From an uncultured Candidatus Saccharibacteria bacterium (GTDB taxonomy: Bacteria > Patescibacteriota > Minisyncoccia > Sungbacterales > SURF-37), in the NCBI GenBank assembly GCA_964363965.1, contig CAYIKH010000001.1, forward strand, positions 727-64,726: DNA of 64,000 nt. The letters are read 5' to 3'. The position numbers and the translations under genes were made by a program. This document shows, in pieces, positions 1 to 64,000 of the stretch. The notes under the pieces were generated by a model. It saw only the letters and a program-made list of their open reading frames with translations, did not search any database and was not told where the DNA came from. Numbering within the stretch: the stretch's first letter is position 1; the number at the start of each line of letters is the position of its first letter.

Positions 1-732
1 GCCATATATATCAACGATGTCTTTTTCCATAAGATCTGCCGGTTTTCCGTCAAAAATGATTTCTCCCCCCTTTAATCCGACTATTCTTGACCCGTATGTT
101 TTGGCAAAATCAAGAAAGTGCAAACATGAGATTAACGTTATTTTTTTTTCCGCACATATGTTTTTCAATAAATCCATTATTTCCTTCATCAATTTCGGGT
201 CTAAATTAGAAACGGGTTCGTCGGCAAGAATAATATCCGGTTTCTGCGATAAGGCCCGGGCAATAGCCACTCTTTGTTTTTCTCCTCCGCTTAATTCGGC
301 TACTCTTTTTTTCTCATAATGTTCCAAACCAACAGTTTTAATATTGTCTCGGACTATAAGATAATCCTCTTCAGAAAATCTTCCCAACAATGTATCAAAA
401 CTACTGTGATATCTCAATCTGCCGTTCATAACATTTTTAAAAACGCTCTCCCTGTCAATAAGGTTAAAATGCTGGAAAATCATTCCGATTTTTCCCCTTA
501 TTCTATGAACTTCTTTCGGGCCGGCTTTCAGAATATTATCATTATCAATGAAAATATTTCCTAACGACGGTTCTATCAATCTGTTTATAGATCTCAACAA
601 CGTTGTTTTGCCCGACCCACTCGAACCCACCAATATCAAACTCTCGCCCCTGCCAATGCGAAGTGTGATATTTTTTATGGCTTTCTTTTCGCTGTTTTTG
701 TATTGGTGGGTTAAATTTTCTATTTTTATCAC
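1..732 (-). CDS. phnC: Phosphonate ABC transporter ATP-binding protein, C-terminus cut by window edge
   Basis: Minus-strand translation reads VIKIENLTHQ...GESLILVGSSGSGKTTLL (Walker A)...LSGGEKQRVAIARAL (ABC signature)...ILADEP (Walker B). GTG start at 732 overlaps the phnD stop. The + strand ORFs in the track here are shadows. Confidence 0.8.
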   Translation of the reverse strand, partial: MIKIENLTHQYKNSEKKAIKNITLRIGRGESLILVGSSGSGKTTLLRSINRLIEPSLGNIFIDNDNILKAGPKEVHRIRGKIGMIFQHFNLIDRESVFKNVMNGRLRYHSSFDTLLGRFSEEDYLIVRDNIKTVGLEHYEKKRVAELSGGEKQRVAIARALSQKPDIILADEPVSNLDPKLMKEIMDLLKNICAEKKITLISCLHFLDFAKTYGSRIVGLKGGEIIFDGKPADLMEKDIVDIYG

Positions 733-733
733 T

Positions 734-1642
734 TTATTTTGCGCTTTTGGCGCTGGTAACATCCATACCCAATGCCTTTGCCGTTTGCCTAATAATATCG
801 TAATCGCTATCAGACACTTTTTGATATTTTGCGATATCTCCCCATCCACTAACTTTAAGAATTGTCTGTTCGTCCATTCCAATTAGAGCGTTCTGAATAG
901 ATTGCTTTAATGCTTCTGGTAAATCGCCTCTTACCGCAATAGGAGAGCCTGGAATCGGGTTGGAGGTGTATATAATTTTATTAACCAGCGGGTCTATTTC
1001 TCCCGCTTTTACCATTCTGTTATATGAACTGTCGCTGTCGGCGCCCGCGTCTACTTTTCTGTTGGCAATTGAATACTCTACTGCATTATGAGTTCCGGCG
1101 TAATATGTCACGCTAAAATCTTTATCTGGATTTATTCCGTTTTCTATTAATATTTTTCTTGGGATAAGGTTGCCTGAAGTGGAAGCCGGATCAACAAAAG
1201 CAAATTTCTTGCCCTTTAAATCTTGTAAGGTTTTTATCCCGCTATCCGCCCTTACGACAATAATTGAATGATAATCTGATTTTCCATCGCTTCTTCTTAT
1301 GCCGTTGACAATAGCCTCTGCGTTTGCAACGTTTGCGGCAATAATATAAGAAAACGGGCCAAACCAAGCCATGTCTATATGCTTGGCCCTCATTGCCTCA
1401 ATCGCGGCTGTATAATCTGAAGTTACCTGTATTTCAACCGGAATACCCAATTTTTCTGACAAGTAATCCCTTACCGGCTCATAGTTTCTCAACATTTCTT
1501 CTGCATCGTCTGCCGGGATAAGTCCCATTTTCAAAACTTGAATTTTTTCTTGGCTGCCCTCGCTTTTATTGCCGGTTTGCACTTGCCAGGCAATAAAAAT
1601 TATAACGAAAAGAGTAGTTAATCCTAGTATTATTTTTTTCAT
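734..1642 (-). CDS. phnD: Phosphonate/phosphite ABC transporter periplasmic substrate-binding protein
   Basis: 302 aa with an N-terminal signal/TM segment. PhnD-family hallmarks are present (KMGLIP, DMAWFGPFSY, ASTSGNLIPR). It lies directly upstream of phnC in the same orientation. Confidence 0.85.
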   Translation of the reverse strand: MKKIILGLTTLFVIIFIAWQVQTGNKSEGSQEKIQVLKMGLIPADDAEEMLRNYEPVRDYLSEKLGIPVEIQVTSDYTAAIEAMRAKHIDMAWFGPFSYIIAANVANAEAIVNGIRRSDGKSDYHSIIVVRADSGIKTLQDLKGKKFAFVDPASTSGNLIPRKILIENGINPDKDFSVTYYAGTHNAVEYSIANRKVDAGADSDSSYNRMVKAGEIDPLVNKIIYTSNPIPGSPIAVRGDLPEALKQSIQNALIGMDEQTILKVSGWGDIAKYQKVSDSDYDIIRQTAKALGMDVTSAKSAK

Positions 1643-1856
1643 ATTTTATATTTTAGTTAATCACTAATTCTATTCTTTTAAAATTTTCAAGATATTTTAT
1701 AAATCGCTCACTTAGCGTTCTTTTCGCCCACCAAAATAACATTTTTTGTCCTTACGATACAATCTCCGCCTTTAGTCCGCATATTATAAACTTCTTTATT
1801 TGCGGCCCGAATCTTCCAGAAATTTTGGTTATTATCAGAATTGTTCATACGTGTGC
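1643..1856 (-). promoter_or_regulatory. AT-rich intergenic region upstream of phnD-phnC, likely promoter
   Basis: A 214-bp, very AT-rich non-coding stretch sits between the phnD start and the upstream gene end. No specific boxes were verified. Confidence 0.3.
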
Positions 1857-2669
1857 CTACAATGGTCTATAAATATTCAAGCCTCGGCGAGCGCGAATCA
1901 AAGTTTGGATGCACTCAAATATGAAATGAATAAAAGATGCAACCCAACGAATAAGCAAGAAAACGCTCATAATGTTAAAAATCGCGAAAAGCATGATACC
2001 GCCGAGCATAAAGTAGGCCTCTCTCCTAAGAAAAAAAACTGTATAATTGGCGAAACGTTGTAAAGCCTTTGGCTGGTCATAGTCAGGAGATCGCGAATTT
2101 ACCGATGTCGGCTTTATGCCTGTCTTAATGCTCTCGACCTCCAGTAATGCTGCGTGGAGACGATATGACAAAATCGCCTGAAAAGAAATCACAAGCGACG
2201 CAGTAGCGCCAATAATAAGAATGAGGCCATGAGGCACTTGATTATTTAAAGAAATGAGCAAATAATCCGCCCGCATATACAATCCAATCGAAACCGCTAA
2301 GGGAATGATTGCCTTAATAACCGTATCTGTTACATCCTCCAAAAATTTACCAAAGTGACTCGTCTCCTTGCGAAACCTGGCAATATTGCCGTCAACAAAA
2401 TCTAGAAGAGCGCTGAAAAAAAGCACAACACTTCCCGCGACCATCAAAGCATATCCCCCCACGGCCAAAAGAAAAAATCCGATTATTGCAATTAGAAATC
2501 TAAGCAAGGTTACGCCGTTGGCGGAAAAGCCCAGCCGCACGAAGGGAACCGCCAAATAAAAAGAAAGCGGCCGGTACACAAAACGTGAGACGGAAATTTT
2601 TCTGTCTATGCTCTCTTTAAGCCCATAGGCTTCCCTCAACTGACTAATAATCGAATTATTACGATTCAT
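1857..2669 (-). CDS. CDP-alcohol phosphatidyltransferase family membrane protein
   Basis: 270 aa polytopic protein carrying the D-x2-DG-x2-AR...G-x3-D-x3-D motif (DFVDGNIAR...GKFLEDVTD). Confidence 0.75.
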   Translation of the reverse strand: MNRNNSIISQLREAYGLKESIDRKISVSRFVYRPLSFYLAVPFVRLGFSANGVTLLRFLIAIIGFFLLAVGGYALMVAGSVVLFFSALLDFVDGNIARFRKETSHFGKFLEDVTDTVIKAIIPLAVSIGLYMRADYLLISLNNQVPHGLILIIGATASLVISFQAILSYRLHAALLEVESIKTGIKPTSVNSRSPDYDQPKALQRFANYTVFFLRREAYFMLGGIMLFAIFNIMSVFLLIRWVASFIHFIFECIQTLIRARRGLNIYRPL

Positions 2670-2928
2670 TTAACGTTTTAAAACATAAAGATATTTCAAA
2701 CCATCATATCATAGTTATGTTAAATAACAAGACACGCAAATTGAGAGCGATCCGCTGAAGTGGCAGATAGAGATCGTATTGTCTCCGGCTACCGGGAGGA
2801 TGATACCATCGTCGGGCTCAGGCGTCGCGAGGTCCGCAGCCGCTGTTTTTATTTCCGGAGTTGTTATATATAGTAGAAGTGAAGTATTCGTTCAGAAACA
2901 GATTCTCACTGGGTGATGTTGTATTAAC

Positions 2929-3744
2929 ATGGATAGTCCCGAAAAACTCTTTTCGGTCAAGAACAAGGTCGTCATCATTACCGGCGGCGCAGGCATGCTG
3001 GGCATGGAGTATGCGACCGTTCTTGCTCGTGCCGGAGCGCGTGTGGTGCTCTTCGATATTGCCGATGAGCCCGTCCTCCGCGCCAAGGCCGCCGAGGTGC
3101 GTCGCCGCACCGGTCGCCGGCCCCTGGCGCTCCGCGTGGACATTACCGATGAGCGGGCGGCGAAGAATGCGGTGCGTCTGGTCATCCGGCGCTACGGGCG
3201 CGTTCACGCCCTTGTGAATAATGCGGCCATTAATCCTGAGGTGGAAGGCGGCAGCTCGCGTGCGCAGTTTTCCCCCTACGAACGCTATCCCATTGATCTC
3301 TGGCGCAAGGAGCTTGAAGTTGGGCTTACCGGCGCTTTCATCGTTACCCAGGCCGTGATTCCGGCTATGAAACGGCGGCGGGAAGGCGTCATCGTCAACA
3401 TTGGGTCCATCTACGGCGAGACCGCGCCCGACAACCGCATCTACCCGAAGGGGCAGTTTAAATCTATCGCCTATGCAACGGCGAAAGGCGCGATGCGGAA
3501 CTTCACCCGCGCGCTTGCCTCGTATTTGGCGCCGTTCCAGATCCGCGTGAACCAGCTGACGCCGGGCGGCGTCTGGGCCGGGCAGCCGCCGGCGTTCGTC
3601 AAGAAGTATTCAAGCCGCACCATGCTCGGGCGCATGGCCGAGCGCAATGATTTTAACGGCGCACTCCTCTTCCTCCTCTCCGATGCTTCGCGCTACATGA
3701 CCGGCGCCAATCTCGTGGTGGACGGCGGCTGGAGTGCGTGGTAA
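2929..3744 (+). CDS. Short-chain dehydrogenase/reductase (SDR) family oxidoreductase
   Basis: TGGAGMLG Rossmann motif, NNAAI, and the YATAKGA catalytic Y-x3-K. Confidence 0.8.
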   Translation: MDSPEKLFSVKNKVVIITGGAGMLGMEYATVLARAGARVVLFDIADEPVLRAKAAEVRRRTGRRPLALRVDITDERAAKNAVRLVIRRYGRVHALVNNAAINPEVEGGSSRAQFSPYERYPIDLWRKELEVGLTGAFIVTQAVIPAMKRRREGVIVNIGSIYGETAPDNRIYPKGQFKSIAYATAKGAMRNFTRALASYLAPFQIRVNQLTPGGVWAGQPPAFVKKYSSRTMLGRMAERNDFNGALLFLLSDASRYMTGANLVVDGGWSAW

Positions 3745-3886
3745 TACTTGTTATGTCAGAAAATTCGTCCAAAGTTCTCGGAATTGTCCCGCTGGATTTC
3801 ACCCGCGTGCCGATTCAGAAGCATTTCGTGGATTGAAGAGCGTCGGGCAATGTTCTCGGTGGTGATCCGAAGTTTCTGGCATCTCT

Positions 3887-4573
3887 ATGAAGTTTTCCTT
3901 GGTCATTCCGGCATATAATGAAGAGGAGAGTATCGGGGCGGCGGTGCGCGGTCTTCGGGATGCTCTCGGGCGCGTCGAGCATTCGTTCGAGATCATCGTG
4001 GTCAACAATGGTTCGACCGACGGGACTCCCCGCGTTCTCGAGGAGCTCCGAGCCGATGTTCCGGAGCTTGCGGTCGTGCGGGTAGACGTGAATCGCGGTT
4101 ACGGCAACGGGGTCATTGCTGGCCTCCGCGAAGCCCAAGGGGAAATTCTGGGTTGGGTGGATGCCGACAATCAGGTCGCGCCGGAAGACGTCGCGGCCGT
4201 ATATCGGGAAATCCTGCATGGGGGCGCTGATCTTGTCAAAGCCGTCCGGACGACGCGCCGTGAGTCGCGTTTCCGGAGGCTCCAGAGTGTTGTCTATAAT
4301 GCTATCTTCCGCATCCTTTTCGGCGGCAGATACCGCGATATCAACGCGAAACCGAAAATGTTTCGGCGCTCGCTTTGGGAGTCGCTCCACGTCACATCGC
4401 TTGATTTTTTCATCGATGCCGAGGTAATGATAAGGGTGATACGCGCTCGGCGTCAGATTCGGGAAGTCGAGGTATCGTGGGCGGCCCGCACCTCCGGCCG
4501 ATCGAGCGTGCAGCCGTCCGCGGCGGTCGAATTTTTGAAGAACTTGCTCCGCTATAAATTTTTTAGAGATTAA
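3887..4573 (+). CDS. GT2 glycosyltransferase, DPM1/GtrB-like polyprenyl-phosphate sugar synthase
   Basis: Begins SLVIPAYNEEESIGAAV... with a VNNGSTDGT DxD-region and a 228-aa architecture typical of Dpm1/ArnC-like enzymes. Confidence 0.75.
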   Translation: MKFSLVIPAYNEEESIGAAVRGLRDALGRVEHSFEIIVVNNGSTDGTPRVLEELRADVPELAVVRVDVNRGYGNGVIAGLREAQGEILGWVDADNQVAPEDVAAVYREILHGGADLVKAVRTTRRESRFRRLQSVVYNAIFRILFGGRYRDINAKPKMFRRSLWESLHVTSLDFFIDAEVMIRVIRARRQIREVEVSWAARTSGRSSVQPSAAVEFLKNLLRYKFFRD

Positions 4574-4578
4574 TTCGT

Positions 4579-5415
4579 ATGGAATCTCGTGCTTCCGCGT
4601 CGCTTCAGGATTCAAAGAGTGTCCATGCCGATATGCCGGTCGTGATTTTTTGCGGCGGGCGGGGCACGCGCCTCAAAGAGGAAACGGGCGCGATCCCGAA
4701 GCCCCTCGTGAAAATCGGCACGCATCCGATCCTGTGGCACATTATGAAGGGTTACCACGCCCAGGGATTCCGGAAGTTCGTGCTCTTAGTCGGGTATCTC
4801 GGTGAGAAGATAAAAGAGTATTTCTATACGTATCCGGTTTATCATGGCAGTTTCACGATCCGACCCGGTGCGAACGGGCCCAGGATCGATTACCATGACG
4901 TCCCGCCCGAAGACTGGGAGGTCACAGTGCTTGATACCGGCATTGACGTCGAAACCGGCGGACGGCTCCAGCGCGCGAAATCACATCTTGGGCAAGGGAG
5001 ATTTCTGCTCACCTACGGGGACGGCGTTGCCGATGTGAACGTAGAGGAGCTCATCCGGTTCCATGACACTCACCGTCCGGTCGTGACCATCACCGGGGTT
5101 CATCCGCCGAGCCGTTTCGGAGCCCTGGAGATGGATGGTCCGCTCGCCAAAACGTTTTTCGAAAAGCCGAGCACCCAGTCTTCCTACATCAACGGAGGTT
5201 TTTTCGTTGTGGAGCCGTCAATATTCATGTTTCTTTCCGATGACCCAAAACTGAATTTCGAGAAAGACGTTTTGCGCAAGCTCGCGCGCGAGTCAAACCT
5301 CGCGGTCTATCCCCATCACGGCTATTGGCAGTGCATGGATACCATTCGCGACGTCGAGTTCTTGAACGAGGAATGGGCCAAGAACCAAGCGCCCTGGAAA
5401 GTATGGAACGACTAA
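4579..5415 (+). CDS. rfbF: Glucose-1-phosphate cytidylyltransferase
   Basis: VIFCGGRGTRLKEETGAIPKPLV and GYHAQGF are RfbF signatures. The true start may be the ATG at 4633 (MPVVIF...). Confidence 0.8.
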   Translation: MESRASASLQDSKSVHADMPVVIFCGGRGTRLKEETGAIPKPLVKIGTHPILWHIMKGYHAQGFRKFVLLVGYLGEKIKEYFYTYPVYHGSFTIRPGANGPRIDYHDVPPEDWEVTVLDTGIDVETGGRLQRAKSHLGQGRFLLTYGDGVADVNVEELIRFHDTHRPVVTITGVHPPSRFGALEMDGPLAKTFFEKPSTQSSYINGGFFVVEPSIFMFLSDDPKLNFEKDVLRKLARESNLAVYPHHGYWQCMDTIRDVEFLNEEWAKNQAPWKVWND

Positions 5416-6410
5416 CACGCCACGCCGCCACCCCAAGGGGTGGTTTCTGGAGCAAGCGCCGAGTGCTGGTCACCGGCGGCGCGGGGTTCATTGGTTTTAA
5501 GCTCGCTTGTCATCTTCGCGATAGGGGAGCCGAGGTTACGCTCCTTGACATTAAAAAAGCATTGCCGAGCTTTGCCAACCCCGTCGACAAACGTACGTTC
5601 GTATATGTGCGCGGCAGCGTGACATCCCGGAAAACGGTTGCATCACTTCTTAAGCGCCGCAACGTCCAGACCGTATTCCATCTTGCCGCGGAGGCGATCG
5701 TGGGCCGGGCACTCCGCGATCCCGCGGCGGCGCTTGAAGCGAATGTCCGCGGCACGTGGGTGCTCCTCGAATGCGTGCGTCAAAATCCGAACGTGGCCGA
5801 GGTCGTTGTCGCGTCTTCAGACAAGGCGTACGGATCTCATGCGCGCCTTCCGTACCGCGAAGATGCCAAACTCGCCGGGCTGAATCCGTATGACTGCTCA
5901 AAAAGCTCGGCTGACCTCATTGCGCAAATGTATGCGCGTACCTATGCGTTGCCGGTTGCCGTTGCCCGGTGCGGGAACGTCTACGGCGGAGGGGACCTCA
6001 ACTGGAGTCGCCTTGTTCCCGATGCCCTCCGATCGCTCGCGAGCGGCACGCCGCTTCAGTTGAGGAGTGACGGCACGCATACACGGGATTACGTGTACGT
6101 GGATGATGTTCTCGACGGCTACCGCGTCCTAGCCGAGAATATTCGCCGGAAAAAACTCTCCGGCGAAGCGTTTAACTTCGGAACGAATGAACCGCTTTCG
6201 GTGCGCGATGTTTTGGGCCTAATCGCCCGCGCCGCGGGCCGAATGGTGCCCTCGAGAATCGCGAACACGCCCTCGCGCGAAATTCGTTCGCAGTATTTGG
6301 ATTGGAGTAAGGCTCGGCGCGTTCTGGGTTGGCGCCCGAATGTGCGGCGAACAATCGGTTTCAAGAAAACTGCCGACTGGTACACGGATTTTTTCAGCCG
6401 GCCAACATGA
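5403..6410 (+). CDS. rfbG: CDP-glucose 4,6-dehydratase
   Basis: FWSKRRVLVTGGAGFIGFKL, DKAYG and YDCSKSSADLI (Y-x3-K) are present. The start was chosen at MERLTR, so the full ORF frame extends further upstream; the gene overlaps the rfbF end. Confidence 0.75.
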   Translation: MERLTRHAATPRGGFWSKRRVLVTGGAGFIGFKLACHLRDRGAEVTLLDIKKALPSFANPVDKRTFVYVRGSVTSRKTVASLLKRRNVQTVFHLAAEAIVGRALRDPAAALEANVRGTWVLLECVRQNPNVAEVVVASSDKAYGSHARLPYREDAKLAGLNPYDCSKSSADLIAQMYARTYALPVAVARCGNVYGGGDLNWSRLVPDALRSLASGTPLQLRSDGTHTRDYVYVDDVLDGYRVLAENIRRKKLSGEAFNFGTNEPLSVRDVLGLIARAAGRMVPSRIANTPSREIRSQYLDWSKARRVLGWRPNVRRTIGFKKTADWYTDFFSRPT

Positions 6411-7690
6411 TGAATCTTGAATATCCCAAACACCACTTGGTGAACGTCGGGCATATACCCAATTGCCAAATATGCAATTCCGCGAAACTCCACACGGTCT
6501 TAGACCTCGGGCACCAGCCGTTATGCGACACGTTGCTCACCGACGCGATGCTTAACGAACCCGAGAAAACGTATCCGCTGCGGATGATGTGGTGCGAAGA
6601 GTGCACCGGCGCTCAAATTGATTACTGCGTTGACGGGAGTGAAGTGTACTATCCGGGTTATCCCTATAAGAGCGGTGTTACGAAGGAGCTCGTCGAGTAT
6701 CAAGTAAACATCGCGCGCGGTCTCGTGGGAAAATATGGATTAAAAGCTGGCGATCTCGTCGTTGATGTCGGTTCGAACGACGGAACGTTGCTCAGCGGGT
6801 TCACGGGTACGGGCATTCGGACGCTCGGAGTCGAGCCAACCAATATCGCGAAGATGGCCAAAGCCAGCGGCATCGAAACTGTGCAGTCCTTTTTCGACAT
6901 CAAGACGTCGCAGGCGATCAAGGAGCAATACGGTTCGGCCTCCGTAGTTATCACGACAAATACATTCGCCCACATGCGCACGATCGGAGAGTTCATCATG
7001 GGGGCCTATAATCTCCTGAACGATGACGGCGTATTCATGTCCGAAACCCATTATCTATTGGACGTCGTTCGGGGAGGGCAATTCGACACGATATATCACG
7101 AACATTTGCGGACGTACTCGCTCGCGTCCTTGATTCGATTGTTCGATCAGTATGATTTTACCCTGACCGATGCGGAACGGGGGGAGAGATACGGCGGCAA
7201 TATTCGCGTGTATGTTGCGAAGGGGAAGGGGAGGCCCGTCTCCCCGGCAGTCGCGGCGTTATTGCAACTGGAACAATCATCCGGGCTTGGAGAATATAAA
7301 ACGTATGCGGCATTTGCCGAGCGCGTGAAAAAAGCGCGCCTCGAATTCATGGATTTTCTCATTCATGCTAAAAAGGCCGCGAAGTCCATTGTCGGGAACT
7401 CGTGCCCGGGGCGATCCGTGACGCTTCTCAATTACTACGGGGTAGATCCGGAATTGCTGCCGTACGTCGCCGAACAGCCCGCTTCTTTGAAGTTGGGCAT
7501 GTACGTGCCGGGCACGCATCAGCCGGTGGTCGCGAACCAGCGGCTCATTGACGAGCAGCCGGATTTTGTCGTGCTGTTGGCGTGGCACTACGCAGAACCC
7601 ATTATGGAGCAATTGAAAGCTCGGGGACTGAAGTCGGATTTCATCATTCCGCTGCCCGATTTTCGAATCGTGAAAAATTCCGAGGTGTGA
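6407..7690 (+). CDS. NDP-hexose C-methyltransferase (TylC3/Methyltransf_13+14 type), CDP-pathway associated
   Basis: An N-terminal Cys-rich Zn motif (CQICNS...CDTLL...CEEC) precedes the SAM fold (VVDVGSNDGTLL) and a C-methyltransferase C-terminal domain. Its ATGA overlaps the rfbG stop. Confidence 0.7.
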   Translation: MMNLEYPKHHLVNVGHIPNCQICNSAKLHTVLDLGHQPLCDTLLTDAMLNEPEKTYPLRMMWCEECTGAQIDYCVDGSEVYYPGYPYKSGVTKELVEYQVNIARGLVGKYGLKAGDLVVDVGSNDGTLLSGFTGTGIRTLGVEPTNIAKMAKASGIETVQSFFDIKTSQAIKEQYGSASVVITTNTFAHMRTIGEFIMGAYNLLNDDGVFMSETHYLLDVVRGGQFDTIYHEHLRTYSLASLIRLFDQYDFTLTDAERGERYGGNIRVYVAKGKGRPVSPAVAALLQLEQSSGLGEYKTYAAFAERVKKARLEFMDFLIHAKKAAKSIVGNSCPGRSVTLLNYYGVDPELLPYVAEQPASLKLGMYVPGTHQPVVANQRLIDEQPDFVVLLAWHYAEPIMEQLKARGLKSDFIIPLPDFRIVKNSEV

Positions 7691-7720
7691 GCTGACGGCG
7701 CTTACCAGCGCCTCCTCGAC

Positions 7721-8647
7721 ATGGCCCAGTTAAAAATCGCAATTCTCGGAGCGAGCGGCATCGGAAGATTTCATTTCAGAGAGTTTGCGCGCGCGGGAGT
7801 CAAAGTCACCGCCATTCTCGGAAGCAGTTACGAAACCGCCGAGAGGACTGCCGTCATGCTCTCTTCGGAATTCGGCCTGCGTCCGAAAGCGTATTCGGAA
7901 TTGGGCGTCCTTATTGAAGCCGAGCGCCCGGATGCCGCGAGCGTTTGCACTCCTCCCGAACTTCACTATGACCAGGTAAAGATGTGCCTCGCGGCGGGAT
8001 TGCATGTTCTTTGCGAAAAGCCGTTTGTCCTTAACTCCGATGGCGATGCGAGCGGTCTCGCGACCGAGCTCGTTCGGTTGGCGAAGAAACGGGGGCGAGT
8101 CATTACGGTGAACACCCAATGGCCTTCCGTTTTACGGTACGTACAGCCGTTCGTTGATGTTTCCAAAATCCGGGACTTTTTCATGTATACCCAGCCGGGC
8201 GTCCGGGGGGCAGGCATATTGAGGGATCACCCGCCGCATGCGAACAGTATGCTGGTAAAACTCGTTCCGGATGGACGAGCGGAAGACATAGAATTTCTGG
8301 TATCTTCTCCAGAAGAGATGGATGTCAATTTCGAATATCGCGCGCGCGGCTCACGTTGCGCCGTCCGCTACAAATTCAAATTCAAAGCCGCGAGGCCCCG
8401 CGATCTTGAATTTTCCATCAACGGGGTTGCGTTCAAGCGGCATATCGGGGAAGGCTATAGCCAGAAACTCGTTACGGGTAAAACGGAAATTGATATCGAG
8501 GATCCGTTCAAAACTTCGATTGGAATGTTCGTTGGCGCCATCGAGGGGAGGAGTTCGCCATTGATCAGCACGCAAGAGATAATTGAAAATGTGCGGCTGC
8601 AGGACAGAATCATCAAGGCGTATGTAGCGGAAAAGGGCAAGCAGTAA
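7721..8647 (+). CDS. Gfo/Idh/MocA family NAD(P)-dependent oxidoreductase (candidate sugar 4-ketoreductase)
   Basis: The N-terminal Rossmann motif IAILGASGIGRFH is followed by LHVLCEKP. Confidence 0.75.
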   Translation: MAQLKIAILGASGIGRFHFREFARAGVKVTAILGSSYETAERTAVMLSSEFGLRPKAYSELGVLIEAERPDAASVCTPPELHYDQVKMCLAAGLHVLCEKPFVLNSDGDASGLATELVRLAKKRGRVITVNTQWPSVLRYVQPFVDVSKIRDFFMYTQPGVRGAGILRDHPPHANSMLVKLVPDGRAEDIEFLVSSPEEMDVNFEYRARGSRCAVRYKFKFKAARPRDLEFSINGVAFKRHIGEGYSQKLVTGKTEIDIEDPFKTSIGMFVGAIEGRSSPLISTQEIIENVRLQDRIIKAYVAEKGKQ

Positions 8648-8787
8648 CGTTTATCGTTTGGGAGCCGGGCGGTGAGTTCGAGGAGATCGCCCACTGACCT
8701 TCGTGAAAGAATCAACATCATCATGGTTAGGTACGACATTCCAACATTCTTGATAATGTGAGAATATCGCTTCATTAAAGTACGAAG

Positions 8788-10749
8788 TTGTTCATGTTTA
8801 CCCTGCTGATATTGAGTCTTTTTTTCGCCGCCACCCTTGCTTTCGGATGCGTTGTTGCCGCTGTTTTTTTGCCGAGCTCCGAACGGCGTTGGTACGTTGT
8901 GGCGCCGATCGTGCTCATTATTGGCCTGAACGGCTACGTAATGATCCTGAACCTCGTTGCATATTTGGTCCCTGTCCAGCGCGCGTTCTGGGTGGTGCTT
9001 ACGGGGATGAGTTTGGCCGCAGCGGCGGGATTGATGGCGATGCGGCGCCGGAAAACATCCCTGATTGCGCCGGATGACTTGAAACCTCGCCAACGGCAAT
9101 TCCTCGTGTTCACGACATTCGTTGTCATGCTCCTTGCCGGGTTCGTTTCCTACCTCACACTTGGAGATGATATCTATCTCGTGAATATGCCGCTTGCATC
9201 AACCATCAGCGAGGGAAACTTCCCCGTGCTCGATCCATCCGATCCGAGTTTTCGCGTCGCCTACCATTACGGGCCCGACCTGCTCATCGCGGCCCTTCAC
9301 CGTACGGCCCATATACCGCTCTGGCTCGGCTATGATATTCAAACCTTCCTTTTCATTGGTGCGGCGTTCCTCATGGCGTTTGCCCTCGCGCGTTCCGTTG
9401 TTTTGCGTTTCCGGAGCGCGTTCCTTGCCGCATTGCTGATGCTCTATGGGAGCGGCCTCGTCTGGATGAAGGGGTTCCACGGCATTGCCGTATTTTGGCA
9501 AAAATTAAGCGGCGGAAGCGCCGGCCCGGCCCCATGGAAATTCTTTGCCGACATGGCATTTCCTAATTTTGATTCGAGCATTGCGGCCACCACGAGCCAT
9601 ACCGTTATCATGGGCATGCCAATCGTCCTGCTCGTGTTGTATCTCTATAACCAGGCCATTGACGCCGAGCGCGATGCTTGGCTTCGGCCGACACTGCTTG
9701 CTGGCGTGCTTTACGGCTACACCGCTTTCATAGTCGAAACGCATTTCATCGTGATGTTCGCGGCATTTATCGGCATGCTGTTTCTCGAGGGAACGCGGTA
9801 CCTCTGGTCCGGGCGGCCTGCCGCTCGGCGCGATCAACTTCTGCGCCTTGCCGGCGTTACGGGTATTGTCATCGTCGTCGCCCTGCCCCTCGCATTTCTC
9901 CAGGGCGGGATACTCACGACCGTGAGCGATCCCGGCGCGACGCATCGATTCGAGCTGGTCAAACATTTTTGGAGCCAAGGCATTACCGATAAGCAGGTGC
10001 TTCCGTTCCGCTGGGCATTCTTCCAGGACTTCGGTTTGCCCCTTATCTTGTTTCTCCCCGCCCTTTATTTTTTCCGGAATGATCGGCGCGTTCAGTTCAT
10101 TGCGCTTATCGCCCTCGGAGCATTCCTGGTGCCGCTCCTTATCCGCTACACGCCATCACCCCGGGAAATGGAACGGCTTTTCGGTTTTGCGACACCGCTC
10201 TTTGCGTTTCTTGCCGGTCTTTTTCTTTCGGAGGTCGCTGCGGCATTCACGCTCAATCGTCATAGAAAAATGATCTCGTTCGCATTGCTTCTCCCCATCT
10301 TTGCCATGGTTGGCACCGCTCTTGCGGCCCAGGCCTTCGGTATTGCGTACCCGCTTGTGCGGCCCCAGGGCAGACATTATATGCTTGCCGCCGTTCCTCC
10401 CGAAGTTCCGGCAATTGACCAGAAGGCCTACGTCTGGATTCGGGAGCACACCATCCTTCAGGATTGGTTTTTCCCCTACAGTCAGGATTTTATCCGGGAA
10501 GTCGGGCGCTTCACTCCCGGGCCGTATTTTCCGGGCGTGACTCGGCCGAGTGTCATTACTGACTACGAGGAGGCCGTTCGTTCATGCAGTCGCGAGTCGT
10601 TTGCAAAACTCGGGGTTACCTACCTCTACGTTTCACCGCGGTTTCCGATCGCCGATTTTAAAATCCGGTGTCTGCCGAATCTTCACGCGACTCCGCTCTA
10701 TCAAGATGGTGTGGGCCCAGAAATGCGGAGCGTGTATCGGCTTGAATAA
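8788..10749 (+). CDS. Large polytopic membrane protein with C-terminal soluble domain; candidate GT-C-type glycosyltransferase
   Basis: 653 aa with more than 10 predicted hydrophobic helices, then a ~150-aa non-hydrophobic tail. No motif was confidently assigned. Confidence 0.45.
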   Translation: MFMFTLLILSLFFAATLAFGCVVAAVFLPSSERRWYVVAPIVLIIGLNGYVMILNLVAYLVPVQRAFWVVLTGMSLAAAAGLMAMRRRKTSLIAPDDLKPRQRQFLVFTTFVVMLLAGFVSYLTLGDDIYLVNMPLASTISEGNFPVLDPSDPSFRVAYHYGPDLLIAALHRTAHIPLWLGYDIQTFLFIGAAFLMAFALARSVVLRFRSAFLAALLMLYGSGLVWMKGFHGIAVFWQKLSGGSAGPAPWKFFADMAFPNFDSSIAATTSHTVIMGMPIVLLVLYLYNQAIDAERDAWLRPTLLAGVLYGYTAFIVETHFIVMFAAFIGMLFLEGTRYLWSGRPAARRDQLLRLAGVTGIVIVVALPLAFLQGGILTTVSDPGATHRFELVKHFWSQGITDKQVLPFRWAFFQDFGLPLILFLPALYFFRNDRRVQFIALIALGAFLVPLLIRYTPSPREMERLFGFATPLFAFLAGLFLSEVAAAFTLNRHRKMISFALLLPIFAMVGTALAAQAFGIAYPLVRPQGRHYMLAAVPPEVPAIDQKAYVWIREHTILQDWFFPYSQDFIREVGRFTPGPYFPGVTRPSVITDYEEAVRSCSRESFAKLGVTYLYVSPRFPIADFKIRCLPNLHATPLYQDGVGPEMRSVYRLE

Positions 10750-10905
10750 ATCAGCGAGAGGCTCAATAAAAAGAGCCGCGATCGTGCGGTTCGTGTTGGT
10801 CTGCGTCTGGCCGAGGGCCTTGGCTCCGTTACGATTGGCCCGGAGTGCGTTTCAGCTCGGAACGAGGAGGGGATCGGGATATGACCAGCGAGGAAATCGA
10901 GCATC

Positions 10906-11283
10906 TTGCCGAGTGGCTTAGGTATTATGGAGTTCCTGGCGTGCTACGCCTCGAGCTTATCGGTGGACGCCGCAAGGTTTGACAAGCTGGTCATAAATGT
11001 GGCTTTCGAGATTTCGCCGCCGCGCCTTGCCTGCAAAGCCCCGTCGCGGCTCTACGGCTTGAATCATTACAAAAAAGCGTTGAAAGTAGAGGGCGTTCGT
11101 CTTGTCCAGAGCCAGGAGGAATTGCTATTCTGGATTCATCGTTACCTTGATGATTCTGCTCTTGATAGGGAAGGGCGGCGGCGGCTTGTCCAGGCGCAGT
11201 GCTGGCAGACCGACGGCCGCGCCGTAGAGCGGATAGCCCGACGCATCCTGCGTGCTGCAGGTGTCATAACTCAAGCGTCATAA
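10906..11283 (+). pseudogene. 3' remnant of a TagF-like transferase paralogue
   Basis: The 125 aa align with the last ~125 residues of the proteins at 24722, 26128 and 36906 (for example YASSLSVDAARFDKLVINV and HYKKALKVEGVRLVQSQEELLFWIHRYLDDSALDREGRRRL match paralogue 2). No N-terminal ~330 aa is present upstream in any frame. Confidence 0.6.
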
Positions 11284-11302
11284 TAAGGGATGCGGACGCG
11301 TC

Positions 11303-13210
11303 ATGAACGCAATGTTTCAGTTGCGACTAAAATTTCCGTGGTGGTTGTGGCTGGCCGGCCTCGCTTTTTTGGTCGGCGCACTACACCTCGCGCCGAGCTT
11401 GTTCATCAAGGCCGCCATTGAGCGCATTGGGGGCTTGTATCTCCTTCCGCAAGTTGTCCATCCCACCCATTCCGACAGCGTCATGTGGTATGTTCCGGCG
11501 AGCCGCGAAGTGGCCGAAGGCCACCTCGTGCCATCGGACATCTATATTCCTACAAACAAGCGGCTTCCCTTTTTCCTCCCTCCGTTGCCGCTCATTTTCT
11601 TCGGCGCGCTCATCGCCCTTGCCGGAGATGCAAATTACGCCTACCTCGCGGCTTTGTTTGTATTTCCCGTAATCACGTTTTTCCTTTTCTATTGGCTGGG
11701 TCGGTTGTTCTTGGCATCGCGCCTTGGCAGCGCGGCGTTTGCCCTGGTCGGGACCTTAACGCCCGTGGCTCTCGCCTACCTGGGGCGAACCACGGAAACG
11801 CTGCAGCTTACCCCGCTCATAACCCTGAAGAGTTTTCTCCCGTTCGTCAGGACGCCCATTCCCGAACTCTATCTTTCGCGGATTACCGAGCCGCTTCTGA
11901 CCATTCCGCTCCTCATCCTGGGTTTCGGGTTTCTCTGGCGCTTTTGGATCCAGCCCTCGCCGCGGCGCGGGGCGCTCGCCGGCGGCGCGATGGCTTTGAC
12001 ACTCTACACGTATCTGCATTACTTTGCGTTCCTGGCGGGGTTCGGCGCAGTGCTCTTTTGTTTTTCGTTTGCGGTATCGCGCGAGCGCGCGAATCTCCGG
12101 GTATGGGCGATTTTCTTCGGCGCGATGGCCATCGGTATTCTGCCGTTTCTTTTCAATTACCTCGAACTCCGCGCTCTCCCGCAGTTCGGCGATTGGGCCG
12201 CTCGTTTGAGCGGGGCGTTTGAGCGCTGGCGCGGCATCCGCCTCTCGGCCTGGCGCGACTACATCCTCTACGCTATTCTCGCGATACCGCTGATACCGCT
12301 TTGGCGGCGCGACCGCAGATTGGCGATGTTCTTCGGGGCGGCTCTGGTTGCGATGGTGATGCTGTGGAATATTCAAATCGTCACCGGTTTTTCCATCATC
12401 CCGACGCACTGGCATAAGGCCTTTGGCGTCCCGCTCTATACCCTGGTGGCCGTTGAGCTCGCCTACGCGGCGGCCTCGATCAGCCAACATCCGCGTTGGC
12501 GCGTTAGGCGCCGGGCCATCGCGGCTGGTTTGACGGTTCTCCTCGTTTTCCTCGTTGCCAAGCGCATCATGAATGCCGCGGCTTACCTCTATCCCGACCG
12601 GCGTACCATGGCCGCCTTTTCGTTCCCAGCCGAGATTTACGATTCATGGCAGTGGCTGAATCAAAATGTTCCTTCCGAATCAGTGGTCCTCTCGACGTCC
12701 TATGTAACGTCGCTCTATCTCGCGGGTTATACGGACACGAATCACTACTTGCCGTTCGGCGACCTGACCCTGACTTCACGCCGCGATCTTGAGGAGCGAT
12801 TCCTTACCGCCCACAAGCTCTTCGGCGTTCCGGAAGAGCGGGTGCGCTTGCTCCTCCGCGGCAAGTACTATCCGCCCACGATATGCGATGTCGGCGGCGA
12901 GTGCGGCAACGAGCATAGCGAGCGAAATCTCCTGCGCGTGCCCCAGATGCTCTACAACGGCGCGTTCGATCCACGGCAGCACGGCCAGGATCAGCTTGAG
13001 CTTTCTTACGAGCCGCTGATTCCGCTTGCGGTGATTGATGATCTTATGGGACGCTACGAAAACGCCCGGCCCGATTGGAAGGATTTCCGGGGCGACTATG
13101 TCTACTATGGCCCGTGGGAGCGCGAGATTCATTCGGTCAACCTTAAGACCAATCCTCGCCTTGAGCTCTTGTATAATCGGGGCGGGGTTGAGATTTACAA
13201 GGTGAGGTAA
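11303..13210 (+). CDS. Large polytopic membrane protein with C-terminal soluble domain; candidate GT-C-type glycosyltransferase
   Basis: 635 aa with more than 10 hydrophobic helices and a C-terminal soluble domain. It sits next to the DPM1-like GT2. Confidence 0.45.
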   Translation: MNAMFQLRLKFPWWLWLAGLAFLVGALHLAPSLFIKAAIERIGGLYLLPQVVHPTHSDSVMWYVPASREVAEGHLVPSDIYIPTNKRLPFFLPPLPLIFFGALIALAGDANYAYLAALFVFPVITFFLFYWLGRLFLASRLGSAAFALVGTLTPVALAYLGRTTETLQLTPLITLKSFLPFVRTPIPELYLSRITEPLLTIPLLILGFGFLWRFWIQPSPRRGALAGGAMALTLYTYLHYFAFLAGFGAVLFCFSFAVSRERANLRVWAIFFGAMAIGILPFLFNYLELRALPQFGDWAARLSGAFERWRGIRLSAWRDYILYAILAIPLIPLWRRDRRLAMFFGAALVAMVMLWNIQIVTGFSIIPTHWHKAFGVPLYTLVAVELAYAAASISQHPRWRVRRRAIAAGLTVLLVFLVAKRIMNAAAYLYPDRRTMAAFSFPAEIYDSWQWLNQNVPSESVVLSTSYVTSLYLAGYTDTNHYLPFGDLTLTSRRDLEERFLTAHKLFGVPEERVRLLLRGKYYPPTICDVGGECGNEHSERNLLRVPQMLYNGAFDPRQHGQDQLELSYEPLIPLAVIDDLMGRYENARPDWKDFRGDYVYYGPWEREIHSVNLKTNPRLELLYNRGGVEIYKVR

Positions 13211-13227
13211 AGCAAATATTAGCCATC

Positions 13228-13986
13228 ATGTGGAACGGCAAAACCGTATCCGTGGTGCTAACCAGCTACCGAGAGAAGGACTCCATCCGCGAGGTTATCG
13301 AAGGTTTTTTTGCCACCGGCGTTGTGGATGAAGTAGTGGTAGTGGATAACAATGCCGAGCCGGGAAGCGTAGAGGAAGTCCGGAAAACGCGCGCCCGCCT
13401 CGTCTTCGAAAAAAAACAAGGACACGGTTATGCTTTGCAGGCCGGTATGAGGGAGTCGAGCGGCGACTACATAATTCTTTGCGAGGCCGACGGCACGTTC
13501 CAGCCGCGCGACGTAAGGATATTTCTGGTCTATGCCGAGGCGTTTCCGGTGGTTTTCGGCACCCGCACCAACAAAAGCATGATTGGCGCCGGTACGGGGA
13601 TGTTTTTCTTGCGGCGTATTGCAGATGTCATCGAGGCGAAGTTCATCGAGTATTTCTTCTGGACGTCGAACCTCACCGACATCGGCTGCACCTACAAGCT
13701 CCTCCGTCGCGAGGTGGTTGAGTTCCTCGAGCCCAAGTGGATCAAGGGCGACTCCCATTTCGTCACCGAGATTACTCTGCAGATTGCCGCAGCGAAAATT
13801 CCCTTCGTCGAAATTCCCGTCACCTTCCGGAAGCGCGTGGGCAAGTCGCTCGTTACTGGGAATTTCGTGAAGATCGCGACGTGGGGCATCAAGCTTTTCC
13901 TCTTTATCTGGCTATTCTGGTTTCGATGGCTACTCTCTCGAAAAATGCGGAGTGTCCGATTTGCGGCAGGAGTTCCTCGCCGCTAA
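13228..13986 (+). CDS. GT2 glycosyltransferase, DPM1-like polyprenyl-phosphate sugar synthase with C-terminal TM
   Basis: VSVVLTSYREKDSI...VVVVDNNAEPGS...ILCEADGT, with a hydrophobic C-terminal helix. Confidence 0.75.
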   Translation: MWNGKTVSVVLTSYREKDSIREVIEGFFATGVVDEVVVVDNNAEPGSVEEVRKTRARLVFEKKQGHGYALQAGMRESSGDYIILCEADGTFQPRDVRIFLVYAEAFPVVFGTRTNKSMIGAGTGMFFLRRIADVIEAKFIEYFFWTSNLTDIGCTYKLLRREVVEFLEPKWIKGDSHFVTEITLQIAAAKIPFVEIPVTFRKRVGKSLVTGNFVKIATWGIKLFLFIWLFWFRWLLSRKMRSVRFAAGVPRR

Positions 13987-14852
13987 GTTCGCGGCGGTTT
14001 CCGAAGTTTGTCGCCTGCGCCCGGTGCGGCGGTTTTTTTCTGGCTGATCCTGCCGCGGTGGGGACAGAATATGATGATGAGTATTTCGAGGCCTCCGGCG
14101 CGCCAACGCTCGCGAGCCGCTTGGCGCGACCGATATTCAATTTCTTTCTCTACCTTCGTTTTCGGAAGGTGCGTTCATTCCTCGGGGAGGGGCGTGCTCG
14201 CGTACTCGATTACGGCGCGGGCTCGGGGGCGCTGGTCGGCTACCTTCGCGCACGCGGAATTGATGCCGTTGGCTATGACCCCTCGCCAGCGGCAGTTATG
14301 GCTGCCGTTTCGAAGGGCATCCCGGTTTCCCGCGACCTTCCGCCGGGGCCGTATGACCTCATTATGTTTTGGCATAGTTTGGAGCATAGCGATAGGCCAA
14401 AACAAGTTCTCGATGAGGCGCGCGGACTGTTCGCTCCCGGCGGGAAACTCCTCATCGCCGTTCCCAATGCGGCGAGTTGGGAAGCCCGCCTCGCCGGTGA
14501 ACGCTGGTTTCACTATGATTATCCGTTTCATCGGGTTCAATTTACTCCCACTGCGATTACCATGCTACTGGAGCGCATCGGCTTCCGTGCCCTCAGCATC
14601 GATTTCTTCAATCCTGAATATACTGTCTCAGGATTTTTACAAACCTTTCTTAACTTCCTTTTTCTAAAAAATGCGCTCTACACGGTGGTCAGCCACCGAC
14701 GGGCGAACGTGTCGCAACAGAAGGCGATGTTTTCGGCAATGGCGGGGTTGCTCTTCCTCGTGGTGTTCTCGCCGCTCATCGGCGCATTCTTTATTCTCGA
14801 ATTCATTTTTCATAAAACCGGGGCCATAATCGTTACCGCAGAGCGACTATGA
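13926..14852 (+). CDS. Class I SAM-dependent methyltransferase with N-terminal Cys4 motif
   Basis: CPICG...CARCG is followed by VLDYGAGSGAL and a C-terminal hydrophobic segment. The start at MATLSK overlaps the GT2 end, and the longer ORF frame begins at 13737. Confidence 0.65.
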   Translation: MATLSKNAECPICGRSSSPLSSRRFPKFVACARCGGFFLADPAAVGTEYDDEYFEASGAPTLASRLARPIFNFFLYLRFRKVRSFLGEGRARVLDYGAGSGALVGYLRARGIDAVGYDPSPAAVMAAVSKGIPVSRDLPPGPYDLIMFWHSLEHSDRPKQVLDEARGLFAPGGKLLIAVPNAASWEARLAGERWFHYDYPFHRVQFTPTAITMLLERIGFRALSIDFFNPEYTVSGFLQTFLNFLFLKNALYTVVSHRRANVSQQKAMFSAMAGLLFLVVFSPLIGAFFILEFIFHKTGAIIVTAERL

Positions 14853-14919
14853 ACATGGAGCTCCGCGCAGCAGACCTGCCCGCCGGCAGGCGGGGCTGCC
14901 CAGTATCTCCAGTTCACCC

Positions 14920-15076
14920 AGCACATAAATTTACATCCGTCTCTGTCAAGACATTGATTTTGTGCGCGGTGAACTTCATTTTACGTTTGAGACCGTTGCA
15001 AATTTATGTGCTGGGTTTATTTGTTTGTCGTCATTCATCCCCGCCCCGACCGCGGTCGGGGCGGGGTATTCTGGGC
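14920..15076. repeat. Long-range inverted repeat plus GC-rich perfect hairpin in a 340-bp intergenic region
   Basis: Arm 14920-14932 (agcacataaattt) is the reverse complement of 15000-15012 (aaatttatgtgct). Separately, 15049-15076 is ccccgccccgacc-gc-ggtcggggcgggg, a 13-bp perfect stem. Confidence 0.6.
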
Positions 15077-15191
15077 AAACAAATAATCACTGGCAAAGAA
15101 GTTGCACGCTGCGTTTTCGTGCGCTAAGCTTGGAAATTGAGTGCAAGCCGTATGACTGGTCTTTCTTAGGATTTACGGTGAGTCACAAACT

Positions 15192-16253
15192 ATGGAAATA
15201 GATGCAGCGGTTTTAGATGCGATGATGGCGGAGCTTGAGCAGGCTCCGCGGCTCTGGCGTCCCTCCGCTTTCTGGGAGCGACTGAGCCGGATTCACGCCG
15301 AGCGCATTGCCAAGGTCGGCCTTTTGAATTTCAAACGCTCGATAAATCTGAAATATTTTAACTGGCGTATCAGCGCAATTCTGGCACATCAACTCTGGCC
15401 GGTGGCGGCGGAGCTTGTCCGCGGGAATTTTTCTCCGTTCCTCCATGCCGAATTTCCAGGCTACGCGCCACAGCCAGAGGTATGGACCAAGGGGTTCAAT
15501 TCTTTTTCGGCCTATATCTACAAAGTGTTCGTGGCCATGTTTGCGGATTACGTGTCGCGGCGTGACGTCCTTCGTCTTCTTGAAGTCGTCGAGGAACCAG
15601 AGCTCGGAAATCCCTTCTCAATAATCTATCGCGGGCGGCGCATCTCACAGGACCTCCTTAATTCCATACTTGAGTTCTACAGCGCAACGGAAGACATAGA
15701 TCCGCGAGGCAAGATTGGTTCCGCCGCCGAGATCGGGGCCGGTTATGGTCGCCTGGCTTACGCGTTTATGAAAGCGCTCCCGAGAGCGACGTATTGCATC
15801 GTAGATATCCCGCCAGCGCTCTTTGTTTCCCAGACATACCTTTCGCAGATATTTCCCGGAGAGCGTATATTCCGCTTCCGCCCCTTCGGCTCTTTCGGTG
15901 AGGTCCGGCAGGAGTTCGAATCCTCCCGCATCCGTTTCCTTATGGCTCATCAGATTGAGCTTTTACCGCCGAAATATTTTGATCTCATCTTGAATGTGAG
16001 CTCGCTCCATGAGATGACGCGCGACCAGATTGCAAACTACATCCGCTCTGTCGAGCGGATCGGACGGCGCCATTTTTATACCAAACAGTGGAAGAGGTCT
16101 CATGCGCGGGATAACAACTTTATTACGGAGCATGAATATCCGATTCCCGCAGGGTGGCAGATGGTCCACCATCGTACTCACCCCGTACAGCGCCCGTTCT
16201 TCGAGGCCCTCTACCGTGCTCGCGCGGTACGGGAGACCGACAAGTCCGTTTAA
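15192..16253 (+). CDS. Putative SAM-dependent (sugar O-)methyltransferase, paralogue A
   Basis: 353 aa with the glycine-rich EIGAGYGRLAY motif. It is ~70% identical to the protein at 20651..21700. Confidence 0.55.
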   Translation: MEIDAAVLDAMMAELEQAPRLWRPSAFWERLSRIHAERIAKVGLLNFKRSINLKYFNWRISAILAHQLWPVAAELVRGNFSPFLHAEFPGYAPQPEVWTKGFNSFSAYIYKVFVAMFADYVSRRDVLRLLEVVEEPELGNPFSIIYRGRRISQDLLNSILEFYSATEDIDPRGKIGSAAEIGAGYGRLAYAFMKALPRATYCIVDIPPALFVSQTYLSQIFPGERIFRFRPFGSFGEVRQEFESSRIRFLMAHQIELLPPKYFDLILNVSSLHEMTRDQIANYIRSVERIGRRHFYTKQWKRSHARDNNFITEHEYPIPAGWQMVHHRTHPVQRPFFEALYRARAVRETDKSV

Positions 16254-16316
16254 TCTCATGATTTGGGAGTTGCTGTTTCGGCGGACCGGTGCTATGGTAG
16301 TCACTGCCGAATTTCT

Positions 16317-17543
16317 ATGAGGACCAACCTTGCTTGCCGCATCTGCAGGAGCGATAAGTTGCGCGAATTTTTAAATCTCGGCGAACATCCCCTGGCCAAC
16401 GCCCTAGTCTCCAGAGAAAAGCTGGCAGAACCGGAGATGAGATACCCCCTGCGGGTTCTCTTTTGCCAAGAATGCGGCCTTTCGCAGCTCGGTGAGGTGA
16501 TAAGTCCGAAAATACTCTTCCGGGATTACGTCTATCTCACTTCCGGCATGCCTCGAGTTTCGGAGCACTTCCGAAATTACGCCAACGACATTGTTGATCG
16601 TTTTTCCAGGCCGGGAGGCCTGGTGGTAGAAATCGGATCAAACGATGGCATTCTCCTTGCGGCGGTCAAGGAGCGCGGAACACGCGTCTTGGGCATTGAC
16701 CCGGCTTTGAACATTGCCAAGGTGGCCAACGACCGGGGGGTTGAGACCATTCCCGATTTCTTTAGTCAGCATCTCGCTACTGACATCGCACGAAAGTATG
16801 GCCAAGCTGATGTTGTGATAGGAAATAATGTAGTTGCCCACATTGACGACCACCACGATCTCCTTCGGGGAGTGATAACCTTTTTGAAGCCGGACGGCGC
16901 TTTCATTTTTGAAGCTCCATATCTCCTGGATATGTTTGAGCGCTTGGCCTTTGATAGCATCTACCACGAGCACCTCTCCTACCTCTCCATTCGTCCGCTC
17001 CGGCGACTTATGCAGGATCACGAGATGGAGATATTTGATGTCAGGATGTTCCCGGTGCAGGGGGAATCAATTCGTGTCTTTGCCGGTCTTGCCGGGAAGC
17101 ATGCCATCATGCCGAGCGTTGCGAAGTTTCTTGAATTAGAAGAGAAGAGCGGCCTTGATGATTTTGAAAGCTACCAGGAGCTTTCCTCACGCATCCAGCA
17201 ACTAAAATCAGAGGTCGTTTCAACCCTCCACGATTTTAAGCGTCAAGGCAAACGCATCGCCGGCTATGGCGCCCCGGCGCGCGGCAATACCATTTTGAAT
17301 TACTACGGTATAGGCCCGGACATGCTAGAGTATGCGACCGAGGAGTTGCCGACAAAGATTGGTCGCTTCACTCCGGGCACGCATATCCCCGTCATTCACG
17401 TCGAGGAATCGAGGAAGAACCCGCCGGATTATTATCTGCTGTTGGCGTGGAATTATCTTGATGCCGTGCTCGAAAAGGAACGGGCCTTTCGCGAGCGTGG
17501 CGGTAAATTCATTCTGCCGGTGGGGGAAACGCGTATCATGTAG
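16317..17543 (+). CDS. NDP-hexose C-methyltransferase (second paralogue)
   Basis: CRICRS...CQECG Zn motif, VVEIGSNDGILL, and the same architecture as 6407..7690. The ORF frame opens at 16263. Confidence 0.7.
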   Translation: MRTNLACRICRSDKLREFLNLGEHPLANALVSREKLAEPEMRYPLRVLFCQECGLSQLGEVISPKILFRDYVYLTSGMPRVSEHFRNYANDIVDRFSRPGGLVVEIGSNDGILLAAVKERGTRVLGIDPALNIAKVANDRGVETIPDFFSQHLATDIARKYGQADVVIGNNVVAHIDDHHDLLRGVITFLKPDGAFIFEAPYLLDMFERLAFDSIYHEHLSYLSIRPLRRLMQDHEMEIFDVRMFPVQGESIRVFAGLAGKHAIMPSVAKFLELEEKSGLDDFESYQELSSRIQQLKSEVVSTLHDFKRQGKRIAGYGAPARGNTILNYYGIGPDMLEYATEELPTKIGRFTPGTHIPVIHVEESRKNPPDYYLLLAWNYLDAVLEKERAFRERGGKFILPVGETRIM

Positions 17544-17557
17544 CATAATGCGCAAGT

Positions 17558-18622
17558 ATGGCGGAACCTCGGCGTAATTTCCAAAACATTCTTGTCTGCG
17601 GCGGGTCCGGCTTCATGGGCTCGCATTTTGTCAATCATCTCTATCATAAGTATCCGCAGTATAAAATTTTCAATCTTGATCTTCTAACCTACGCCGGCAA
17701 TAACGCCAATGTCCGGGATGTTGAGCTGCATAAGATCGGCCTTCCGCCGGATGACCAGCGTTATCATTTCATCCATGGTGATATCTGCGATCGAGATCTT
17801 CTTAATTCGCTTTTCAGCGCCAATCGCTTTGCCACAGTAATCAACTTTGCCGCCGAATCTCATGTTGATCGTTCCATCATTGACTCCCAGGATTTCATCC
17901 GTACCAACATCCAAGGAGTGCATACCCTATTGGAGATGACCAGGAAATACAGCATTCCTAAGTTCATCCAAATTTCAACTGATGAAATCTACGGCGATGT
18001 GCCGGACGGCTGCTCGCACGAGGAAAGCCCCATCCGGCCGTCCAATCCCTACTCGGCGTCAAAGGCCAGCGCCGACGTGCTGGTCCAGGCATTTATTCGT
18101 ACCCACCGCGCACCGGCCCTGATCGTGCGCGGGTCGAATAACTTCGGTCCGTATCAGTACCCCGAAAAATTGATCCCGCTCGCGATCACGAGTTACCTCG
18201 AGGGCGGGAAGATTCCGGTTCACGGCAACGGCCGGCACGTTCGCAGCTGGGTTTACGTAAAGGATTTCACGAATGCCGTTGACCTCGTGATGCACCACTC
18301 ACCTCTCTATTCAATCTGGAACATCGGCGGCATGCAAAAGACAAACCTGGAGGTCATTCACAAAATCGGGGAGCTCCTTGGCAAAGAGCCGTCCGGGCAC
18401 ATCGAGCACATCTCCGACCGACCGGGGGCCGACCTCCGCTATGCGCTTGACAGCGGGAAAATTCGCCGGGAGCTCGGCTGGCAGCCAGCCTACGATTTCG
18501 ACACCGCTCTTGCCGAGACCGTCGCGTGGTATCGCGACAATCCCCAGTGGTGGAAGGCGATTCGGGCATCGGATACCTTCCGGCGCCACTACGAGAAGCA
18601 GTCCAAAGCGCAGTATTACTAG
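17558..18622 (+). CDS. rfbB: dTDP-glucose 4,6-dehydratase family
   Basis: ILVCGGSGFMGSHFV and YSASKASAD (Y-x3-K) at a length typical of RfbB. NDP specificity cannot be proven from sequence. Confidence 0.8.
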   Translation: MAEPRRNFQNILVCGGSGFMGSHFVNHLYHKYPQYKIFNLDLLTYAGNNANVRDVELHKIGLPPDDQRYHFIHGDICDRDLLNSLFSANRFATVINFAAESHVDRSIIDSQDFIRTNIQGVHTLLEMTRKYSIPKFIQISTDEIYGDVPDGCSHEESPIRPSNPYSASKASADVLVQAFIRTHRAPALIVRGSNNFGPYQYPEKLIPLAITSYLEGGKIPVHGNGRHVRSWVYVKDFTNAVDLVMHHSPLYSIWNIGGMQKTNLEVIHKIGELLGKEPSGHIEHISDRPGADLRYALDSGKIRRELGWQPAYDFDTALAETVAWYRDNPQWWKAIRASDTFRRHYEKQSKAQYY

Positions 18623-18629
18623 GCTTAAT

Positions 18630-19484
18630 ATGGCAAAGATTGCGGTGATCGGCGCAAGCGGCATGCTCGGCTATGACCTGATGAATGCTGGCCGGCCTGA
18701 CGACACGCTTGTGGGTTTGGCCCATGCCGATATTGAGATTACTGATCCGGCGAGCGTTGCTGTGGCATTAGAACGATGCCGGCCGGAGGTGGTCATCAAT
18801 GCTGTGGCCATCATCAAAACCGAGCTTTGCGAGACCGAGCCGGATCGCGCTTTTTTGGTCAACGCAGTCGGCGCTTACAATGTGGCCAAAGCCGCGGCTG
18901 GACTAGGGGCCGCAGTCGTTTTCATAAGCACGGATTACGTCTTCGACGGCTCCAAACCCTCTTTTACCGAAGAAGATGCGCCTTACCCCTTGAACGTTTA
19001 CGGCGCCTCCAAGCTTGCCGGCGAGATTTTGACAAAAATCGCAAACCCAAAGCATTTCATTATCCGCACCGGCTGGCTCTTCGGCAAAAAAGTGAGCCAC
19101 AAGGGATATAACTTTGTCACCCTCATGCTCGAGCGCGCCAAATCCGAGGCCGAAGTTCGGGTGGTCAATGATCAGACCGGCTCGCCCACCTATACGCTTG
19201 ATTTAGCACTGAAGATTTACGAGCTCATTAGACATCAAGCTCCCTTTGGTATCTATCACATCACCAATCAGGGCGGCGCCACGTGGTACGAATTCGCAAA
19301 AAAAATCTTTGAACTTTCGGGGGTAAGCCCACAACTCATCCCCATCACCACTGCTGAAAGCGGAACAAAAATCGCGCGGCCAGCGTTTTCCGTTCTCGAG
19401 AATCAAGGACTGCCAGAGTTCGGCATCTCACCGCTTCGTCCGTGGCAGGAAGCGCTCCGGGCGTACCTTGACGAAATAATGTAG
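18630..19484 (+). CDS. rfbD: dTDP-4-dehydrorhamnose reductase family
   Basis: MAKIAVIGASGMLG...YGASKLAGE. The start was chosen at MAKIAV, and the ORF frame overlaps the rfbB end. Confidence 0.75.
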   Translation: MAKIAVIGASGMLGYDLMNAGRPDDTLVGLAHADIEITDPASVAVALERCRPEVVINAVAIIKTELCETEPDRAFLVNAVGAYNVAKAAAGLGAAVVFISTDYVFDGSKPSFTEEDAPYPLNVYGASKLAGEILTKIANPKHFIIRTGWLFGKKVSHKGYNFVTLMLERAKSEAEVRVVNDQTGSPTYTLDLALKIYELIRHQAPFGIYHITNQGGATWYEFAKKIFELSGVSPQLIPITTAESGTKIARPAFSVLENQGLPEFGISPLRPWQEALRAYLDEIM

Positions 19485-19565
19485 TTGCTGTACAATTTTA
19501 GCTGCGCTATTTGGGCGTAGCGTTTGTTCTTTTCAAAAATATTCTAAGAGAGGAGGTGAGCGGCG

Positions 19566-20120
19566 GTGCGCTTCCTGCGGATGCTCTGGGAGTGCATCAC
19601 ACTATGGCGGCCAGAACCAGCCACTGAGGAGGAGCTGAGAAAATGCGACGCGGTGTTCGCGTTCGCGGACTCGCGGATGCGGGATGGTTCACCGGGACCA
19701 GGCAATGAGTTCATAGCCGCAGGATGTCGGGAGCTTCGCGAGCGGTACGGGTTACCACTCCTCGTCCAGGATGAGGTGGCGCTTGCGGCGGAGGATCTTG
19801 AATGCCGCTATGTCGCGCGCGGACCTCAGCATGGTAAATCGGGGCGTCGGTGGAATACGGCGACTATCACCGATGAATTTGCCGCCATCTGTCGGCAGGA
19901 GCGATGGTGCCGAATCGTCATCGTCTCCACTCCTGACCATCTCCTGCGCTGCTGCTGGGTTGCGCGTAAGCGCGGCTTCGAAGCGGTATGTGCCGAGATG
20001 CCCGAGGGGCATTACTTCCATCCCGATTTGGCCCTCTGGGCCTGCCGTGGCGGAAAGTACCGCTTCCGGGCGCGCGATTTCCTCGTGCGGCTCTACTTTC
20101 TCTTTCGTGGCGATATATGA
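19566..20120 (+). CDS. Hypothetical protein, DUF218 (YdcF/ElyC)-like
   Basis: IVIVSTPDHLLRC resembles the DUF218 core motif. It has a GTG start with a strong SD (gagaggaggtga) at 19548-19559. Confidence 0.4.
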   Translation: MRFLRMLWECITLWRPEPATEEELRKCDAVFAFADSRMRDGSPGPGNEFIAAGCRELRERYGLPLLVQDEVALAAEDLECRYVARGPQHGKSGRRWNTATITDEFAAICRQERWCRIVIVSTPDHLLRCCWVARKRGFEAVCAEMPEGHYFHPDLALWACRGGKYRFRARDFLVRLYFLFRGDI

Positions 20121-20255
20121 CGGGTGGCCGTGGCCTCGCTACCTTTGATGAGCTCTTCGGGTACGGTGCCGGAAGAGCATCCGGTAGTCGTGAGCACGAG
20201 GCGGCTTCGCACGCGCGAAGCCGCCTTTCTTTTTGTCGATTTTTGAGTTAGATTT

Positions 20256-20648
20256 TTGGATATGCAGTTTCACGAATACCGATTCCACGAGGACGACCGC
20301 CGCAAAGGGCGTTACGACATTGTTTCCGGCCTTGTCGGAGAGATGAATTTTTCCGTACACCCTGCCGGAGTGGTTCCTGAAGAGTGGCACATGCATAAAA
20401 TTCATACCGACTATTTCACGGTGGCCAAAGGCCGGGCACTGTTTCGGCTTCTATATGAGGATGGACGTGAGGAGAAAATCATTTTGAGCGAAAGAGATGC
20501 CAAGACCCTGATCGTGCCTCCTGGCGTTTGGCATAACTACACGGCGCTCGAGCCGACGATTATGATTTTCTACATTGACCGTAAATTCGATGCCGCCGAT
20601 GAATTTCGGAAGCCATGTGATGCCGACGGCTGGAGCGTTGATAGATAG
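20256..20648 (+). CDS. Cupin-fold NDP-4-keto-6-deoxyhexose 3,4-ketoisomerase/epimerase (FdtA/WxcM-like)
   Basis: 130 aa with the WHMHK...TDYFTVAKG...VWHNY His-containing cupin motifs. Confidence 0.55.
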   Translation: MDMQFHEYRFHEDDRRKGRYDIVSGLVGEMNFSVHPAGVVPEEWHMHKIHTDYFTVAKGRALFRLLYEDGREEKIILSERDAKTLIVPPGVWHNYTALEPTIMIFYIDRKFDAADEFRKPCDADGWSVDR

Positions 20649-20650
20649 AT

Positions 20651-21700
20651 ATGAAAGTTGATCCAGTAATTTTAAGCTCGATGTTCGAGGAGCTTAAACG
20701 AGCTCCTCAAATTTATCATCCTTCCGAATACTGGGAGCGGCTGAATAAACGACACGCCGAGCGCATCATCGCCTCCGGTCTTGGTAGTTTCAAGCGATCG
20801 GTGAATTTGAAGTATTTTAGCTGGCGGGTCAGACCTATTCTGCGCCAGCAGCTTTGGCCGGTTTTGGCCGCATTGGCGCGCCTCAATTTATCGCCATTTT
20901 TCAGGAGTGAGTTTAAAAACTATGAAGCGCGACTGGAAGAAGGAGCAAAAGGCTTTGGTCGCTGGTCAGCATTTGTCTATCGGGTTTTTGTTTCGGCCTT
21001 TGCTGATTACCTATCGCGACAAGATCGTATGAAACTGCTTAAGACGATTGATGAGCCGATGTTAGGTAACCCCTTTGCTATTAGTTATCACGGTCGGCTT
21101 ATTTCGCAGGACCTCATAAATTCCATTCTCGAATTTTATAGCGCCACCCAAGCAAGTGACCCTCGGCGCGATATTGGGTCGGTGGCGGAGATTGGAGCCG
21201 GGTACGGGCGCCTGGCTTATGTTTTTTTGGAAGCCCTACCCAAATCAACGTATTGTATTATTGATATTCCACCGGCACTATATATTTCGCAGGAGTATTT
21301 AAGTCAGTTGTTCCCCGGTGAGCGAATTTTTCGTTTCCGGCCTTTTCGTTCTTTCGCCGATGTCAGGGAGGAGTTCGAAACTTCGCGCATACGCTTTTTG
21401 ATGGCCCATCAGATCGAGCTTCTTCCGCCAAAAGGTTTTGATTTGGTGCTGAATGTAAGTTCATTCCAGGAGATGTCGCGCGATCAGATTGCCAATTACA
21501 CCAAGCAATTTGAGCGCATCGGCCGCCGCTATTTTTACACCAAGCAGTGGAAGCGATCACACGTGCGCGACAATGATTTTATCACCGAACATGAATATCC
21601 TGTGCCCGCCGGATGGCAGGCCATCTACCATCGACGCCATCCAATCCAGTCCAAGTTCTTCGAGGTCCTTTACCGCGCCAATCCCGACGGGAAACTCTAG
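20651..21700 (+). CDS. Putative SAM-dependent (sugar O-)methyltransferase, paralogue B
   Basis: 349 aa, co-linear with 15192..16253 at ~70% identity (EIGAGYGRLAY, FYTKQWKRSH). Confidence 0.55.
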   Translation: MKVDPVILSSMFEELKRAPQIYHPSEYWERLNKRHAERIIASGLGSFKRSVNLKYFSWRVRPILRQQLWPVLAALARLNLSPFFRSEFKNYEARLEEGAKGFGRWSAFVYRVFVSAFADYLSRQDRMKLLKTIDEPMLGNPFAISYHGRLISQDLINSILEFYSATQASDPRRDIGSVAEIGAGYGRLAYVFLEALPKSTYCIIDIPPALYISQEYLSQLFPGERIFRFRPFRSFADVREEFETSRIRFLMAHQIELLPPKGFDLVLNVSSFQEMSRDQIANYTKQFERIGRRYFYTKQWKRSHVRDNDFITEHEYPVPAGWQAIYHRRHPIQSKFFEVLYRANPDGKL

Positions 21701-21757
21701 CATTCAAGGTATAAGTAGTAAAGGGCGTGCGCTCGCCGGCGAGGGGCGAAGGCACTC

Positions 21758-22747
21758 TTGATTACTATGACAAAACTCATTGCCGAGGTCTGTCAGAACC
21801 ATAAGGGGAACCGGGGGCTCTTGAAGGAGCTAATTTTTGCCGCAGCCGAAGCCGGCGCTGACATCGTGAAGGGCCAGGTTATTTTTTCCGATGACCTTAC
21901 CTACCGTGAACGCTTTGAAGGGGGAGTCGTGGAACATAATGGAGTTCGCAAGACCATCCAGCGTCCGTACGGCCCGGAGCGCGAACGGCTCTCCAAACTC
22001 GATCTTAACGAGGACGATTACCGCTTTTTTATTGAGGAGTGCTATCGCGCCGGAGTCCGGCCGATGCTTACCGTATTTTCGCGCAAGCGCATTCCCTTTG
22101 CGGCGTCCTTGCCGTGGCAGGGCGAGAAACTGTTTAAGGTGGCCAGCTACGATTGCGCGAGTTTCCCCATGCTCCGCGAACTGGCCGGATATTTCGATCG
22201 TCTCATCGTGTCCACCGGCGGAACGTTCGATGATGAAATCAAACAGGCCGCCGAAATTTTACGATCATCGGCCAAACCTTATGCGCTTCTACACTGCGTG
22301 ACCAGTTATCCCAATACTTTGGCCATGGCTAACCTGGCCCGTATCCGATGGCTGAAGCAGTTTGCGCCTGAGACGGGATGGTCGGATCATACCCTGGTCG
22401 AGCGTGACGGCATCAAGGCAGCCAAGGTCGCGATCATGCTCGGGGCTGATTACGTTGAACGACACTTCACCGTCCTCCCGTCAGAGGAGACAAAGGACGG
22501 ACCGGTTTCGATCACTCCACAGCTCCTGGCCGACCTGAAAGCATTCAGCCGCCTTAGTGGGGAGGAACAGCGCGAAGCCGTAAAGCAAGACATCCCGGAG
22601 TGGCCGATCATGATCGGAGCTTCCGAACGCGAGCTCATCCATACCGAGATGCTTAACCGCGATTACTACCGCGGTCGTTTCGCCAGCCGTGTCGGTGAGG
22701 AATGGGTGTATAACTGGGAGGATGGGTTGGAGAGAGAGAAGGTTTGA
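21758..22747 (+). CDS. NeuB-family (PEP-condensing ulosonic acid synthase-like) enzyme lacking SAF domain
   Basis: IAEVCQNHKGNRGLLKELIFAAAEAGADIVKGQ parallels the NeuB N-terminus. LHCVTSYP and WSDHT parallel the NeuB HC..YP / FSDHS motifs. Confidence 0.5.
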   Translation: MITMTKLIAEVCQNHKGNRGLLKELIFAAAEAGADIVKGQVIFSDDLTYRERFEGGVVEHNGVRKTIQRPYGPERERLSKLDLNEDDYRFFIEECYRAGVRPMLTVFSRKRIPFAASLPWQGEKLFKVASYDCASFPMLRELAGYFDRLIVSTGGTFDDEIKQAAEILRSSAKPYALLHCVTSYPNTLAMANLARIRWLKQFAPETGWSDHTLVERDGIKAAKVAIMLGADYVERHFTVLPSEETKDGPVSITPQLLADLKAFSRLSGEEQREAVKQDIPEWPIMIGASERELIHTEMLNRDYYRGRFASRVGEEWVYNWEDGLEREKV

Positions 22748-23904
22748 TGCGCTACATCGTCACAAACTTTGCCTATGGTACCGGGCCGTACCTGCGGACT
22801 ACGGAATTGGCCATCGCGCTGAACCAACGATTGTTCGAGCTTGGTCGCGAGCGGCTCGGTATCATCGTTCCCTGGGTCTACGGCGAGAAGCAGCGCAGTA
22901 TCATGCGTGAGGAGTTTGGGGGCTACAATACCGTCCATCCCGGGGAGATTCTCCTTGATTCGCACCTCGGTGTGCTCTTAAGAAGCGTTTTCTACGGGAA
23001 TAACACCTACGAGCAGGCGCTTTCCCTTTGGGTGGAGCGGGGCGATGCGGCCAGCCGCGAAGCCCAGTCACATCTCTTGGGGATACTCGAACTTGAAGAT
23101 TTATCCGGCCGGCGCGTTACGGTTGCAGGTGGAGAAATCGTACTAGAACTCAATCGCGCCCCGCGTCTCACTTACGCCGTAGCGCCCAGTTACTCAGCGA
23201 CTTTCGCTCATATCTCGGCCATTCTCCGCGCGGTACTCGAGGTGCCGGAAGCCGAGATCCGGGTGGATCGCGAGCTGGTGCGCCGAGCCATACCGCTTGC
23301 CGAGCGGATCGAGCGGCTCCAGCGGCTGCACTTCGTTGCCGAACCAGGGACTTTCTCCTATTTAGGCACACGTATGCGCTACCCGAACGAAGAATCTTCT
23401 CCTCCCATTGCCCGGCCCCTCGCCACGAACAATAAACCCCTGGCCCCGGGGATCTACGTCACCGTCACTGGCATCCCGGGGCTTGAGCGGCTCTACCAGG
23501 AGGCCCGCGGGCTCGGCCTCACCATTTACACCAATGACCCGGAGGCGGTGCCGGGGGCGAAGCGGCTTCTCCCGCATGTCATACCCAATCCGGCGATCAA
23601 ATTTCAGTTTGCGCGGAGCGGTTGGGGTTCGATCTGGAACTCGCAGCTCTCCGGTACCCCCTTCGTCACCCCAGCCTACGATCCTACCGACGATCCGGAG
23701 ATTTACTTCAATAATCGCTGTCTCGAGGAATTGGGACTGGGCATTAGCTATCGCCGTGAATCTTTTAAGAAACTTCTCGAGCTCGCCGAGGCGTTGCGCC
23801 CGCGAATCAAAGCTATCAACCGCGCGATCCTGGCGCGATTCGGCACTTACGATGGTAACCGTTACATCGCCGAGCGCATCGTTGACAGGCATTTCACCGA
23901 GTGA
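22744..23904 (+). CDS. GT-B fold protein, MurG/PseG-like (glycosyltransferase or UDP-sugar hydrolase)
   Basis: The C-terminal FARSGWGSIWNSQLSGTPFV resembles the Glyco_tran_28_C motif. Confidence 0.4.
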   Translation: MMRYIVTNFAYGTGPYLRTTELAIALNQRLFELGRERLGIIVPWVYGEKQRSIMREEFGGYNTVHPGEILLDSHLGVLLRSVFYGNNTYEQALSLWVERGDAASREAQSHLLGILELEDLSGRRVTVAGGEIVLELNRAPRLTYAVAPSYSATFAHISAILRAVLEVPEAEIRVDRELVRRAIPLAERIERLQRLHFVAEPGTFSYLGTRMRYPNEESSPPIARPLATNNKPLAPGIYVTVTGIPGLERLYQEARGLGLTIYTNDPEAVPGAKRLLPHVIPNPAIKFQFARSGWGSIWNSQLSGTPFVTPAYDPTDDPEIYFNNRCLEELGLGISYRRESFKKLLELAEALRPRIKAINRAILARFGTYDGNRYIAERIVDRHFTE

Positions 23905-23993
23905 GAGGTTGGGGTTGAAATTCCTTCGCGGTAGTCGAGGCCGAGACCTCGATGCCGGTGGAGAAGTATTCTTAAAAGAGGCACATCTGCTAT

Positions 23994-24725
23994 ATGTTTA
24001 ACAACACCCACATTCTCGCGATCATCCCGGCCCGTGGCGGTTCGAAGGGTATTCTCCGGAAGAACCTCCGGTTAGTGGCTGGATTGCCGCTAGTTGTCCA
24101 TAGCATTCTTGCCGCCAAAGCTTCACGCTTAATTGAGCGCACTATTGTCTCTACTGACGACGAGGAGATCGCCGAGGTGGCGCGGAGCTACGGGGCCGAA
24201 GTTCCTTTTCTCCGGCCGGCGGATCTGGCTCTCGACACCACTCCGGATTTCCCGGTTTTCGAGCACTGTCTGAATTGGCTTGAGGAGAGTGAGGAGTACC
24301 GGCCCGATATCGTGGTTCATCTCCGGCCCACCGGCCCCCTTCGCACCGGGTTAGAAATCGACGAGGCGGTCGAGCTCCTGGAGCGTCATCCCGAGGCCGA
24401 CTCGGTCCGCTCGGTGCACGAGCCGGATAAATCTCCCTACAAAATGTGGCGGCTCGAAGGTTCGTACATGGTGCCTTTTTTACGTGATCCCGACTACCCC
24501 GAGCACTATAACGCCCCCCGCCAACTCCTGCCCAAGGTCTACGCTACTAATGCCAACATCGGGGTGGTCCGCTACCGGACACTCCGGGAGAAAGGTTCGG
24601 TCATAGGAGAGCGCGTTTTGCCCTATCCTGTCTCCGGGCCGCACGTGGACATTGATACTGAACTCGATCTTGAACTCGCCGAGCTTCTCTTTCGGAAGCG
24701 CGCGCGGGAGGGCCGCGGGTATTGA
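23994..24725 (+). CDS. CMP-ulosonic acid / acylneuraminate cytidylyltransferase family (CTP_transf_3)
   Basis: AIIPARGGSKGILRKN...VSTDDEEIA is the canonical NeuA/KdsB-family N-terminus. Confidence 0.7.
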   Translation: MFNNTHILAIIPARGGSKGILRKNLRLVAGLPLVVHSILAAKASRLIERTIVSTDDEEIAEVARSYGAEVPFLRPADLALDTTPDFPVFEHCLNWLEESEEYRPDIVVHLRPTGPLRTGLEIDEAVELLERHPEADSVRSVHEPDKSPYKMWRLEGSYMVPFLRDPDYPEHYNAPRQLLPKVYATNANIGVVRYRTLREKGSVIGERVLPYPVSGPHVDIDTELDLELAELLFRKRAREGRGY

Positions 24726-26131
24726 TGCAGCGGCGTTTTATGTCGACGGTCTTCCTCGCCCTAGCCAACTCCAGCCACTACTCGGGTGTCCTCCGGACGC
24801 GCTTTATTGCTGAACTCGCCCGGCACTTTCGCGTCCTCGTTCTCACTCCGCAGCTGGATGATGCGATCGTCAAACGCGATCGCTATTTTCGGAATGGAGG
24901 CGTTTCTTACCATCGTTTCCCTATTACCTATCCGCGTTTCTGGAATGTTTTGGACAGGTATCTGCGCGTGCCGCTTGTCTCCTCCTTCGACCACCTCACC
25001 TACATGCGCTATTTCTATCAGCGGTCCCACGCGCCGATCCGGAAACTCCTCATGGCCTCCCGACGGCTCTTCCCGGCATTCCTCTTCACCACCGATCGGT
25101 TGACGCTCTGGGAGGTGCGTTGGGCTCCGCAGGGTAAGGTACTAGCCGAGCTCTTTCGCACTCACACCCCGATCCTCGTCCTCACCGCCACCCCTGGATT
25201 CACGCCCTTCGAAGCCGAAATCATCGTCGCGGCTAAGCGCTTAGGGGTTCAGACCGCGGCTATCAGCATCAACTACGACAACTTGACTTCCAACGGCAAG
25301 CTCATCCGTAAAACCGACTATCTCGCCGTCTGGAACAATCTCATGCGGCGCGAAGCTAAAGTTTTGCATCGCTATTCGGATGAGCGTTTAGGCCTAGTCG
25401 GGTGTCTGCGCTTTGACCATTATTTTTATGATGAGGAGAATCCGCGTTTCCCCTCGCGCGAAGATTTTCTGAAAGCCAAGGGCCTTGATCCCGGCCGGAA
25501 AACACTGGTCTTTGCCGGCCCGACCCCAACCAATTACCCTCCGCGGCGTGAGTTTATTGCCGAGCTCTTGCGTCTTAAACGCGATGGGCACCTTGACGGC
25601 GATCCAAATATCCTGGTTCGCATTCATCCTAACGATAGTCTGGCAACGTATCGCGAGTTCCTTGGGATGCCGGGCATGCATTTTGAAGGCGCAAGTCGCA
25701 ACGTGCGTCTGGATGGCGGCAAGGGGGTGAGCATGGACGAGGAAGACCTTCTGAACCTTACCGCCACCCTTAAATACGCTGATGTTGTTTTGAATTTCGC
25801 CTCGACCGTGGCCATGGAGGCAGCTATCTTTGACCGGCCGGTCATCAATGTCGCCTTTCCCGACTACCGCCGAATCGTGTATCAATATGAATACAATAAA
25901 CACATCGTTGATACTGGCGGCGTGCGTTTAGCCCGAAGCCCGGAGGAGCTTAGTGAACTAGTAAACATGTATTTCCGCAACCCGGCTCTTGATCGCGAAG
26001 CGCGGGCCAAACTCCTTGAATTTTTTATCCCGTTTCGCGACGGCCGGAGCTGGGCGCGAACTATGGACTTCATTGTGAAAATTACCAAGCCCGGTAGTGA
26101 GAGCTTCTCTCTACTACCGGGCAAGCCGTGA
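24722..26131 (+). CDS. TagF-like CDP-polyol phosphotransferase family protein (GT-B), paralogue 1
   Basis: The C-terminus VVLNFASTVAMEAAIFDRPVINVAFPDYRR...YEYNKHIVDTGGVRLARSPEEL parallels the TagF motif region (..ITDYSS...KP.I....D.EEY...YDYE...GP...T.EEL). Confidence 0.55.
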   Translation: MMQRRFMSTVFLALANSSHYSGVLRTRFIAELARHFRVLVLTPQLDDAIVKRDRYFRNGGVSYHRFPITYPRFWNVLDRYLRVPLVSSFDHLTYMRYFYQRSHAPIRKLLMASRRLFPAFLFTTDRLTLWEVRWAPQGKVLAELFRTHTPILVLTATPGFTPFEAEIIVAAKRLGVQTAAISINYDNLTSNGKLIRKTDYLAVWNNLMRREAKVLHRYSDERLGLVGCLRFDHYFYDEENPRFPSREDFLKAKGLDPGRKTLVFAGPTPTNYPPRREFIAELLRLKRDGHLDGDPNILVRIHPNDSLATYREFLGMPGMHFEGASRNVRLDGGKGVSMDEEDLLNLTATLKYADVVLNFASTVAMEAAIFDRPVINVAFPDYRRIVYQYEYNKHIVDTGGVRLARSPEELSELVNMYFRNPALDREARAKLLEFFIPFRDGRSWARTMDFIVKITKPGSESFSLLPGKP

Positions 26132-27501
26132 AGATGAGAACCGTCCTGATCACAATCTATCAGGCCGTGGAGGCCAAAAACATTCTTCGGACTGATATCA
26201 TACGCTCTTTACTCGCCGAGCCGGATGTCCGTGCAGTATGCCTTACTAAATTTAAGGAGCGGGCTGATTATTACCGGCAGGAGATTCCGCATGAGCGGAT
26301 AATTTATGATTACTGCGACCAGGAACCTGGCGGGGCGCTGGAGCGATACTTCAGCGCTTTAAAGTTTCATCTTATCCGCACGGCCACTACTGATCTCAGG
26401 CGCCGCATGAATTTTGAGGAATCTGGAAATTATTTTTCTTATCTCATTGGTCGAGCTCTAAACTTCCTGCTGGCCCGTGGATCAATACGGAGGCTGGCGC
26501 GGTTTTTGGATTATCACCTAGTTTCTGATTCGGGGTTTGGCGATATTCTTAGGCGCTATCAGCCGGATGTTGTTTTTTTTGCTCATCTTTTTGATGATGC
26601 TGAAATTGCGCTTCTTCGCCAGGCCAAAAAGCGCGGAATCCCAACAGTCGGCTTTATTAATTCATGGGATAAATTGACGGCCCGTTCGGCTGTGCGCCTG
26701 CTTCCGGACAGGCTGGTGGTTTATAACGACATTGTAAAGCAAGAGGCCGTGGAGCACGCCGACATGCCGCCGGAGAAGATCGTGGTTTCGGGCATACCGC
26801 AGTATGATCAATATTTTACCCCAGGACCCGTTTCACGACAGGAATTTTGCGCCAAGGCCGGACTTGATCCAAAACGCGCAATTGTGTTATTGGCGCCCAT
26901 GGGTCGGGCTTTTTCCAACTCGGATTGGGAGATGATTGATATGCTTCATGAAATTATTTCTCCAAGCCAAGGTCTGCCGTTATCCCAGCTTTTGGTGCGC
27001 TTCCAGCCCAATGACTTTATTGATGAGGTTGAAATTTCGCGCCGGCCATGGCTGAGATATTCATTGCCCGGGATTCGCTTTGGAACCAGGCGCGGAGGAG
27101 ACTGGGACATGAGATTTGAAGAGCTAACTCATCTTAATGATACCCTTTTTCATTCCAGTCTCCTGGTTTCCTATGCTTCCAGCATGAGCGTGGATGCGGC
27201 CATATTCGGCAAGCCGGTGATCAACATTGATTTTGAATTGAAGCCCGGGGAGTCCATGTCAAAATCGCCAACTTTTTATTACCAGACCGATCATTATAAA
27301 AAAGCCCTTTTAACCGGCGGCATCAGGTTAGTGAAGAGTCGCGATGAGCTGATACAATGGCTCCGGCGTTACCTCCAAGATCCGAGCCTTGATCGTGAAG
27401 GACGGGAGCGGTTGGTTAAAGAGCAGTGCGGTTTAGTTGACGGTAAGGCCGGAGAGCGAATCGCCAGAGCCATTTTCGGGGTATTACAAGTATTACAATA
27501 A
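26128..27501 (+). CDS. TagF-like CDP-polyol phosphotransferase family protein, paralogue 2
   Basis: VSYASSMSVDAAIFGKPVINIDF...YYQTDHYKKALLTGGIRLVKSRDEL. It overlaps paralogue 1 by ATGA. Confidence 0.55.
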   Translation: MKMRTVLITIYQAVEAKNILRTDIIRSLLAEPDVRAVCLTKFKERADYYRQEIPHERIIYDYCDQEPGGALERYFSALKFHLIRTATTDLRRRMNFEESGNYFSYLIGRALNFLLARGSIRRLARFLDYHLVSDSGFGDILRRYQPDVVFFAHLFDDAEIALLRQAKKRGIPTVGFINSWDKLTARSAVRLLPDRLVVYNDIVKQEAVEHADMPPEKIVVSGIPQYDQYFTPGPVSRQEFCAKAGLDPKRAIVLLAPMGRAFSNSDWEMIDMLHEIISPSQGLPLSQLLVRFQPNDFIDEVEISRRPWLRYSLPGIRFGTRRGGDWDMRFEELTHLNDTLFHSSLLVSYASSMSVDAAIFGKPVINIDFELKPGESMSKSPTFYYQTDHYKKALLTGGIRLVKSRDELIQWLRRYLQDPSLDREGRERLVKEQCGLVDGKAGERIARAIFGVLQVLQ

Positions 27502-27511
27502 GAGTGATATT

Positions 27512-28327
27512 ATGTCCGATTGGGTTTCTAATTTTCCGTTGGTTCGGCATATCCGCGAGCTACGCGAAAAGACCGGTGGATCAGCCAGCATCGGCTGGAT
27601 GTACGATGAGCCGGCGTTTCTTTTATATGCTCTTGCCAAGTGGTATAAGCCCGAACTCGTGATTCAGACCGGGCATCTTTGGGGCAAGTCGGCCATGGTG
27701 GTGCTTGAGGCGCTCCATGACGGTTTTCTCATGTCTGCCGAAGGCATGATGGAGGAGGAGCAGGACGCGGATAAGAAGCTAGGCGCTTTCATCGCCGCAA
27801 ACCGCCCTTCGCCTCCGCAGCGGCCGAAAGTCATCAGCATTGATCCATTGCCAAAAGGCGTCCCGGATTCTGACGCCGGCATACGGTATCTTCGCGAGTA
27901 CGATCCGAATTTTGAGTTCTACCAGATGAAGAGCGACGAGTTTTTTCGAGCGCACGGTGGGCGGCTGGCCAAAGAATTCTCCGGCAGGCGCATCATGGGC
28001 ATTGTTGATGGCGATCACACTTGGGAAGGTTGTATGCAGGATCTCGAGTCATTGGCCAAGCTGGGAGCGCAATTCATCGTCGTTGATGACATGGCCTGGC
28101 TGCCGCACCTTAGGCGCGCCGCAGGAGAGTTTGGCCGCCGGAACGGCTACGAATTTTTCACTCTGCCTTTCTTCACCGGGATGGGCCTTCTTTGGCGGCG
28201 CGGTGAGATATCAATATCGCCGAAAGTTAGGAAGTTCCCGTATTCGCTGAAGGAATTTTTTTACGCCATCGGAGGTTTGGGACTCATCAATTTTGCGCGG
28301 CGGCTTAAGCATCTTATCGTTGGCTAG
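27512..28327 (+). CDS. Class I SAM-dependent methyltransferase, TylF/Methyltransf_24-like
   Basis: VIQTGHLWGKSAMVV and IVDGDHTWEGCMQDLE resemble macrocin-O-methyltransferase-type motifs. Confidence 0.5.
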   Translation: MSDWVSNFPLVRHIRELREKTGGSASIGWMYDEPAFLLYALAKWYKPELVIQTGHLWGKSAMVVLEALHDGFLMSAEGMMEEEQDADKKLGAFIAANRPSPPQRPKVISIDPLPKGVPDSDAGIRYLREYDPNFEFYQMKSDEFFRAHGGRLAKEFSGRRIMGIVDGDHTWEGCMQDLESLAKLGAQFIVVDDMAWLPHLRRAAGEFGRRNGYEFFTLPFFTGMGLLWRRGEISISPKVRKFPYSLKEFFYAIGGLGLINFARRLKHLIVG

Positions 28328-28328
28328 C

Positions 28329-29264
28329 ATGAAAAAGGTTCTTGTTGCTGGTGCAAGTGGTCTTATCGGCGGACATTTAGTGAAGCGGCTGCTCGCCGAT
28401 GGTCATCAGGTCCGCGCAGTTGGGCGCAGGTCGCTTCCGGAATGGCGGCAGTTGCATCCGGCGGCAGAAAACCTGCAGCTTGATTTACGCAAAAAAGAAA
28501 ACTGCTACCGCGCCGTTGAAGGGATGGATGAGGTGTATAATCTTGCCGCGGACATCGGTGGGGCGCGTTACATTGAGTCGAAAAAGGCTGAGCTTATGCT
28601 CTCCGTCCTCATCAATACCCATCTTCTCATGGCCGCTCGCGACCTCGGCGTCAAGCGCTACTTTTATTCTTCGGCCTATGCGGTTTCGGCCGCGGATCAC
28701 GAGCCGGCCGGCGTTCTTGGCGACGGCCACATCTGGGAAAAACTTTTTTCCGAGAAACTTTGCCAATATTTTCGCGAGGATTTTGGGATCCAGACCCGCG
28801 TGGCGCGGCTCCAGAATGTCTATGGTCCCTACGAAACGTACGGCGGGGACCGCGAGCGCGCGACTTCGGCCATGTGTCGCAAGGCTATCGAAGCCAGGCG
28901 TTCCGGCAATCATGAGTTTGAAATTTGGGGTGACGGAACTCAAGAGCGAAATTTTCTATATGTCGATGATGCGCTAGACGGTATTATAAAGCTTTTACCA
29001 AGCGACATCACCGAGCCGGTCGCGTTGGGGAGTTCGGAGTTCATCACCATTAACCAACTCGTGGATATTGTTGAAGGTATCGCCGGCATCAAGTTTGAAC
29101 GCCGCTATAATTTATCTGCTCCGGTAGGCACGCCTCGCCGCCCAGGCCCTCCGCCCGGCCATCCACGCCTTGATTGGCAGTCAAAAATATCGCTCCGCGA
29201 GGGCATGACGCGCCTCTATCGGTGGATGGAGCAGGATATGGAGCGAAAATTAGTAAAGGTATGA
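28329..29264 (+). CDS. NAD-dependent epimerase/dehydratase (extended SDR)
   Basis: VLVAGASGLIGGHLV; ...YSSAY... Confidence 0.7.
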   Translation: MKKVLVAGASGLIGGHLVKRLLADGHQVRAVGRRSLPEWRQLHPAAENLQLDLRKKENCYRAVEGMDEVYNLAADIGGARYIESKKAELMLSVLINTHLLMAARDLGVKRYFYSSAYAVSAADHEPAGVLGDGHIWEKLFSEKLCQYFREDFGIQTRVARLQNVYGPYETYGGDRERATSAMCRKAIEARRSGNHEFEIWGDGTQERNFLYVDDALDGIIKLLPSDITEPVALGSSEFITINQLVDIVEGIAGIKFERRYNLSAPVGTPRRPGPPPGHPRLDWQSKISLREGMTRLYRWMEQDMERKLVKV

Positions 29265-30292
29265 GGCTTGTCATCATCGGCACAACCATCAACGGTGAAA
29301 AGGGTTATTTGTCCTTGGATCGTCTTGCGGCCAAAAGCAAATTTCCCGATGTTACATTTGTCATTGCCGGAGACAAAAATTCTAAGCCTTTTGATACTTC
29401 CGGCTTCCAATGCCGGGTCGAGTATCTCGAGCCCAAAGATCAGGAGCGGTTCGAATCAAGCGTGCCTATCGGCTGGAAAACTCCGCGCCGCAGGCCAATT
29501 GCCTGGTTGCGGGCCATTGAGTTAAAGCCCGATGTTATTATCTCCGTTGATGATGACAATATCCCGCCCGATGATTACTTCGACACTTGGTATTCCGTTC
29601 TTACGAGTTCGGTCACTCAAACCGTCCTTCCGGTGCCAGGCGCCCGCGAGCCTGTTTGGCATAACTATCTCCGCTCCAGCGACGCGCCGATTGAGTTTTA
29701 TCCTCGCGGGTTTCCGATTCCTTTCCGCGGTCCTGCCAAGACCGTGATCGCGGCCGCCGCTAAGCCCATCCCGCAGCAGGAAATTGGTCTTTTCCAGGGA
29801 ATCTCCCTTGGCGATCCGGACATTGATTCTCTCACACGGATGGTTTATCCGAAGCGGATGCCGCTTAAAGCCATCAGCGAAAAGAACTACTGCCTCCGCG
29901 ATGTCTGGTCGCCGTATAATATGCAGAGCACCGCTTATCGGCCGATCCTATTTGGCCTGCCTATCCTCTGGCCGCATAATGGCCGCTTCGATGATATCTA
30001 CGCATCATTCGCGTTTCAAAAACTTCTTTTCAACAACCGGAAGTATGCATATGTGGGCGATCCCATCAATTTGCAGGATCGCGGGGTTCGTAATACTCTG
30101 AAACTCGATTTCCCGGAGGAAATCCACGGCCATCTTGGCTCGCACGAGGTCTGGTCGCGCCTCAATGAAATTGAGGAAACCGATTCGGCGCGTTTCCTCG
30201 AAAAGCTGATGGCCATTGATCACGAGCACATTCAACGTGATCTAGAGTTTTTCAAGGCGTTTCGCCAAGATATTTCAATGGTTCTGAAATAG
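29261..30292 (+). CDS. RGP/GT75-like protein (reversibly glycosylated polypeptide / UDP-arabinopyranose mutase-like)
   Basis: VIISVDDDNIPPDDYF, FYPRGFPIPFRG and GRFDDIYASFAFQ resemble the plant RGP/UAM DDDCF, FVRGYPFSLREG and GRYDDMWAGWC motifs. These are recalled from memory and were not searched. Confidence 0.4.
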   Translation: MRLVIIGTTINGEKGYLSLDRLAAKSKFPDVTFVIAGDKNSKPFDTSGFQCRVEYLEPKDQERFESSVPIGWKTPRRRPIAWLRAIELKPDVIISVDDDNIPPDDYFDTWYSVLTSSVTQTVLPVPGAREPVWHNYLRSSDAPIEFYPRGFPIPFRGPAKTVIAAAAKPIPQQEIGLFQGISLGDPDIDSLTRMVYPKRMPLKAISEKNYCLRDVWSPYNMQSTAYRPILFGLPILWPHNGRFDDIYASFAFQKLLFNNRKYAYVGDPINLQDRGVRNTLKLDFPEEIHGHLGSHEVWSRLNEIEETDSARFLEKLMAIDHEHIQRDLEFFKAFRQDISMVLK

Positions 30293-30293
30293 C

Positions 30294-31229
30294 ATGACAA
30301 AAGTTCTTGTTACCGGAGGAGCAGGATATCTCGGGTCAATTTTAACCGAGCATCTTTTGGATGCCGGATTTGACGTCATTGTCTTAGACAATCTGATGTA
30401 CGGGCAGGGGAATCTTGGTCATCTTGCTGCAAACCCACGCTTCGAATTTATTCGCGGCGATGGTCGGGACGAGCGTCTAATGAAAGAGCTTATCTCCAAA
30501 GCTGATGTCCTAATCCCGCTTGCGGCCATTGTCGGCGCTCCGGCCTGTGACCGCGATCCGTCGCTGGCCACGTCAGTGAACCTCGAGGCGATTCGGCTCG
30601 TAAATCGCCTCCGCAGCCCGAATCAGCTCGTTGTTTTTCCGAATACCAATAGCGGCTACGGAACGAAGTCCGGCGAGGTCTATTGCACCGAAGATACGTC
30701 ACTTGAGCCGATCACCCTTTATGGCCGGCTGAAAGTCGAGGCCGAAAAAGAGCTTTTGAGCTCGCTGAACACCGTCATACTTCGCCTGGCCACGGTCTTT
30801 GGCCTGTCCCCGCGAATGCGGCTTGATTTGCTGGTTAATGACTTTGTCTACAAGGCTGTCACCGACGGCTATCTCGTGATCTTTGAGAAGGATTTCAAGA
30901 GAAATTACATCCACATCCGCGACGTGGCCGACTGCTTCATCCACTCCATCAAGAACGCGCAAAAAATGGCTGGCCGGCCTTATAACGCCGGACTCGATGA
31001 CGCAAATCTTTCCAAAGAGGAACTTGCGCTCAAGGTCAAGGAATACGTTCCCAAGCTCTACATCCACTTTGCCGAGATCGGTAGCGATCCGGACAAGCGT
31101 AATTACATCGTTTCCAACGAGCGGCTGCGACAGGCCGGGTTTGAGGCCAAGCGCACGATTGACCAGGGCATTCAGGAGCTTATCAAAGGTTACAGAATGA
31201 TGGGCCGCCATCCGTTTAAGAATGTATGA
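30294..31229 (+). CDS. NAD-dependent epimerase/dehydratase (extended SDR)
   Basis: VLVTGGAGYLGSIL; YGRLK (Y-x3-K). Confidence 0.75.
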   Translation: MTKVLVTGGAGYLGSILTEHLLDAGFDVIVLDNLMYGQGNLGHLAANPRFEFIRGDGRDERLMKELISKADVLIPLAAIVGAPACDRDPSLATSVNLEAIRLVNRLRSPNQLVVFPNTNSGYGTKSGEVYCTEDTSLEPITLYGRLKVEAEKELLSSLNTVILRLATVFGLSPRMRLDLLVNDFVYKAVTDGYLVIFEKDFKRNYIHIRDVADCFIHSIKNAQKMAGRPYNAGLDDANLSKEELALKVKEYVPKLYIHFAEIGSDPDKRNYIVSNERLRQAGFEAKRTIDQGIQELIKGYRMMGRHPFKNV

Positions 31230-31948
31230 CCGAGCCGGCTCGACACGGCCTTTCCGGAATCACGGCGGCAATTCTTGCCGGCGGACTCGGAACTCGCCTG
31301 CGTTCGGTCCTTGCCGACAAGCCAAAGGTCTTGGCCGAAATCTACGGTCGACCGTTTCTTAGCTATCTTTTGGACCAGCTCAACGATGCGGGAGTGAGGC
31401 GGGTCGTTCTCCTGATTGGCTACCGCGGCGATGAGATACGAAACGTGTTCGGTGATTATTACAAGAATCTTAAGATTCGTTATTCCGAAGAGTCCTCACC
31501 CCTTGGCACTGGCGGCGCAGTGCGCTTGGCTTTGCCGATACTCGACTCTGATCCGGCGTTTATCATGAACGGCGATTCCTTCTGCGATGCGGATATCATG
31601 ACATTTTATGCTTGGCATTGCGCCAAAGACCGCTCCGGCTCTCTCCTGCTTGCTGAAGTTACTGATTCATCACGTTACGGCCGGGTGGCGCTCGATGCAG
31701 CTGGCGTCGTGCTGCGCTTTGAGGAAAAGGGCGGGCATGCCGGCCCCGGATTGATTAACGCCGGTGCTTATCTCCTCAGCCGCCGCGTGCTCGAATCCAT
31801 ACCCGAAGGGCGAGCGGTTTCGATTGAGCATGAGGTTTTTCCAAGTTGGATCGGACAAGGCCTTTACGGCTATCAAACGAGCGGCCGATTCATTGACATC
31901 GGCACGCCGGAGTCGTACGCCGAGGGCCTAAAATTCTTTGCAAGGTGA
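31226..31948 (+). CDS. hddC: Sugar-1-phosphate nucleotidyltransferase (HddC-like, D-glycero-D-manno-heptose-1-P guanylyltransferase candidate)
   Basis: AAILAGGLGTRLRSV..DKPK is the nucleotidyltransferase motif. The ~240-aa size fits, and it sits just before hddA/gmhB/gmhA. Confidence 0.6.
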   Translation: MTEPARHGLSGITAAILAGGLGTRLRSVLADKPKVLAEIYGRPFLSYLLDQLNDAGVRRVVLLIGYRGDEIRNVFGDYYKNLKIRYSEESSPLGTGGAVRLALPILDSDPAFIMNGDSFCDADIMTFYAWHCAKDRSGSLLLAEVTDSSRYGRVALDAAGVVLRFEEKGGHAGPGLINAGAYLLSRRVLESIPEGRAVSIEHEVFPSWIGQGLYGYQTSGRFIDIGTPESYAEGLKFFAR

Positions 31949-32046
31949 GAGGTCTTAGCTGGTGAGCGATTAGTCGGCCGATGACCGAAACCTATTCTTG
32001 TGAGGTATTTCTATCTGGATATGCATCGGCAACATTCGAACTCAAC

Positions 32047-33051
32047 ATGGTAATTTCCAAAACCCCGTGGCGAATATCGTTTTTCGGCGGCGGCACGGAT
32101 TTGCCGGCCTGGTACCGCGAGCACGGCGGAGCGGTTTTGAGCACCACCATTGATAAATACGGCTACATCACCTGTCGCTTCTTGCCGCCTTTTTTTGAGC
32201 ATAAAAACCTTGTTGTTTGGTCGCATATCGAGAAGACAAAAAGCGTGGATGAGATTCTTCATCCTTCGGTGCGCGAAACCCTGAAGTTCCTTAATTTTCA
32301 CGATGGCTTGGGCATACACTTTGACGGCGATCTTCCGGCGCGCACCGGTCTAGGCTCAAGCTCGTCTTTTACCGTTGGCCTTTTGAATGCTCTTTATGCC
32401 TTGCGTGGGCAGGAGACAACTAAAAAACAGCTTGCGCTTGATGCCATTCACATCGAGCAGAATCTCATTCGGGAAAACGTCGGCTCGCAGGATCAGGTGG
32501 CCGCCGCTTTCGGAGGGCTAAACCGCATCACCTTTGATAAAAGCGGGGAGATTGATGTTACTCCGATTCCAATCAAGCCCGAGCGGCTCGAAGAACTTCA
32601 AAATCATCTTATGCTTGTTTTCACCGGACTCTTGCGCAGTGCTTCGAGCGTCGAGGGCGAAAAAATCCAAAATATGTCCCAACGGGTTCGCGAATTTACT
32701 GCGATGCACGAGATGGTGGGTGAGGCGTTTGGTATCCTTACTGACGAGCGCGACCGACTTCATGATTTCGGCAAACTGCTTCACGAGATGTGGCAGCTTA
32801 AACGGACTTTGGCTTCATCTGTCGCCAATGACCACATTGACGGAATATACGAAGAGGCGCGGCAAACCGGCGCCATCGGTGGCAAGCTTTTGGGTGCTGG
32901 CGGAGGCGGATTCATGCTTTTATTCGCACCGCCTGAAGTTCAACCCAAAATCCGCGAGCGATTAAAGGGTTTGATGCAGGTTCCATTTCGTTTTGAATCC
33001 CAAGGCAGCCATATCATCCATCAAACCCCGCACTCGCCTTATCTGGTATAA
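32047..33051 (+). CDS. hddA: GHMP kinase, D-glycero-D-manno-heptose 7-phosphate kinase-like
   Basis: KTPWRISFFGGGTDLP, and the GHMP motif PARTGLGSSSSFTVG. Confidence 0.7.
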   Translation: MVISKTPWRISFFGGGTDLPAWYREHGGAVLSTTIDKYGYITCRFLPPFFEHKNLVVWSHIEKTKSVDEILHPSVRETLKFLNFHDGLGIHFDGDLPARTGLGSSSSFTVGLLNALYALRGQETTKKQLALDAIHIEQNLIRENVGSQDQVAAAFGGLNRITFDKSGEIDVTPIPIKPERLEELQNHLMLVFTGLLRSASSVEGEKIQNMSQRVREFTAMHEMVGEAFGILTDERDRLHDFGKLLHEMWQLKRTLASSVANDHIDGIYEEARQTGAIGGKLLGAGGGGFMLLFAPPEVQPKIRERLKGLMQVPFRFESQGSHIIHQTPHSPYLV

Positions 33052-33064
33052 GTTTAAGTAGACC

Positions 33065-33634
33065 ATGTCAAAACGCCGTTTTGTGATTTTGGACCGCGAC
33101 GGCACGATTATTGAAGGCGTGCAGCCTTATGTTTTGCATCCGGATCAGGTGGCACTTTTGCCGGGCGCGGCTCGGACGCTCCGAGAACTAAAATCTCAAG
33201 GTTTTGGGCTTATAGTAGTTACCAATCAGTCTGCAGTTGGCCGTGGCCTGATCGATTCCAGCCGCCTCGAGGAGATTCATCAGCGTTTCATCGGGCTCCT
33301 GGCTAGGGAAGGAGTTGAACTCGACGGTATTTATGTATGTACTCATCATCCCGATGACAAGTGTGTCTGTCGTAAGCCGCTACCCGGTCTCGTTGATCAG
33401 GCGGTGAGTGAGCACGGTTTTGACCTGAAGCAATCATTTCTGATCGGCGATGATGCCAAAGATATCGAACTTGGGCATGCAATCGGCGCCACGACATTTC
33501 TCGTTCGTACTGGACACGGCGAGTCTTTTTTAGCTGGGGGTCTTGGGATACAACCGCATCACGTCGTAGCCGACTTACCTTCGGCCGCAAGCGTGATTCA
33601 TACCTTAACCGTTGACCGGTCAAATGCGGCGTGA
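33065..33634 (+). CDS. gmhB: D,D-heptose 1,7-bisphosphate phosphatase (HAD family)
   Basis: FVILDRDGTI (DxDGT), VVTNQSAVGRG, and the CTHHPDDKCVCRKP Zn-binding loop typical of GmhB. Confidence 0.75.
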   Translation: MSKRRFVILDRDGTIIEGVQPYVLHPDQVALLPGAARTLRELKSQGFGLIVVTNQSAVGRGLIDSSRLEEIHQRFIGLLAREGVELDGIYVCTHHPDDKCVCRKPLPGLVDQAVSEHGFDLKQSFLIGDDAKDIELGHAIGATTFLVRTGHGESFLAGGLGIQPHHVVADLPSAASVIHTLTVDRSNAA

Positions 33635-34356
33635 AATCAATGGAAAAGAATAACGATTTTCTTCACAATATAGTGCGCTCGCATCTTGTCGAAAGCGCGC
33701 TCGTAAAACGGCGTCTCCTCGGAGCGACTGGCGGTTTTGATTATTCTAAGGTTCAAGTTGTTAGTGCCGGTCTTTCCATGCCGCAATACTCGAGTGATGT
33801 CGTGTCCGGGAGCGATGCGGTTGATGCGGTAGTGCAGGCAGTCTCGACCATTGCTGCCTCTTTTCGGAACGGCGGCAAGCTGATGCTCTGCGGAAATGGC
33901 GGGAGCGCTGCGGATTGCCAGCACATGGCTGCGGAGTTTACAAACATTCTTGAGCGCTCGTTCGACCGCGGGCCACTCCCCGCCATATCGCTCACTACCG
34001 ATACGTCGTTTCTCACTTCGTTCATAAACGATTCGCGGCTGTTCGCCCAGATTTTCTCGCGTCAGGTGGAGGCGCTCGGCCGGAAGGGGGACGTTCTCAT
34101 CGGCATCTCAACGAGCGGCGGCTCCGAGAACGTAATTCGCGCTGTCAGGAAGGCCCAAGAGATGGGCATGGCAACGATTGCCTTCACCGGAGAGGGCGGG
34201 CCGCTTGCTGAAGTCGCGGACATCGCGATTCGGGTGCCGAGCGCGCGGACAAGCCATATCCAGGAGGCGCATCTGGCTATTGAACATGCCATCTGTGATG
34301 CCGTGGAGCATCTTATGTTTCCGGAGAAAGGTTCGGCATTAAGGGAGGCAGTGTAA
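33631..34356 (+). CDS. gmhA: Phosphoheptose (sedoheptulose-7-phosphate) isomerase, SIS domain
   Basis: LCGNGGSAADCQHMAAEF and GISTSGGSENV. Confidence 0.75.
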   Translation: MKSMEKNNDFLHNIVRSHLVESALVKRRLLGATGGFDYSKVQVVSAGLSMPQYSSDVVSGSDAVDAVVQAVSTIAASFRNGGKLMLCGNGGSAADCQHMAAEFTNILERSFDRGPLPAISLTTDTSFLTSFINDSRLFAQIFSRQVEALGRKGDVLIGISTSGGSENVIRAVRKAQEMGMATIAFTGEGGPLAEVADIAIRVPSARTSHIQEAHLAIEHAICDAVEHLMFPEKGSALREAV

Positions 34357-34373
34357 ATTCAACCTGATTTTTC

Positions 34374-35231
34374 ATGAACATTACCGTTGTTGGCGGAAAG
34401 GGTTTTATCGGCAAGCCGCTTGTGGCCGAACTTAGCAAGCGTCATCGCGTCGAGACTTGGGATCTTCCGGAAGTTGATCTCCGCGATCCGGCCGCAATTG
34501 CCAAACGACTTGAAGAGAGGAGGCCAGATATGGTGGTCAATTTAGCTGCAGTGCTGGGAACGATGTATTCTAAAAACATCCAGGAGATTTTTGCGACAAA
34601 TGTTGTTGGGAATATAAATCTTGTAGAGGCCTGTCTCGCGCATGGGATAAAAAGATTCGTATTTGCAAGTTCCTTGACTGTGCACGGTCCGAACGAAATA
34701 GGAAAACATCATACGTCGCACTCACCCTTTAATCCTATCCAGGCCTATGCCGCCAGCAAAGCCGCTGCGGAATACAGTCTAATGCAATATTCGAAACATA
34801 ACGGTGTGACGACCGTGGTATTGCGGCCTGCAAGTGTACTGGGGGAGGGCACGCCAATGAATCATGCGCCTAGTGATTTTGTAAAAACACTACTTCGCGG
34901 CGATTCGATTGAGCTTTTTGGCGGAGGGGAACATGAAAGAGAGTGGCTATGGATTGATGATGTTGTATCTGGGTTTTGCAAGGCGGTAGATTTTTGCGCC
35001 AAAGCTCCAGCTGGCTACCACCCGTTTTTTATTTCCGCAAACCGCATCTCAATGAAGGATCTTGCCGAAAGATGCGTTAGCTTTATTGGTGGTTCAGTAA
35101 AAGTCGCTGCTGGTACTGCTCAAGCTTTTTCGTTGACATGCGATGCATCAGATACCCAAAAAATACTTGGTTGGAGAGTCGAGTATACTATAGACGATAT
35201 CATTCAAAACCTGATTAAAATTTTTAAATAG
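34374..35231 (+). CDS. NAD-dependent epimerase/dehydratase (extended SDR)
   Basis: ITVVGGKGFIGKPL; YAASKAAAE (Y-x3-K). Confidence 0.7.
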   Translation: MNITVVGGKGFIGKPLVAELSKRHRVETWDLPEVDLRDPAAIAKRLEERRPDMVVNLAAVLGTMYSKNIQEIFATNVVGNINLVEACLAHGIKRFVFASSLTVHGPNEIGKHHTSHSPFNPIQAYAASKAAAEYSLMQYSKHNGVTTVVLRPASVLGEGTPMNHAPSDFVKTLLRGDSIELFGGGEHEREWLWIDDVVSGFCKAVDFCAKAPAGYHPFFISANRISMKDLAERCVSFIGGSVKVAAGTAQAFSLTCDASDTQKILGWRVEYTIDDIIQNLIKIFK

Positions 35232-35247
35232 ATCGTGAGACCCTCTT

Positions 35248-35763
35248 ATGGTAAAAGTTTCTAAAACAAAACTCCCCGGCCTGCTCCTGATTCAGCTTGA
35301 CGCCTTTCGCGACCATCGCGGGGTGTATGTCGGGACCTATGACGAGGCGCGCTACCGCAAGCTCGGCATCCGGGTGAAGTTCGTGGAGGACGATTATTCG
35401 CGCTCGCGCCGGCGGGTGCTCCGCGGCATCCACGCCGATTCCAAATCGTGGAAACTCATTTCCTGCCCGCTTGGTAGAATTCTCGTTGTCATCGTCAATT
35501 GCAACCGCCGATCGCGGCGTTTCGGCCGATGGCAGGCCTTTGAACTTTCGGAGAAGAACTGCCGCCAGCTCCTCGTTCCCCCCAAGCACGGCGTAGTGCA
35601 TCTTGTCCTCTCTCGCCAGGCCATGTTCAGTTACAAGCAGTCCGAGTATTACGATCCCAAGCGCCAAGCCACGTATCGCTGGGACGATCCCGCCTTCAAG
35701 ATCCGCTGGCCGGTGCGAAACCCCATTCTCTCGAAGCGTGATCGGCTCGGTCACTACGTGTAG
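35248..35763 (+). CDS. NDP-4-keto-6-deoxy sugar 3,5-epimerase, RfbC-like cupin
   Basis: The dTDP-4-dehydrorhamnose 3,5-epimerase fold is recognisable from RGIHAD...KLISCPLGRILVV...YDP. In this context it may act on GDP-heptose intermediates. Confidence 0.7.
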   Translation: MVKVSKTKLPGLLLIQLDAFRDHRGVYVGTYDEARYRKLGIRVKFVEDDYSRSRRRVLRGIHADSKSWKLISCPLGRILVVIVNCNRRSRRFGRWQAFELSEKNCRQLLVPPKHGVVHLVLSRQAMFSYKQSEYYDPKRQATYRWDDPAFKIRWPVRNPILSKRDRLGHYV

Positions 35764-35784
35764 CTTGCGCGAGAGTGTATTTCC

Positions 35785-36909
35785 ATGAAAATCAAAAGAC
35801 TCCTCGTGGTCCCGTGCGACACGCTGGTACAAGGAAAGGAGGTTGCCAGGCGAACCTCCTTTTTTGGCGAGGCGGCCTCGTTCTTGGCTATCAAGCTTGG
35901 CCGGAGCGGCTTTAGCTATGACGGCGAGATACAGTTTTACGGCGATTTTCCGGCTCTGCTCGGCAAAGAACACGTGTTTGTCTACGGACGATTCCATCCC
36001 CATCTTTATGTGAAGCACGTTCCAAAAAACTGCCCTTACCCCTCCTGCCACGGCCTGCCGAAAGGGACGGCGATAGGATCAAAGGATCTTAGTGCGGTCA
36101 TGAGCCAGGTGGATGCGGTGTTTGTTTCCTTGCGCGGCGGCGAGAGGGCCCAGGAGGTGCTCGCCGAGGCTGGGCGGCGCGGCATTCCCAGAGCGCTCTT
36201 TGATTTTGAGGATTATCCGGAAATCTACGGCCGGGCGCTTGCCGCAAAAGAACTCACGGCTGGCTATGCGCACGGCAAGGACTTTGAGCTTTATTTCAAG
36301 AAAGAATTGCCGCTCGGCTTTCGCACGGATACCATCTTGCCGCTTGCGCCAAGTCCGGTGCGGCCCGAATCTTATCGCTTTCCGAACGCTAACAAGCGTC
36401 ATGCTATTTTTTATAGCGGCCGTTCGCGTCCGGGCTGTCAGGCGGATCGCGAGGAGGCTGTGGCGCTTCTCGGGAAGTTTCCCGGCGGCGAATTTATTGA
36501 CCACGATCGGCGGCGCCGGAGCTTTTTGACCACGCATGAATACTGGCGGCATCTTGCCGAAAGCCGCATGGCTCTTTCGCCGTCCGGCAAGTCCTGGGAT
36601 TCTTACCGGCACTGCGAGGTCGGGCTTGCTCCGCAAACTCTCCTCATTGCGCCCAAACCCTTCATCGAAACTGCTGGTCCGCAGCTTATAGATGGCCGAA
36701 ATGCAATTCTCTACGACACCGAGTTTCGCGACGGGAAATATCATCTTAAAGACGCCGGCGCGCTTGCCGATGCGGTCCGTTATTATCTCAGCCACGACGA
36801 CGAGAGGAAAAAAATTGCCGATGCGTGGCAGCGCGATGTCCTTTCGGGACATACGGTATTAGGCCGCTCGTGCTATATACTCGAGAGTATGGAGCGAGCC
36901 TTCTCATGA
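35785..36909 (+). CDS. Hypothetical protein, possible GT-B-like glycosyltransferase
   Basis: 374 aa. The C-terminal region (RMALSPSGKSWDSYRHCEVGLAPQTLLIAP) is reminiscent of GT-B donor-binding domains. No firm assignment. Confidence 0.3.
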   Translation: MKIKRLLVVPCDTLVQGKEVARRTSFFGEAASFLAIKLGRSGFSYDGEIQFYGDFPALLGKEHVFVYGRFHPHLYVKHVPKNCPYPSCHGLPKGTAIGSKDLSAVMSQVDAVFVSLRGGERAQEVLAEAGRRGIPRALFDFEDYPEIYGRALAAKELTAGYAHGKDFELYFKKELPLGFRTDTILPLAPSPVRPESYRFPNANKRHAIFYSGRSRPGCQADREEAVALLGKFPGGEFIDHDRRRRSFLTTHEYWRHLAESRMALSPSGKSWDSYRHCEVGLAPQTLLIAPKPFIETAGPQLIDGRNAILYDTEFRDGKYHLKDAGALADAVRYYLSHDDERKKIADAWQRDVLSGHTVLGRSCYILESMERAFS

Positions 36910-38243
36910 AAACTGTATTCATCACCTGCATCCGCGGCATTATATCGCGGAACATCCTTTCGACCGCGGCTTTTGAGTTACTGGCCTCGAGGAACGATTT
37001 GCGTCTGGTTATCATTGTGCCGGAAAGCCGGACTGTGGCCATGAAAAAAGAGTTCGGCGGAGAAAATGTGTTTATCGAGGGCGTCCCCAACCCGCCGCCG
37101 AAAGGCCTTGGCCGGTTTCTTTGGGTCCTGGCTACCAATCTCCTAGCCACCCGCACCCGCGAAGTCCAGCGTCGAGCCAAGTTCGAGTATGATAAAAACC
37201 TCTTTGATTACCTGGCCTCGCGGCTGGTGGGCTTCATCGGCCGCTTCCGCGCGCTGCGACGGCTTTTCCGCCTTCTTTACGGCCTGTTTGATTCCGGCTC
37301 GGAGTTTGACAACTTGTTCAAGCGCTATCAGCCTTCGCTCCTTTTTGGCACCGATGTTTACGAGCTTGCCGATGTCCGGATTATGAGGGCCGCAAGGCGA
37401 TTGGGCGTAACAACCATAGGCATGGTGAGATCGTGGGATAACCCGACATCCAAAACCATTTTGAATTTTATTCCCGATCATGTTGTGGTTAATGCCGAGC
37501 GCATCCGCGCCGAGGCCATTGAATACGGCGATGTTCCGGCCAATCGCATATCCATCTCTGGTGTGCCGCATTATGATTGCTATCTAGACACATCTTTAAG
37601 AACGCCGCGCGATGAATTCTGCCGCCGAGTAGGTCTTGATCCAGCTAAGCCCTTTATGCTTTTTACACCGCCGGCGGACACTTATTTACAGCATGATCCG
37701 GTTGCTCCAGTTGTATTGAAGGCGCTTGAAACCAGCCGCATACAGGTATTGGTGAGAATGCCGCTTGTTGGCAAGACGGAACTCGCCGGTATGATTCCGC
37801 CGCCCAATGCTGTTTTTGATATGCCGTCAAACTCTCCGGATTTCGTTGATGTGCATCTTGACCGCGCGGCTGATCGGCACCTTGCCGATTCAATCTATCA
37901 CAGCGCCCTGGTCATCACCTGGGCTTCAACCATGGTTATTGACGCTGCGGCTTTTGACAAACCCATAATCCTTGTCGGTTTTGATGCTTCGCCCCGACCC
38001 TACGGCCGGAGCATCCAGCAATACTACGATTATGACCACCAGCGGGCCATAATTGAGAGTCGGGGAGTTAGGTTTGCGAGAACCCCGGAGGAGTTAAGTC
38101 GTATGGCTAAACTTTATCTGGACGATTCCACTCTTGATAAGATCGGACGCGAAAAAATCCGCCAGGATTACTGCGGAGATCTTGATGGTCATGACGGAGA
38201 GCGGCTGGGAAAGTTCTTATTGGAGAGGCTTGACGCTTTGTAG
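36906..38243 (+). CDS. TagF-like CDP-polyol phosphotransferase family protein, paralogue 3
   Basis: LVITWASTMVIDAAAFDKPIILVGFDASPRPY...YYDYDHQRAIIESRGVRFARTPEEL. ATGA overlap with the upstream gene. Confidence 0.55.
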   Translation: MKTVFITCIRGIISRNILSTAAFELLASRNDLRLVIIVPESRTVAMKKEFGGENVFIEGVPNPPPKGLGRFLWVLATNLLATRTREVQRRAKFEYDKNLFDYLASRLVGFIGRFRALRRLFRLLYGLFDSGSEFDNLFKRYQPSLLFGTDVYELADVRIMRAARRLGVTTIGMVRSWDNPTSKTILNFIPDHVVVNAERIRAEAIEYGDVPANRISISGVPHYDCYLDTSLRTPRDEFCRRVGLDPAKPFMLFTPPADTYLQHDPVAPVVLKALETSRIQVLVRMPLVGKTELAGMIPPPNAVFDMPSNSPDFVDVHLDRAADRHLADSIYHSALVITWASTMVIDAAAFDKPIILVGFDASPRPYGRSIQQYYDYDHQRAIIESRGVRFARTPEELSRMAKLYLDDSTLDKIGREKIRQDYCGDLDGHDGERLGKFLLERLDAL

Positions 38244-39566
38244 ATCAGTTGAAATGTCGTAGTTGGCCTCGCTTTGCAGTATTTGATCGAGACTGGCGGC
38301 GAGTGCGGCAATGGAGTCTATGTGGTAGCGTTCGGGGATGGGAATGGCGAATTCTCGTTTGCCTCGCAGTTTCGCGGTTGCGGTTTGGCGTTTTTCGCGC
38401 CAGAGCGCGATCGGCCCGACAAAAGCTCTCCAGAGGTGATGCAGCTTCATGCGCCTTGAAATAAGCACCAGCGGCACTCCCAGCGCCCGGATTACGGCCT
38501 CGAGCTTAAGCCGTTTTTTTTCTGCCGCCGGCAAGGTTTCGAGGAAGCCGAATAAATTCAACCAATTGGCTAGAGCCGTAAAAAAATCAGTGTCGAGGTA
38601 GAAAAGTTCCCTAAGATATAATTCGGCGAATCGAGCGTAATTTATCTTGAAGCCGCCGACGAGATCCGGAAGCAATTGTTGAACCCGGAGGTAATTTTCC
38701 AGAATTCCGTTGACTCTTGTGTAGGCGGAAACAGGACTGAATTCAGGCTTGAACGGTCGGGCTTGAAAGCGCCGGTGCGCCGCGGTTGACCAGGCTTGAC
38801 TCATTGATACGCCGAGCCGGCCGACAATAACCACCGGCCGATCGATGAAAAAGCACGATTTGGCAAAAGCAAACATAATTGGCTGAAGGGAATGGATGTT
38901 GGGCATATCGGCGAGTAGGAGAAATCCCAGTCGCATGATGGCTCGTTCTATAACCTGACGGGATATCACCGTGGCCGAAAAATGGAAGCGCGGCAAAGTC
39001 TGTCCCGGTCCTCGCTTCCCAAAGTCATAGAGGCTCCTGATGGTTTCCCTAAGGTCAATTTTCCGGCTTTGGCCGGTAAAGGGTATAATGCCAAGACCGT
39101 TTCTTAGGAAACGGCGCGGATGGTTTTGGTCGTAATAGTAGAAGTGGCTCGCGGTTATGATTTCCGATCCGTCCTGCCGTATTGCCTCGCGAAAAAGTTC
39201 AAGGGCCTGCGGCAGAAGGTAATTGTCGTCATCAAACCACATTACGTATTCGCCCCGCGCTTCTTTTGCGGCGTGGTCCCAGGTTATAAGTCCGGGGCCA
39301 GGCGGGGGATGGAGATAGCGGATGCGCGGATCTCCAGAGTCGGTGGCCGCGCGTTCGGATTCAGGAGACGTGCTCAAATCCGAGATGACAATTTCAAAAT
39401 CCTGAAAGCTTTGCTCCAGAACCGATTTGACGGCCATGCGGATGAGTTCAGGCCGGCCGGTGGTCGGAATAAGTATTGAGAAAAACGGCCTTTTCGTTTT
39501 ACTTTCATTGCTCATAGCAATAAATTCACCATACATTAATACCAAAATGCGCGCCATTATTCTCAC
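38217..39566 (-). CDS. GT2 family glycosyltransferase with extended C-terminal domain
   Basis: FSILIPTTGRPELIRMAVKSVLEQSFQDFEIVISD...WFDDDN. The start is uncertain among GTG 39566, ATG 39557 and ATG 39515. Confidence 0.65.
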   Translation of the reverse strand: MRIMARILVLMYGEFIAMSNESKTKRPFFSILIPTTGRPELIRMAVKSVLEQSFQDFEIVISDLSTSPESERAATDSGDPRIRYLHPPPGPGLITWDHAAKEARGEYVMWFDDDNYLLPQALELFREAIRQDGSEIITASHFYYYDQNHPRRFLRNGLGIIPFTGQSRKIDLRETIRSLYDFGKRGPGQTLPRFHFSATVISRQVIERAIMRLGFLLLADMPNIHSLQPIMFAFAKSCFFIDRPVVIVGRLGVSMSQAWSTAAHRRFQARPFKPEFSPVSAYTRVNGILENYLRVQQLLPDLVGGFKINYARFAELYLRELFYLDTDFFTALANWLNLFGFLETLPAAEKKRLKLEAVIRALGVPLVLISRRMKLHHLWRAFVGPIALWREKRQTATAKLRGKREFAIPIPERYHIDSIAALAASLDQILQSEANYDISTDLQSVKPLQ

Positions 39567-40533
39567 CGAACCGAAAGGTTACTCGAAAACGGCAATAGCC
39601 GTTTTGAACAAGCTCGGCCGGGTGTATCCCTGGTCGGAGGCAAGGAAAAAGCCGGCCATTCTCAAAAGAGCCGGCATCTTGGTGGTCAAACTCGGTATTA
39701 AAATATCAAAACCGCTTCTGGATAAACTTCCGAATTTGAAAATAATCGGCACTTCGACCACCGGACTCAACCACATTGATATAGAAGAAGCCAGACAGCG
39801 GGAGATTCAGGTTATCTCACTTCGTGGAGAGATGCGATTTTTAAAAACCATATTTCCCACAGCCGAGGAGACGATCGGGCTCATAATCATGCTTATTCGC
39901 AAGTTGCCTTGGGGGTTTGACGCGGTTAGGGCCGGCAAGTGGCAAAAGGAGAAGTTTTACGGCCATGAGCTTTTTGGCAAGACATTGGGCATCATCGGCT
40001 TCGGCCGCTTGGGTTCAATGGTTGCAGGTTTTGGCCGGGCTTTGGGCATGAGCGTGATTGCCTGCGACCCTTATGTTTCTGCGGCCGTGATGCGGCGGGC
40101 GGGAGTGAAAAAAGTTTCCATGGATGCTGTTTTCAAACGCGCTGATGTTGTCTCTATCCACGTTCTCCTCACGGGCAAAACCCATAACCTCATCAAACGC
40201 CGCCACTTCCGCCTGATGAAGCCGACGGCTTATTACATTAACACCGCCCGCGGTGAGATAAATAACGAGAAGGCTCTACTCGAGGCCTTGGAGAAAAAAT
40301 GGATTGCCGGTGCCGCTCTCGATGTTCTCGCCAATGAAGATCCGAAGGGGCGCCATGTAAAACGCCATCCGCTTGTGCGCTACGCCAAACGCCATAGGAA
40401 TCTGATTATCGTCCCGCACCTCGGCGGCGCCACATTCGAATCCATGGCGCGTACCGAGGAATTTATCGCCGAGAAGATCGCTCACTTCGTCCAGAAACGC
40501 CGCTCTCCTCTGAGTCGGTATAAAGGGATGTAA
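39547..40533 (+). CDS. D-isomer-specific 2-hydroxyacid dehydrogenase family (glycerate/phosphoglycerate DH-like)
   Basis: GKTLGIIGFGRLGSMVA; the start was chosen at MRAIIL. Confidence 0.75.
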   Translation: MRAIILTEPKGYSKTAIAVLNKLGRVYPWSEARKKPAILKRAGILVVKLGIKISKPLLDKLPNLKIIGTSTTGLNHIDIEEARQREIQVISLRGEMRFLKTIFPTAEETIGLIIMLIRKLPWGFDAVRAGKWQKEKFYGHELFGKTLGIIGFGRLGSMVAGFGRALGMSVIACDPYVSAAVMRRAGVKKVSMDAVFKRADVVSIHVLLTGKTHNLIKRRHFRLMKPTAYYINTARGEINNEKALLEALEKKWIAGAALDVLANEDPKGRHVKRHPLVRYAKRHRNLIIVPHLGGATFESMARTEEFIAEKIAHFVQKRRSPLSRYKGM

Positions 40534-40541
40534 GGAATCGC

Positions 40542-41678
40542 ATGATTGCCACGAAACCCGCCCCCACCGCTTCCCTCATGGACCTGATTGCCTCAGGTCA
40601 TGTTTTTGTGGTGGCCGAGATCGGAAAGAATTTCATCCAAACCCAGGAAGAACGGCCGATCGCAGAATATTTAGAAAACGCCAAAGCTCTGGTGAAGGCC
40701 GCGCATGAAGCCGGGGCTGATGCGGTGAAATTCCAGACCCACAATGTTGAGGATGAGCAGTTGAATATCCTTGTGGTCTCGCCGCATTTTAAGGGTGTGG
40801 ATCGCTATTCGTGGTTGACGAGAAACACCAAAGCCACGCCGCTTGAACACTTCTGGCGCCCGCTCAAGACCTATTGCGACGAACTCGGTATAATTTTTCA
40901 CTCAACGCCGATGTCGCGGGGCGCGGCTCAAAAACTGAATGAGCTTGGCGTTGAACTCTGGAAAGTCGGCTCCGGAGATATTTTGGATTTTGTTGCGCTT
41001 GATTTTCTTACCTCCACCGGCAAACCCATTATCATGTCTTCGGGGATGTCCACAATAGAAGAGCTTGATCAGGCCATTGATTTTCTCAAGCGTCGGGAGG
41101 CATCAGTAATTTTGCTCCACTGCGTCTCAAAGTATCCCTGCCCACCGGAGCATCTCAACCTTGCGACCATCGGGTTTTTGCGTGAGCGCTACGGGATTCC
41201 AGTCGGTTTCTCCGACCACTCTATTGGCATTGATTCGGCTCTGGCCGCCGTTGCCCTTGGCGCTCAAGTCATTGAAAAACATTTTTCATTCTCCCGGGAC
41301 CTCTGGGGTGCGGATCACAAGGTTTCAATGACGCCGGAGGAATTGAAGGCGCTGGTTAGCGGCATCCGTGAACTTGAACGCGACCCGTCAAAAAAGGCCG
41401 CCTATTTGGAGAAGGACAGCGTGAAAGCCGGCATGGGTTCCGGCACAAAAGTCCTGCAGGAAGATGAAGCTGTTTTCCGGCCTTATTTCCGAAAATCCCT
41501 CATGGCTGGCCGCGATATCCCGGCCGGCACGGTGATTACCGCTGATATGCTCTATGCCATGCGTCCTCAGCAATACGCCGGAGGATTGCCGTCGGAGGAG
41601 TACGGGAACGTCCTCGGCAAAGTGACCAAGGTAGGCTTGAAGAAGTATGATCCAATTCGGTGGGAGAATTTCAGCTAG
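40542..41678 (+). CDS. neuB: N-acylneuraminate (nonulosonic acid) synthase
   Basis: AEIGKNF...AGADAVKFQTH, LHCVSKYPCPPE, VGFSDHSIG and a C-terminal SAF-like domain. Confidence 0.8.
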   Translation: MIATKPAPTASLMDLIASGHVFVVAEIGKNFIQTQEERPIAEYLENAKALVKAAHEAGADAVKFQTHNVEDEQLNILVVSPHFKGVDRYSWLTRNTKATPLEHFWRPLKTYCDELGIIFHSTPMSRGAAQKLNELGVELWKVGSGDILDFVALDFLTSTGKPIIMSSGMSTIEELDQAIDFLKRREASVILLHCVSKYPCPPEHLNLATIGFLRERYGIPVGFSDHSIGIDSALAAVALGAQVIEKHFSFSRDLWGADHKVSMTPEELKALVSGIRELERDPSKKAAYLEKDSVKAGMGSGTKVLQEDEAVFRPYFRKSLMAGRDIPAGTVITADMLYAMRPQQYAGGLPSEEYGNVLGKVTKVGLKKYDPIRWENFS

Positions 41679-41681
41679 ATT

Positions 41682-42923
41682 ATGGTGCTCGTAAAAACGC
41701 GCAAACAAAAGGTTAAGGAGTTTTTAAAGGAAATTCCGATAAAGACCGGTCTTATTCCGCCACGGCAGAAGCGGAAGGTCTGTTTTATTATTACCAACCG
41801 CATCCATTACGCCCGCCAGGAAATTCTTTTGAAGCAGCTTAGAGGCGATCCTGATTTTGAGTTGCAGTTGATTGTTGGTGGAGCCGCGCTTTTGGAAAAA
41901 TATAGCGAGGTTCCGGCGGCTCTGGCCCGCCGCGGGTTTGAAATCCAGGAGACAATGCTTAATCTCATTGAAGGCGGGAATCACGTGGCCATGGCGAAGA
42001 CCGCCGGCCTGGCCGTGCTCGAGCTCGCCAACACCTTCCAGAAGCTGAATCCGGACATTGTTTTGATCCGCGGCGACCGGTTTGAACAGCTGGCCGCGGC
42101 CATGACCGCCGCCTACCTGAACAAGACCGTGGCCCATATTGAGGGCGGGGACGTGACCGGTACTATTGACGAGAGCGTGAGGCATGCTATCACCAAACTC
42201 GCTCATATCCACTTTGTGACCAATGATGATGCCTACCGCCGGGTGTTGCAGATGGGCGAAAATCCGGCCTATGTTTTTCACGTAGGCTCGCCGGATCTTG
42301 AATTCGCGGCCGCGGTGAAACGAAAACCGGATCAGGCCATGATGAATCGGATTGGTGTTGGCGGGCACATTGACTTTTCAAAGCCCTATATCCTGGTCAT
42401 CCAGCACCCGGTGACCAGCGAAACCGAGAACCTGGAAAACGTTATTAAAACGCTTCAGGCCGTGAGCAGCCTTGGGGTGCAAGCGCTTTGGTTCTGGCCC
42501 AATCCCGATGCCGGCACGGATGAAATTTCAAAAGGCATACGGCGCTTTCGTGAGCATACCCCCAGCCCACATATTCGCTTTGTCGTTGACATCCATCCTC
42601 GGGATTTTGTCGCGCTTCTGGGCGCATCGGCATGCCTGGTTGGCAATTCTTCATCCGGCATCAAGGAAGCATCGTTTTTCGGCGTGCCGGTGGTCAATAT
42701 CGGAACGCGCCAGCAGGGGAGGACGCGGGCCGAGAACGTGATGGATGTGGGTTATGATACTGATGGGGTCAAACGCGCCATATTCTTGCAGATGGGCCAC
42801 GGTCTTTATTCGCCTTCGCACCTCTACTACAAAACCGAGACCTCCAAGCACATCCGCAAAGTGTTGAAGACCGTGCCTCTTTACACTCAAAAGCGGTTTC
42901 ACGACCAATCTTTTGTCGCATGA
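41682..42923 (+). CDS. neuC: UDP-N-acetylglucosamine 2-epimerase (hydrolysing), NeuC-like
   Basis: KVCFIITNRIHYAR...HIEGGDVTGTIDESVRHAITKLAHIHF. Confidence 0.75.
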   Translation: MVLVKTRKQKVKEFLKEIPIKTGLIPPRQKRKVCFIITNRIHYARQEILLKQLRGDPDFELQLIVGGAALLEKYSEVPAALARRGFEIQETMLNLIEGGNHVAMAKTAGLAVLELANTFQKLNPDIVLIRGDRFEQLAAAMTAAYLNKTVAHIEGGDVTGTIDESVRHAITKLAHIHFVTNDDAYRRVLQMGENPAYVFHVGSPDLEFAAAVKRKPDQAMMNRIGVGGHIDFSKPYILVIQHPVTSETENLENVIKTLQAVSSLGVQALWFWPNPDAGTDEISKGIRRFREHTPSPHIRFVVDIHPRDFVALLGASACLVGNSSSGIKEASFFGVPVVNIGTRQQGRTRAENVMDVGYDTDGVKRAIFLQMGHGLYSPSHLYYKTETSKHIRKVLKTVPLYTQKRFHDQSFVA

Positions 42924-43636
42924 AAATACTAGGGGTTATAACTGCAAGAGGAGGCTCGAAGTCTATTCCTAGGAAAAACATCAGGGAACTCGCCGGTAAG
43001 CCGCTCATCGCTTGGACCATCGAGGCGGCCAAGGAATCCGGCGTTTTCGACCGCATTATTCTCTCAACCGATGACCCAGAGATTGCCGAGGTGGGACGCA
43101 AGTGGGGGATTGATGTCCCATTCATGCGTCCGGCTGAACTAGCCGAGGACACGACCCCGCATCTTCCAGTGATGCAGCATGCGGTCACGTGGTTGAAAGA
43201 ACAGGAGGGTTACGAGCCGGATTTCGTTGCCATTCTTCAGCCGACTGCGCCGCTCCGCCAGGCTTTTCATCTCCGTGAGGCCGTGGAGCTCTTAAGGAAA
43301 ACCGGCGCCGATTCAGTGGTCAGCATGGTGGAGATTCCCGGGCACTTCAGCCCGTATTGGGCGGTCGAAGTTGACGAGAACGGTTTGGGCACGCTTCTCG
43401 TCTCGGGTGAGCCGATTAAAAAGCGTATCCCGCGTCGCCAGTCCCTACCCAAGGCCTATGCGCATTCAGGCGCGATTTATTTATTCCGCACTGGTTTGCT
43501 GTTTGATCCGGCCGAGCCGAATTTCTACGGGGATAAAGTCGCGGCCTACGTGATGGAAGATAAATACAACGTCAACATTGACGGCCCCGAGGATTGGGAA
43601 CGCGCCGAAATTGCCGTCAAGAAACTTAGTAGCTAG
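42920..43636 (+). CDS. neuA: CMP-N-acylneuraminate (nonulosonic acid) cytidylyltransferase
   Basis: GVITARGGSKSIPRKN...LSTDDPEIA; overlaps neuC by ATGA. Confidence 0.75.
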   Translation: MKILGVITARGGSKSIPRKNIRELAGKPLIAWTIEAAKESGVFDRIILSTDDPEIAEVGRKWGIDVPFMRPAELAEDTTPHLPVMQHAVTWLKEQEGYEPDFVAILQPTAPLRQAFHLREAVELLRKTGADSVVSMVEIPGHFSPYWAVEVDENGLGTLLVSGEPIKKRIPRRQSLPKAYAHSGAIYLFRTGLLFDPAEPNFYGDKVAAYVMEDKYNVNIDGPEDWERAEIAVKKLSS

Positions 43637-43674
43637 ACTCATAACTCATAACTGGTAACCATTAACTACACCCG

Positions 43675-44532
43675 ATGGGGTTTCTCGTAGCCATCGCAAA
43701 CGCCGCGGCGGTCTCGCTCCAGGATGTCTTCGTCAAGAAGCTCACCGGCGAGAATAAGTTTTTCCTCATTTGGGTTCGGATTGCGGGCGCACTCCCGCCG
43801 CTCGCCGTGCTTGTCACCGTTTTCGCCGCCTGGTCGGTGCCGTCGTGGCAGTTCTGGGCGCTTATCATCGGGGTGAGCGTTCCGCTCGAAACCTTTGCCT
43901 TCTGGCTCGGCTACACCGCGCTCCAGAAGATGCCCCTCTCGCTTGCCGCGCCTCTCCACGGCTTCACCGGTGTGTTCCTGGTTCCGGTGGGCTACCTCAT
44001 GCTCGGCGAGGTGCCGAGCGTATTCGGCCTCATGGGCATCCTCTCGGTTTTCGTCGGCGCCTTTTTCCTCGGACGCGCTGGCTCGACAAGCGGAATCCTC
44101 GGTTCCTTCCAGAATCTTCTTCGGACGCCGGGCTCGTGGATCGTGCTCGCCGCCGCGTTCATTGTTACCATCCCGATCTCGATTGCGAAAATTTCCTTCC
44201 AGTACGCGCCGCCGCTCCTCACGGCTTTCTATATCGCAGCCGCGATGGCCTTAGCGCTGATTCCCTTTGCTCTTCGCGGCGGCGCGAGCATCCGGATCCG
44301 GGGCAATGGCCGTTTCATCGCGGCCTCGGCAGTGGTCTCGGGTGCCTCGCTCGGCCTCCACTACACCGGCCTTTCACTCCTGCCCGCGGCCTACTTCATT
44401 TCGACAAAGCGCCTCTCCATTCTCTTCAATGTCCTTTACGGGAAGTTTCTCTTCAGCGAGGAGCATATCGGCGAGCGCTTCATCGGCGCCGCTCTTATGG
44501 TCGCCGGCGTCGCTCTGATCGCGCTGGGGTAG
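43675..44532 (+). CDS. DMT/EamA-family membrane transporter
   Basis: 285 aa with about 10 hydrophobic helices in a duplicated EamA-like arrangement. Confidence 0.55.
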   Translation: MGFLVAIANAAAVSLQDVFVKKLTGENKFFLIWVRIAGALPPLAVLVTVFAAWSVPSWQFWALIIGVSVPLETFAFWLGYTALQKMPLSLAAPLHGFTGVFLVPVGYLMLGEVPSVFGLMGILSVFVGAFFLGRAGSTSGILGSFQNLLRTPGSWIVLAAAFIVTIPISIAKISFQYAPPLLTAFYIAAAMALALIPFALRGGASIRIRGNGRFIAASAVVSGASLGLHYTGLSLLPAAYFISTKRLSILFNVLYGKFLFSEEHIGERFIGAALMVAGVALIALG

Positions 44533-44551
44533 GCTTGCGAGATCCTTGACA

Positions 44552-44581
44552 CCGTAGCACCGCCGTGCTACGGTTTTTTTG
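44552..44581 (+). terminator. Intrinsic terminator after the DMT transporter gene
   Basis: ccgtagcac-cgcc-gtgctacgg stem-loop followed by tttttttg. Confidence 0.65.
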
Positions 44582-44644
44582 CTCTTCGACAATTTAAGTA
44601 TGCTTGGGTACTGCACACTTGCAACGGCATGAGGAGGAAAACAA

Positions 44645-45748
44645 ATGACTTTAACAGCAGGAATTCTCGGTTACGGTGAACGCGGAAAGACCTTAGCAAA
44701 AGTCATTCGCGAGAATATTCCGGAAGTCAGGCTCGTCGCGGCCGCGGATCCCGCCATCGAAAGGCGGGACGAAGCCGTAAAAAGCGGTTTGGGTGGATAC
44801 GAAAGTGCAGAAGAGCTCTTTGATAGGGCCCGTCCTCAGATCGCCGTTATCGCCACCAACCCGCCACAGCACTGTGAGCAGGTGTTGATGGCTGCGGAGC
44901 ACGGATGCCACATTTTCTGTGAGAAGCCGTTGGCGCTCTCGCCGGAAGAAGCCGATCGGATGGTCGCGGCTGTGCGCCGGGCCGGCGTCGTGTGCACCGT
45001 GGACTTCGAGACCATCTTCGCGGACTCGTTCGCTGTGCTTCGCGTGCAGCTCCAGCGTGAGGGATTCGGCAAACTGCTCCGTTTCGACGCGGTGGACAAA
45101 GGTAGGCCGCCGGCTTACGACATCGAGACCTGCATGCCGCATTTCCTCCACGCGTTCATGACCCTCACCGGCTCGAAACCTGTGGAGGTGTTTGGTCGGG
45201 TCGTCGTGGATGGCAGAAAGGCGACCCTCGGCGATGTCGTGCCGATCAGGGAGCTTTATCCGCAGGGCCGCACGCACGATATCGGAATGCGGGCGGATAC
45301 GATCGAAGCCACGTACCTCTTGGCAAATGGCGTAACGGTCCGCTACTTCCTGGCCGAGCTGGATGAGGCCTACGTCGTTGAGGCAGGCAGGAGGGCAAAG
45401 CCCGGAAGTGAGTTCATGAATTTCATCGCGTGCGGCACGCGCGGGCAGGTGAAGTGGCACCAGACCTCAACCGGTTACGTCTATCGCAAAGACGTGCCGC
45501 AGGATACGCTCTCGGTCATGGACTGGGAGTTGGTGTGCGCCCCGGAGAAGCCGGATCCGACATGGGTAGCGCCGACTACTCGGTTGGCACAGGATTTCGT
45601 GGATGCCATCGTACGCGGCCGTGAGCCTGCCACGACCATCGAGGACGCCGCATCCGTCGTTGATCAGACCTACGGCATCTACGTCTCGCATCTCGTCGGG
45701 CGGCCGGTCAAGCTCCCGCTCGAAGATCGGAAGCACCCGCTCCTATAG
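44645..45748 (+). CDS. Gfo/Idh/MocA family oxidoreductase
   Basis: GILGYGERGKT...VAAADP...HIFCEKP; a strong SD (gaggagg) lies upstream. Confidence 0.75.
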   Translation: MTLTAGILGYGERGKTLAKVIRENIPEVRLVAAADPAIERRDEAVKSGLGGYESAEELFDRARPQIAVIATNPPQHCEQVLMAAEHGCHIFCEKPLALSPEEADRMVAAVRRAGVVCTVDFETIFADSFAVLRVQLQREGFGKLLRFDAVDKGRPPAYDIETCMPHFLHAFMTLTGSKPVEVFGRVVVDGRKATLGDVVPIRELYPQGRTHDIGMRADTIEATYLLANGVTVRYFLAELDEAYVVEAGRRAKPGSEFMNFIACGTRGQVKWHQTSTGYVYRKDVPQDTLSVMDWELVCAPEKPDPTWVAPTTRLAQDFVDAIVRGREPATTIEDAASVVDQTYGIYVSHLVGRPVKLPLEDRKHPLL

Positions 45749-45772
45749 TTCTCTTTATGCTTCAGCAGTCAC

Positions 45773-45804
45773 GCGGCGGCAGAGCCTTCTGCCGCCGTTT
45801 TTTT
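45773..45804 (+). terminator. Intrinsic terminator
   Basis: cggcggcaga-gcct-tctgccgccg followed by a T7 run. Confidence 0.7.
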
Positions 45805-45922
45805 CAATGTTAGTCTGCGAGCGCACCAATTTTTCCCAGCACGCACTATGTCATTCTGAGCTCCGCTGAAAGCGGGGCGAAGAATCTCGAGATCCTTCGG
45901 GCTCCGCCCTCAGGATGACGGA

Positions 45923-48253
45923 ATGAAAAACAACCGCTTACGCGTTGTGGCAAATTGGTTCGGGGTTATACAGCTCATTGTCAGATCTTACGGCGATATG
46001 TTAAAGTGGTTTGGTATGTCCCCAACCGAAAAATATCTCTCCTGGATTTTAAAAGGCGGATTATTACTCACGCCTTTTCTTGTTTTCATCGTGACGCGCT
46101 CGCTCTATTTTCCGTTCATCACCGGCAAGAATTTCGCCTTCAGGATTCTCATTGAAATCCTGGCGGTGATTTGGGTTTATGCTGCCTTGCGATATGAGCG
46201 CTTCCGGCCGCGCTTCTCGTGGCTAGGTGCGGCTGTAGTGGTGTTCATTGCCGTGATGGGTTTGGCCGTTATTTTCTCGCTTTCGCCCTACCGCAGCTTC
46301 TGGTCAAACTTCGAGCGGATGGAGGGCTACATCGGCCTTTTACACTTTCTTGCCTACTTCCTGATTCTGGGGAGCGTATTTGCGGGCGAACGCGATTGGC
46401 GGATATTTTTTTCAACTTCACTTGCGGCAAGCGTCGCCATCTCGTTTTATGCGGTGTTGCAGCTTGCCGGCAGACTTGCCATTCATCAGGGCGGGACGCG
46501 AGTAGATGCCACCTTGGGCAATGCCACATATCTTGCTGCCTACCTTCTCTTCCATATTTTTTTCCTGCTTTGGTTTTTACTCCGCTCCCGCGAGCTCTGG
46601 CTCCGCGTCGGCCTTGGCGCAGTCTTAGCATTCGAGCTTGTCATCCTCTACTTCACCGCCACCCGCGGGGCAATACTCGGGCTTCTGGGCGGGTTTATTG
46701 TCCTTGGGCTACTGCTGGCTTTGCTGGAACGCGGAACTCTACGCCGCATCGCCTTGGCCGGCCTGGGAATTGTTGTTCTAATTCCGGCGGTATTTTTCTT
46801 TATCCGGGACACTTCGCTGGTGAAGTCAAGCGATGTTCTAATCCGTTTCGCTTCAATATCGCCCTCCGAGACCACCACCCAGGCGCGCTTCACCATCTGG
46901 AACATGGCCCTGCAGGGTTTTAAGGAACGGCCTATTCTCGGCTGGGGTCAGGAAAACTTCATCTATGTTTTTTCGAAATACTACGACCCATCGCTGTGGC
47001 GTCAGGAGCCGTGGTTTGACCGCGCTCATAACGTCTTTCTGGATTGGCTCACCGCCGGCGGGGTGCTGGGACTTTTGAGTTATCTTGCCATGTTTGCGGC
47101 CGCGGGCTGGCTCCTGGTCTCGGCCCTCCGGGCGCGGACGATTGATGCGGTAACCTTCGGCATCTTTTCCTCGCTCCTGGCGGCCCATTTTTTCCAGATT
47201 CTTTTTGTTTTTGATAATCTTACAAGCTACCTTCTATTTTTCGGAGTGCTTGCCTATGTGCACTCGACAGCGGCCGGGTTCGCTAGCGGTGCGGAGATTG
47301 CGGCCTCTGGCGGCCGGTCAAAGCCAAAAGCCGTCAGCTTGCGAGGGCTCGAGCTTCCCTTGGGTGCTACGGTCGGGGTGACGGCGCTTGTCGCGGCCGG
47401 GATGATCCTGCTTCTTTACTTTGCAAACATCAGGCCGATTATGGCCGCAAAGTCAATTTTGGACGCGCTTCGCTTAAACCAGGTTCATGAGCCGGCCGGA
47501 AAGGTTGATGCCATGATGTTGGAATTCCGGCAAGGGCTTGAATTACGCACCTTTGGCACCATGGAACTCCGCGAGCAGATTTCTCAGACGTCAAACTTCA
47601 TCCTGCGAGATTCGTCGATTGCGCTACAGGATAAAGAAAAATATATCGAGTTTGCCATTCAGGAGCTCGAGGCCCAGCGCACCGCCGTTCCTTCAGATGT
47701 CCGGGCTAAAGCCTTCCTTTCTACGCTTTATGTGGCCGGGGGGCGTCCGGCCGATGCCATCCGCGTCGTTGACGAGGCGCTGGCCATCAGCCAGCGCCGC
47801 CAGCAATTTTACTTTATTGCCGCGGAGGCCTACTTGAACGCCGGCGATAACCAGCGAGCCGTTGAGGTTCTATCCCGCGCCTATGATCTGGCCCCTGATT
47901 ACCCCGAAGCCATTACCAACCTTGCCGTAGTCTATATCTTGAGCGGAAAAGACGAGGAGGCAGAGTTGCTGTTTGAGAAACACTTTGGAACGCGCGTTGT
48001 GGCCAGGGAGCAATATGCCCAGGCGTATCTGCAGATTGGACGATTTGATAAAGCCGCAGAAATATGGGAGGTTATGGCCGCCGCGAACCCCAACGATGCC
48101 AGACTCCACGCTGCGCTCGGCGTGGCTTATGCCCGTTCCGGCCGGCCGCAAGAAGGGATTCGGGAGATTGAAAAAGCCATTGAGCTTGAGCCTAATTTCA
48201 AGTCAGACGGAGAGATGATTATTCAAAGCATCAGAAGCGGACAAATCAGATAA
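45923..48253 (+). CDS. O-antigen ligase/polymerase-like (Wzy_C) membrane protein fused to C-terminal TPR repeats; candidate O-oligosaccharyltransferase
   Basis: The multi-TM N-terminal region carries the Wzy_C signature RAHNVFLDWLTAGGVLGLL. The C-terminal ~300 aa hold TPR-like repeats (AEAYLNAGDNQRAVEVLSRAYDLAPDY...). The start is uncertain; alternative Met codons lie downstream. Confidence 0.65.
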   Translation: MKNNRLRVVANWFGVIQLIVRSYGDMLKWFGMSPTEKYLSWILKGGLLLTPFLVFIVTRSLYFPFITGKNFAFRILIEILAVIWVYAALRYERFRPRFSWLGAAVVVFIAVMGLAVIFSLSPYRSFWSNFERMEGYIGLLHFLAYFLILGSVFAGERDWRIFFSTSLAASVAISFYAVLQLAGRLAIHQGGTRVDATLGNATYLAAYLLFHIFFLLWFLLRSRELWLRVGLGAVLAFELVILYFTATRGAILGLLGGFIVLGLLLALLERGTLRRIALAGLGIVVLIPAVFFFIRDTSLVKSSDVLIRFASISPSETTTQARFTIWNMALQGFKERPILGWGQENFIYVFSKYYDPSLWRQEPWFDRAHNVFLDWLTAGGVLGLLSYLAMFAAAGWLLVSALRARTIDAVTFGIFSSLLAAHFFQILFVFDNLTSYLLFFGVLAYVHSTAAGFASGAEIAASGGRSKPKAVSLRGLELPLGATVGVTALVAAGMILLLYFANIRPIMAAKSILDALRLNQVHEPAGKVDAMMLEFRQGLELRTFGTMELREQISQTSNFILRDSSIALQDKEKYIEFAIQELEAQRTAVPSDVRAKAFLSTLYVAGGRPADAIRVVDEALAISQRRQQFYFIAAEAYLNAGDNQRAVEVLSRAYDLAPDYPEAITNLAVVYILSGKDEEAELLFEKHFGTRVVAREQYAQAYLQIGRFDKAAEIWEVMAAANPNDARLHAALGVAYARSGRPQEGIREIEKAIELEPNFKSDGEMIIQSIRSGQIR

Positions 48254-48439
48254 CCGAAATTCTAAATCCGAATATCGAAATCCGAAACAAATTCGAATTT
48301 TCAAATTCTAAATTTCAAACACGTTTCGGTTTTTAGAGTTTAGGTATTGGGATTTGTTTCGAATTTCGTGCTTCGTGCTTCGGATTTCAGTCTTGGTATA
48401 AACCTGGTTTCCTGGATTAAGGTAATAACTAATGGAAGC
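48254..48439. repeat. Low-complexity intergenic repeat region
   Basis: Degenerate repeats of aaattctaaat / cgaaatccgaa, plus a tandem tcgtgct x2 (48366-48379). Confidence 0.5.
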
Positions 48440-49324
48440 ATGAATAAAATCCCCATTGGCATCATCGGCGTAGGCATGGTCGGCGGCGCCTATGCCGATT
48501 GGTTCGAAACCCAGGGGCATCCCATCCGTAGATACGATCTTTTCAAAAGGATCGGCTCGCTCGAGGAGGTGAACGGCGTTGAGCTTGTACTCATCGCCGT
48601 GCCTACGCCATTTGATGAGGCCACGGACCGATTTGACGGGAGAGCCGTCGAGAGCGCCGTCTCTTCGCTGGTTGGTATGAAGACCGTGATCATCAAGTCA
48701 ACGGTTCTTCCCGGGACGACCGAGATGCTCCAGCAAAGATACCCCCAGCACCGCATTCTTTTTTCGCCGGAATTTCTTACGGAATCAAGCGCCGCCGATG
48801 ACGTTAGTCATCCAAAGATAAACCTCATCGGTTATACCGAAGCATCCCGTTCCGTTGCGCCGGATGTCTTGTCCCTCTTCGCGCGTGCGCCCTTTGAGAA
48901 GATAATGCCGAGCGGCGAGGCCGAATTATTCAAGTACCTCCGTAACGCCTTCTTCGCCACGAAAGTTATCTTTTTCAATCAGATGTATGATCTTTGCACG
49001 AAGCTCGGCATTGACTACGAGGCCATCCGCGAATGCGTAGCGCACGACCCCTGGATCGGGGGACAACACACGATCATCCGGCACAAGGGCTACCGCGGCT
49101 ACGGCGGCAAGTGCCTGCCCAAGGACACGCGCGCATTCCTCCGATTCTCGGCGGAGCATGGCGTCAACCAGCAGCTCCTCGATGTAGTGGATGAGATCAA
49201 CCAGAAGATCACCGCCATTCCCGGCTCATCGACAGAACGTGAAGGTGAAAGGATGGGTGTGAAAGAGAAGTTTGAGTCCCGAGTCCTGAATCAGGAATCC
49301 CGTCAGAGGCGAGGCTCGCCCTGA
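48440..49324 (+). CDS. UDP-glucose/GDP-mannose dehydrogenase family protein, short form lacking C-terminal UDP-binding domain (possibly truncated)
   Basis: IGIIGVGMVGG NAD motif and the GGKCLPKD catalytic Cys motif. At 294 aa it ends in a non-homologous tail where the ~100-aa C-terminal domain would be. Confidence 0.55.
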   Translation: MNKIPIGIIGVGMVGGAYADWFETQGHPIRRYDLFKRIGSLEEVNGVELVLIAVPTPFDEATDRFDGRAVESAVSSLVGMKTVIIKSTVLPGTTEMLQQRYPQHRILFSPEFLTESSAADDVSHPKINLIGYTEASRSVAPDVLSLFARAPFEKIMPSGEAELFKYLRNAFFATKVIFFNQMYDLCTKLGIDYEAIRECVAHDPWIGGQHTIIRHKGYRGYGGKCLPKDTRAFLRFSAEHGVNQQLLDVVDEINQKITAIPGSSTEREGERMGVKEKFESRVLNQESRQRRGSP

Positions 49325-49332
49325 TGGGCGGC

Positions 49333-49374
49333 AGGAATCAGGAATGTTGATGCGCTTCATGATTCCTGATTCTT
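49333..49374. terminator. Hairpin at convergent gene junction (possible bidirectional terminator)
   Basis: gaatcaggaat (49335-49345) pairs with attcctgattc (49362-49372). There is no clean U-tract. A third copy of aatcaggaat lies at ~49292 inside the upstream gene tail. Confidence 0.4.
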
Positions 49375-49384
49375 AGTTCCCGTA

Positions 49385-50803
49385 CTATCGGCCGCTCCGC
49401 TGCAAGAGCTTAAGAGTAGTTTTTAGCAAGATGGTGAGATCGAGAAAAAGAGAGCGATTTTTAATATAGTAAAGATCGTATTGGATTTTAGTCGGGGCAT
49501 CGGCCACTGAGGCATCGTTTTCCATGTTGGTCTGGGCCCAGCCGGTGAGGCCTGGTAAAACTAGCTCGCGCATGCGGTAGAATGGTATTTCATTCTCGAG
49601 GGCAGATACGAATTCCGGACGCTCCGGCCGCGGGCCGACGAATGACATCTCGCCTAAAATGATGTTCCAAAACTGAGGTAGCTCATCAAGGTAGGTTTTG
49701 CGCAAGAACTCGCCAACCCGGTAGGATCGCGGATCTGGACCAACGGCGCTTTTTTCATGCCCCATCTTCTCCGCGCCAAGCACCTGACTTCTAAATTTCA
49801 GGAAATTGAAAATACGGCCGTTTTTGCCGACTCTGGCCTGGCGGAAGAAAATGATGCCGTCGCCTTCACGGGCGCGGCGCTTTTTGTAATTAACGATGTC
49901 GAGGGGCGTGGAGAGGATAATACCCAAAGCAATAAACGGCAGGAGTATAAGAGCCACAACTCCCAGGATAGTGACCAGCATCAAGTCGAGTATGCGCTTA
50001 GCGAATTCATACCTGGGACGATGCATGCCGACAAGATTCTCCAGGAACCACGTTTCGGTGATGAGCGAGACCGGAACTTTTCCAGTTACGTTTTCATAAA
50101 AGCGCCTGAGATCAACTATGCTTACACCCAGCGGCACGACTCCAAAAGGCGTTTTGGCTAAAGTCGGGGCGCGCCTGGCTTCATGAGCCACGACGATCCG
50201 GCCTATCCGCTTTTCGCGAATAATCCTGCCCAGTTCCCCGCTGAATACCGGCACTCCAGCCGGAAGCGGCGGCTGTGAGGCGCGGTTATTATTTTCAAGG
50301 AAGAATGTGGGGATGAACCCAAGCTGGGGATTGACCGTAAGAAAAGCCGCCAGTTCCAGCACCTCGGGAGCAAAGCCCCAAAAAAGCACCCGTTCTTTGG
50401 TTCTTTGAATGAGGAGGGTGTTGTAAATCTTTCGCCACCCAAAAAGAAATACGGTCAAGGTAAAAAAGATAATTATAAGGGTGGCCAGGGGCCGCAGGCG
50501 GAATTCAGGAATAAGATAGAAGAGCAGGACCGTGACGACAAAATTAAAGGCCATGGCTCTGGCCAGGCGCTCGAAGAACGGCGGTTCGTTTTTAGCTATT
50601 TTGAGGTCATAAAGGCCAAAGGCGGCCAGCCCCCCGAACCAAAGCGCCATCAGGAACGGCGCGGCAAAAAGATAAAGCTTGGTTATCGTCGGCTCAGGCC
50701 TGCCGCCGTAGCGCAAGATAAGCGAGGCGGCGAGCGCCGCGGCAAAGATCACAAGGTCGCAAAGGACGAGAATGAAATTTTTGAGTGCAATCGGCCGGTG
50801 CAT
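49385..50803 (-). CDS. Polyprenyl-phosphate sugar-1-phosphate transferase (WbaP/WcaJ-like initiating phosphoglycosyltransferase)
   Basis: An N-terminal multi-TM region precedes the Bac_transf C-terminus MSFVGPRPERPEFV...LPGLTGWAQ. Confidence 0.8.
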   Translation of the reverse strand: MHRPIALKNFILVLCDLVIFAAALAASLILRYGGRPEPTITKLYLFAAPFLMALWFGGLAAFGLYDLKIAKNEPPFFERLARAMAFNFVVTVLLFYLIPEFRLRPLATLIIIFFTLTVFLFGWRKIYNTLLIQRTKERVLFWGFAPEVLELAAFLTVNPQLGFIPTFFLENNNRASQPPLPAGVPVFSGELGRIIREKRIGRIVVAHEARRAPTLAKTPFGVVPLGVSIVDLRRFYENVTGKVPVSLITETWFLENLVGMHRPRYEFAKRILDLMLVTILGVVALILLPFIALGIILSTPLDIVNYKKRRAREGDGIIFFRQARVGKNGRIFNFLKFRSQVLGAEKMGHEKSAVGPDPRSYRVGEFLRKTYLDELPQFWNIILGEMSFVGPRPERPEFVSALENEIPFYRMRELVLPGLTGWAQTNMENDASVADAPTKIQYDLYYIKNRSLFLDLTILLKTTLKLLQRSGR

Positions 50804-50819
50804 TTTAGGCAGTGAAGTT

Positions 50820-51980
50820 TTAGCGGTTTTGATAAACTGTGATGGTCTTGGCGATCATGGCCTCAATGTCAAAACCTGTGGCGATGCGTTTTTGGGCTTC
50901 TTGGGCCATGGCTTGACATCGGTCGGGTCTGTCGATTAGAGCCAAGATGGCCTTGGCTATAGCTCCAGCGTTTTTGGGCGGCACGATCAGGCCGCTTTTG
51001 CCGTCAGAGATGAGATCAGGGATGCCGCCGACATTCGTGGCTACAACCGGCAAACCGGCGGCCATAGCTTCCATAATAGAATAGGGCAGACCTTCTTTCA
51101 CTGACGGCAGTACGAAAATATCAAGTCCCTTGAGGTAGCGCGCTGCATCTGGCATGAAGCCAATGAGATGCACGATATTGCCGAGGCCAAGCGTCTGAAT
51201 TTGCCGTTCGATGGCAACGCGATCTTCGCCTTCACCGATGACCATAACTTTGAACTTTAAATTTTGAGCTTTGGATTTTATTAGCTTGATGGCATCAATC
51301 AGGTAAGTCAGGCCCTTATTTTTAGTGAGTTCGGCAATAGTGCCAATAAGAACTAAATCGTGATCCTCTTCCTGCCCAATGGCCTGCATAAAAAAGGCCC
51401 GGGCTGATTCTCGGGGCCGGAAGTCAATTGGGGCGATGCCATGGGCAATGAGATAAAGCTTGGTTTCCGGAATAAACCAGCGCGCCGTTGCAAGATCCGC
51501 CCGATCTATGAGGATTATTTTATTCTGGAAAAGCGACGAAAGCCAGCTCAGGAAAGAGATGGTCAATTTCTGCCACCATGCCCGATCTTCTCTAAACGGC
51601 CAGCCATGTACCGTGAAAGTCACCAGTGACCAGTGACCAGTAACCAGTGACGCAAGCTTGGCCGCTATGGCGCCGAGGCCGCCGACTTTTGAGCTATTAA
51701 GGTGGACGATATCCGGTTTTTCGCGGTAAATAATTTTTATAAATGAAAAGAACGTCAGCAACTCTTTGGCGAAGTTGATGTCGCGTTCTAGGCCGGCTAT
51801 TGAAATAATACGGACACGTCGCTCTTCAAGACGCTTCACCAGCGCTCCTCCGCCGCCGCAGACCACAGCAATATCAAATTGATCCGGCGGCAGGCGAGTA
51901 GCCAGGTCATAAATATATTTTTGGGCGCCGCCCCAATTAGATTTTGTGATTACATATAGAATTTTTTGACGCTGATTCAT
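50820..51980 (-). CDS. GT4 (GT1-fold) glycosyltransferase
   Basis: VLPSVKEGLPYSIMEAMAAGLPVVATNVGGIPDLI is the E-x7-E region of GT4. Confidence 0.8.
   Translation of the reverse strand: MNQRQKILYVITKSNWGGAQKYIYDLATRLPPDQFDIAVVCGGGGALVKRLEERRVRIISIAGLERDINFAKELLTFFSFIKIIYREKPDIVHLNSSKVGGLGAIAAKLASLVTGHWSLVTFTVHGWPFREDRAWWQKLTISFLSWLSSLFQNKIILIDRADLATARWFIPETKLYLIAHGIAPIDFRPRESARAFFMQAIGQEEDHDLVLIGTIAELTKNKGLTYLIDAIKLIKSKAQNLKFKVMVIGEGEDRVAIERQIQTLGLGNIVHLIGFMPDAARYLKGLDIFVLPSVKEGLPYSIMEAMAAGLPVVATNVGGIPDLISDGKSGLIVPPKNAGAIAKAILALIDRPDRCQAMAQEAQKRIATGFDIEAMIAKTITVYQNR
51622..51651 (-). repeat. Heptanucleotide tandem repeat (ACCAGTG)x4 inside GT4 coding sequence
   Basis: accagtg accagtg accagta accagtg ac encodes SLVTGHWSLVT on the minus strand. 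The unit length is not a multiple of 3. Confidence 0.8.
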
Positions 51981-52183
51981 ATAGAAATCCTCATAGATAC
52001 TGGTTATTCCTTAGCAACAAGTTATCCACACTTAGTAGTGTTGTAATACCGCAGGGGGGGTAATAAAATGAGCTCAACGCCCAGTAAGAGGTTGTCGAAC
52101 CTTTTCAATCAATAATACTGGAGCGGAGTCACGTTCGTTCCTTAGACAACGTTGATTCTGGTTTAATTTTTCATACTAAGCAT

Positions 52184-52978
52184 ATGGGTGCTAAAACAAT
52201 TCGGTATTCGCATCGTGATGCCGCGATGGTCATTTTTGTCGCGGCGATTTTCATACTGGCAGTAGTCTATAGCGTCTTTTCAACTACTATCGGTGAAAGT
52301 GTTAACACCGGCGGAACGCTGACCGTGAGTGGGGCCTCAACCTTAACTGGAGCAATCAATGCTTCTTCAACCTTGCAGGTTACTGGTGACGGGCTTTTCT
52401 ATGATCAGCTCTCGGCTGGCGCCTCCACCAACACTCCGACCACGACCTTCAACGTCACTGGTTCGGGCTACTTTACAGGCGGTCTTGGCGTAGGTTATGC
52501 CACCACAGGAACGGGCAACCTCCTTGTCTCGAATTTGGGTGTCTTTCAGCACCGCTTAGGGGTGGCATCCACCTCGCCGGTGCGCAGTTTTGAAGTCGGC
52601 GGCTCCGGCCTCTTTTCTGACGGACTCGGCGTTGGCTACGCTACCACCAGCGGATTCCGGGTCGCCGGCACCGGCCTCTTTGACAACCGCGTCGGGGTTA
52701 CGGCAACGACGGCTCCTTACCAGGAGCTCGGCGTCGGGGGTGACATTGCCGCGAGTTCTAACGCCACGACGACCGTTTCGGCAGAATCAACCGGAACGGA
52801 GATCGGCAGTTGCATAGAGTTGAAAGGCGGCAGGGCCCAGGGCGAGATGAGGTGGATACGCATCTACGTCGGCGGATCGGGCGCCACCAACACTACTGCG
52901 GCCGGTACTATTCCTTCGGCGGTGATCCAGGCCGGCGGGGTTGGACTCTTAGTCATCCAGGAAGGTCGCTGTCAGTAA
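52184..52978 (+). CDS. Thr/Gly/Ser-rich repeat-containing surface protein with N-terminal membrane anchor/signal
   Basis: N-terminal hydrophobic helix (VIFVAAIFILAVVYSVF), then ~40-aa internal repeats (GLGVGYATT...GTGLF...) with very high T/G/S content. Confidence 0.5.
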   Translation: MGAKTIRYSHRDAAMVIFVAAIFILAVVYSVFSTTIGESVNTGGTLTVSGASTLTGAINASSTLQVTGDGLFYDQLSAGASTNTPTTTFNVTGSGYFTGGLGVGYATTGTGNLLVSNLGVFQHRLGVASTSPVRSFEVGGSGLFSDGLGVGYATTSGFRVAGTGLFDNRVGVTATTAPYQELGVGGDIAASSNATTTVSAESTGTEIGSCIELKGGRAQGEMRWIRIYVGGSGATNTTAAGTIPSAVIQAGGVGLLVIQEGRCQ

Positions 52979-53043
52979 TCTCTTAACTGGGCGACCTATA
53001 ATGGTTTGACTTTGTCGGCATTAGGTCGCTCTATTGGCTAATT

Positions 53044-54177
53044 ATGGGACACTTTTTCTTTCGTCTTGGGATTTATGTAGGGTTGCTTGGCGCTCCGCTG
53101 TTAGCCTTTGGTGCCACGGTGGAGCTGTCAATCACTGCTCAAGCTGCAGGCAAAAATTACACGGTTAGCGGCAGTATGACTTCCATTGTTCTTTCCGGCA
53201 ATGACTTTCAGGTAACTCTCGTGAATGGCGAAAACATTACGGTTGAATCACCGGACAAATCCAAGCTGACTTTTGCCGACGCGCCGACCACCTTTACCGA
53301 GACCTGCGGTTCAAGCACTTATTCGGTCCGCATTGAGAAATCAAGCGGCGCGTCCCAGACATTCACTATGACGCCTACGGCCACCACTTGCGGCGCAGCC
53401 ACCGGCAGCGGCGGAGGAGGAACCGGCACAACCGGAGGAGGAGGCGGAGGAGGCGGGGGCGGCGGCGGTCCTTCTTATGCGGCAATAACAACGCCAACTA
53501 CTGCCCCGGCACCTGCACCAGCCCCGGCTCCAGCATTTGGCATAACTTCGGATCTGGCCGCCGGTTCGCAGTCAAACGAAGTAGCGCAACTCCAAGCTTA
53601 TTTAGCTTCTGATTCATCCCTCTATCCTGAAGGTCTGGTCACCGGCTATTACGGTCAGCTAACAGCGGCCGCGGTCAGACGTTTCCAAGCCAAGTACGGC
53701 TTGCCACAGGTTGGCCGAGTTGGCCCTCTTACGCGAGTCAAGTTGGCTGAAATTTTTGGGCCCGTGGCTACGCCAGCACCAACTCCGGCTCCAGCACCAA
53801 CACCCACTCCAGCTCTCCCAGCCGGAGCCGCTATTACCAAGACGCTTCAGCGCGGCTCACAAAACGATGAAGTCTCAACCCTTCAGGCCTTCTTAGCTAA
53901 AGATCCGGCTATTTATCCGGAGGGACTGGTTACTGGTTACTTTGGTCCAGCCACCGAAGGGGCGGTAAAGCGCTTCCAAGAAAAATACGGCATTGATTCT
54001 ATTGGCGTTGTCGGGCCCAAGACGCGTTCTAAGCTCAACGAACTCCTCGGCGCCGCCACGGCGCCAACCCCAGCGCCTACTCCGGCGCCTGCCGGCGATG
54101 ACGCGGCCAAGATCAAGGCGCTTCAGGAACAGCTTAAGGCCTTAGAGGACCAATTGAAAACCCTGCAAGGCCAGTAA
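53044..54177 (+). CDS. Secreted protein with poly-Gly tract, PT-rich linkers, two PG_binding_1-like peptidoglycan-binding domains and C-terminal coiled coil
   Basis: Signal-like N-terminus, G-run (GGGGTGTTGGGGGGGGGGGG), TPAPAPAPAP / PAPTPAPAPTPTP linkers, two copies of ...LQA(Y/F)LA.D...YPEGLVTGY(Y/F)G..T..AV.RFQ.KYG(L/I)...G.VGP.T..KL, and a terminal KALQEQLKALEDQLKTLQ. Confidence 0.6.
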   Translation: MGHFFFRLGIYVGLLGAPLLAFGATVELSITAQAAGKNYTVSGSMTSIVLSGNDFQVTLVNGENITVESPDKSKLTFADAPTTFTETCGSSTYSVRIEKSSGASQTFTMTPTATTCGAATGSGGGGTGTTGGGGGGGGGGGGPSYAAITTPTTAPAPAPAPAPAFGITSDLAAGSQSNEVAQLQAYLASDSSLYPEGLVTGYYGQLTAAAVRRFQAKYGLPQVGRVGPLTRVKLAEIFGPVATPAPTPAPAPTPTPALPAGAAITKTLQRGSQNDEVSTLQAFLAKDPAIYPEGLVTGYFGPATEGAVKRFQEKYGIDSIGVVGPKTRSKLNELLGAATAPTPAPTPAPAGDDAAKIKALQEQLKALEDQLKTLQGQ

Positions 54178-54255
54178 TTGGCTCTTGTTGACAGGATTGT
54201 TAATAACATCCTTGACAGCAACCGCATTCCCTGCTACTAATCAAATGTGAGTGCT

Positions 54256-54324
54256 TTCTCCGCCGCTTGGCGGAGAAATCCACCTATTTGTCGGTATAAA
54301 GCCCCCGTAAGGGGGTTTTATACG
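54256..54324 (+). terminator. Two tandem intrinsic-terminator-like hairpins
   Basis: ttctccgcc-gctt-ggcggagaa (54256-54277), then aaagccccc-gtaa-gggggtttt followed by ata (54298-54324). Confidence 0.55.
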
Positions 54325-54599
54325 TTATTATACATGGTTGCCACTTGCTTTTACGCCAAGTATTATAGATTAGGTACATGAACAGAACCCACAAAAGATC
54401 CCGCACCTTTTTTGAATTGGGTCATAGAGGCTGGCACTCACAAAAGACAAATAGAATTGGAGTCTACCCCTCTATGGCCCTCTTGAGAGAAGGTGCGGGG
54501 GAGTCAAGCCTTCTTGGCCCTCTAGAGGAAGATGTAGTTTTTTGTCCTCCAACGGGGGGTTTCCATTTTTTGTGGCTAACCCCGTAGCCTGCGAGTGTC

Positions 54600-55550
54600 A
54601 TGGCTATCGCCGTCAAAGAATACGAACCACTGGCCCGCCACACTGTATTCAATATTGGCGGGTCGGCACGATTTTTTATTGATATCGTCTCGCGGGACGA
54701 GCTCTCCGCGGCCATTGATTTTGCCGTCGAGCGCCATCTCCCATGGCGGGTCCTAGGGGCGGGCTCAAATGTTTTGATTTCCGATGCCGGCTTTAATGGC
54801 GCGGTCATTCATCCGGCTGGTGGAAGTATTGCGGTTCAAAAGAACCGCATAACCGCCGAAGCTGGCGTTGCCATGGCCCGCGTGGTGGCCGAAGCGCTGA
54901 AACATGGACTCTCCGGGTTTGAATGGGCCGTGGGCATTCCCGGCACCATAGGCGGATCGGTCCGCGGCAATGCCGGCTGTTTTGGTAGTGAGATGTCAAA
55001 CGTCGTCGCGGCGATTGAAGTGTTTAATGCCAAAAGCGGCAAGATCGAGGAATGGCCGGGGACTAAGGCTGAATTTTATTATCGTGACAGCGTCTTTAAA
55101 CGGCGTCCGGAGCTCGTCGTTCTGGCCGTGACGCTAGAGCTTAAGCCCGGCAACAGGGAAGATGGCGAGAAGCTGGTGCGCGACTATATTAGCCATCGCG
55201 ATAAGACTCAGGACATCGGTTCGCGGTCAGCCGGCTGCATTTTCAAAAATATTCCATGGAAGCGGCGCGACATTGATGCCCCGGAACTGGTGTCGCGCTT
55301 CCCGGAACTTAGCGCATTTAGTGGAAGTCATGGCATTCCGGCCGGCTTCCTGGTTGACCGCGTCGGCCTTAAAGGGCGGAGTCTCGGCGGAGCCAAAATA
55401 TCCGAGCGCCATGGCAATTTTATTATCAATACCGGCGGGGCCACCGCCGAGGATGTTCTGATACTTATTGGTATTGCCAAAGAGCATGTGCATCGCACCT
55501 ACGGATTGCTTCTCGAAGAAGAGATTCAGTATATCGGATTTGAGGAGTAA
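54600..55550 (+). CDS. murB: UDP-N-acetylenolpyruvoylglucosamine reductase
   Basis: An FAD-binding domain is followed by GNAGCFGSEMS and SAGCIFKN, with the MurB C-terminal domain. Confidence 0.85.
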   Translation: MAIAVKEYEPLARHTVFNIGGSARFFIDIVSRDELSAAIDFAVERHLPWRVLGAGSNVLISDAGFNGAVIHPAGGSIAVQKNRITAEAGVAMARVVAEALKHGLSGFEWAVGIPGTIGGSVRGNAGCFGSEMSNVVAAIEVFNAKSGKIEEWPGTKAEFYYRDSVFKRRPELVVLAVTLELKPGNREDGEKLVRDYISHRDKTQDIGSRSAGCIFKNIPWKRRDIDAPELVSRFPELSAFSGSHGIPAGFLVDRVGLKGRSLGGAKISERHGNFIINTGGATAEDVLILIGIAKEHVHRTYGLLLEEEIQYIGFEE

Positions 55551-55630
55551 TCGTGGATATACGAATGTTCACAAATATACGAATTCTTGAACTTGGAAGC
55601 TAAGCTCCCAAGTTGGTTAATTGGTCAATC

Positions 55631-55660
55631 AAAAACTCCGCGCTTGGCGCGGAGTTTTTG
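55631..55660 (+). terminator. Intrinsic (bidirectional) terminator after murB
   Basis: aaaaactccgcgc-ttgg-gcgcggagttttt is a perfect stem flanked by an A-run and a T-run. Confidence 0.8.
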
Positions 55661-55836
55661 TGATGCGGCTTTAGCGCTTCTTGCCCTTTTTTGCCGCCTT
55701 GCGTCGTTTTGCCATTTTTCTTTTTGACTCGGCTTAACGGTGGGGCCGACTGGTTACCACCTAAATTTTTTTCATCGCCGAACGATGGAAATTTTTATCT
55801 TCGTCTCTTTATTTTAATTCTTTATATATATACTTT

Positions 55837-55942
55837 CAACTGTGGATAACTCGATTTCAGGGTTTCCCCTTTTCTTCCGGAAACGAGTTTAGTGAGTTCC
55901 ATAGTTATCCACAGTTGCAAATTTTTAAACTCACCATATAGT
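55837..55942 (+). promoter_or_regulatory. Inverted repeat plus sigma70-like promoter upstream of hpf
   Basis: caactgtggataact (55837-55851) is the reverse complement of agttatccacagttg (55903-55917), with a nested gtttcc..ggaaac between them. TTGCAA (55915-55920), a 16-nt spacer and TATAGT (55937-55942) put the predicted TSS within a few nt of the ATG at 55950. Confidence 0.45.
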
Positions 55943-55949
55943 AAAAGTA

Positions 55950-56366
55950 ATGAAGTTGGTGGTGAAGGGAGTCAATCTCACCTTGACGCCGAGCTTACGC
56001 CGCTACGTTGATGAAAAGCTTGTTGAGTCTGTGGAGAAACTTCTTTTGCACCATCCGGCTTATCCGGCTACCACACTTGAACTTGAGCTGATTTACGGCT
56101 CGCGGCATCACCGCAAAGGAAAGATATGGGAGGCGGTCGTGAATATGCGGCTGCCGCAAAAACAAGTGTGGCAGAAGGTCGTGGCCGAAGACATCCACGC
56201 GGCCATTGATGAGTTGGCCGATGTCTTAAAACGGGAACTCAAAAAATACAAAGAGCGCTCGCGCTCGCGACTTCTCCGCGGAGCCCGCCAAGCGAAAAAA
56301 GACCTGAAATTCAGCCGCTTGGCCCGACTCTACCGCAAGGGCCGCATCCGACAGGAAGGCATGTAG
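55950..56366 (+). CDS. hpf: Ribosome hibernation promoting factor / ribosome-associated inhibitor (RaiA/HPF family)
   Basis: MKLVVKGVNLTLTPSLRRYVDEKL is the canonical HPF/YfiA N-terminus. Confidence 0.8.
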   Translation: MKLVVKGVNLTLTPSLRRYVDEKLVESVEKLLLHHPAYPATTLELELIYGSRHHRKGKIWEAVVNMRLPQKQVWQKVVAEDIHAAIDELADVLKRELKKYKERSRSRLLRGARQAKKDLKFSRLARLYRKGRIRQEGM

Positions 56367-56380
56367 AGCGCCAGGGTTAG

Positions 56381-56806
56381 TTGAAGAAACTCCGTCCCGG
56401 CTCGCCGGGACTCAAAATAAGCCGCCATTTTGGCCTCCATCTTACACTGGACGGCTATTTGGCCAGCCGCCAAAAATTGAATGATATGGCCTTAGTGGCC
56501 AAGGCCTTGAAAGAATTGCCGGAGAGATTGGGTATGACGCGCCTTACTCCGCCCTATGTTGTGGAAGTGGCCTCCAACAACAAAAAAGATCCGGGCGGCT
56601 ATTCCGGATTTGTCATAATCCAAGAGTCACATATATCAATTCACACCTTTCCCAGCAGGCGTTTCGTTTCCATTGACGTCTACTCCTGCCGCGATTTTGA
56701 TCCTCGGCCCATCCGCCGCTATTTTCGGCGGATATTTAGCATTCGCAAATTAGAAAACCATCTCATTATTCGCGGAACCGAATATCCGATGAAGGACTTC
56801 ATTTAG
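56381..56806 (+). CDS. speH: S-adenosylmethionine decarboxylase proenzyme family (class 1b, pyruvoyl-dependent), copy 1
   Basis: GFVIIQESHISIHTFPSRRFVSIDVYSC holds the ES|H self-cleavage motif; the N-terminus has H...D..Y/C. Confidence 0.7.
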   Translation: MKKLRPGSPGLKISRHFGLHLTLDGYLASRQKLNDMALVAKALKELPERLGMTRLTPPYVVEVASNNKKDPGGYSGFVIIQESHISIHTFPSRRFVSIDVYSCRDFDPRPIRRYFRRIFSIRKLENHLIIRGTEYPMKDFI

Positions 56807-56809
56807 CTT

Positions 56810-57181
56810 ATGAGTCGTTCATTACACATCCTGGCTGATCTTTACGGCTGCCAAGGCGATCCGGTCTACCTCACTCACAAAAGCAAAACGCGGACAAAAA
56901 CCCTGCTTCTGGTTCGCCGCGCCGGATTTCAGATCGTGGCCTCGCGCTTCCATAAATTTCCCACCCATCCTCAAGGCGAAGGCGGGATTACCGGCGTGGT
57001 CATTGTTTCAGAATCGCATCTTACCATTCATACCTGGCCGGAGCGAAGATACGTAAATCTTGACGTCTTTTTCTGCAACTACACCCGCGACAACACGCGT
57101 AAAGCCCGGGCGGTGTTAACGGAGTTCAAAAAGATCTACCGGCCCAAGCGCGTCAAGCAGCGTGCGGTGTGGAGGGATTAG
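56810..57181 (+). CDS. S-adenosylmethionine decarboxylase-family pyruvoyl enzyme, copy 2 (possible neofunctionalised paralogue)
   Basis: GVVIVSESHLTIHTWPERRYVNLDVFFCN and an N-terminal LHILADLYGCQGD. Confidence 0.65.
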   Translation: MSRSLHILADLYGCQGDPVYLTHKSKTRTKTLLLVRRAGFQIVASRFHKFPTHPQGEGGITGVVIVSESHLTIHTWPERRYVNLDVFFCNYTRDNTRKARAVLTEFKKIYRPKRVKQRAVWRD

Positions 57182-57326
57182 CATTTGTTTAGCCAGAGGG
57201 CGTGCGAGGCGCGAAGTCCGAACAGCAACGGGGTTAACGTCAACGTCTACGTGTGAGTTGGCGCTCTACGGTGGCGCTTTTTTTGTTCGGTGTTTTGCGC
57301 TACAATAGCGGGGTTATTCTCCCGAT

Positions 57327-59999
57327 ATGGCCATTCTCTCTAAAATTTTTGGCGATTCCAATGAGCGGTTTTTGCGCTCACTCCAACCCCTTGTCGAGCG
57401 GATAAATGCGCTTGAACTGGAGTTGGGAAAGCTTTCGGCTGACGTCCTCCGGACCAAGACGGTCGAATTTAGGGAACGCCTGGCCAAAGGCGAGACCCTG
57501 GATGACATTCTCCACGAAGCTTTTGCTACAGTTCGCGAGGCGGCCAAACGCGCGATCGACCAGCGCCACTTTGACGTCCAGCTCGTCGGCGGGATTGTGC
57601 TTCACCGCGGCGTCATCGCCGAGATGAAAACGGGTGAAGGAAAAACGCTGGTGGCCACTCTGCCGCTATACTTGAACGCGCTTGCTGGCAAGGGTACGCA
57701 TCTCGTCACGCCCAATGATTATCTCTCGCGGGTCGGCGGCGGCTGGATGGGCCCGGTATATCATACTCTCGGTGTTTCGGTAGGCGTGATTTGTCATGAC
57801 TTTTCCGGAATCTATGACCCGTCTTATACCGAAACCACATCTCACGGTGATCCGCGTCTGGATCACTGGCGACCGGTTTCGCGCCGCGAAGCCTATCTTG
57901 CCGACATAACCTACGGCACCAACAATGAATTCGGCTTTGATTACCTTCGCGACAACATGGCCTATGCCATGGAGCAGGTTAGCCAGCGGGATCACTACTA
58001 TGCGATCGTTGACGAAGTTGACTCCATTTTGATTGACGAGGCCCGAACGCCGCTCATCATCTCGGCTCCGGATGAGGAATCGGCCGGCTACTACCAGACC
58101 TTTGCCCGCATCGTGCCCAATCTCAAGGAAAACTCGGATTACAACGTGGATGAAAAGATGAAGGCCGTGACCATCACCGAGGAGGGGATTGAGAAGGTTG
58201 AGCGGATTCTCGGCGTAAAGAACATCTACGAGGAGAAGGGATTCCGCTATGTCCGCTATTTAGAACAGGCCTTGCGGGCCCAAGCCCTTTTTCAGCGCGA
58301 TCGCGACTATGTTGTCCGCGACGGCGAAGTAATCATCGTGGATGAGTTTACCGGCCGCCTCATGCCCGGCCGCCGCTGGTCCGAAGGCCTGCATCAGGCC
58401 ATTGAGGCCAAGGAAGGCGTTCAAGTCCAGCGTGAATCGCGGACGCTCGCCACCATCACCTTTCAGAATTACTTTCGGATGTATGAGAAGCTTTCGGGCA
58501 TGACCGGCACGGCGGCGACTTCGGCCGAGGAATTCCATAAGGTCTATCACATGGATGTGGTGCTTATCCCGACTAACCAGCTCATGATTCGGCGTGATTT
58601 GCCGGATCTTGTTCTTCGTACGGAACACGGCAAGTTCTTGGCTGCGGCGCGGGAGATTAAAAAGCGGTATGAGCTTGGACAGCCTGTGCTGGTGGGGACG
58701 GTGTCCATCGAAAAAAGCGAAAGATTTGCAGAGTACTTGAAGCGCGAAGGCATAGTCCATAACATCTTGAACGCCAAGAATCACGAAGCCGAGGCTATGG
58801 TCATTACCCAAGCCGGACGGCTGGGGGCGGTGACTCTGGCCACCAACATGGCCGGCCGCGGGGTGGACATTATTCTTGGTGGTAATCCGCCGGACGATCG
58901 TGAGGCTGGGCGAGTCCGGGAGCTGGGAGGTCTTTTTGTCTTGGGCACGGAGCGGCATGAGGCCCGGCGCATTGACAATCAGCTTCGCGGCCGCTCCGGC
59001 CGCCAGGGCGATTCCGGCTCCTCCCAGTTTTTCCTCTCGCTTGAGGATGATCTTATGCGCGTTTTCGGCGGGGGCCGCATCAAGGCGATGATGGAATCCT
59101 TCGGCATCCCCGAAGATCAGCCCATTGAGAACCGCATGGTGACCAAGGCCATAGAATCGGCCCAGTCCAAGATCGAAGGCTTCCACTTTGACGCCCGTAA
59201 ACACATCCTCGAATTTGATGACGTGATGAATAAGCAGCGTGATTATGCCTATCGGTTGCGCCGCGGAGTGCTTCAAGAGGGTGGACTTGCACCGGGAAAG
59301 CTCCTGGAGAGACTTGATGTGATGCTGGAGGAAGAAATTACAAAACTGGTCGCGTTCCATACTGCCGAGCGCTATCCTTCCGAGTGGAATATTGAAGAAA
59401 TCGTTGAGAACTCCCGGGCCATCGCTGATGTGCCGGCCTCGCTCCATGAGGAACTGTCCCGCATTGCCGGCAACGAGGAACAAGTTGGTGAAAAGCGTAA
59501 GGCCGTAAGCCGCCATCTCGTTCAAATCTTCAAGCGTCTCTTGGAAGAGCGCAAAAAAGCCATGGGCGAGAATACCATCGCCGCCGTGGCCAAAATAGTG
59601 ATGCTCCAATCCATTGATATGCTGTGGATGGATCACCTTGACCAGATGGAGCATCTTCGCGATTCGGTCAGGCTTCGCGCCTACGGCCAGCGCGATCCCC
59701 TGGTGGAATACAAAAACGAGGGGCTGCGGCTTTTCCGGCAGTTGCGATCAGCCATCAATTCCCAGATTGTTGGCACTATATTCAAAGTCGGAATGCGGCC
59801 GGCGGGTACCGCTGCGGCGGAGCCGGCGCGCTCACCAGCCCTGGTATTCCAATCGGCCAAGGACGAGCAAGGCCGAGCTCCGGTCGCTGCCGGCGCTGTG
59901 GCGGCCCCGAACCCCGCGCCAAAGAAGCCGCCGGTCGGCCGCAACGACCCCTGCCCATGCGGATCAGGCAAGAAATATAAGAAATGTCATGGAAAATAA
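57327..59999 (+). CDS. secA: Preprotein translocase ATPase SecA
   Basis: 890 aa with the DEAD-like motor (MKTGEGKTLVATL, DEVDSILIDEARTPLIIS) and a C-terminal Zn finger CPCGSGKKYKKCHG. Confidence 0.9.
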   Translation: MAILSKIFGDSNERFLRSLQPLVERINALELELGKLSADVLRTKTVEFRERLAKGETLDDILHEAFATVREAAKRAIDQRHFDVQLVGGIVLHRGVIAEMKTGEGKTLVATLPLYLNALAGKGTHLVTPNDYLSRVGGGWMGPVYHTLGVSVGVICHDFSGIYDPSYTETTSHGDPRLDHWRPVSRREAYLADITYGTNNEFGFDYLRDNMAYAMEQVSQRDHYYAIVDEVDSILIDEARTPLIISAPDEESAGYYQTFARIVPNLKENSDYNVDEKMKAVTITEEGIEKVERILGVKNIYEEKGFRYVRYLEQALRAQALFQRDRDYVVRDGEVIIVDEFTGRLMPGRRWSEGLHQAIEAKEGVQVQRESRTLATITFQNYFRMYEKLSGMTGTAATSAEEFHKVYHMDVVLIPTNQLMIRRDLPDLVLRTEHGKFLAAAREIKKRYELGQPVLVGTVSIEKSERFAEYLKREGIVHNILNAKNHEAEAMVITQAGRLGAVTLATNMAGRGVDIILGGNPPDDREAGRVRELGGLFVLGTERHEARRIDNQLRGRSGRQGDSGSSQFFLSLEDDLMRVFGGGRIKAMMESFGIPEDQPIENRMVTKAIESAQSKIEGFHFDARKHILEFDDVMNKQRDYAYRLRRGVLQEGGLAPGKLLERLDVMLEEEITKLVAFHTAERYPSEWNIEEIVENSRAIADVPASLHEELSRIAGNEEQVGEKRKAVSRHLVQIFKRLLEERKKAMGENTIAAVAKIVMLQSIDMLWMDHLDQMEHLRDSVRLRAYGQRDPLVEYKNEGLRLFRQLRSAINSQIVGTIFKVGMRPAGTAAAEPARSPALVFQSAKDEQGRAPVAAGAVAAPNPAPKKPPVGRNDPCPCGSGKKYKKCHGK

Positions 60000-60037
60000 A
60001 ACGGGGCCTACAGCTCATAAGAGCTTTCGGCCCGTTT

Positions 60038-60697
60038 ATGGCCAAAGATTCATTTGAAATGCGAAAAAAGCGGGCCGCAAAGATTGTTGCGGTATTAAAG
60101 AAGCTTTTCCCCAAAGCCAAGATCTTCCTGAACTACTCCAATAATTGGGAACTTTTGGTGGCCGTTGTTTTGTCGGCGCAGTGCACGGATAAAAAAGTCA
60201 ATGAAGTCACGGCCAAACTCTTTAAGAAATACAAAACTCCGAATGACTACGTAAAAGCAGACCCCAAGGAATTTGAAAAAGACATCAGACCCACCGGCTT
60301 TTTCCGCAACAAGGCCAAAAATATCCTGGCCGCGGCCAAGATGGTAAAAGATAAATTCGGCGGAAAAATACCGAGGACTATGCCTGAAATCCTCAAGATT
60401 CCCGGTGTGGCCCGAAAGACCGCAAATGTCGTCCTCGGAAACGCCTACGGCATCGTAGAGGGGATTGCCGTTGACACCCATGTCCGCAGGCTTTCAATTA
60501 AACTAGGTCTCACTGACCACAACGATCCCAACAAGATTGAGCAGGATTTGATGAAGCTCCTCCCGAAATCCGAGTGGTTCAGCTTTACTTACCGCATGAT
60601 TGAATACGGCCGCCAGATTTGTCCGGCCAGAAAGCATGAGTGTCCTGGTCATCCACTTACAAAAATATATCCGCCAGCCGCTAATCGCTGGCCGTAA
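60038..60697 (+). CDS. nth: Endonuclease III (HhH-GPD, 4Fe-4S)
   Basis: LLVAVVLSAQCTDKKVN, HhH GVARKTANVVL, and a C-terminal C-x6-C-x2-C-x5-C cluster. Confidence 0.8.
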   Translation: MAKDSFEMRKKRAAKIVAVLKKLFPKAKIFLNYSNNWELLVAVVLSAQCTDKKVNEVTAKLFKKYKTPNDYVKADPKEFEKDIRPTGFFRNKAKNILAAAKMVKDKFGGKIPRTMPEILKIPGVARKTANVVLGNAYGIVEGIAVDTHVRRLSIKLGLTDHNDPNKIEQDLMKLLPKSEWFSFTYRMIEYGRQICPARKHECPGHPLTKIYPPAANRWP

Positions 60698-60712
60698 AGT
60701 CATGTTTGAAAT

Positions 60713-61792
60713 ATGCGGATCATTATGCATCTAGATCTGGATGCCTTCTTCGCCGCGGTGGAGGAACGGTATAACCCGCAGTTTCGCGGGCGGCCGATTG
60801 TGGTCGGCGCGGATCCAAAGGCTGGGAAGGGCAGGGGAGTGGTTTCTACTGCCAACTACGCGGCGCGAAAATTTGGCATCAAATCGGCTGTGCCGATTTC
60901 GCAGGCTTGGCGGCTGGCTGAAGAAGCGCGGAGAAGGGGAGAGCCGGCCACGGTGTTCCTGCGCGGCAACTATTCGTTATATCGTGAGGTGTCAGAGCGA
61001 ATTATGGCTATCCTCGCCAGTGGCGGTGGCGCCTTTGAGCAATCGAGTATTGACGAGGCCTACCTCGAGTGGCAATTTTCAAATGATCCGTGGTGCGAAA
61101 CCGAAGAGCGAGCCAAGGTCATCAAGGGGAAAATTTTTGAGCAGGAGGGACTTACCTGCTCGGTGGGCATCGGCCCGAATAAGCTAATCGCCAAGATTGC
61201 CTCGGATTTCAAAAAGCCAGATGGGCTTACTGTTGTCCGTCCTGAGGGAGTCGAAATGTTTCTCGACCCGCTGCCCATCCGCGTAATTCCAGGCATCGGG
61301 CCAAAGTCAGAGATGCTCCTTCACCAAAAAAGTATCCGCACAATTGCCGATCTTCGCGCCGTGGATTCGGCGCGGCTCGTCGAATGGTTCGGCAAATGGG
61401 GCGAGGATTTATTCCACAAAGCCCGGGGCATAGATGATTCGCCTGTTTCCAATGAGTGGGAGCCGAAGTCTATAGGCGAACAGGAGACATTTGAACGGGA
61501 TACCCTGCAGGCGGCCTATATTTTAGAGCGGGCGAGAGACCTGGCGGCGAGTGTCCATCGCCGCTTTCGCCAGGAAGGCTTTAAATCCTTTCGTACTGTG
61601 GTAGTGACCGTCCGCTTCGCCGATTTTGAGACCTTCACCCGCTCTCATACCCCACCAAAGTCTTTGACCACCGCCGAGTCACTGCAGGGCGAGATTCTAC
61701 GCCTGCTCTTACCGTTTCTTGACCGCCGTCAAAACCCGCATCGGAAGAAAATCCGGCTCATCGGCGTACGGGTAGAGAAGCTCAGCCGGTAA
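60713..61792 (+). CDS. dinB: DNA polymerase IV (Y-family)
   Basis: MHLDLDAFFAAVE...SIDEAYLE. Confidence 0.85.
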   Translation: MRIIMHLDLDAFFAAVEERYNPQFRGRPIVVGADPKAGKGRGVVSTANYAARKFGIKSAVPISQAWRLAEEARRRGEPATVFLRGNYSLYREVSERIMAILASGGGAFEQSSIDEAYLEWQFSNDPWCETEERAKVIKGKIFEQEGLTCSVGIGPNKLIAKIASDFKKPDGLTVVRPEGVEMFLDPLPIRVIPGIGPKSEMLLHQKSIRTIADLRAVDSARLVEWFGKWGEDLFHKARGIDDSPVSNEWEPKSIGEQETFERDTLQAAYILERARDLAASVHRRFRQEGFKSFRTVVVTVRFADFETFTRSHTPPKSLTTAESLQGEILRLLLPFLDRRQNPHRKKIRLIGVRVEKLSR

Positions 61793-61855
61793 AGTATGTC
61801 CATTGCCGTCATTCGGTCATTGAAATTGTCACCTTTTATTTGTATACTTAGGACT

Positions 61856-62143
61856 ATGAAGTTTAAAAAATCTTCAATTCCAGAAAATTCCGGCCGGATT
61901 ATTGTCTCGCCGCATGGCGCGAATGTTGCCGTGTTTCGGGGTGCCAATGGCGGACTTCACGTTTTCTCGCCTCTTTGTACTCATCAGCACTGCGAGGTGA
62001 AATGGAACGATTCGGAAAAGACCTGGGACTGTCCCTGCCACGGCGCGCGGTTTGAGGCCACGGGCGAACTGAAACATGGTCCCGCGGAAAAGGGGCTCCA
62101 TCCCAAGCCCTTTCGTGAAGAAGGGGATGAGGTGCTAATTTAA
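61856..62143 (+). CDS. Rieske [2Fe-2S] domain protein
   Basis: CTHQHC...CPCHGARF. Confidence 0.7.
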   Translation: MKFKKSSIPENSGRIIVSPHGANVAVFRGANGGLHVFSPLCTHQHCEVKWNDSEKTWDCPCHGARFEATGELKHGPAEKGLHPKPFREEGDEVLI

Positions 62144-62150
62144 TCCAAAA

Positions 62151-62807
62151 ATGAACGCTGACAAAAAAATTTCACTTTCGGCATCGGCTTTGAACCTGTA
62201 TCGTGACTGCCCGCGCTGCTTTTGGTTGGAGCAAAACGGCATACGCAGGCGGCCCGAGGGCATTAAGTCCTCTTTACCTAACGGCATTGACGCGGTTCTG
62301 AAAAAATACTTTGATCGCTACCGCGGGACACTACCTCCGGAACTAAAAGGCCATATTCAGGGCCGGCTGATTGATGACCAGAATCTTCTCAATGCTTGGC
62401 GCAACCGTTGGCAGGGACTGATCTACGAAGATCCTTTTTTGAATGCCCGACTCAAAGGGCTTCTCGATGATTGCGTGGTGCACGATGCCACCTACGCGCC
62501 GCTGGATTACAAGACCAAGGGCTTTACGCCCAAAGACGATGCCCATAAGTGGAACCAGGATCAGCTGGATATCTACACGCTGCTCCTTGAAGCCAACCAG
62601 TATCCAACAGCGGGTCATGGCTATCTGATTTTCTACCATCCCATCCAGGCGCACGAGGGCGGCATGATCCAGTTTGAAATAACGCCGCGCAAGGTCGTCA
62701 CGGACAAGCAATCGGCGCTGCGCCTTTTTGAGGGTGCGGTGGGGTTTATTCGCGGTCCGGAGCCGACTCGCCAAGAGAAGTGCGAATACTGCTCCTGGAG
62801 CGGGTAA
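62151..62807 (+). CDS. PD-(D/E)XK nuclease superfamily protein, Cas4/RecB-like with Cys4 cluster
   Basis: An N-terminal CPRCFW and a C-terminal CEYCSW bracket a central DYKTK...QLDIYTLL core, matching the Cas4/AddB nuclease-domain architecture. Confidence 0.5.
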   Translation: MNADKKISLSASALNLYRDCPRCFWLEQNGIRRRPEGIKSSLPNGIDAVLKKYFDRYRGTLPPELKGHIQGRLIDDQNLLNAWRNRWQGLIYEDPFLNARLKGLLDDCVVHDATYAPLDYKTKGFTPKDDAHKWNQDQLDIYTLLLEANQYPTAGHGYLIFYHPIQAHEGGMIQFEITPRKVVTDKQSALRLFEGAVGFIRGPEPTRQEKCEYCSWSG

Positions 62808-62822
62808 ATGCCTTAGTAAGCA

Positions 62823-63722
62823 TTACTGCTGGGCGGAGGTGAGGGCTTCCACAATTGGGTCAAGTTCCCCCTCAAGTATTTTCTGGATGTTGTGGAAGCT
62901 TTTCTTAATTCGGTGGTCCGTAACTCGATCCTGCGGGAAGTTATAGGTGCGTATCTTCTCGGCTCTCTCGGCCGTGCCAATTTGTTCGCGCCGCGCGGCT
63001 CCGATTTTTTTGGACTCCTCCATGCGCTTGGCCTCAAGGAGCTTTGTGCGGAGGAGAGTGTAGGCTAGCTCCCTATTTTTTTGCTGGGAGCGCGATTCCT
63101 GTGAGCCTACTACCAAGCCGCTGGGAAGATGATGGATTCTCACTGCCGTCTCAACCTTATTGACGTTCTGTCCGCCCGGTCCGGAGGAGCGGAAAAATTC
63201 TATCTTAAGGTCCTGGGGCCTGATGGCGATATCCGTTTCCTCGGCCTCCGGCAGAACCGCCACTGAAGCGGTGGAAGTATGAATTCTTCCGGTTTTTTCA
63301 GTTTCGGGGATTCTCTGCACCCGGTGCACTCCGGCCTCATGCCTAAGCGCGTTCATCGCTCCTGGGCCGCTAATCTCAAATATGATTTCTTTGCAGCCGC
63401 CCAGGGCAGTTAGGTGTGAGTCAATGGGTGTGGGGTACCAGCCGCGTTGTTTGGCGTAATTGGAATACATCCGAAAGAGCCTTACGGCAAAGAGTGCCGC
63501 CTCTTCGCCCCCCGTGCCCGCCCGGATCTCCATGATTAGTTTATCGGAGGCTGGAGCGGCCGTAGAATGGGCGGCGGTTTGGATTTCCTTTTCTATTCTC
63601 CCGAGTTCAATGCTGATTTCTTTTATTTTCCCGGCATCATGAAGCACCACAGGGTCGCTGAGTTGTTTCTCCAATTCCTCTTTTCTCTGCTTTAATTTTG
63701 ATGCTTCAAGATTTTGTGCCAT
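62823..63722 (-). CDS. prfA: Peptide chain release factor 1 (short form)
   Basis: The GGQ motif (SGPGGQNVNK) and a PxT-type codon-recognition motif (RIPETEKTGRIHTS) are present. At 299 aa it is shorter than canonical RF1. Confidence 0.75.
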   Translation of the reverse strand: MAQNLEASKLKQRKEELEKQLSDPVVLHDAGKIKEISIELGRIEKEIQTAAHSTAAPASDKLIMEIRAGTGGEEAALFAVRLFRMYSNYAKQRGWYPTPIDSHLTALGGCKEIIFEISGPGAMNALRHEAGVHRVQRIPETEKTGRIHTSTASVAVLPEAEETDIAIRPQDLKIEFFRSSGPGGQNVNKVETAVRIHHLPSGLVVGSQESRSQQKNRELAYTLLRTKLLEAKRMEESKKIGAARREQIGTAERAEKIRTYNFPQDRVTDHRIKKSFHNIQKILEGELDPIVEALTSAQQ

Positions 63723-63799
63723 TTTGTGAGATTTTGGCCATATGTTAAGAGCCGTGCAAAACGCAAGGGAGCGCGTCAGTAAGCCATAGGGATTGACCT

Positions 63800-63967
63800 C
63801 TACGCTCTTTTCTTGGCCAGTCGTTGTCGAAATTTACCAACCCGACCGGCGGTGTCAACAATTTTGGAGCCGCCAGTGTAGAAGGGGTGGCAGTGAGAGC
63901 AGATTTCAACCTCAATCTTATCTTTGGTGGAGCCAAAACGAAAACTGTGGCCGCAGGCGCATTTCAT
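63800..63967 (-). CDS. rpmE: 50S ribosomal protein L31
   Basis: Manual minus-strand translation gives [55 protein letters not shown] with the Zn-binding C-x2-H...C-x2-H motif. It is absent from the ORF track, which is under 60 aa. Confidence 0.8.
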
Positions 63968-64000
63968 TGTGGTGGCGGGATAATAAGCGGGATGGATGTC

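Follow-up and report, generated by a model that had tools for sequence, protein, structure and literature searches.

Three TagF-related paralogs in a Patescibacteria glycan locus as candidate CMP-nonulosonic acid transferases

Gene inventory of the locus

The window, which is the whole 64-kb stretch of DNA that was analysed, carries three ORFs for TagF-related proteins on the forward strand, here named A, B, and C, at the positions given by an earlier, sequence-only reading (Table 1). The ORF of A (24722-26131) has its probable start at ATG 24725, in agreement with the 468-aa database protein P0121, and the ORF of B (26128-27501) at ATG 26134, in agreement with the 455-aa protein P0001. Within the ORF of C (36825-38243), the Met at 36906 lines up with the N-terminus of B. 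The TGA of the CTP_transf_3 gene overlaps the ATG of A (TGATG), B starts 2 nt past the stop codon of A, and the ATG of C overlaps the stop codon of the upstream Glyco_trans_1_2 gene (ATGA). No membrane span is predicted in A, B, or C.

A, B, and C are paralogs, as had been proposed from a common GT-B C-terminal motif (AST....AA.F.KP.I ... Y..YDY.H ... G....A...EEL) that is found in all three. Pairwise blastp values are far above chance, with 28.3% identity over 322 aa for A and B (E 4e-30), 28.3% over 329 aa for A and C (E 2e-27), and 30.1% over the full length (462 aa aligned) for B and C (E 5e-69). Orthologs of A in Parcubacteria are 57-62% identical, and the best 120 of 381 homologs of B share 52-67% identity. 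Because the paralogs share about 30% identity among themselves versus 50-67% with orthologs across the phylum, and because all three types co-occur in 18 of 50 related loci, the set is old and conserved and not the result of recent diversification, which contradicts the diversifying selection that had been suggested. A decayed fourth copy had also been claimed; it is present outside the region described by the sequence-only reading, with tblastn matches at 10809-10919 and 10933-11250 in different frames that are 56-57% identical to residues 304-450 of B (E 1.5e-37). A three-frame translation agrees on this layout.

Table 1. Features of the locus (positions within the window)
Feature	Position	Strand	Remarks
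Decayed fourth copy	10809..11271	+	3' remnant of a B-type gene, ~150 codons, one frameshift, no N-terminal domain
NeuB-family ulosonic acid synthase	21758..22747	+	short form without SAF domain; PF03102 E 1.4e-43
Conserved Patescibacteria protein	22747..23904	+	GT1-like GT-B fold; between NeuB-like gene and CTP_transf_3; not assigned to a family
CMP-ulosonic acid synthetase (CTP_transf_3)	23994..24725	+	PseF/NeuA type; PF02348 E 9.5e-19
Paralog A	24725..26131	+	468 aa; TagF-superfamily GT-B protein, probable CMP-nonulosonic acid transferase; 'RIHP' His (H301) retained
Paralog B	26134..27501	+	455 aa; same family as A; HP-motif His replaced by Gln (RFQP)
Weak methyltransferase-like ORF	27437..28327	+	downstream of B; Methyltransf_24 19.5 bits, under cut-off
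NDP-furanose module	28293..31229	+	the three genes below; SDRs match Pfam Epimerase with E 5.5e-40 and 1.7e-27
SDR epimerase	28293-29264	+	Pfam Epimerase
GT75-type NDP-pyranose mutase homolog	29174-30292	+	matches MtdL (PDB 7xpr), E 2.3e-16
Second SDR epimerase/reductase	30294-31229	+	Pfam Epimerase
GDP-heptose pathway	31226..34356	+	HddC-like nucleotidyltransferase, HddA-like GHMP kinase, GmhB phosphatase, GmhA isomerase; Pfam and NCBIfam
SDR epimerase/reductase and RmlC-type 3,5-epimerase	34374..35763	+	Epimerase E 1.7e-43; dTDP_sugar_isom E 4.5e-46
Glyco_trans_1_2 glycosyltransferase-like protein	35785..36909	+	PF13524 E 8.1e-9; translationally coupled to C
Paralog C	36906..38243	+	445 aa; most divergent copy; HP-motif His replaced by Pro (RMPL)
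GT2 glycosyltransferase	38217..39566	-	PF00535 E 1.7e-18
Second nonulosonic acid set	39427..43636	+	PGDH-like 2-hydroxyacid dehydrogenase, NeuB with SAF, hydrolysing 2-epimerase NeuC, second CTP_transf_3; Pfam

The cytidylyltransferase encoded next to A had been recognized as CTP_transf_3; it is of the CMP-ulosonic acid type, with PseF as best NCBIfam match (TIGR03584, 144.8 bits), and not of the TagD/TarI type. It is translationally coupled to A, is probably the maker of a donor, and shares 44% identity with the second copy at 42920. The short NeuB homolog matches NeuB_NnaB (135 bits) and PseI (104.8 bits), both under the cut-off. In the second set, NeuC reaches 355.7 bits with NeuC_NnaA, above the equivalog cut-off of 235.9, NeuB 262.7 bits with NeuB_NnaB, and CTP_transf_3 186.7 bits with PseF. 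Altogether, the window encodes two NeuB, one NeuC, and two CTP_transf_3 proteins, the latter both with PseF as best match. Among its scanned ORFs of at least 150 aa, no TagD-type motif, IspD/TarI-type match, TarJ, or other CDP-glycerol/CDP-ribitol gene was found.

Further nucleotide sugars are represented by the NDP-furanose module, whose mutase resembles the MtdL identified in PMC9937993, and by the heptose genes (NCBIfam: HddC 151, HddA 137.6, GmhB 158, and GmhA 176-188 bits). In addition, a glucose-1-phosphate cytidylyltransferase-like protein (292.8 bits versus a cut-off of 300.25), a CDP-glucose 4,6-dehydratase-like protein, and an RmlB equivalog are encoded. CDP-glucose-derived, dTDP-, and GDP-sugars are thus also made in the window, and other donors are at hand. 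GT2, GT4, and Glyco_trans_1_2 enzymes are present as well, the last with homologs in two related loci (L001 and L005).

Family placement and cleft residues

The relatedness to TagF/TarL suggested by the sequence-only reading was confirmed as a remote one. No Pfam transferase family other than PF04464 matches the three proteins significantly; in the profile search that had been recommended, A (27.5 bits) and B (37.2 bits) pass the 22.1-bit cut-off, and C (16.3 bits) falls short of it. Canonical TagF-like proteins reach 284-428 bits, so that A, B, and C score about a tenth of this. The match in B is limited to residues 334-450, the C-terminal 117 aa and part of the nucleotide-binding half, as expected if CMP binding alone is common to both. 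Profile-profile alignment of the clade with canonical TagF-like proteins (hhalign) gives 98.4-98.7% probability with E about 1e-15. The three proteins belong to a large, Patescibacteria-wide clade that split anciently from the TagB/TagF/TarL (Glyphos_transf) lineage.

The best NCBIfam match of A, B, and C is NF046086, the BFO_1060 family, with 64.5 (E 9e-18), 61.3, and 24.5 bits, respectively, whereas TarL/TarF models reach at most 21 bits. As these scores are far under the NF046086 cut-off of 200 bits, the three proteins are not members of this family and form a separate clade. In a control, four canonical TagF-like proteins matched TarL/TarF/TarB models at 93-1044 bits, and just one of them touched NF046086 (28 bits). 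NF046086 is also the best match of six distant relatives of A (33-57 bits), one of which has additional marginal TarB/TarL matches (16-18 bits). No Pfam sialyltransferase family matches A, B, or C at E up to 0.01, and a Glyco_transf_4 match of B is sub-threshold only.

The AF2 model of B (pLDDT 91.9) has a GT-B fold, and cytoplasmic GT-B transferases are the best explanation for all three proteins; in structure they are nearer to TarL/TagF than to the sialyltransferase SiaD. With the TagF lineage (PDB 3l7i, 8va1) they have in common (D/A)(Y)SS/AST, an acidic residue, KP(V/M)I, an Arg/Lys before the HP His, and a G-x-P-x-x-D linker. In contrast to this lineage, they carry a basic four-helix insertion of about 60 residues in the N-domain and an invariant S-W-D loop instead of the W-H His. 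No alignment puts a His common to A, B, and C at the position of the first TagF catalytic His (TarL H300), and the residue that follows strand 4 (His153 in B) varies among family representatives (T40, D25, N21, H19). In the column of the second His (TarL His433), A has His, B Gln, and C Pro; B Gln293 is Gln in 33 of 38 orthologs and Pro in the other five, and this His is lost in about 32% of family representatives. Asp181 of the S-W-D motif is invariant in 133 of 133 representatives, and the cleft residues D181, D227, R291, and S351 are 97-100% conserved.

Gene context in related loci

Gene context was counted over 50 related loci, all from different GTDB species of Patescibacteria and 15 kb or longer: NeuB is encoded in 36, CTP_transf_3 in 37, either one in 40, and NeuC in 32, counts that would be inflated if small Patescibacteria genomes simply hold most glycan genes in one locus, as they may. 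The distance between a family copy and a nonulosonate gene is 3 kb or less in 49 of 74 loci and 10 kb or less in 58. Nonulosonate genes are the commonest partners within 5 kb of every subfamily (A 15/26, B 59/86, C 26/46); the corresponding counts for heptose genes are 0/26, 13/86, and 2/46. Recurring gene orders are NeuB-X-CTP3-A-B (L073) and C-A-B-NeuC-CTP3-2HADH-EamA-NeuB-Wzy (L049), and the gene for a 27%-identical relative (P0192) adjoins CTP_transf_3, NeuB, PglD, and DegT genes.

TagD/TarI probes gave one TagD-like and two marginal matches on 5,670 ORFs of 75 related loci, whereas TarI/TarJ, an IspD-like gene, or TagD is immediately adjacent in four of six canonical TagF-like loci. In 10 of the 50 large related loci, neither NeuB nor CTP_transf_3 occurs within 10 kb. 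Among these are L007 and L091, described below, and L006, which has a PEP mutase gene.

Proposed reaction and alternatives

CMP-nonulosonic (sialic-acid-like) acids are the most likely donors of A, B, and C, a proposal of about even confidence, and are preferred over glycerol or ribitol phosphate. Of the donors named by the sequence-only reading, CMP-ulosonic acid is favoured by the evidence, and CDP-glycerol and CDP-ribitol, for which no genes were found among the scanned ORFs of the window, are disfavoured. The clade has retained the C-terminal half, the part of TagF-type enzymes that binds the CMP moiety of the donor, including AS(T/S), the acidic residue of (D/E)AA, KPVI, and 'VR-x-(H)-P' with its Arg. 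In the catalytic N-terminal half, which has been remodelled, the His of the TagF 'W-H-G' motif is missing and the cleft contains the invariant Asp of the S-W-D-x-x-T loop; Asp181 may act as catalytic base. In a topologically clean alignment to NeuC, S-W-D is matched with the 'T-I-D-E-S' stretch behind strand 5, which bears a catalytic acid in 2-epimerases. Glycosyl transfer would proceed from CMP-nonulosonic acid with CMP as leaving group, as in TagF chemistry, presumably onto a growing undecaprenyl-linked surface glycan. One donor could be supplied by the NeuB-like protein, the GT1-like protein, and the CTP_transf_3 whose genes immediately precede A and B and are coupled to them in translation, and another by NeuC, NeuB, and CTP_transf_3 from just downstream of C. 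Three old and separately conserved paralogs would imply three distinct transfers, differing in donor, acceptor, or linkage.

The same reaction has been attributed, on genetic grounds, to the related BFO_1060/Tanf_01245 enzymes. In Tannerella forsythia, knock-outs of these genes lose the terminal Pse/Leg residue, which is genetic evidence only (PMC5420450). BFO_1060, Tanf_01245, and TFUB4_00887, transferases for pseudaminic/legionaminic acid derivatives, are of like size (442-445 versus 445-468 aa here), have a GT-B fold with TagB-like similarity and no predicted membrane span, and their gene likewise borders a locus for CMP-nonulosonate biosynthesis. They differ in being encoded by one gene in Bacteroidota, in contrast to three conserved paralogs per locus in Patescibacteria, and have been reported to carry DXD, D/E-D/E-G, and HP motifs (PMC5420450), of which D/E-D/E-G is absent from A, B, and C and HP is found in A only. 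Bacterial GT-B sialyltransferases (CAZy GT38, GT52, GT80; for example polysialyltransferase SiaD, PDB 5wc6) perform the proposed inverting CMP-nonulosonate transfer; relative to their motifs, A retains HP at the start of the C-domain, B and C lack it, and all three lack D/E-D/E-G. SpsB of the monoderm Bacillus subtilis, likened here by its TagB-like (TagB/SpsB family) description and its setting beside the sps legionaminic acid pathway, has been proposed as Leg transferase, but its deletion left spore Leg unreduced (PMC7439481). It is therefore a cautionary precedent and not support for nonulosonate transfer.

It is possible, though clearly less probable, that some or all paralogs, especially B and C without the HP His, are ordinary glycosyltransferases for other sugars of the locus and that A alone or none handles nonulosonic acid. 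Candidate donors would be GDP-furanose, GDP-heptose, CDP-6-deoxyhexose, and dTDP-sugar, in line with the CDP-glucose-type, RmlB, and GDP-heptose genes of the window. In L007 and L091, a B ortholog among GT4/GT2/Wzx genes is followed by the epimerase/GT75 mutase/epimerase module, with no nonulosonate genes within 10 kb; in L006, a B ortholog directly follows an NTP_transferase; the heptose genes near B orthologs point the same way, and neither P0181 nor P0188, two distant relatives, is encoded beside nonulosonate genes. Against this stand the predominance of nonulosonate partners in every subfamily, profile links to the CMP-dependent TagF/BFO_1060 families and not to GT1, GT4, or GT9, and the GT2, GT4, and Glyco_trans_1_2 enzymes that already serve the NDP-sugars of the locus.

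The teichoic-acid-type phosphodiester chemistry favoured by the sequence-only reading, in which CDP-polyols would donate glycerol, ribitol, or other polyol phosphates to the glycan and yield a teichoic-acid-like polymer, is unlikely. The PF04464 matches of A and B, the hhalign result, the second His of A, and the PGAP name of homologs ('CDP-glycerol glycerophosphotransferase family protein') agree with it; the ten-fold lower PF04464 scores, BFO_1060 as best curated family, the loss of the His pair, the CMP-ulosonate-type partner, and the lack of TagD/TarI/TarJ genes, which usually adjoin canonical TagF genes, among the scanned ORFs of the window and their near absence from 75 related loci speak against it.

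That A, B, and C are not transferases but NeuC/WecB-like enzymes that epimerize or hydrolyse nucleotide sugars, or else scaffold subunits without activity, is very improbable: hhalign aligns NeuC over the full length at 92% probability, and S-W-D pairs with 'T-I-D-E-S' of the epimerases, but the E-value for TagF-like proteins is eight orders of magnitude better (5.5e-15 versus 5.7e-7), Epimerase_2 has no match at E <0.01, a bona fide NeuC is already encoded in the window, and the conserved cleft residues indicate strong purifying selection, which argues against scaffolds. Since canonical TarL also weakly matches Epimerase_2, the epimerase likeness belongs to the whole TagF lineage.

CMP-nonulosonate transfer by A, B, and C would concern a large clade of predicted transferases that is represented here in an uncultured Patescibacteria (CPR) bacterium.

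The paralogs and their family placement

The three TagF-like ORFs named in the sequence-only reading exist and are paralogous. Pairwise blastp comparisons give 28% identity for A and B (E 4e-30), 28% for A and C (E 2e-27), and 30% along the full length for B and C (E 5e-69). The nearest relatives of A and B are found in Candidatus Sungbacteria and other Parcubacteria. The fourth, decayed copy reported with them is also present, as a B-type remnant with 56-57% identity to the C-terminal 150 residues of B, but it lies about 14 kb upstream of the interval to which it had been assigned. Recent duplication and the suggested diversifying selection are rejected, since separate orthologs of each paralog, at 50-67% identity, are spread over the phylum.

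Glyphos_transf (PF04464), the family to which the proteins had been provisionally assigned, is the sole transferase family that Pfam detects for them, and it does so marginally. A (27.5 bits, residues 170-452) and B (37.2 bits, residues 334-450 only) exceed the cut-off of 22.1 bits, whereas C stays below it with 16.3 bits; B also matches Glyco_transf_4 with 27.9 bits, slightly under the cut-off of 28.5. Canonical TarL and TarF and other annotated TagF-like proteins taken from plasmids served as controls. Along the full length of the PF04464 model, TarL, TarF, and a TagB-like protein reach 333.7, 427.8, and 283.7 bits, respectively, and the NCBIfam TarL/TarF/TarB models score the canonical enzymes at 93-1044 bits, compared with at most 21 bits for A, B, and C. 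KpsC/KpsS or GT1/GT4 identity, raised as the alternative, was rejected, as A, B, and C have no such Pfam or NCBIfam matches. Pfam (E up to 0.01) gave them no match to a sialyltransferase family (GT38, GT52, GT80) either.

The top NCBIfam match of all three proteins is NF046086 (E down to 9e-18), the BFO_1060 family of Tannerella forsythia transferases for Pse/Leg derivatives. This is also the top NCBIfam match for six distant relatives, and it is touched by one of four canonical TagF-like proteins, with 28 bits. To our knowledge, transferases for Pse, Leg, and related bacterial acids are poorly known; if flagellin Maf and several capsule enzymes are set aside, there are hardly any candidates other than the TagB-like proteins of Tannerella. 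The paralogs resemble the BFO_1060 family in that it is their closest curated family and in their CMP-nonulosonate gene neighbourhood, but differ from it in that their scores (A 64.5, B 61.3, and C 24.5 bits) are far under its cut-off of 200 bits. The ortholog of Tanf_01245 in strain 92A2 is BFO_1060, and deletion of Tanf_01245/BFO_1060 or of TFUB4_00887 leads to loss of the terminal Pse/Leg derivative from the Tannerella O-glycan; a TagB-like domain was remarked by the same authors (PMC5420450, PMC5378307). In Bacillus subtilis, the TagB-like protein SpsB adjoins the Leg pathway and is dispensable for Leg transfer (PMC7439481). The BFO_1060/Tanf_01245 sequence was not found in word-indexed searches or among the 150 best representatives, and the link to BFO_1060 therefore runs through the NCBIfam profile only.

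Profile-profile comparison with hhalign indicates remote homology to the TagF lineage (probability 98.4-98.7%, E ~1e-15). Based on the Pfam, NCBIfam, and profile-profile scores, A, B, and C can be placed within the TagF superfamily but belong neither to its canonical family nor to that of BFO_1060. Structural comparison agrees with the GT-B architecture first proposed: a GT-B fold is predicted, and TagF/TarL are among the closest solved structures. When solved structures were searched by sequence, individual proteins and the profile of the family reached no more than a marginal TarL match (E 0.05 and 0.0055) and A had none, so that sequence by itself was insufficient for placing the family. 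The clade comprises 3,322 cluster representatives (50% identity clusters) at E ≤1e-30 and is Patescibacteria-centred; at E ≤0.001 it grows to 14,191, probably including canonical TagF-like proteins. Six clade representatives of 897-1090 aa (P0315-P0319 and P0324) are matched by the profile in two stretches and appear from their sequences to be fused tandem transferase copies.

Catalytic positions

Canonical TagF-like enzymes carry two conserved histidines. The first, which is catalytic, belongs to a Q-x-W-H-(G/A) motif and the second to a (K/R)-x-H(P) motif, and W-H as well as the second histidine are found in seven of seven canonical sequences. In TarL these are H300, which we take to correspond to TagF H444, and H433, presumably the counterpart of TagF H584; the TarL structure PDB 8va1 is that of the H300N mutant.

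In the N-domain no histidine is conserved across the family, and no alignment gives a first-position histidine common to A, B, and C. Alignments of the TarL H300 column disagree. MAFFT places it on strand 4, where B alone has a histidine, and hhalign, in both global and local mode, assigns it to the interior of a helix, apparently because TVGF happens to be identical there. Both placements were judged unreliable and mutually inconsistent. Instead, the site was located by strand order in the AF2 secondary structure and by the clean NeuC alignment, which suggests that the counterpart of H300 is the loop after strand 5 carrying S-W-D-x-x-T. The position after strand 4 is variable among 133 clade representatives; His153 is confined to B orthologs (31 of 38), with threonine in A and aspartate in C.

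The second position can be aligned unambiguously. In A, R-I-H301-P matches TarL K-M-H433-P; B has R-F-Q-P instead (Gln in 33 and Pro in 5 of 38 orthologs) and C has R-M-P-L, and the HP motif is found in A only. Of the 133 representatives, 90 have His in this column, 24 have Pro, and 7 have Gln. Other positions, numbered as in B, are nearly or completely invariant: Asp181 and Gly222 (both 133/133), Asp227 (132/133), Arg291 (130/133), and Ser351 (129/133). A, B, and C share the predicted GT-B fold with TagF/TarL, and A also shares the second histidine, but they differ in the W-H histidine and, in B and C, in the second one. From the GT38, GT52, and GT80 sialyltransferases they differ in the absence of the [DE][DE]G motif from all three proteins and in the restriction of HP to A. 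A membrane span is not predicted in any of them. The N-domain contains a basic insertion of four helices and about 60 residues (11 K+R vs 5 D+E), by which the proteins might touch the membrane or an acceptor linked to lipid.

Gene neighbourhood in the window and in related loci

The glycan locus around the three genes spans about 45 kb (table). Directly upstream of A and B are genes for a NeuB-like synthase, a conserved protein that has a GT1-like fold and no family assignment, and a CTP_transf_3 cytidylyltransferase of the PseF/NeuA type, whose stop overlaps the start of A, in agreement with the cytidylyltransferase originally noted there. Downstream of B, a homolog of GT75-type NDP-pyranose mutases lies between two SDR enzymes. 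This module is followed by a complete GDP-heptose pathway, further epimerases, and a Glyco_trans_1_2 gene that runs into the start of C. After C, a reversed GT2 gene precedes a second nonulosonate set consisting of genes for a PGDH-like dehydrogenase, a NeuB that includes a SAF domain, NeuC, which exceeds its equivalog cut-off with 355.7 bits, and a second CTP_transf_3, which shares 44% identity with the one upstream of A. A Bac_transf initiating transferase and GT2 and GT4 enzymes are encoded elsewhere in the window.

Features of the window with coordinates, strand, and remarks
Feature	Position	Strand	Remark
Phosphonate-binding ABC substrate-binding protein gene	734-1642	-	in low-G+C stretch
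CDP-alcohol phosphatidyltransferase gene	1857-2669	-	
Deoxysugar pathway 1	4579-8647	+	glucose-1-phosphate cytidylyltransferase-like (292.8 bits vs cut-off 300.25), CDP-glucose 4,6-dehydratase-like, C-methyltransferase, GFO/MocA oxidoreductase
Large protein, 653 aa	8788-10749	+	flanks decayed B-type copy
Decayed B-type copy	10809-11250 (matched)	+	frameshifted 3' remnant; frame closes ~11271
Large protein, 635 aa	11303-13210	+	flanks decayed B-type copy
ORF, 353 aa	15192-16253	+	weak methyltransferase-like Pfam pattern, residues 180-285
Deoxysugar pathway 2	16263-19484	+	C-methyltransferase, RmlB equivalog, RmlD-like reductase
ORF, 349 aa	20651-21700	+	weak methyltransferase-like Pfam pattern, residues 180-275
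CTP_transf_3	23994-24725		stop overlaps start of A
Paralog A, 468 aa	24725-26131	+	start probable
Paralog B, 455 aa	26134-27501	+	start probable
SDR epimerase	28293-29264	+	flanks mutase homolog
Mutase homolog	29174-30292	+	no Pfam family; MtdL (PDB 7xpr) match E 2.3e-16
SDR epimerase	30294-31229	+	flanks mutase homolog
Paralog C, 445 aa	36906-38243	+	start probable
PGDH-like D-2-hydroxyacid dehydrogenase	39427-40533	+	
Wzy_C domain (O-antigen ligase / O-oligosaccharyltransferase-like)	45923-48253	+	fused to long TPR region

MtdL is a GT75 NDP-pyranose mutase that makes GDP-L-galactofuranose and GDP-L-fucofuranose. Its homolog sits between SDR epimerases and beside the complete GDP-heptose pathway, and an uncommon furanose, perhaps a heptofuranose, may therefore be among the sugars of the glycan. 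The gene content of the two deoxysugar pathways makes branched-chain (C-methylated) sugars likely. The two large proteins flanking the remnant look polytopic from sequence and have no Pfam family, the first with a weak DUF2298 match; they could be GT-C-like glycosyltransferases or oligosaccharyltransferases, and proteins of the second type were also found in 11 related loci. The 353- and 349-aa ORFs may be another paralogous pair within the first ulosonic acid cluster. A PHROGs scan of the window ORFs without a family gave no matches. The G+C content is 37.8% at positions 1-2000 and 51-59% elsewhere in the window.

A scan with one genome per GTDB species yielded 75 related loci, nearly all from Patescibacteria, each of which has a B ortholog (33-59% identity). 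Fifty of the loci are 15 kb or longer. In these, the family is present in one copy in 9, two in 14, three in 26, and four in 1, and A-, B-, and C-types co-occur in 18. Raw counts in these 50 loci are 36 for NeuB, 37 for CTP_transf_3, 40 for either, 33 for both, and 32 for NeuC; a nonulosonate gene lies at most 3 kb from a family copy in 49 of 74 loci (raw count). Arrangements resembling that of the window are found repeatedly, as in L073 and L049, and 17 related loci, L034 and L049 among them, end with the Wzy_C-TPR type. A 2-hydroxyacid dehydrogenase is encoded in 25 of the 50 large loci and is linked there to the family and to NeuB/NeuC/CTP_transf_3 (e.g., L001, L005, L034, and L049); by analogy with Tannerella Pse5Am7Gra, it might, speculatively, supply a glycerate-type N-acyl group. 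A relative from another lineage with 27% identity directly adjoins CTP_transf_3, NeuB, PglD, and DegT genes.

Family genes are also found near ATP-sulfurylase, APS-kinase, and CysQ-like genes in L001 (618-3763) and L005 (296-4119), possibly pointing to sulfated glycans, near sulfotransferase genes in L088, and in L006 (14591-15595) near a PEP mutase with AMP-ligases and carrier proteins, possibly pointing to phosphonate. Judged from these genes, these bacteria appear to decorate their surface glycans with diverse anionic groups.

Donor assignment and its implications

As the simplest account of all results, A, B, and C would be TagF-derived transferases that use CMP-nonulosonic acids in three distinct transfers, a reading that we consider about equally likely to be right or wrong. 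The CMP-binding C-terminal half of a TagF ancestor would have been kept and the catalytic N-terminal half rebuilt. The donors would be CMP-activated nonulosonic acids produced by the adjacent genes, as proposed for the Tannerella enzymes, and three ancient paralogs would account for three different transfers. This donor assignment draws solely on gene context and remote homology.

Several loci bear on the alternative that some paralogs, B and C particularly, draw on a different sugar nucleotide that the locus produces. NeuB and CTP_transf_3 are both absent within 10 kb in 10 of the 50 large loci, two other distant relatives have no adjoining nonulosonate genes, in L007 and L091 the B ortholog is accompanied only by the mutase module, which follows it, and in L006 it occurs with heptose-like and PEP-mutase genes. 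Heptose-pathway genes are found in only 10 of the 50 large loci. This alternative, the main rival, is somewhat unlikely.

Polyol-phosphate transfer with release of CMP, as first proposed, would fit the second histidine of A, but it is improbable, because its donor pathway is absent from the window, the first catalytic position has a family-conserved histidine in none of the alignments, and the type of the partner cytidylyltransferase does not match this chemistry. TagD, TarI/TarJ, or IspD-type genes were not found in the window by Pfam (scanned ORFs of at least 150 aa) or by a TagD motif scan, and of the 5,670 ORFs in the related loci three were matched weakly by TagD/TarI probes. By contrast, four of the six canonical loci carry TarI/TarJ, an IspD-like gene, or TagD next to the TagF-like gene. 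If the CMP-nonulosonate reading is wrong, the genes would represent a divergent set of teichoic-type transferases within a large glycan locus. An epimerase/hydrolase or scaffold role is very unlikely; Epimerase_2 (PF02350) has no Pfam match to A, B, or C, and the hhalign alignment of the family with NeuC (92%, E 5.7e-7) is weaker than that with TagF-like proteins (E 5.5e-15).

The genes themselves are not new, since they are already annotated in public databases as members of the CDP-glycerol glycerophosphotransferase family. This name implies teichoic-acid chemistry in Patescibacteria, which finds no support in the gene context. What is new is the evidence for a distinct, very large clade with its own invariant Asp motif, as well as the conserved three-paralog arrangement and its nonulosonate, not polyol, context. 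A search of the available literature library found no paper linking Patescibacteria with nonulosonic acids or characterizing the clade.

If the CMP-nonulosonate reading is true, a systematic mis-annotation would be corrected for a clade of thousands of cluster representatives, a GT-B scaffold would have switched its reaction type via replaced catalytic residues while retaining the CMP pocket, and many CPR bacteria would be predicted to wear a coat of sialic-acid-like sugars. More tentatively, the observations may be joined into one reading, in which a very large TagF-derived, Patescibacteria-centred clade would have exchanged the histidine pair for an invariant aspartate and polyol-phosphate transfer for CMP-nonulosonate glycosyl transfer, and in which A, B, and C would together build an oligo- or poly-nonulosonate chain. 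Were this joint reading true, the clade would fill a long-standing gap as a general family of Pse/Leg/Neu transferases that act on lipid-linked glycans, and ultrasmall episymbiotic bacteria would carry an anionic, teichoic-acid-like polymer of sialic-acid-like sugars.

Follow-up and report, generated by a model that had tools for sequence, protein, structure and literature searches.

Gene Locus and Neighbouring Genes

The window, a stretch of 64,000 nucleotides, originates from the genome of an uncultured groundwater member of the Patescibacteria and contains a mutase-like gene preceded by one sugar-modifying gene and followed by a series of others, whose coordinates are collected in Table 1. 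A surface-glycan island of approximately 49 kb surrounds this gene, and no tRNA was found in the window. The mutase-like reading frame is free of stop codons upon translation, and the identical 343-aa product was obtained in independent gene calls from four metagenome contigs, which bears out the protein of this length described at 29261-30292 in the initial annotation. Its ATG forms an ATGA overlap with the stop codon of the upstream short-chain dehydrogenase/reductase (SDR) gene and is also the point at which the homologues begin. A longer reading frame with a TTG start at 29174 was ruled out by the N-termini of the homologues and by the independent gene calls, which start at the ATG at 29261.

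Table 1. Coordinates of the mutase-like gene and its neighbours in the window, with the key residues of the 343-aa product
Feature	Position	Strand	Remarks
Derived GDP-mannose-3,5-epimerase-like SDR (type A)	28329..29264	+	coupled translationally to the mutase gene, 4-bp overlap
GT75-superfamily (MtdL-like) putative metal-dependent GDP-sugar pyranose-furanose mutase	29261..30292	+	343 aa
Cj1427-like SDR	30294..31229	+	PDB 6vo6 match over full length, E 7.6e-109, roughly 58% identity
Sugar-1-phosphate guanylyltransferase (HddC / mannose-1-P guanylyltransferase-like)	31226..31948	+	
GHMP kinase	31981..33051	+	best family match HddA (D-glycero-D-manno-heptose 7-phosphate kinase)
GmhB-like heptose 1,7-bisphosphate phosphatase (HAD-IIIA)	33065..33634	+	
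GmhA-like sedoheptulose-7-phosphate isomerase (SIS domain)	33631..34356	+	
Short extended SDR (SDR3), RmlD-like	34374..35231	+	285 aa; candidate C4 reductase, heptose pathway
RmlC-type cupin 3,5-epimerase	35248..35763	+	
GT-B-like glycosyltransferase (PF13524)	35785..36909	+	
Key residues by assigned role			T8/I10/D38/N40 nucleotide; D97-D98-D99 DxD; R149 nucleophile/glycosylated Arg; D245 general base
Other key residues			D187, Q222, R242, Q272, R274, R277

The gene had been described as lying between two NAD-dependent epimerases and upstream of a GDP-heptose module, and this arrangement is confirmed by the PF01370 SDRs on both sides and by the NTP-transferase, GHMP kinase, HAD phosphatase and SIS isomerase found downstream. 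The upstream, type-A SDR resembles GDP-mannose 3,5-epimerase (GME; E 5e-56), with Ala, His and Arg in every orthologue at the positions of Cys145, Tyr174 and Lys217 of AtGME, a deletion of approximately 13 aa, and G-R-R at the position of the Asp that contacts the NAD ribose; it possibly functions as an NADPH-dependent C4 reductase. The SDR on the other side matches PDB 6VO6, which we take to be Cj1427, an enzyme whose function is described in PMC10680097. The cupin is about equally similar to the GDP-4-keto-heptose 3,5-/3-epimerases of C. jejuni (7m14, 8dco, 7ang, ~1e-31) and to RmlC. For the glycosyltransferase at the end of the series, no homologue was found in the PDB; its orthologues directly adjoin a mutase homologue at four other loci (L005, L008, L011, L017), which makes it a candidate furanosyltransferase for the predicted mutase product.

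Homology and Fold

The product of the mutase-like gene belongs to the GT75 superfamily and is a soluble GT-A enzyme with a single domain. A Pfam scan of the 343-aa protein returned no family whatever at E<=10, including PF03214 (RGP), the profile by which the initial annotation had proposed to verify its assignment, and the sole NCBIfam match, FadR at E 0.13, was taken as noise. In a phmmer search against the PDB, the only match was MtdL (E 2.6e-16), at an identity of only ~22%. MtdL is also matched by the family profile (3.3e-30), and the superfamily profile matches MtdL over its full length at 3.6e-77 and rice UAM at 1.1e-11. Among 96 superfamily representatives, defined as relatives matching the family profile at E<1e-35, 66 match PF03214 (best 5.8e-14) and 46 also match the STELLO glycosyltransferases of PF03385. 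The AF2 model of the window protein is confident and single-domain (pLDDT 95.3), presenting a GT-A fold with a DxD motif and the GT75-specific combination of a GT-A Rossmann region, a unique core and a C-terminal helical region.

On sequence grounds, homology to GT75 is solid despite the missing PF03214 match, and the RGP/GT75-like assignment initially proposed is supported by the homology to MtdL, by the relatives that bridge to PF03214, and by the conserved catalytic residues. The protein belongs to a previously unannotated family, carrying no Pfam or NCBIfam name, which is distantly related to the GT75 enzymes of plants and actinomycetes that turn six-membered sugar rings into five-membered ones.

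Catalytic and Nucleotide-Selecting Residues

The DDD and GR(F/Y)DD(I/M) motifs noted in the initial annotation are present as D97-D98-D99-N100 and G241-R242-F243-D244-D245-I246, accompanied by P148-R149-G150-F151-P152 and G184-D-P-D187-I-D189. Given the phmmer match to MtdL and the invariance or near-invariance of the motifs in 50 family members, their occurrence lies far beyond chance. The DDD motif is invariant in all 50 family members and in all 96 superfamily representatives, R149 is invariant, as is R274 in the 50 family members, D187, Q222 and D245 occur in 50/50, and R242 is found in 48. In MtdL, the residues equivalent to D97-99, R149, D187, Q222, R242, D245 and R274, namely D109-111, R159, D195, Q229, R257, D260 and R289, respectively, have been shown to be essential or ligand-binding (PMC9937993).

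Two positions depart from MtdL. H287, which coordinates Mn2+ in MtdL and is conserved in the active AtRGP1-3 (PMC9937993), corresponds to Gln272, invariant in the family; since more than 90% of the 96 superfamily representatives also have Gln here, this residue is the rule and does not mark a defect. Asp87 of MtdL, which contacts sugar O4/O6 and whose D87N/S mutants are inactive, corresponds to Pro75 in the window protein and to Pro or Gln across its clade; the same position is Ser in active plant RGPs (PMC9937993). The positions that discriminate between GDP and UDP, which are T13, N42 and S86 in MtdL and Pro/Asp/Asp in UDP-using RGPs (PMC9937993), are occupied by T8, N40 and T74. Across the family T8 is invariant, position 40 is N, K, S or T, and position 74 is K, T or S, with neither of the two variable positions ever Asp-dominated, a pattern compatible with GDP as the predicted nucleotide.

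Family Distribution and Genomic Context

The family comprises approximately 130 members, mostly from Patescibacteria, and shows a two-way split: one lineage adjoins canonical GME, and the clade of the window protein (class I) adjoins the derived epimerase-like SDR and the GDP-heptose operon. The rarity of bacterial RGP homologues noted in the initial annotation applies to curated lists, with nine bacterial entries in CAZy in 2019 (PMC6861824), but not to metagenomes, in which an exhaustive HMM search identified 2411 representative clusters at E<=1e-3.

In all nine class I loci with enough flanking sequence, three of which had been picked beforehand by their loop signature, the derived GME-like gene lies directly upstream and heptose genes are present. 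The heptose/derived-GME context occurs in only one of 13 loci from the other lineages (Fisher p 2e-5, a value uncorrected for shared ancestry). The order [SDR]-[mutase]-[cupin]-[Cj1427-like]-...-[HddA]-[HddC] is retained across proteins 53-65% identical to that of the window. Pairing with a functional GME, not found at the window gene, is encountered in sister lineages, where the mutase homologue adjoins a GME with Cys145, Tyr174 and Lys217 intact; L011, L016, L026 and L015 are examples.

No alignment column is clade-specific at a strict threshold; a relaxed threshold yields the loop at 73-76 together with eight further positions. This class I-specific loop reads K-[TSD]-[PQ]-[RK] (K73-T74-P75-R76 in the window protein) in place of N-K-[IP]-[MA], and it aligns with S86-D87-N88 of MtdL, which contact sugar O4/O6. 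One locus, L008, has heptose genes and lacks the class I loop. In a neighbour-joining (NJ) tree, the window's clade is nested inside the GME-linked lineages.

Proposed Activity and Alternative Explanations

On our analysis, the window protein is best regarded, with somewhat better than even confidence, as a GT75-type GDP-sugar mutase working like MtdL and Hyg20, probably on a modified GDP-heptose. The conserved neighbours suggest that a furanose form of GDP-heptose is made for a surface glycan. Weighing against this reading are the absent PF03214 match and low identity to MtdL, the replaced His287 and Asp87, the FAD type of the mutases proposed in C. jejuni, the somewhat better score of the guanylyltransferase with a mannose-1-P model than with HddC, and the heptose genes of L008, a locus lacking the class I loop. 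The heptofuranose predicted in the initial annotation gains weight from the synteny with GDP-heptose genes at all nine loci of the clade, and the arabinofuranose offered beside it is unlikely, because the closest characterised relative is the bacterial GDP-sugar enzyme MtdL and not the plant UDP-Ara mutase.

In the mechanism proposed by analogy with MtdL, a divalent cation at the DDD motif (D97-D99), with Gln272 standing in for MtdL His287, would bind the diphosphate of the GDP-sugar. Asp245 would deprotonate Arg149 and Asp187 would orient it for attack on C1, displacing GDP, after which the pyranose ring would open, O4 would re-close on C1, and renewed attack by GDP would release the GDP-furanose. 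The substrate may be supplied by the co-transcribed operon, in which the Cj1427-like dehydrogenase would oxidise C4, the cupin would then carry out 3,5-epimerisation, and SDR3 and/or the GME-derived SDR would reduce C4 to give a GDP-heptopyranose of the L-galacto or L-gluco type. The mutase would contract this product to a GDP-heptofuranose for a glycosyltransferase, the candidate being that encoded at 35785-36909.

A more specific form of this proposal is advanced tentatively, at less than even confidence: a flavin-independent GT75-type mutase making GDP-heptofuranose, for example GDP-D-glycero-L-galacto-heptofuranose, may have evolved in Patescibacteria from a GDP-L-galactose mutase, in parallel with the evolution of its GME partner into a non-epimerising (HxxxK, NADP-type) reductase. 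We know of no enzyme demonstrated to form GDP-D-glycero-L-galacto-heptofuranose, and a literature search returned no paper tying GT75 to heptose or to Patescibacteria.

The same chemistry could act on a hexose, in which case the protein would resemble MtdL in being a mutase for GDP-L-galactopyranose (or GDP-L-fucopyranose). The GME-like SDR encoded upstream would then convert GDP-mannose into the GDP-L-galactose required, and the heptose genes would be mere neighbours in a large glycan island. This explanation, which we consider unlikely, agrees with the known MtdL substrates (L-Gal and L-Fuc), the intact GME beside other family lineages, the nesting of the clade within those lineages, and the score of the nucleotidyltransferase, which reaches 175 bits with the mannose-1-P guanylyltransferase model (man1P_GTase) and 151 bits with HddC, both under the curated cut-offs. 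However, the partner SDR lacks all three GME acid/base residues in every orthologue, the heptose gene order persists at considerable sequence divergence, the loop that would contact sugar O4/O6 is consistently unlike its counterpart in the GME-linked lineages, and the ORFs scanned in the window included neither PMM nor PMI.

Less probable still is a GT75-like glycosyltransferase that would use the operon's GDP-sugar as a donor to glycosylate its own Arg149 or a protein or lipid acceptor, in an RGP- or STELLO-like manner. GT75 members do autoglycosylate the conserved Arg, the GT-A fold with its DxD motif and the PF03385 matches of the relatives would suit such a role, and the conserved residues serve mutase and Arg-glycosyltransferase activities alike. 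On the other side, the two bacterial relatives with characterised activity are mutases, the confident single-domain model shows neither a membrane segment nor an extension that could bind an acceptor, and a precursor-forming role fits both the tight coupling to nucleotide-sugar-modifying enzymes and the association of the sister lineages with GME plus a separate glycosyltransferase. An inactive regulatory or scaffolding paralogue, like plant class 2 UAM or AtRGP5, is very improbable: the loss of MtdL His287 and Asp87 recalls AtRGP5, which is inactive and lacks equivalents of His287 and Arg257 (PMC9937993), but Arg242, which corresponds to Arg257, is strongly conserved together with every other catalytic residue, Gln is usual at the His287 position throughout the superfamily, and the ORFs scanned in the window include no second, active paralogue.

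Significance and Comparison with Known Systems

To our knowledge, characterised GT75 mutases of bacteria number only two, and each belongs to an actinomycete antibiotic pathway. The present analysis points to an unannotated family within a superfamily that numbers over 2400 clusters, and it supplies a defined operon in which a flavin-independent route to GDP-furanoses, possibly including heptofuranose, can be tested. If the enzyme does act on GDP-heptose, it would provide a non-flavin route to heptofuranose, and ultra-small CPR bacteria would display this sugar on their surface glycans. Members of the family may serve as enzymes for the chemo-enzymatic synthesis of rare NDP-furanoses, and the paired evolutionary switch in the mutase loop and the epimerase-derived SDR could reveal how GT75 sugar specificity changes. 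The extent of the island adds to the evidence that tiny-genome CPR bacteria invest heavily in surface glycans.

The reaction predicted for the window protein, NDP-pyranose to NDP-furanose, possibly on GDP-heptose, is the one assigned to FAD-dependent UGM/Glf enzymes; heptofuranose is known only in C. jejuni, where the GDP-6-deoxy-heptopyranose mutases of HS:10 and HS:41 are uncharacterised and proposed to be of this type (PMC10680097). Their fold and cofactor are unrelated to those of the GT-A/DxD window protein, in which the Pfam scan, being without any match, detected no UGM or flavin-binding family; a FAD-type mutase was rejected on account of the fold. The plant UAM/RGP enzymes (GT75, PF03214; OsUAM1; OsUAM2 structure 8CID) have in common with the window protein the DDD motif, the Arg in xRG(F/Y)P (R158 in OsUAM1, the counterpart of the autoglycosylated/nucleophile R159 of MtdL), the third DxD (D187-I-D189) and the R-x-D-D motif, at an identity of ~11-12%, but use UDP-sugars. 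A UDP-arabinopyranose mutase was rejected, since the nearest relative acts specifically on GDP-sugars, the residues at the base-selecting positions look more like the GDP type, and no UDP-xylose/UDP-arabinose genes lie alongside.

The closest resemblance is to MtdL, a crystallised Mn2+-dependent GDP-L-galactose/fucose pyranose-furanose mutase of the A201A pathway in Marinactinospora thermotolerans (PDB 7XPR/7XPS/7XPT/7XPU/7YUA), and to Hyg20 of Streptomyces hygroscopicus, also a GT75 Mn2+-dependent GDP-L-galactose/GDP-L-fucose pyranose-furanose mutase. The window protein shares with them the DDD motif, the nucleophile Arg, the Asp base, the equivalents of Asp195, Gln229, Arg257 and Arg289, and Thr and Asn at guanine-selecting positions. 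In the MtdM/MtdL logic reportedly set out by Zhu et al. in 2017, GME supplies GDP-L-galactose to the mutase, and relatives of the window protein likewise adjoin GME, the supplier of a GDP-L-Gal-type substrate. The window protein differs from MtdL in carrying Gln for the Mn-binding His287, Arg for His292 and Pro for the essential Asp87, and from both enzymes in its low identity, its escape from PF03214 and its linkage to a GDP-heptose operon and a GME derivative without the epimerase residues. Whereas MtdL and Hyg20 belong to actinomycete antibiotic clusters, the family described here resides in the surface-glycan islands of Patescibacteria.

Membership of the GT75 superfamily

The reading frame reported by the initial annotation at 29261-30292 (+) is intact, with 343 codons without interruption, and the same 343-aa product occurs in the gene calls of four independent metagenome contigs from one groundwater well (Hainich H43, 0.1-0.2 um filters). 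Its ATG at 29261 overlaps the preceding gene's stop codon as ATGA and coincides with the N-termini of homologues in the family alignment. The PF03214 match that had been proposed as a check of kinship with the reversibly glycosylated polypeptides (RGPs) is absent, no Pfam family being matched at E<=10, and the NCBIfam scan of the protein returned noise only. A phmmer search of all PDB sequences matched a single protein (E 2.6e-16; entries 7XPR, 7XPS, 7XPT, 7XPU, 7YUA and 8HL8, listed as 'Transglycosylse'). These entries are MtdL of Marinactinospora thermotolerans, the first GT75 NDP-pyranose mutase to be crystallised, which is Mn2+-dependent and converts GDP-L-galactopyranose and GDP-L-fucopyranose reversibly into the corresponding furanoses (PMC9937993).

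MtdL matches the profile of 50 close homologues at 3.3e-30 and that of 96 superfamily representatives at 3.6e-77, aligned over its full length, while rice UDP-arabinopyranose mutase matches the latter profile at 1.1e-11. AlphaFold2, run on the family alignment, gave a model of very high confidence (pLDDT 95.3, pTM 0.93), and PF03214 is matched independently by 66 of the 96 representatives, all 96 of which match the profile of this family at E<1e-35. Because of these matches, the confident model and the PF03214 matches among relatives, the window protein is placed in the GT75/RGP superfamily as a divergent member, beyond the reach of the Pfam model. Both the GT75 fold and the catalytic motifs are found in it, and its homology, fold, residue conservation and synteny are established.

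Among 5.8 billion proteins searched, 133 relatives were found, all 'hypothetical' and without a Pfam domain, those with a name belonging to Patescibacteria MAGs. Members in GTDB genomes come from Sungiibacteriota, Jorgensenbacteria, Taylorbacteria and other Patescibacteria, with a few from Planctomycetota and one from a gammaproteobacterium. The rarity ascribed to bacterial RGP homologues holds for curated GT75 lists, which had 9 bacterial entries in 2019 (PMC6861824), but not for metagenomes: when 1.84 billion cluster representatives were searched exhaustively with the HMM, 2411 proteins matched at E<=1e-3, of which 241 reached E<=1e-30. Just two of these representatives fall in the window's own family, the others being more distant.

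Active site and proposed mechanism

All motifs named in the initial annotation are present (D97-D98-D99-N100, P-R149-G-F-P and G-R242-F-D244-D245-I), together with G-D185-P-D187-I-D189 and N-M-Q222-S-T. The functional residues of MtdL, defined by structures and mutagenesis (PMC9937993), were mapped onto the window protein through profile alignments, with conservation scored over 50 family members.

MtdL functional residues and their equivalents in the window protein
MtdL residue	Role	Window residue	Conservation (50 members)
D109/D110/D111	DxD; D111 is a Mn ligand	D97/D98/D99	invariant
R159	nucleophile; site of autoglycosylation in plant RGPs	R149	invariant
D195	orients Arg	D187	invariant
Q229	beta-phosphate and sugar binding	Q222	invariant
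R257	beta-phosphate binding	R242	48/50
D260	proposed general base	D245	invariant
R289	diphosphate binding	R274	invariant
H292	diphosphate binding	R277	48/50
H287	second Mn ligand	Q272	invariant Gln
D87	sugar O4/O6 contact	P75	variable

The metal ligand His287 of MtdL is absent from the window protein, which has Gln272 instead; as Gln occupies this position in more than 90% of the 96 superfamily representatives, MtdL with its His is in the minority among them. Asp87 is likewise absent, with Pro75 in its place; its mutation inactivates MtdL, and active plant RGPs carry Ser there (PMC9937993). Selectivity for GDP over UDP has been tied to MtdL T13, N42 and S86, replaced by Pro/Asp/Asp in the RGPs that use UDP-sugars (PMC9937993). 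The window equivalents T8, N40 and T74 would be compatible with a GDP-sugar, though family members differ at positions 40 and 74.

The window protein is homologous to GT75 mutases and would most likely work like them. By analogy with MtdL, a metal sitting in the DDD motif would bind the diphosphate, and Arg149, deprotonated by Asp245, would attack C1 and displace GDP; ring opening and re-closure of O4 on C1 would follow, and re-attack by GDP would release the GDP-furanose.

Genomic context and the partner SDR

The flanking epimerases described earlier are indeed PF01370-type SDRs, one on each side of the putative mutase gene, and the heptose module placed 3' of it comprises nucleotidyltransferase, GHMP kinase, HAD phosphatase and SIS isomerase genes, whose top NCBIfam matches are HddC/mannose-1-P guanylyltransferase, HddA, GmhB and GmhA, every one below its curated cut-off.

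Features of the window and of related loci
Location	Strand	Feature	Remarks
734-1642	-	phosphonate-binding ABC substrate-binding protein	in low-GC region
1857-2669	-	CDP-alcohol phosphatidyltransferase	partly within low-GC region
6329-7690, 16263-17543		two NDP-hexose C-methyltransferases	glycan island
8788-10749	+	large ORF, 653 aa	glycan island
11303-13210	+	large ORF, 635 aa	glycan island
17558-19484		RmlB/RmlD-like genes	glycan island
21758-24725		NeuB and CMP-sugar synthetase module
24722-27501		two Glyphos_transf-like proteins	glycan island
28329-29264	+	upstream SDR	closest to GME; AtGME 2C59 at E 5e-56
30294-31229	+	SDR	full-length match to PDB 6VO6, which we take to be C. jejuni Cj1427; E 7.6e-109, ~58% identity read from printed alignment
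35248-35763	+	cupin	C. jejuni GDP-4-keto-heptose epimerases and RmlC match about equally
35785-36909	+	PF13524 glycosyltransferase	orthologues directly adjoin mutase homologue in L005, L008, L011, L017
39427-43636		second NeuB and CMP-sugar synthetase module	adds 2-hydroxyacid dehydrogenase and NeuC-like 2-epimerase
45923-48253		Wzy_C+TPR protein	glycan island
48347-49324		UDP-glucose/GDP-mannose-type dehydrogenase	325 aa
49385-50803	-	Bac_transf initiating transferase	glycan island
L006 7096-8994		transketolase/E1-like pair
L047 7249-9004, 15489-17263		transketolase/E1-like pairs
L051 3432-5450, 12268-14176		transketolase/E1-like pairs
L047 11577-12824		415-aa dehydrogenase	within heptose operon
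L048 5098-6345		415-aa dehydrogenase	within heptose operon

The context survey covered ORFs called in 46, later 51, related loci (L numbers), searched with the window's proteins. In an alignment of all partners of the mutase homologues resembling GDP-mannose 3,5-epimerase (GME), two kinds were distinguished. The canonical kind (L011, L016, L026/L050, L015, L035) retains GME Cys145 (SSSACIYP), Tyr174/Lys178 (EYGWEK) and Lys217 (GGKEKAPAA), and adjoins mutase homologues sharing ~52-54% identity with that of the window; these loci lack heptose genes. The derived kind, termed type A (window, L009, L010, L020-L023, L031, L032, L047, L048), has in every case Ala/Val for Cys145, His for the catalytic Tyr (DGH[IV]WEK; YxxxK to HxxxK) and Arg for Lys217, with a ~13-residue deletion and G-R/K-R/K (G-R-R in the window) at the NAD-ribose Asp position of GME. 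As the epimerisation residues are lost and the Rossmann motif is NADP-like, we would guess that type-A SDRs descend from GME and retain only C4 reduction.

The type-A gene always lies directly upstream of a class I mutase homologue. The mutase homologues divide as their partners do, at one loop (residues 73-76) aligned with MtdL H85-S86-D87-N88, the sugar O4/O6 contact; class I, the window's clade, has K-[TSD]-[PQ]-[RK], and the others N-K-[IP]-[MA] and variants. Six previously unexamined members on long contigs were then picked by loop signature as a test of prediction. In all three class I picks (P0030, P0041, P0024) the type-A SDR is followed in turn by mutase, cupin, Cj1427-like SDR, nucleotide-sugar dehydrogenase, short SDR, GHMP kinase and nucleotidyltransferase, with HAD and SIS genes additionally in the P0030 locus, and heptose genes were found within 10 kb of none of the three class II picks (P0052, P0086, P0118). 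Heptose genes accompany 9/9 class I loci with enough flank versus 1/13 others, the exception being L008 (Fisher's p 2e-5, uncorrected for phylogeny). In a neighbour-joining tree, class I and L008 form one clade inside the GME-linked lineages; MtdL is placed far from all of these. L008 (GCA_964481965.1, 2774-11029) is intermediate: its mutase loop KKPQ fits neither class, the GT1_2 orthologue is adjacent, and HddA/HddC-like, Cj1427-like and SDR3-like genes are present; type-A SDR, cupin, GmhA and GmhB were not found within 10 kb.

The surrounding glycan island

The window carries ~49 kb of contiguous glycan-biosynthesis genes (~2900-52000) in a Patescibacteria genome, bordered by the housekeeping genes MurB (54600) and SecA (57327). 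The two separate NeuB modules imply nonulosonic/ulosonic acid pathways, and the 2-Hacid_dh/NeuB/Epimerase_2/CTP_transf_3 set also adjoins mutase homologues in L005, L011 and L049. The two large ORFs have no match in Pfam, and AT skew in their region is strongly negative (-0.14 to -0.24). GC content is 0.378 in positions 1-2000 versus about 0.51-0.59 elsewhere in the window. Split transketolase/E1-like gene pairs recur beside family members in glycan clusters, suggesting that sugars are given two-carbon branches or have their chains extended. Full-length dehydrogenases of the UDP-glucose/GDP-mannose type lie within the heptose operons of L047, L048 and the P0030 locus, where hepturonic acid may be made; the only one in the window is distant and short, with N-terminal and central domain matches only.

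Substrate and alternative readings

In the window's clade, the substrate is most probably a modified GDP-heptose from the operon. In C. jejuni, Cj1427, a cupin and a reductase lead to L-configured heptoses (PMC10680097). An L-galacto- or L-gluco-type GDP-heptopyranose is favoured, given the use of L-galacto sugars by MtdL, the formation of GDP-L-galactose by the ancestral partner and the L-heptoses of the C. jejuni route. The PF13524 glycosyltransferase is the candidate furanosyltransferase.

The heptose genes could also be bystanders of a GDP-L-galactose mutase resembling MtdL, a reading that suits the ancestry of the family and the way the nucleotidyltransferase scores as mannose-1-P-like. 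Against it stand the GME catalytic residues lost from the partner SDR, the gene order preserved in the operon and the sugar-contact loop specific to the clade, and it is held to be rather unlikely. Both GT75 activities draw on the same residues, so sequence alone does not tell a mutase from a transferase or an autoglycosylating protein; the latter reading is judged improbable. An inactive GT75 paralogue is unlikely given the residue conservation. UDP-arabinopyranose mutase and FAD-type mutase were rejected as identities of the window protein.

Comparison with known systems

The literature search found no paper tying GT75 to heptose or to Patescibacteria. The window protein represents an unannotated, divergent subfamily and plausibly has a new substrate. 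C. jejuni is the only system with a known heptofuranose, and its presumed GDP-6-deoxy-heptose mutases are of the FAD type and uncharacterised (PMC10680097). A non-flavin route to heptofuranose with a co-evolved SDR would not overturn existing understanding, yet would be notable for glycobiologists.

What the first reader, a model, noticed from the sequence alone, without database searches (positions are those of the whole stretch)
31226..36909. GDP-heptose module coupled to epimerase/dehydratase/RfbC-like enzymes: modified (possibly 6-deoxy) heptose
gmhA, hddA-like kinase, gmhB and an HddC-like nucleotidyltransferase form the GDP-D-glycero-alpha-D-manno-heptose route known from S-layer glycan and capsule systems. 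They are flanked by three extended-SDR epimerase/dehydratases (28329, 30294, 34374) and an RfbC-like 3,5-epimerase (35248). This mirrors the Campylobacter/Yersinia enzymes that turn GDP-heptose into 6-deoxy and epimerised heptoses. The locus therefore likely installs a modified heptose alongside the methyl-branched deoxyhexoses.
Basis: partly seen in the sequence, partly recalled or inferred. Interest (0 to 1): 0.55.

Follow-up and report, generated by a model that had tools for sequence, protein, structure and literature searches.

The report
Heptose-tailoring operon with furanose mutase
An uncultured ultra-small groundwater bacterium carries an operon that builds the seven-carbon sugar GDP-heptose and remodels it with Campylobacter-type enzymes plus a previously unannotated ring-contracting mutase, so the sugar it installs is probably an epimerised heptose in furanose form, not a 6-deoxy-heptose.

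Summary
The genes are real. An HddC-like guanylyltransferase, a GHMP heptose kinase, GmhB and GmhA (31226-34356), three SDRs, an RmlC-like cupin and a glycosyltransferase are packed on the + strand (27437-38243) of a Patescibacteria groundwater contig.

- **SDR at 30294:** a gapless, 52.6%-identical homologue of Cj1427, the C. jejuni GDP-heptose C4-dehydrogenase. That enzyme leads to 6-hydroxy, not 6-deoxy, heptoses. The module has no GMD/DdahA-type 4,6-dehydratase.
- **Cupin:** it clusters with heptose-linked cupins, not with RmlB/RmlD-linked RmlC.
it has no Pfam hit and only 133 homologues. It is a remote GT75 relative of MtdL, the GDP-L-galactopyranose/furanose mutase (model pLDDT 95, TM 0.80, profile E 3e-29). 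The nucleophile Arg and base Asp are kept.
- **Upstream partner (28329):** a GDP-mannose 3,5-epimerase (GME) derivative that lost Cys145, Tyr174 and Lys217 and gained an NADP-type pocket. This variant occurs only in heptose-linked loci (12/12). Canonical GME occurs only in heptose-free loci (0/10).

Best reading: a "split GME" acts on GDP-heptose, and ring contraction then gives a GDP-heptofuranose. Nothing is biochemically tested.

The parts
27437..28327 (+). Possible sugar O-methyltransferase. It ends 1 nt before SDR1.
   Evidence: Weak Pfam hits only: Methyltransf_24 at 1.8e-3 and RMNT_CmcI at 0.018. Spacing. Membership in the module is inferred from position alone.
28329..29264 (+). SDR1: a GDP-mannose 3,5-epimerase (GME)-derived SDR with a remodelled active site. 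Proposed NADPH-dependent C4 reductase of the epimerised 4-keto-heptose.
   Evidence: Best PDB hit is GME 2c59, E 4e-56, 194 bits; GDP-fucose synthase scores only 91 bits. Changed GME residues: D58->G, C145->A, Y174->H, K217->R, with the loop cut from 29 to 16 aa. K178, N203, R243 and R306 are kept. The variant is found only in heptose-linked loci, 12/12. A GmhA-SDR1 fusion exists, P0156.
29261..30292 (+). UNK343: remote GT75 (MtdL/RGP-like) NDP-sugar pyranose/furanose mutase homologue. Proposed GDP-heptopyranose mutase.
   Evidence: No Pfam or NCBIfam hit even at E<=1. Only 133 homologues in 5.8e9 proteins, all 'hypothetical'. AF2 model pLDDT 95.1, pTM 0.93. Foldseek top hits are MtdL 7xpr/7xps, E 6e-21, TM 0.79-0.80, followed by rice UAM2 at TM 0.68. 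Family profile against MtdL gives E 2.9e-29. DDDN, R149 (=R159 nucleophile), D187, Q222, R242 and D245 (=D260 base) are conserved. The Mn ligand H287 is replaced by an invariant Gln272.
30294..31229 (+). [quoted passage not shown]
   Evidence: PDB 6vo6/6vo8 (Cj1427) E 7.6e-109, 366.8 bits; 308 aa aligned without gaps at 52.6% identity; TNSGYG and YGxxK motifs shared. Entry titles confirm the Cj1427 identity. In at least 568 species the family is followed by HddC/HddA.
31226..31948 (+). HddC-like heptose-1-phosphate guanylyltransferase. Overlaps SDR2 by 4 nt.
   Evidence: NCBIfam man1P_GTase 2.2e-51 and HddC 2.7e-44, both below cut-off. PDB Yersinia HddC 5xhw 148 bits; GDP-Man pyrophosphorylases 119-124 bits; dTDP, UDP and CDP enzymes at most 74 bits.
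31981..33051 (+). [quoted passage not shown]
   Evidence: Pfam GHMP_kinases_N and _C. NCBIfam HddA 6.3e-40. PDB 3k85, WcbL 4usk and 4n3o at 111-123 bits.
33065..33634 (+). GmhB heptose-1,7-bisphosphate 7-phosphatase (HAD-IIIA).
   Evidence: NCBIfam PRK08942 1.7e-46, 158 bits against a cut-off of 178.
33640..34356 (+). GmhA sedoheptulose-7-phosphate isomerase (SIS domain). It has an N-terminal extension of about 45 aa, or the true start lies downstream.
   Evidence: NCBIfam PRK13936 1e-55 and TIGR00441 3.5e-52. Start as called in ENA.
34374..35231 (+). SDR3: small (285 aa) extended SDR with a canonical S...YxxxK triad. Either a second C4 reductase or a post-mutase tailoring enzyme; role unresolved.
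   Evidence: Only generic PDB and NCBIfam hits, at most 85 bits. It carries ASSLTVHG and YAASK with no dehydratase acid residue. Narrow family: 20 representatives at E<=1e-30 out of 1.84e9. Directly adjacent to UNK343 homologues in 13 of 25 loci.
35248..35763 (+). RmlC-like cupin: proposed GDP-4-keto-heptose C3/C5 epimerase.
   Evidence: Pfam dTDP_sugar_isom 4.5e-46. TIGR01221 gives 135 bits, below the 155.75 cut-off. Top PDB hits are C. jejuni DdahB/MlghB/Cj1430 at 110-113 bits against RmlC at 109, which does not discriminate. H67, K74, Y134, D173, R28 and R64 equivalents are kept; N121->V and Y132->F. It clusters at 46-62% identity with 11 heptose-linked cupins. RmlB/RmlD-linked ones are 32-36% identical.
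35785..36909 (+). GT374: Glyco_trans_1_2 glycosyltransferase, candidate transferase for the mutase product.
   Evidence: Pfam 8.1e-9. Homologues at 43-49% identity lie next to UNK343 homologues in L090, L091, L115 and L120. A same-family GT lies in L110.
36906..38243 (+). UNK445: weakly TagF-like (CDP-glycerol glycerophosphotransferase family) protein. Last gene of the + strand run.
   Evidence: Pfam Glyphos_transf E 0.004, below cut-off. Overlaps GT374 by 4 nt. Membership is by position only.

Best explanation

Proposed steps:
1. GmhA, the HddA-like kinase, GmhB and the HddC-like guanylyltransferase make GDP-heptose from sedoheptulose-7-P. This rests on family-level homology.
2. The Cj1427 homologue (SDR2) oxidises C4 to GDP-D-glycero-4-keto-D-lyxo-heptose. 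This rests on strong homology to a characterised enzyme.
3. The RmlC-like cupin epimerises C3 and/or C5. This is inferred from homology, retained catalytic residues and its heptose-linked clade.
4. SDR1 is a GME descendant that has lost the oxidation and epimerisation residues and acquired an NADP-type pocket. It reduces C4, most simply to the L-galacto configuration that GME produces. This is inferred.
5. UNK343, a GT75/MtdL-like metal-dependent mutase, converts the heptopyranose nucleotide to the furanose. This is inferred from fold, conserved catalytic Arg/Asp and gene pairing.
6. GT374 transfers the sugar. This is inferred from co-occurrence.

In effect the single-enzyme GME reaction has been split over three proteins to work on a heptose. 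The role of SDR3 is unresolved: it may be an alternative C4 reductase or a tailoring enzyme acting after the mutase.
For: - **GDP-heptose genes:**
- **SDR2 = Cj1427 homologue:** E 7.6e-109, 52.6% identity, gapless, catalytic region identical. In C. jejuni this enzyme initiates the 6-hydroxy-heptose routes (PMC10680097, PMC7949155).
- **No GMD-type dehydratase:**
- **Cupin:** 4 of 6 active-site residues and both phosphate-binding Arg are kept. It lies in a clade of 12 heptose-linked sequences, separate from RmlB/RmlD-linked RmlC.
- **UNK343:** pLDDT 95 model, MtdL TM 0.80 at E 6e-21, profile E 2.9e-29. The nucleophile Arg159, base Asp260, Arg257, Gln229, Asp195 and DDDN equivalents are invariant in the family (residue roles from PMC9937993).
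- **Precedent for the pairing:** GME plus a GT75 mutase are paired in A201A biosynthesis (PMC6678494, PMC9937993).
- **Association of the two GME kinds:** next to UNK343 homologues the GME-like gene is of two kinds. The canonical kind occurs in 10 loci, none with heptose genes. The His-variant occurs in 11 loci plus the window, all with heptose genes.
- **Fusion:** a GmhA-SDR1 fusion protein exists.
- **Shared contigs:** 28 exact contig-length coincidences link the SDR1 and UNK343 homologue lists. Direct adjacency was seen in L085, L086, L093, L096, L100, L102, L123 and L124.
- **Spacing:** SDR1/UNK343 and SDR2/HddC overlap by 4 nt, and UNK343/SDR2 are 1 nt apart.
- **Precedent for a missing catalytic Tyr:** the C. 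jejuni heptose C4 reductase MlghC has Phe in that position (PMC7949155).
Against: - There are no biochemical data for any protein of this locus or of the UNK343, SDR1-variant or SDR3 families.
- The known GT75 bacterial substrates are hexoses (GDP-L-Gal, GDP-L-Fuc); none is a heptose.
- The Mn2+ ligand His287 of MtdL is an invariant Gln here, and Ser228 is Met.
- SDR1 has His where SDRs have the catalytic Tyr, so its competence as a reductase is unproven. The NADP preference is inferred only from the Asp->Gly-Arg change.
- Two SDRs (SDR1, SDR3) compete for the reductase role.
- Related loci do not all carry the full set. L091 has the mutase and heptose genes without SDR1 or the cupin. L086 has no Cj1427 homologue within 10 kb and has a CTP_transf-like nucleotidyltransferase.
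- In the cupin, Asn121->Val and Tyr132->Phe.
- All four GDP-heptose enzymes score below the NCBIfam equivalog cut-offs.
- RmlB and RmlD elsewhere in the window have no RmlC of their own.
- The loci in the 12/12 versus 0/10 contrast are phylogenetically related, not independent.
Confidence: 0.55

Rival explanations
1. The SDRs include a DdahA/WcbK/DmhA-type 4,6-dehydratase, and the locus makes a 6-deoxy-heptose as in C. jejuni 81-176, Yersinia or Burkholderia.
For: All three SDRs hit the broad Pfam GDP_Man_Dehyd model. Cupin epimerases work in both the 6-deoxy and 6-hydroxy routes of C. jejuni (PMC10680097).
Against: The NCBIfam gmd model gives at most 38 bits (cut-off 415) for SDR3 and nothing for SDR1 or SDR2. 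SDR2 is a Cj1427 homologue with the same TNSGYG segment and no Asp/Glu. SDR3 has SSLTVHG. SDR1 lacks even the catalytic Tyr. The window's real dehydratases are RmlB (386.7 bits, above the 365 cut-off) and a CDP-glucose type.
Confidence: 0.05
2. There are two independent pathways. SDR2 + cupin + SDR3 make an epimerised GDP-heptopyranose, exactly as Cj1427/Cj1430/Cj1428 do. Separately, SDR1 + UNK343 act on GDP-mannose to give GDP-L-galactofuranose.
For: MtdL and Hyg20 act on hexoses (PMC9937993). Canonical GME + UNK343-homologue pairs without heptose genes exist in 10 loci. SDR3 has an intact catalytic triad and lies next to the cupin.
Against: SDR1 lacks Cys145, Tyr174 and Lys217, which GME needs for oxidation and for both epimerisations (PMC8787198), so it cannot make GDP-L-Gal from GDP-Man by the known mechanism. 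The variant is found only with heptose genes (12/12) and once fused to GmhA. SDR3 homologues sit next to the mutase even in heptose-free loci. The window has no dedicated GDP-mannose genes.
Confidence: 0.15
3. The RmlC-like cupin, perhaps together with SDR3, serves the dTDP-6-deoxyhexose pathway encoded 16 kb upstream (RmlB 17558-18622, RmlD ~18636-19484, C-methyltransferase 16263-17543). That pathway has no epimerase of its own.
For: RmlB and RmlD pass the NCBIfam equivalog cut-offs, and no other RmlC-like gene is in the window. PDB scores for dTDP RmlC (109 bits) nearly equal those for the GDP-heptose epimerases (113 bits).
Against: The cupin is below the rmlC cut-off, 135 against 155.75. 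It is 46-62% identical to cupins that follow Cj1427-like/HddC/HddA genes or precede GmhB/GmhA in loci without RmlB/RmlD. It is only 32-36% identical to cupins adjacent to RmlB/RmlD. It sits 16-21 nt from its heptose-module neighbours. CPR genomes commonly encode a separate dTDP-rhamnose pathway (PMC9166423).
Confidence: 0.08
4. UNK343 is not a mutase. It is a GT-A glycosyltransferase or a self-glycosylating RGP-like protein that uses the modified GDP-heptose as donor.
For: GT75 proteins also autoglycosylate an Arg, and some (AtRGP5) are mutase-inactive (PMC9937993). The Mn ligand His287 is replaced by Gln. There is no Pfam RGP hit.
Against: The residues whose mutation abolishes MtdL mutase activity are invariant or nearly invariant in the family: R159, R257, D109 and Q229, with D260 and D195 also kept (PMC9937993). 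AtRGP5 inactivity is attributed to loss of His287 and Arg257, whereas here Arg257 is kept. The next-best structural matches, true glycosyltransferases, have TM below 0.5. The recurrent pairing with GME-type enzymes mirrors the A201A mutase logic.
Confidence: 0.1

Closest known systems
C. jejuni NCTC 11168 (HS:2) Mlgh pathway: Cj1427/MlghA C4-dehydrogenase, Cj1430/MlghB C3/C5-epimerase, Cj1428/MlghC C4-reductase, fed by GmhA/HddA/GmhB/HddC (PMC10680097, PMC7949155)
   Same: The same four GDP-heptose synthesis enzyme families are present. There is a 52.6%-identical Cj1427 homologue and an RmlC-fold epimerase with the His/Lys/Tyr/Asp site. C4 reduction follows oxidation and epimerisation, and the 6-OH is retained.
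   Different: No Cj1428/GFS-type reductase was found among PDB hits at E<=1e-10. The candidate reductases are a GME-derived His-variant SDR and a small SDR of a rare family. An extra GT75-like mutase gene is embedded in the module. The host is Patescibacteria, not a Gram-negative pathogen.
A201A / hygromycin A sugar pathways: GDP-mannose 3,5-epimerase + GT75 mutase MtdL (or Hyg20), giving GDP-L-galactofuranose / GDP-L-fucofuranose (PMC9937993, PMC6678494)
   Same: A GME-family gene is paired with a GT75-fold, flavin-independent mutase. The catalytic Arg nucleophile, Asp base and DDDN motif are conserved. N-terminal motifs resembling the GDP-binding ones are kept (T-x-I and D-x-N; motif level only).
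   Different: Only 22-23% identity, and not recognised by Pfam. The Mn ligand His is replaced by Gln. The partner GME has lost its catalytic Cys, Tyr and Lys, and separate dehydrogenase and cupin epimerase genes are present. The inferred substrate is a heptose. The context is a cell-surface glycan locus, not an antibiotic cluster.
C. jejuni HS:10 / HS:41 heptofuranose formation (6-deoxy-L-galacto- and 6-deoxy-D-altro-heptofuranose) by FADH2-dependent Glf-type mutases (PMC10680097, PMC12369002)
   Same: A GDP-heptopyranose is converted to a heptofuranose after C4 reduction. An L-galacto-configured heptofuranose is a known natural sugar in its 6-deoxy form.
   Different: The mutase class differs: flavoenzyme versus metal-dependent GT75 fold. 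The C. jejuni substrates are 6-deoxy, whereas here the 6-OH is predicted to be kept. The C. jejuni heptose mutases themselves are still uncharacterised.
GDP-mannose 3,5-epimerase (plant GME; Methylacidiphilum GM35E) (PMC8787198)
   Same: SDR1 aligns over its full length (194 bits). It keeps K178, N203 and the diphosphate/sugar-binding Arg243 and Arg306.
   Different: D58->G (NAD to NADP-type pocket), C145->A, Y174->H, K217->R, and 8-13 residues are deleted from the loop between them. It therefore cannot be filed as a GME.
[quoted passage not shown] Named from my own knowledge; the PDB matches are 4usk and 5xhw.
   Same: The same GHMP-kinase / guanylyltransferase (alpha-anomer, GDP) logic is used, rather than the ADP/beta route of LPS cores.
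   Different: Sequence scores are below the equivalog cut-offs. Downstream tailoring is more elaborate.

Membership tests
[quoted passage not shown] | SIS-domain sedoheptulose-7-P isomerase | tested here: met
   NCBIfam PRK13936 1e-55 and TIGR00441 3.5e-52. Both are below the equivalog cut-offs (188.5/276 and 176.6/209).
[quoted passage not shown] | GHMP-family (not PfkB/HldE-type) heptose-7-P kinase, which defines the alpha route | tested here: met
   Pfam GHMP_kinases_N/C. Best PDB hits are the heptose kinases 3k85, WcbL 4usk and 4n3o. The NCBIfam HddA score of 137.6 is far below the cut-off of 600.
[quoted passage not shown] | Guanylyl- (not adenylyl-, thymidylyl- or cytidylyl-) transferase | tested here: inconclusive
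   All top hits are guanylyltransferases, and the neighbours are enzymes specific for GDP-sugars. Scores are below the cut-offs (151/300), and nucleotide preference cannot be read from sequence with these tools.
Cj1427-type GDP-heptose C4-dehydrogenase | Full-length homology to Cj1427, with a shared catalytic segment and no dehydratase acid/base pair | tested here: met
   E 7.6e-109; 308 aa gapless at 52.6% identity; PNTNSGYG and YGxxK shared.
Cj1427-type GDP-heptose C4-dehydrogenase | Tightly bound NADH recycled by alpha-ketoglutarate (ping-pong mechanism) | not testable with these tools
   Property known for Cj1427 from PMC10680097. It needs an enzyme assay.
GDP-heptose 4,6-dehydratase (DdahA/WcbK/DmhA; GMD family), required for 6-deoxy-heptoses | A GMD-like SDR with a Thr/Ser-x-Glu catalytic motif in or next to the module | tested here: not met
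   The gmd model gives at most 38 bits against a cut-off of 415. There is no acidic residue in TNSGYG (SDR2), SSLTVHG (SDR3) or SSAYAV (SDR1). The other window dehydratases are dTDP/CDP type.
GDP-4-keto-heptose C3/C5 epimerases (Cj1430/MlghB/DdahB; RmlC cupins) | RmlC fold with the His67/Asp173 dyad, Lys74 and Tyr134 | tested here: met
   Pfam 4.5e-46. His, Lys, Tyr134, Asp173, Arg28 and Arg64 equivalents are present; Asn121->Val and Tyr132->Phe.
GDP-4-keto-heptose C3/C5 epimerases (Cj1430/MlghB/DdahB; RmlC cupins) | Specific relationship to heptose enzymes rather than dTDP RmlC | tested here: inconclusive
   PDB scores of 113 against 109 bits do not discriminate. Context-based clustering favours heptose: 46-62% identity to heptose-linked cupins against 32-36% to RmlB/RmlD-linked ones. 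Whether it acts at C3, C5 or both cannot be told.
GDP-mannose 3,5-epimerase (GME) | Catalytic triad S143/Y174/K178 plus acid/base pair C145/K217 (PMC8787198) | tested here: not met
   SDR1 has A/A/H/K/R at S143/C145/Y174/K178/K217, plus G at D58. The same holds in 11 related loci. Canonical GMEs in the same alignment keep all of these residues.
GT75 NDP-pyranose mutases (MtdL, Hyg20, plant UAM/RGP) | GT-A-like GT75 fold | tested here: met
   The model (pLDDT 95.1) matches MtdL at TM 0.79-0.80, E 6e-21, and rice UAM2 at TM 0.68. Other GT-A enzymes fall below 0.5.
GT75 NDP-pyranose mutases (MtdL, Hyg20, plant UAM/RGP) | Conserved Arg nucleophile (R159), Asp base (D260), R257, Q229, D195 and the DxD motif | tested here: met
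   R149, D245, R242, Q222, D187 and D97-D98-D99-N100 are invariant or nearly invariant in 39 family members and align to the MtdL residues (PMC9937993).
GT75 NDP-pyranose mutases (MtdL, Hyg20, plant UAM/RGP) | Mn2+ ligand His287 and recognition by the family's sequence model | tested here: not met
   His287 aligns to an invariant Gln272. There is no Pfam hit at E<=1. Homology is seen only by profile (E 2.9e-29) and by fold.
GT75 NDP-pyranose mutases (MtdL, Hyg20, plant UAM/RGP) | Pyranose/furanose interconversion activity and substrate identity | not testable with these tools
   Needs an enzyme assay with GDP-heptoses and GDP-L-Gal/Fuc.
C. jejuni heptose C4 reductases (Cj1428/MlghC, DdahC; GDP-fucose-synthase family) | Close homology to GFS-type reductases | tested here: not met
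   SDR1 scores 72-91 bits with GDP-fucose synthases against 194 with GME. SDR3 has no specific match. No heptose reductase chain appeared at E<=1e-10.

The most novel reading that the evidence does not exclude
Patescibacteria possess a previously undescribed, flavin-independent route to a GDP-heptofuranose. [quoted passage not shown] A Pfam-less GT75 relative, with Gln in place of the Mn-binding His, then contracts the ring. This would give a first function to two uncharacterised protein families and define a first specific surface-sugar pathway in the candidate phyla radiation.
Probability: 0.4. Interest if true: 0.7.

Novelty: new variant of a known kind. Interest (0 to 1): 0.6.

Why it matters
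- **Known scope of heptose tailoring.** It has been worked out almost only in Campylobacter, Yersinia and Burkholderia. This locus shows the Cj1427 route in an uncultured ultra-small bacterium. The Cj1427-like/HddC/HddA cassette is also present in at least 568 species across many phyla.
- **Two families without a function.** The locus links the heptose pathway to two of them. One is a GT75-like mutase family with 133 known members, all annotated 'hypothetical'. The other is a GME lineage with a rewired active site.
- **What it would mean if the model holds.** It adds a second, flavin-independent way to make heptofuranoses. It gives a natural example of an enzyme's multistep reaction being split among specialised proteins. 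It supplies new biocatalysts for rare L-sugars and furanoses.
- **Relevance to CPR biology.** CPR cells depend on attachment to hosts, so their surface glycans are biologically important and essentially unknown.

Tried and rejected
1. **PDB best hits to decide whether the cupin is a GDP-heptose or dTDP enzyme.** The scores are too close (113 against 109 bits). I replaced this with clustering of cupins by genomic context.
2. **Pfam and NCBIfam on the 343-aa ORF.** Nothing was found even at E<=1. It was solved by structure prediction plus a profile search.
3. **A hidden second RmlC.** ORF 19566-20120, downstream of RmlD, shows no similarity.
4. **GMD/DdahA-type dehydratase anywhere in the window.** None was found.
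5. **Promoter/terminator scan of 26000-40000.** Counts are at or below shuffled expectation, so they are uninformative. The operon is inferred from spacing only.
6. **AF2 model of SDR2 from a shallow alignment.** pLDDT was 57.8, which is unusable as a structure. I used it only to retrieve the PDB entry titles confirming that 6vo6/6vo8 are Cj1427.
7. **Primary papers on Cj1427, Cj1428/1430 and the A201A mutase** (PMC7509852, PMC7500870, PMC8240034, PMC5441726). They are not held. I relied on PMC10680097, PMC7949155, PMC9937993, PMC6678494 and PMC8787198.
8. **tRNA scan.** No tRNAs were found.
9. **Assigning the terminal C4-reductase role to SDR1 or SDR3 from co-occurrence.** This was not resolvable. 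SDR1 tracks heptose genes, while SDR3 tracks the mutase.
10. **N-terminal GDP-binding residues of MtdL (T13, I15, D40, N42).** The HMM alignment starts at residue 62, so only motif-level resemblance can be claimed (T8-x-I10, D38-x-N40).

Full report
**Source and setting.** The window matches a 78.8-kb contig from a 0.1-um filter fraction of Hainich groundwater, well H43 (ENA ERZ1292629). NCBI files the same proteins under a 'Patescibacteria group bacterium' MAG. The closest relatives of two module proteins are in Sungbacteria and Jorgensenbacteria MAGs. The finding lies inside a glycan island of roughly 45 kb, mostly on the + strand. That island also encodes two NeuB/CMP-transferase sets, two sugar C-methyltransferases, a CDP-glucose branch, RmlB/RmlD, TagF-like transferases, a Wzy_C-TPR protein and an initiating transferase.

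**Observation.**
- HddC-like nucleotidyltransferase: 31226-31948.
- GHMP kinase: 31981-33051.
- GmhB: 33065-33634.
- GmhA: 33640-34356.
- SDRs: 28329-29264, 30294-31229 and 34374-35231.
- RmlC-like cupin: 35248-35763.
- Glyco_trans_1_2 transferase: 35785-36909.

Gene spacing from 27437 to 38243 is -4 to +32 nt. The next gene is on the opposite strand. A promoter/terminator scan adds nothing. The nucleotidyltransferase matches guanylyltransferases best: Yersinia HddC 5xhw at 148 bits and GDP-mannose pyrophosphorylases at 119-124 bits, while dTDP, UDP and CDP enzymes score at most 74 bits. The kinase matches the solved heptose kinases 3k85, WcbL 4usk and 4n3o. All four enzymes fall below NCBIfam's equivalog cut-offs. 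The assignment is therefore family-level, and GDP specificity is inferred.

**The SDR at 30294 is a Cj1427 homologue.** It matches PDB 6vo6/6vo8 at E 7.6e-109. The alignment covers 308 residues without a gap at 52.6% identity and includes identical PNTNSGYG and YGxxK segments. [quoted passage not shown] The 6-deoxy-heptoses instead need a separate C4,6-dehydratase (PMC10680097, PMC7949155).

No such dehydratase is present here. The gmd model gives at most 38 bits against a cut-off of 415. None of the three SDRs has the acidic residue of dehydratases. The window's true dehydratases are an RmlB above cut-off and a CDP-glucose type.

**The Cj1427-like family is very widespread.**
- At least 568 GTDB species representatives carry it, at 68-76% identity across Cyanobacteria, Acidobacteriota, Chloroflexota, Planctomycetota, Desulfobacterota and others.
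- In the 80 loci fetched it is followed by HddC in 64 and HddA in 55, often with GmhB and GmhA.

**The cupin.** PDB scores cannot tell GDP-heptose epimerases (DdahB/MlghB/Cj1430, 110-113 bits) from dTDP RmlC (109 bits). The score on the rmlC model is below cut-off, 135 against 155.75. Aligned to DdahB/MlghB it keeps His67, Lys74, Tyr134, Asp173, Arg28 and Arg64, but has Val for Asn121 and Phe for Tyr132.

Genomic context does discriminate. The cupin clusters at 46-62% identity with 11 cupins that lie downstream of Cj1427-like/HddC/HddA genes or next to GmhB/GmhA, in loci without RmlB/RmlD. Cupins adjacent to RmlB/RmlD in the same set of loci are only 32-36% identical. This argues against the rival that the cupin serves the RmlB/RmlD genes 16 kb upstream, which lack an epimerase of their own.

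**The overlooked ORF (29261-30292).** It has no Pfam or NCBIfam hit even at E<=1. It has only 133 homologues among 5.8 billion clusters, all called hypothetical.
- An AlphaFold model built from 39 homologues is very confident: pLDDT 95.1, pTM 0.93.
- Its best structural matches are the six MtdL entries (E 6e-21 to 4e-20, TM 0.78-0.80, 21-23% identity).
- Rice UDP-arabinopyranose mutase UAM2 follows at TM 0.68. Ordinary GT-A transferases fall below TM 0.5.
- A profile of the family finds MtdL by sequence at E 2.9e-29.

MtdL is a GT75, metal-dependent, flavin-independent mutase that interconverts GDP-L-galactopyranose/furanose and GDP-L-fucopyranose/furanose (PMC9937993). The residues that paper identifies are invariant or nearly invariant in the new family: the nucleophile Arg159 (here R149), the base Asp260 (D245), Arg257 (R242), Gln229 (Q222), Asp195 (D187), Arg90 (R78) and the DDDN motif (D97-N100). 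Differences are His287, the Mn ligand, replaced by an invariant Gln272; His292 replaced by Arg277; and Ser228 replaced by Met (Thr in most members). N-terminal motifs T8-x-I10 and D38-x-N40 resemble the guanine-binding T13-x-I15 and D40-x-N42, but this is motif-level only.

**The SDR at 28329 (SDR1).** Its best solved relative is GDP-mannose 3,5-epimerase (2c59, E 4e-56, 194 bits). GDP-fucose synthases score only 72-91 bits. It nevertheless lacks the residues that define GME catalysis (PMC8787198):
- Cys145 -> Ala
- Tyr174 -> His
- Lys217 -> Arg
- Ser143 -> Ala/Ser/Thr

It also has 8-13 residues deleted between these positions. The NAD-ribose Asp58 is replaced by Gly followed by Arg or Lys, the usual signature of an NADP(H) pocket. 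Lys178, Asn203, Arg243 and Arg306 are kept. That the pocket binds NADP(H) is my inference from general Rossmann-fold rules.

**The decisive comparison.** I fetched 78 metagenomic loci encoding relatives of the mutase-like protein, plus seven from exact-protein look-ups. The GME-like gene near the mutase gene is of two kinds.
- In 10 loci it is canonical, with D58, S143, C145, Y174, K217 and a 29-residue loop. None of these loci has a heptose gene.
- In 11 loci plus the window it is the His-variant. All 12 have at least one of GmhA, GmhB, HddA, HddC or a Cj1427 homologue.
- In one contig the variant is fused to GmhA (P0156).
- Direct adjacency was seen in eight further loci.

GME plus a GT75 mutase is the known pairing for GDP-L-galactofuranose in A201A biosynthesis (PMC6678494, PMC9937993). 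The simplest reading is as follows. In heptose loci, oxidation and epimerisation have been handed to a Cj1427-type dehydrogenase and a cupin. The GME descendant keeps only the final, now NADPH-dependent, C4 reduction. The mutase then contracts the ring. A heptose C4 reductase without the SDR Tyr has precedent, since MlghC has Phe there (PMC7949155).

**SDR3 (34374-35231).** It has an intact Ser...YxxxK site and no dehydratase motif. It has only generic database matches. Its family is small: 20 representatives at E<=1e-30 among 1.84 billion. Its homologues lie directly next to the mutase gene in 13 of 25 well-covered loci, including heptose-free ones. It could be an alternative C4 reductase or a tailoring enzyme acting on the furanose nucleotide, and I could not decide between these. 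GT374 homologues also recur beside the mutase gene, which makes GT374 a candidate transferase for the product.

**Limits.**
- Nothing here is biochemically tested.
- The known GT75 substrates are hexoses.
- The His-for-Tyr and Gln-for-His substitutions may change or abolish the assumed chemistries.
- Related loci do not all carry the full gene set. L091 lacks SDR1 and the cupin. L086 lacks a nearby Cj1427 homologue and has a CTP_transf-like nucleotidyltransferase.
- The loci in the 12/12 versus 0/10 contrast are evolutionarily related.
- The stereochemistry of the final sugar cannot be derived from sequence. L-galacto is proposed only by analogy with the GME product and the MtdL substrates.

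**Comparison with what is known, and novelty.** The module works like the C. jejuni Mlgh pathway for steps 1-3 and like the A201A GME/MtdL pair for the last steps. It is a member of neither in full: GME membership fails on the catalytic residues, and GT75 membership holds by fold and catalytic Arg/Asp but fails on the metal ligand and on Pfam recognition. C. jejuni heptofuranoses are attributed to FADH2-type mutases (PMC10680097, PMC12369002). I found no paper in the held library linking GT75-type mutases to heptoses or describing heptose tailoring in Patescibacteria. [quoted passage not shown] I rate this a new variant of a known kind, with interest 0.6.

Noticed in passing
L005-L084 (80 genome loci); family of window 30294-31229: A Cj1427-like/HddC/(GmhB)/HddA cassette occurs in at least 568 species across many phyla, with the dehydrogenase 68-76% identical throughout. 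Its usual partners are a GDP-fucose-synthase-like SDR (45/80 loci), a DegT aminotransferase (33/80), TPP E1 alpha/beta or split transketolase pairs, a B12-radical-SAM protein and C-methyltransferases. This suggests a widespread, uncharacterised amino- or branched-heptose pathway outside Campylobacter.
   Followed up: partly
window 30294-31948 versus L085, L091, L093, L102, L123, L124: The window's Cj1427-like and HddC genes are closer to the non-CPR cassette (about 75% and 42-59% identity) than to their counterparts in other Patescibacteria loci (50-56% and 32-41%). SDR1, UNK343, SDR3 and the cupin are CPR-type. The module looks mosaic, possibly through horizontal transfer.
   Followed up: partly
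window 21758-24725 and 40542-43636: There are two separate NeuB-type synthase plus CMP-sugar transferase sets, the second with a NeuC-type UDP-GlcNAc 2-epimerase scoring above cut-off. This points to two nonulosonic-acid pathways in one CPR glycan island.
   Followed up: no
window 4579-7690 and 16263-19484: A CDP-glucose branch (cytidylyltransferase, 4,6-dehydratase-like, C-methyltransferase) sits alongside a dTDP branch (C-methyltransferase, RmlB and RmlD above equivalog cut-offs). The dTDP branch has no RmlA or RmlC of its own in the window.
   Followed up: partly
L110, L109, L115, L131, L104, L138, L143, L151, L152, L164: Canonical GME genes lie near UNK343-family mutase genes in heptose-free loci. 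Some are CPR loci with Wzm/Wzt transporters, TPP E1 pairs and an SDR3-like gene. These are probably GDP-L-galactofuranose-type pathways in environmental bacteria, outside antibiotic clusters.
   Followed up: partly
L086 12012-12512: In a Jorgensenbacteria locus a CTP_transf_like (RfaE-domain-II/TagD-type) nucleotidyltransferase lies directly after the UNK343 homologue, and NUDIX and inositol-monophosphatase-like genes recur there and in L085. Some CPR relatives may activate the sugar with a different nucleotide.
   Followed up: no
window 27437-28327: A weakly CmcI/rhamnosyl-O-methyltransferase-like ORF ends 1 nt before SDR1. The heptose may also be O-methylated, as in C. jejuni HS:2.
   Followed up: no
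window 45923-48253; 8788-10749; 11303-13210: A Wzy_C (O-antigen-ligase/O-oligosaccharyltransferase-like) protein is fused to TPR repeats. Two large T-rich ORFs without Pfam domains (one weakly DUF2298-like) are probably polytopic membrane proteins of the glycan machinery.
   Followed up: no
window 1-2000: GC content is 0.38 here against 0.51-0.59 in the rest of the window. The region holds a phosphonate-binding ABC substrate-binding protein gene (734-1642, minus strand). The compositional break is unexplained.
   Followed up: no
window 48347-49324: This UDP-glucose/GDP-mannose dehydrogenase-family ORF has only 325 aa. It aligns from model position ~73 and lacks the C-terminal domain. Full-length homologues (416-425 aa) sit in the related CPR heptose loci L085 and L086, so it may be truncated or have a mis-set start.
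   Followed up: no
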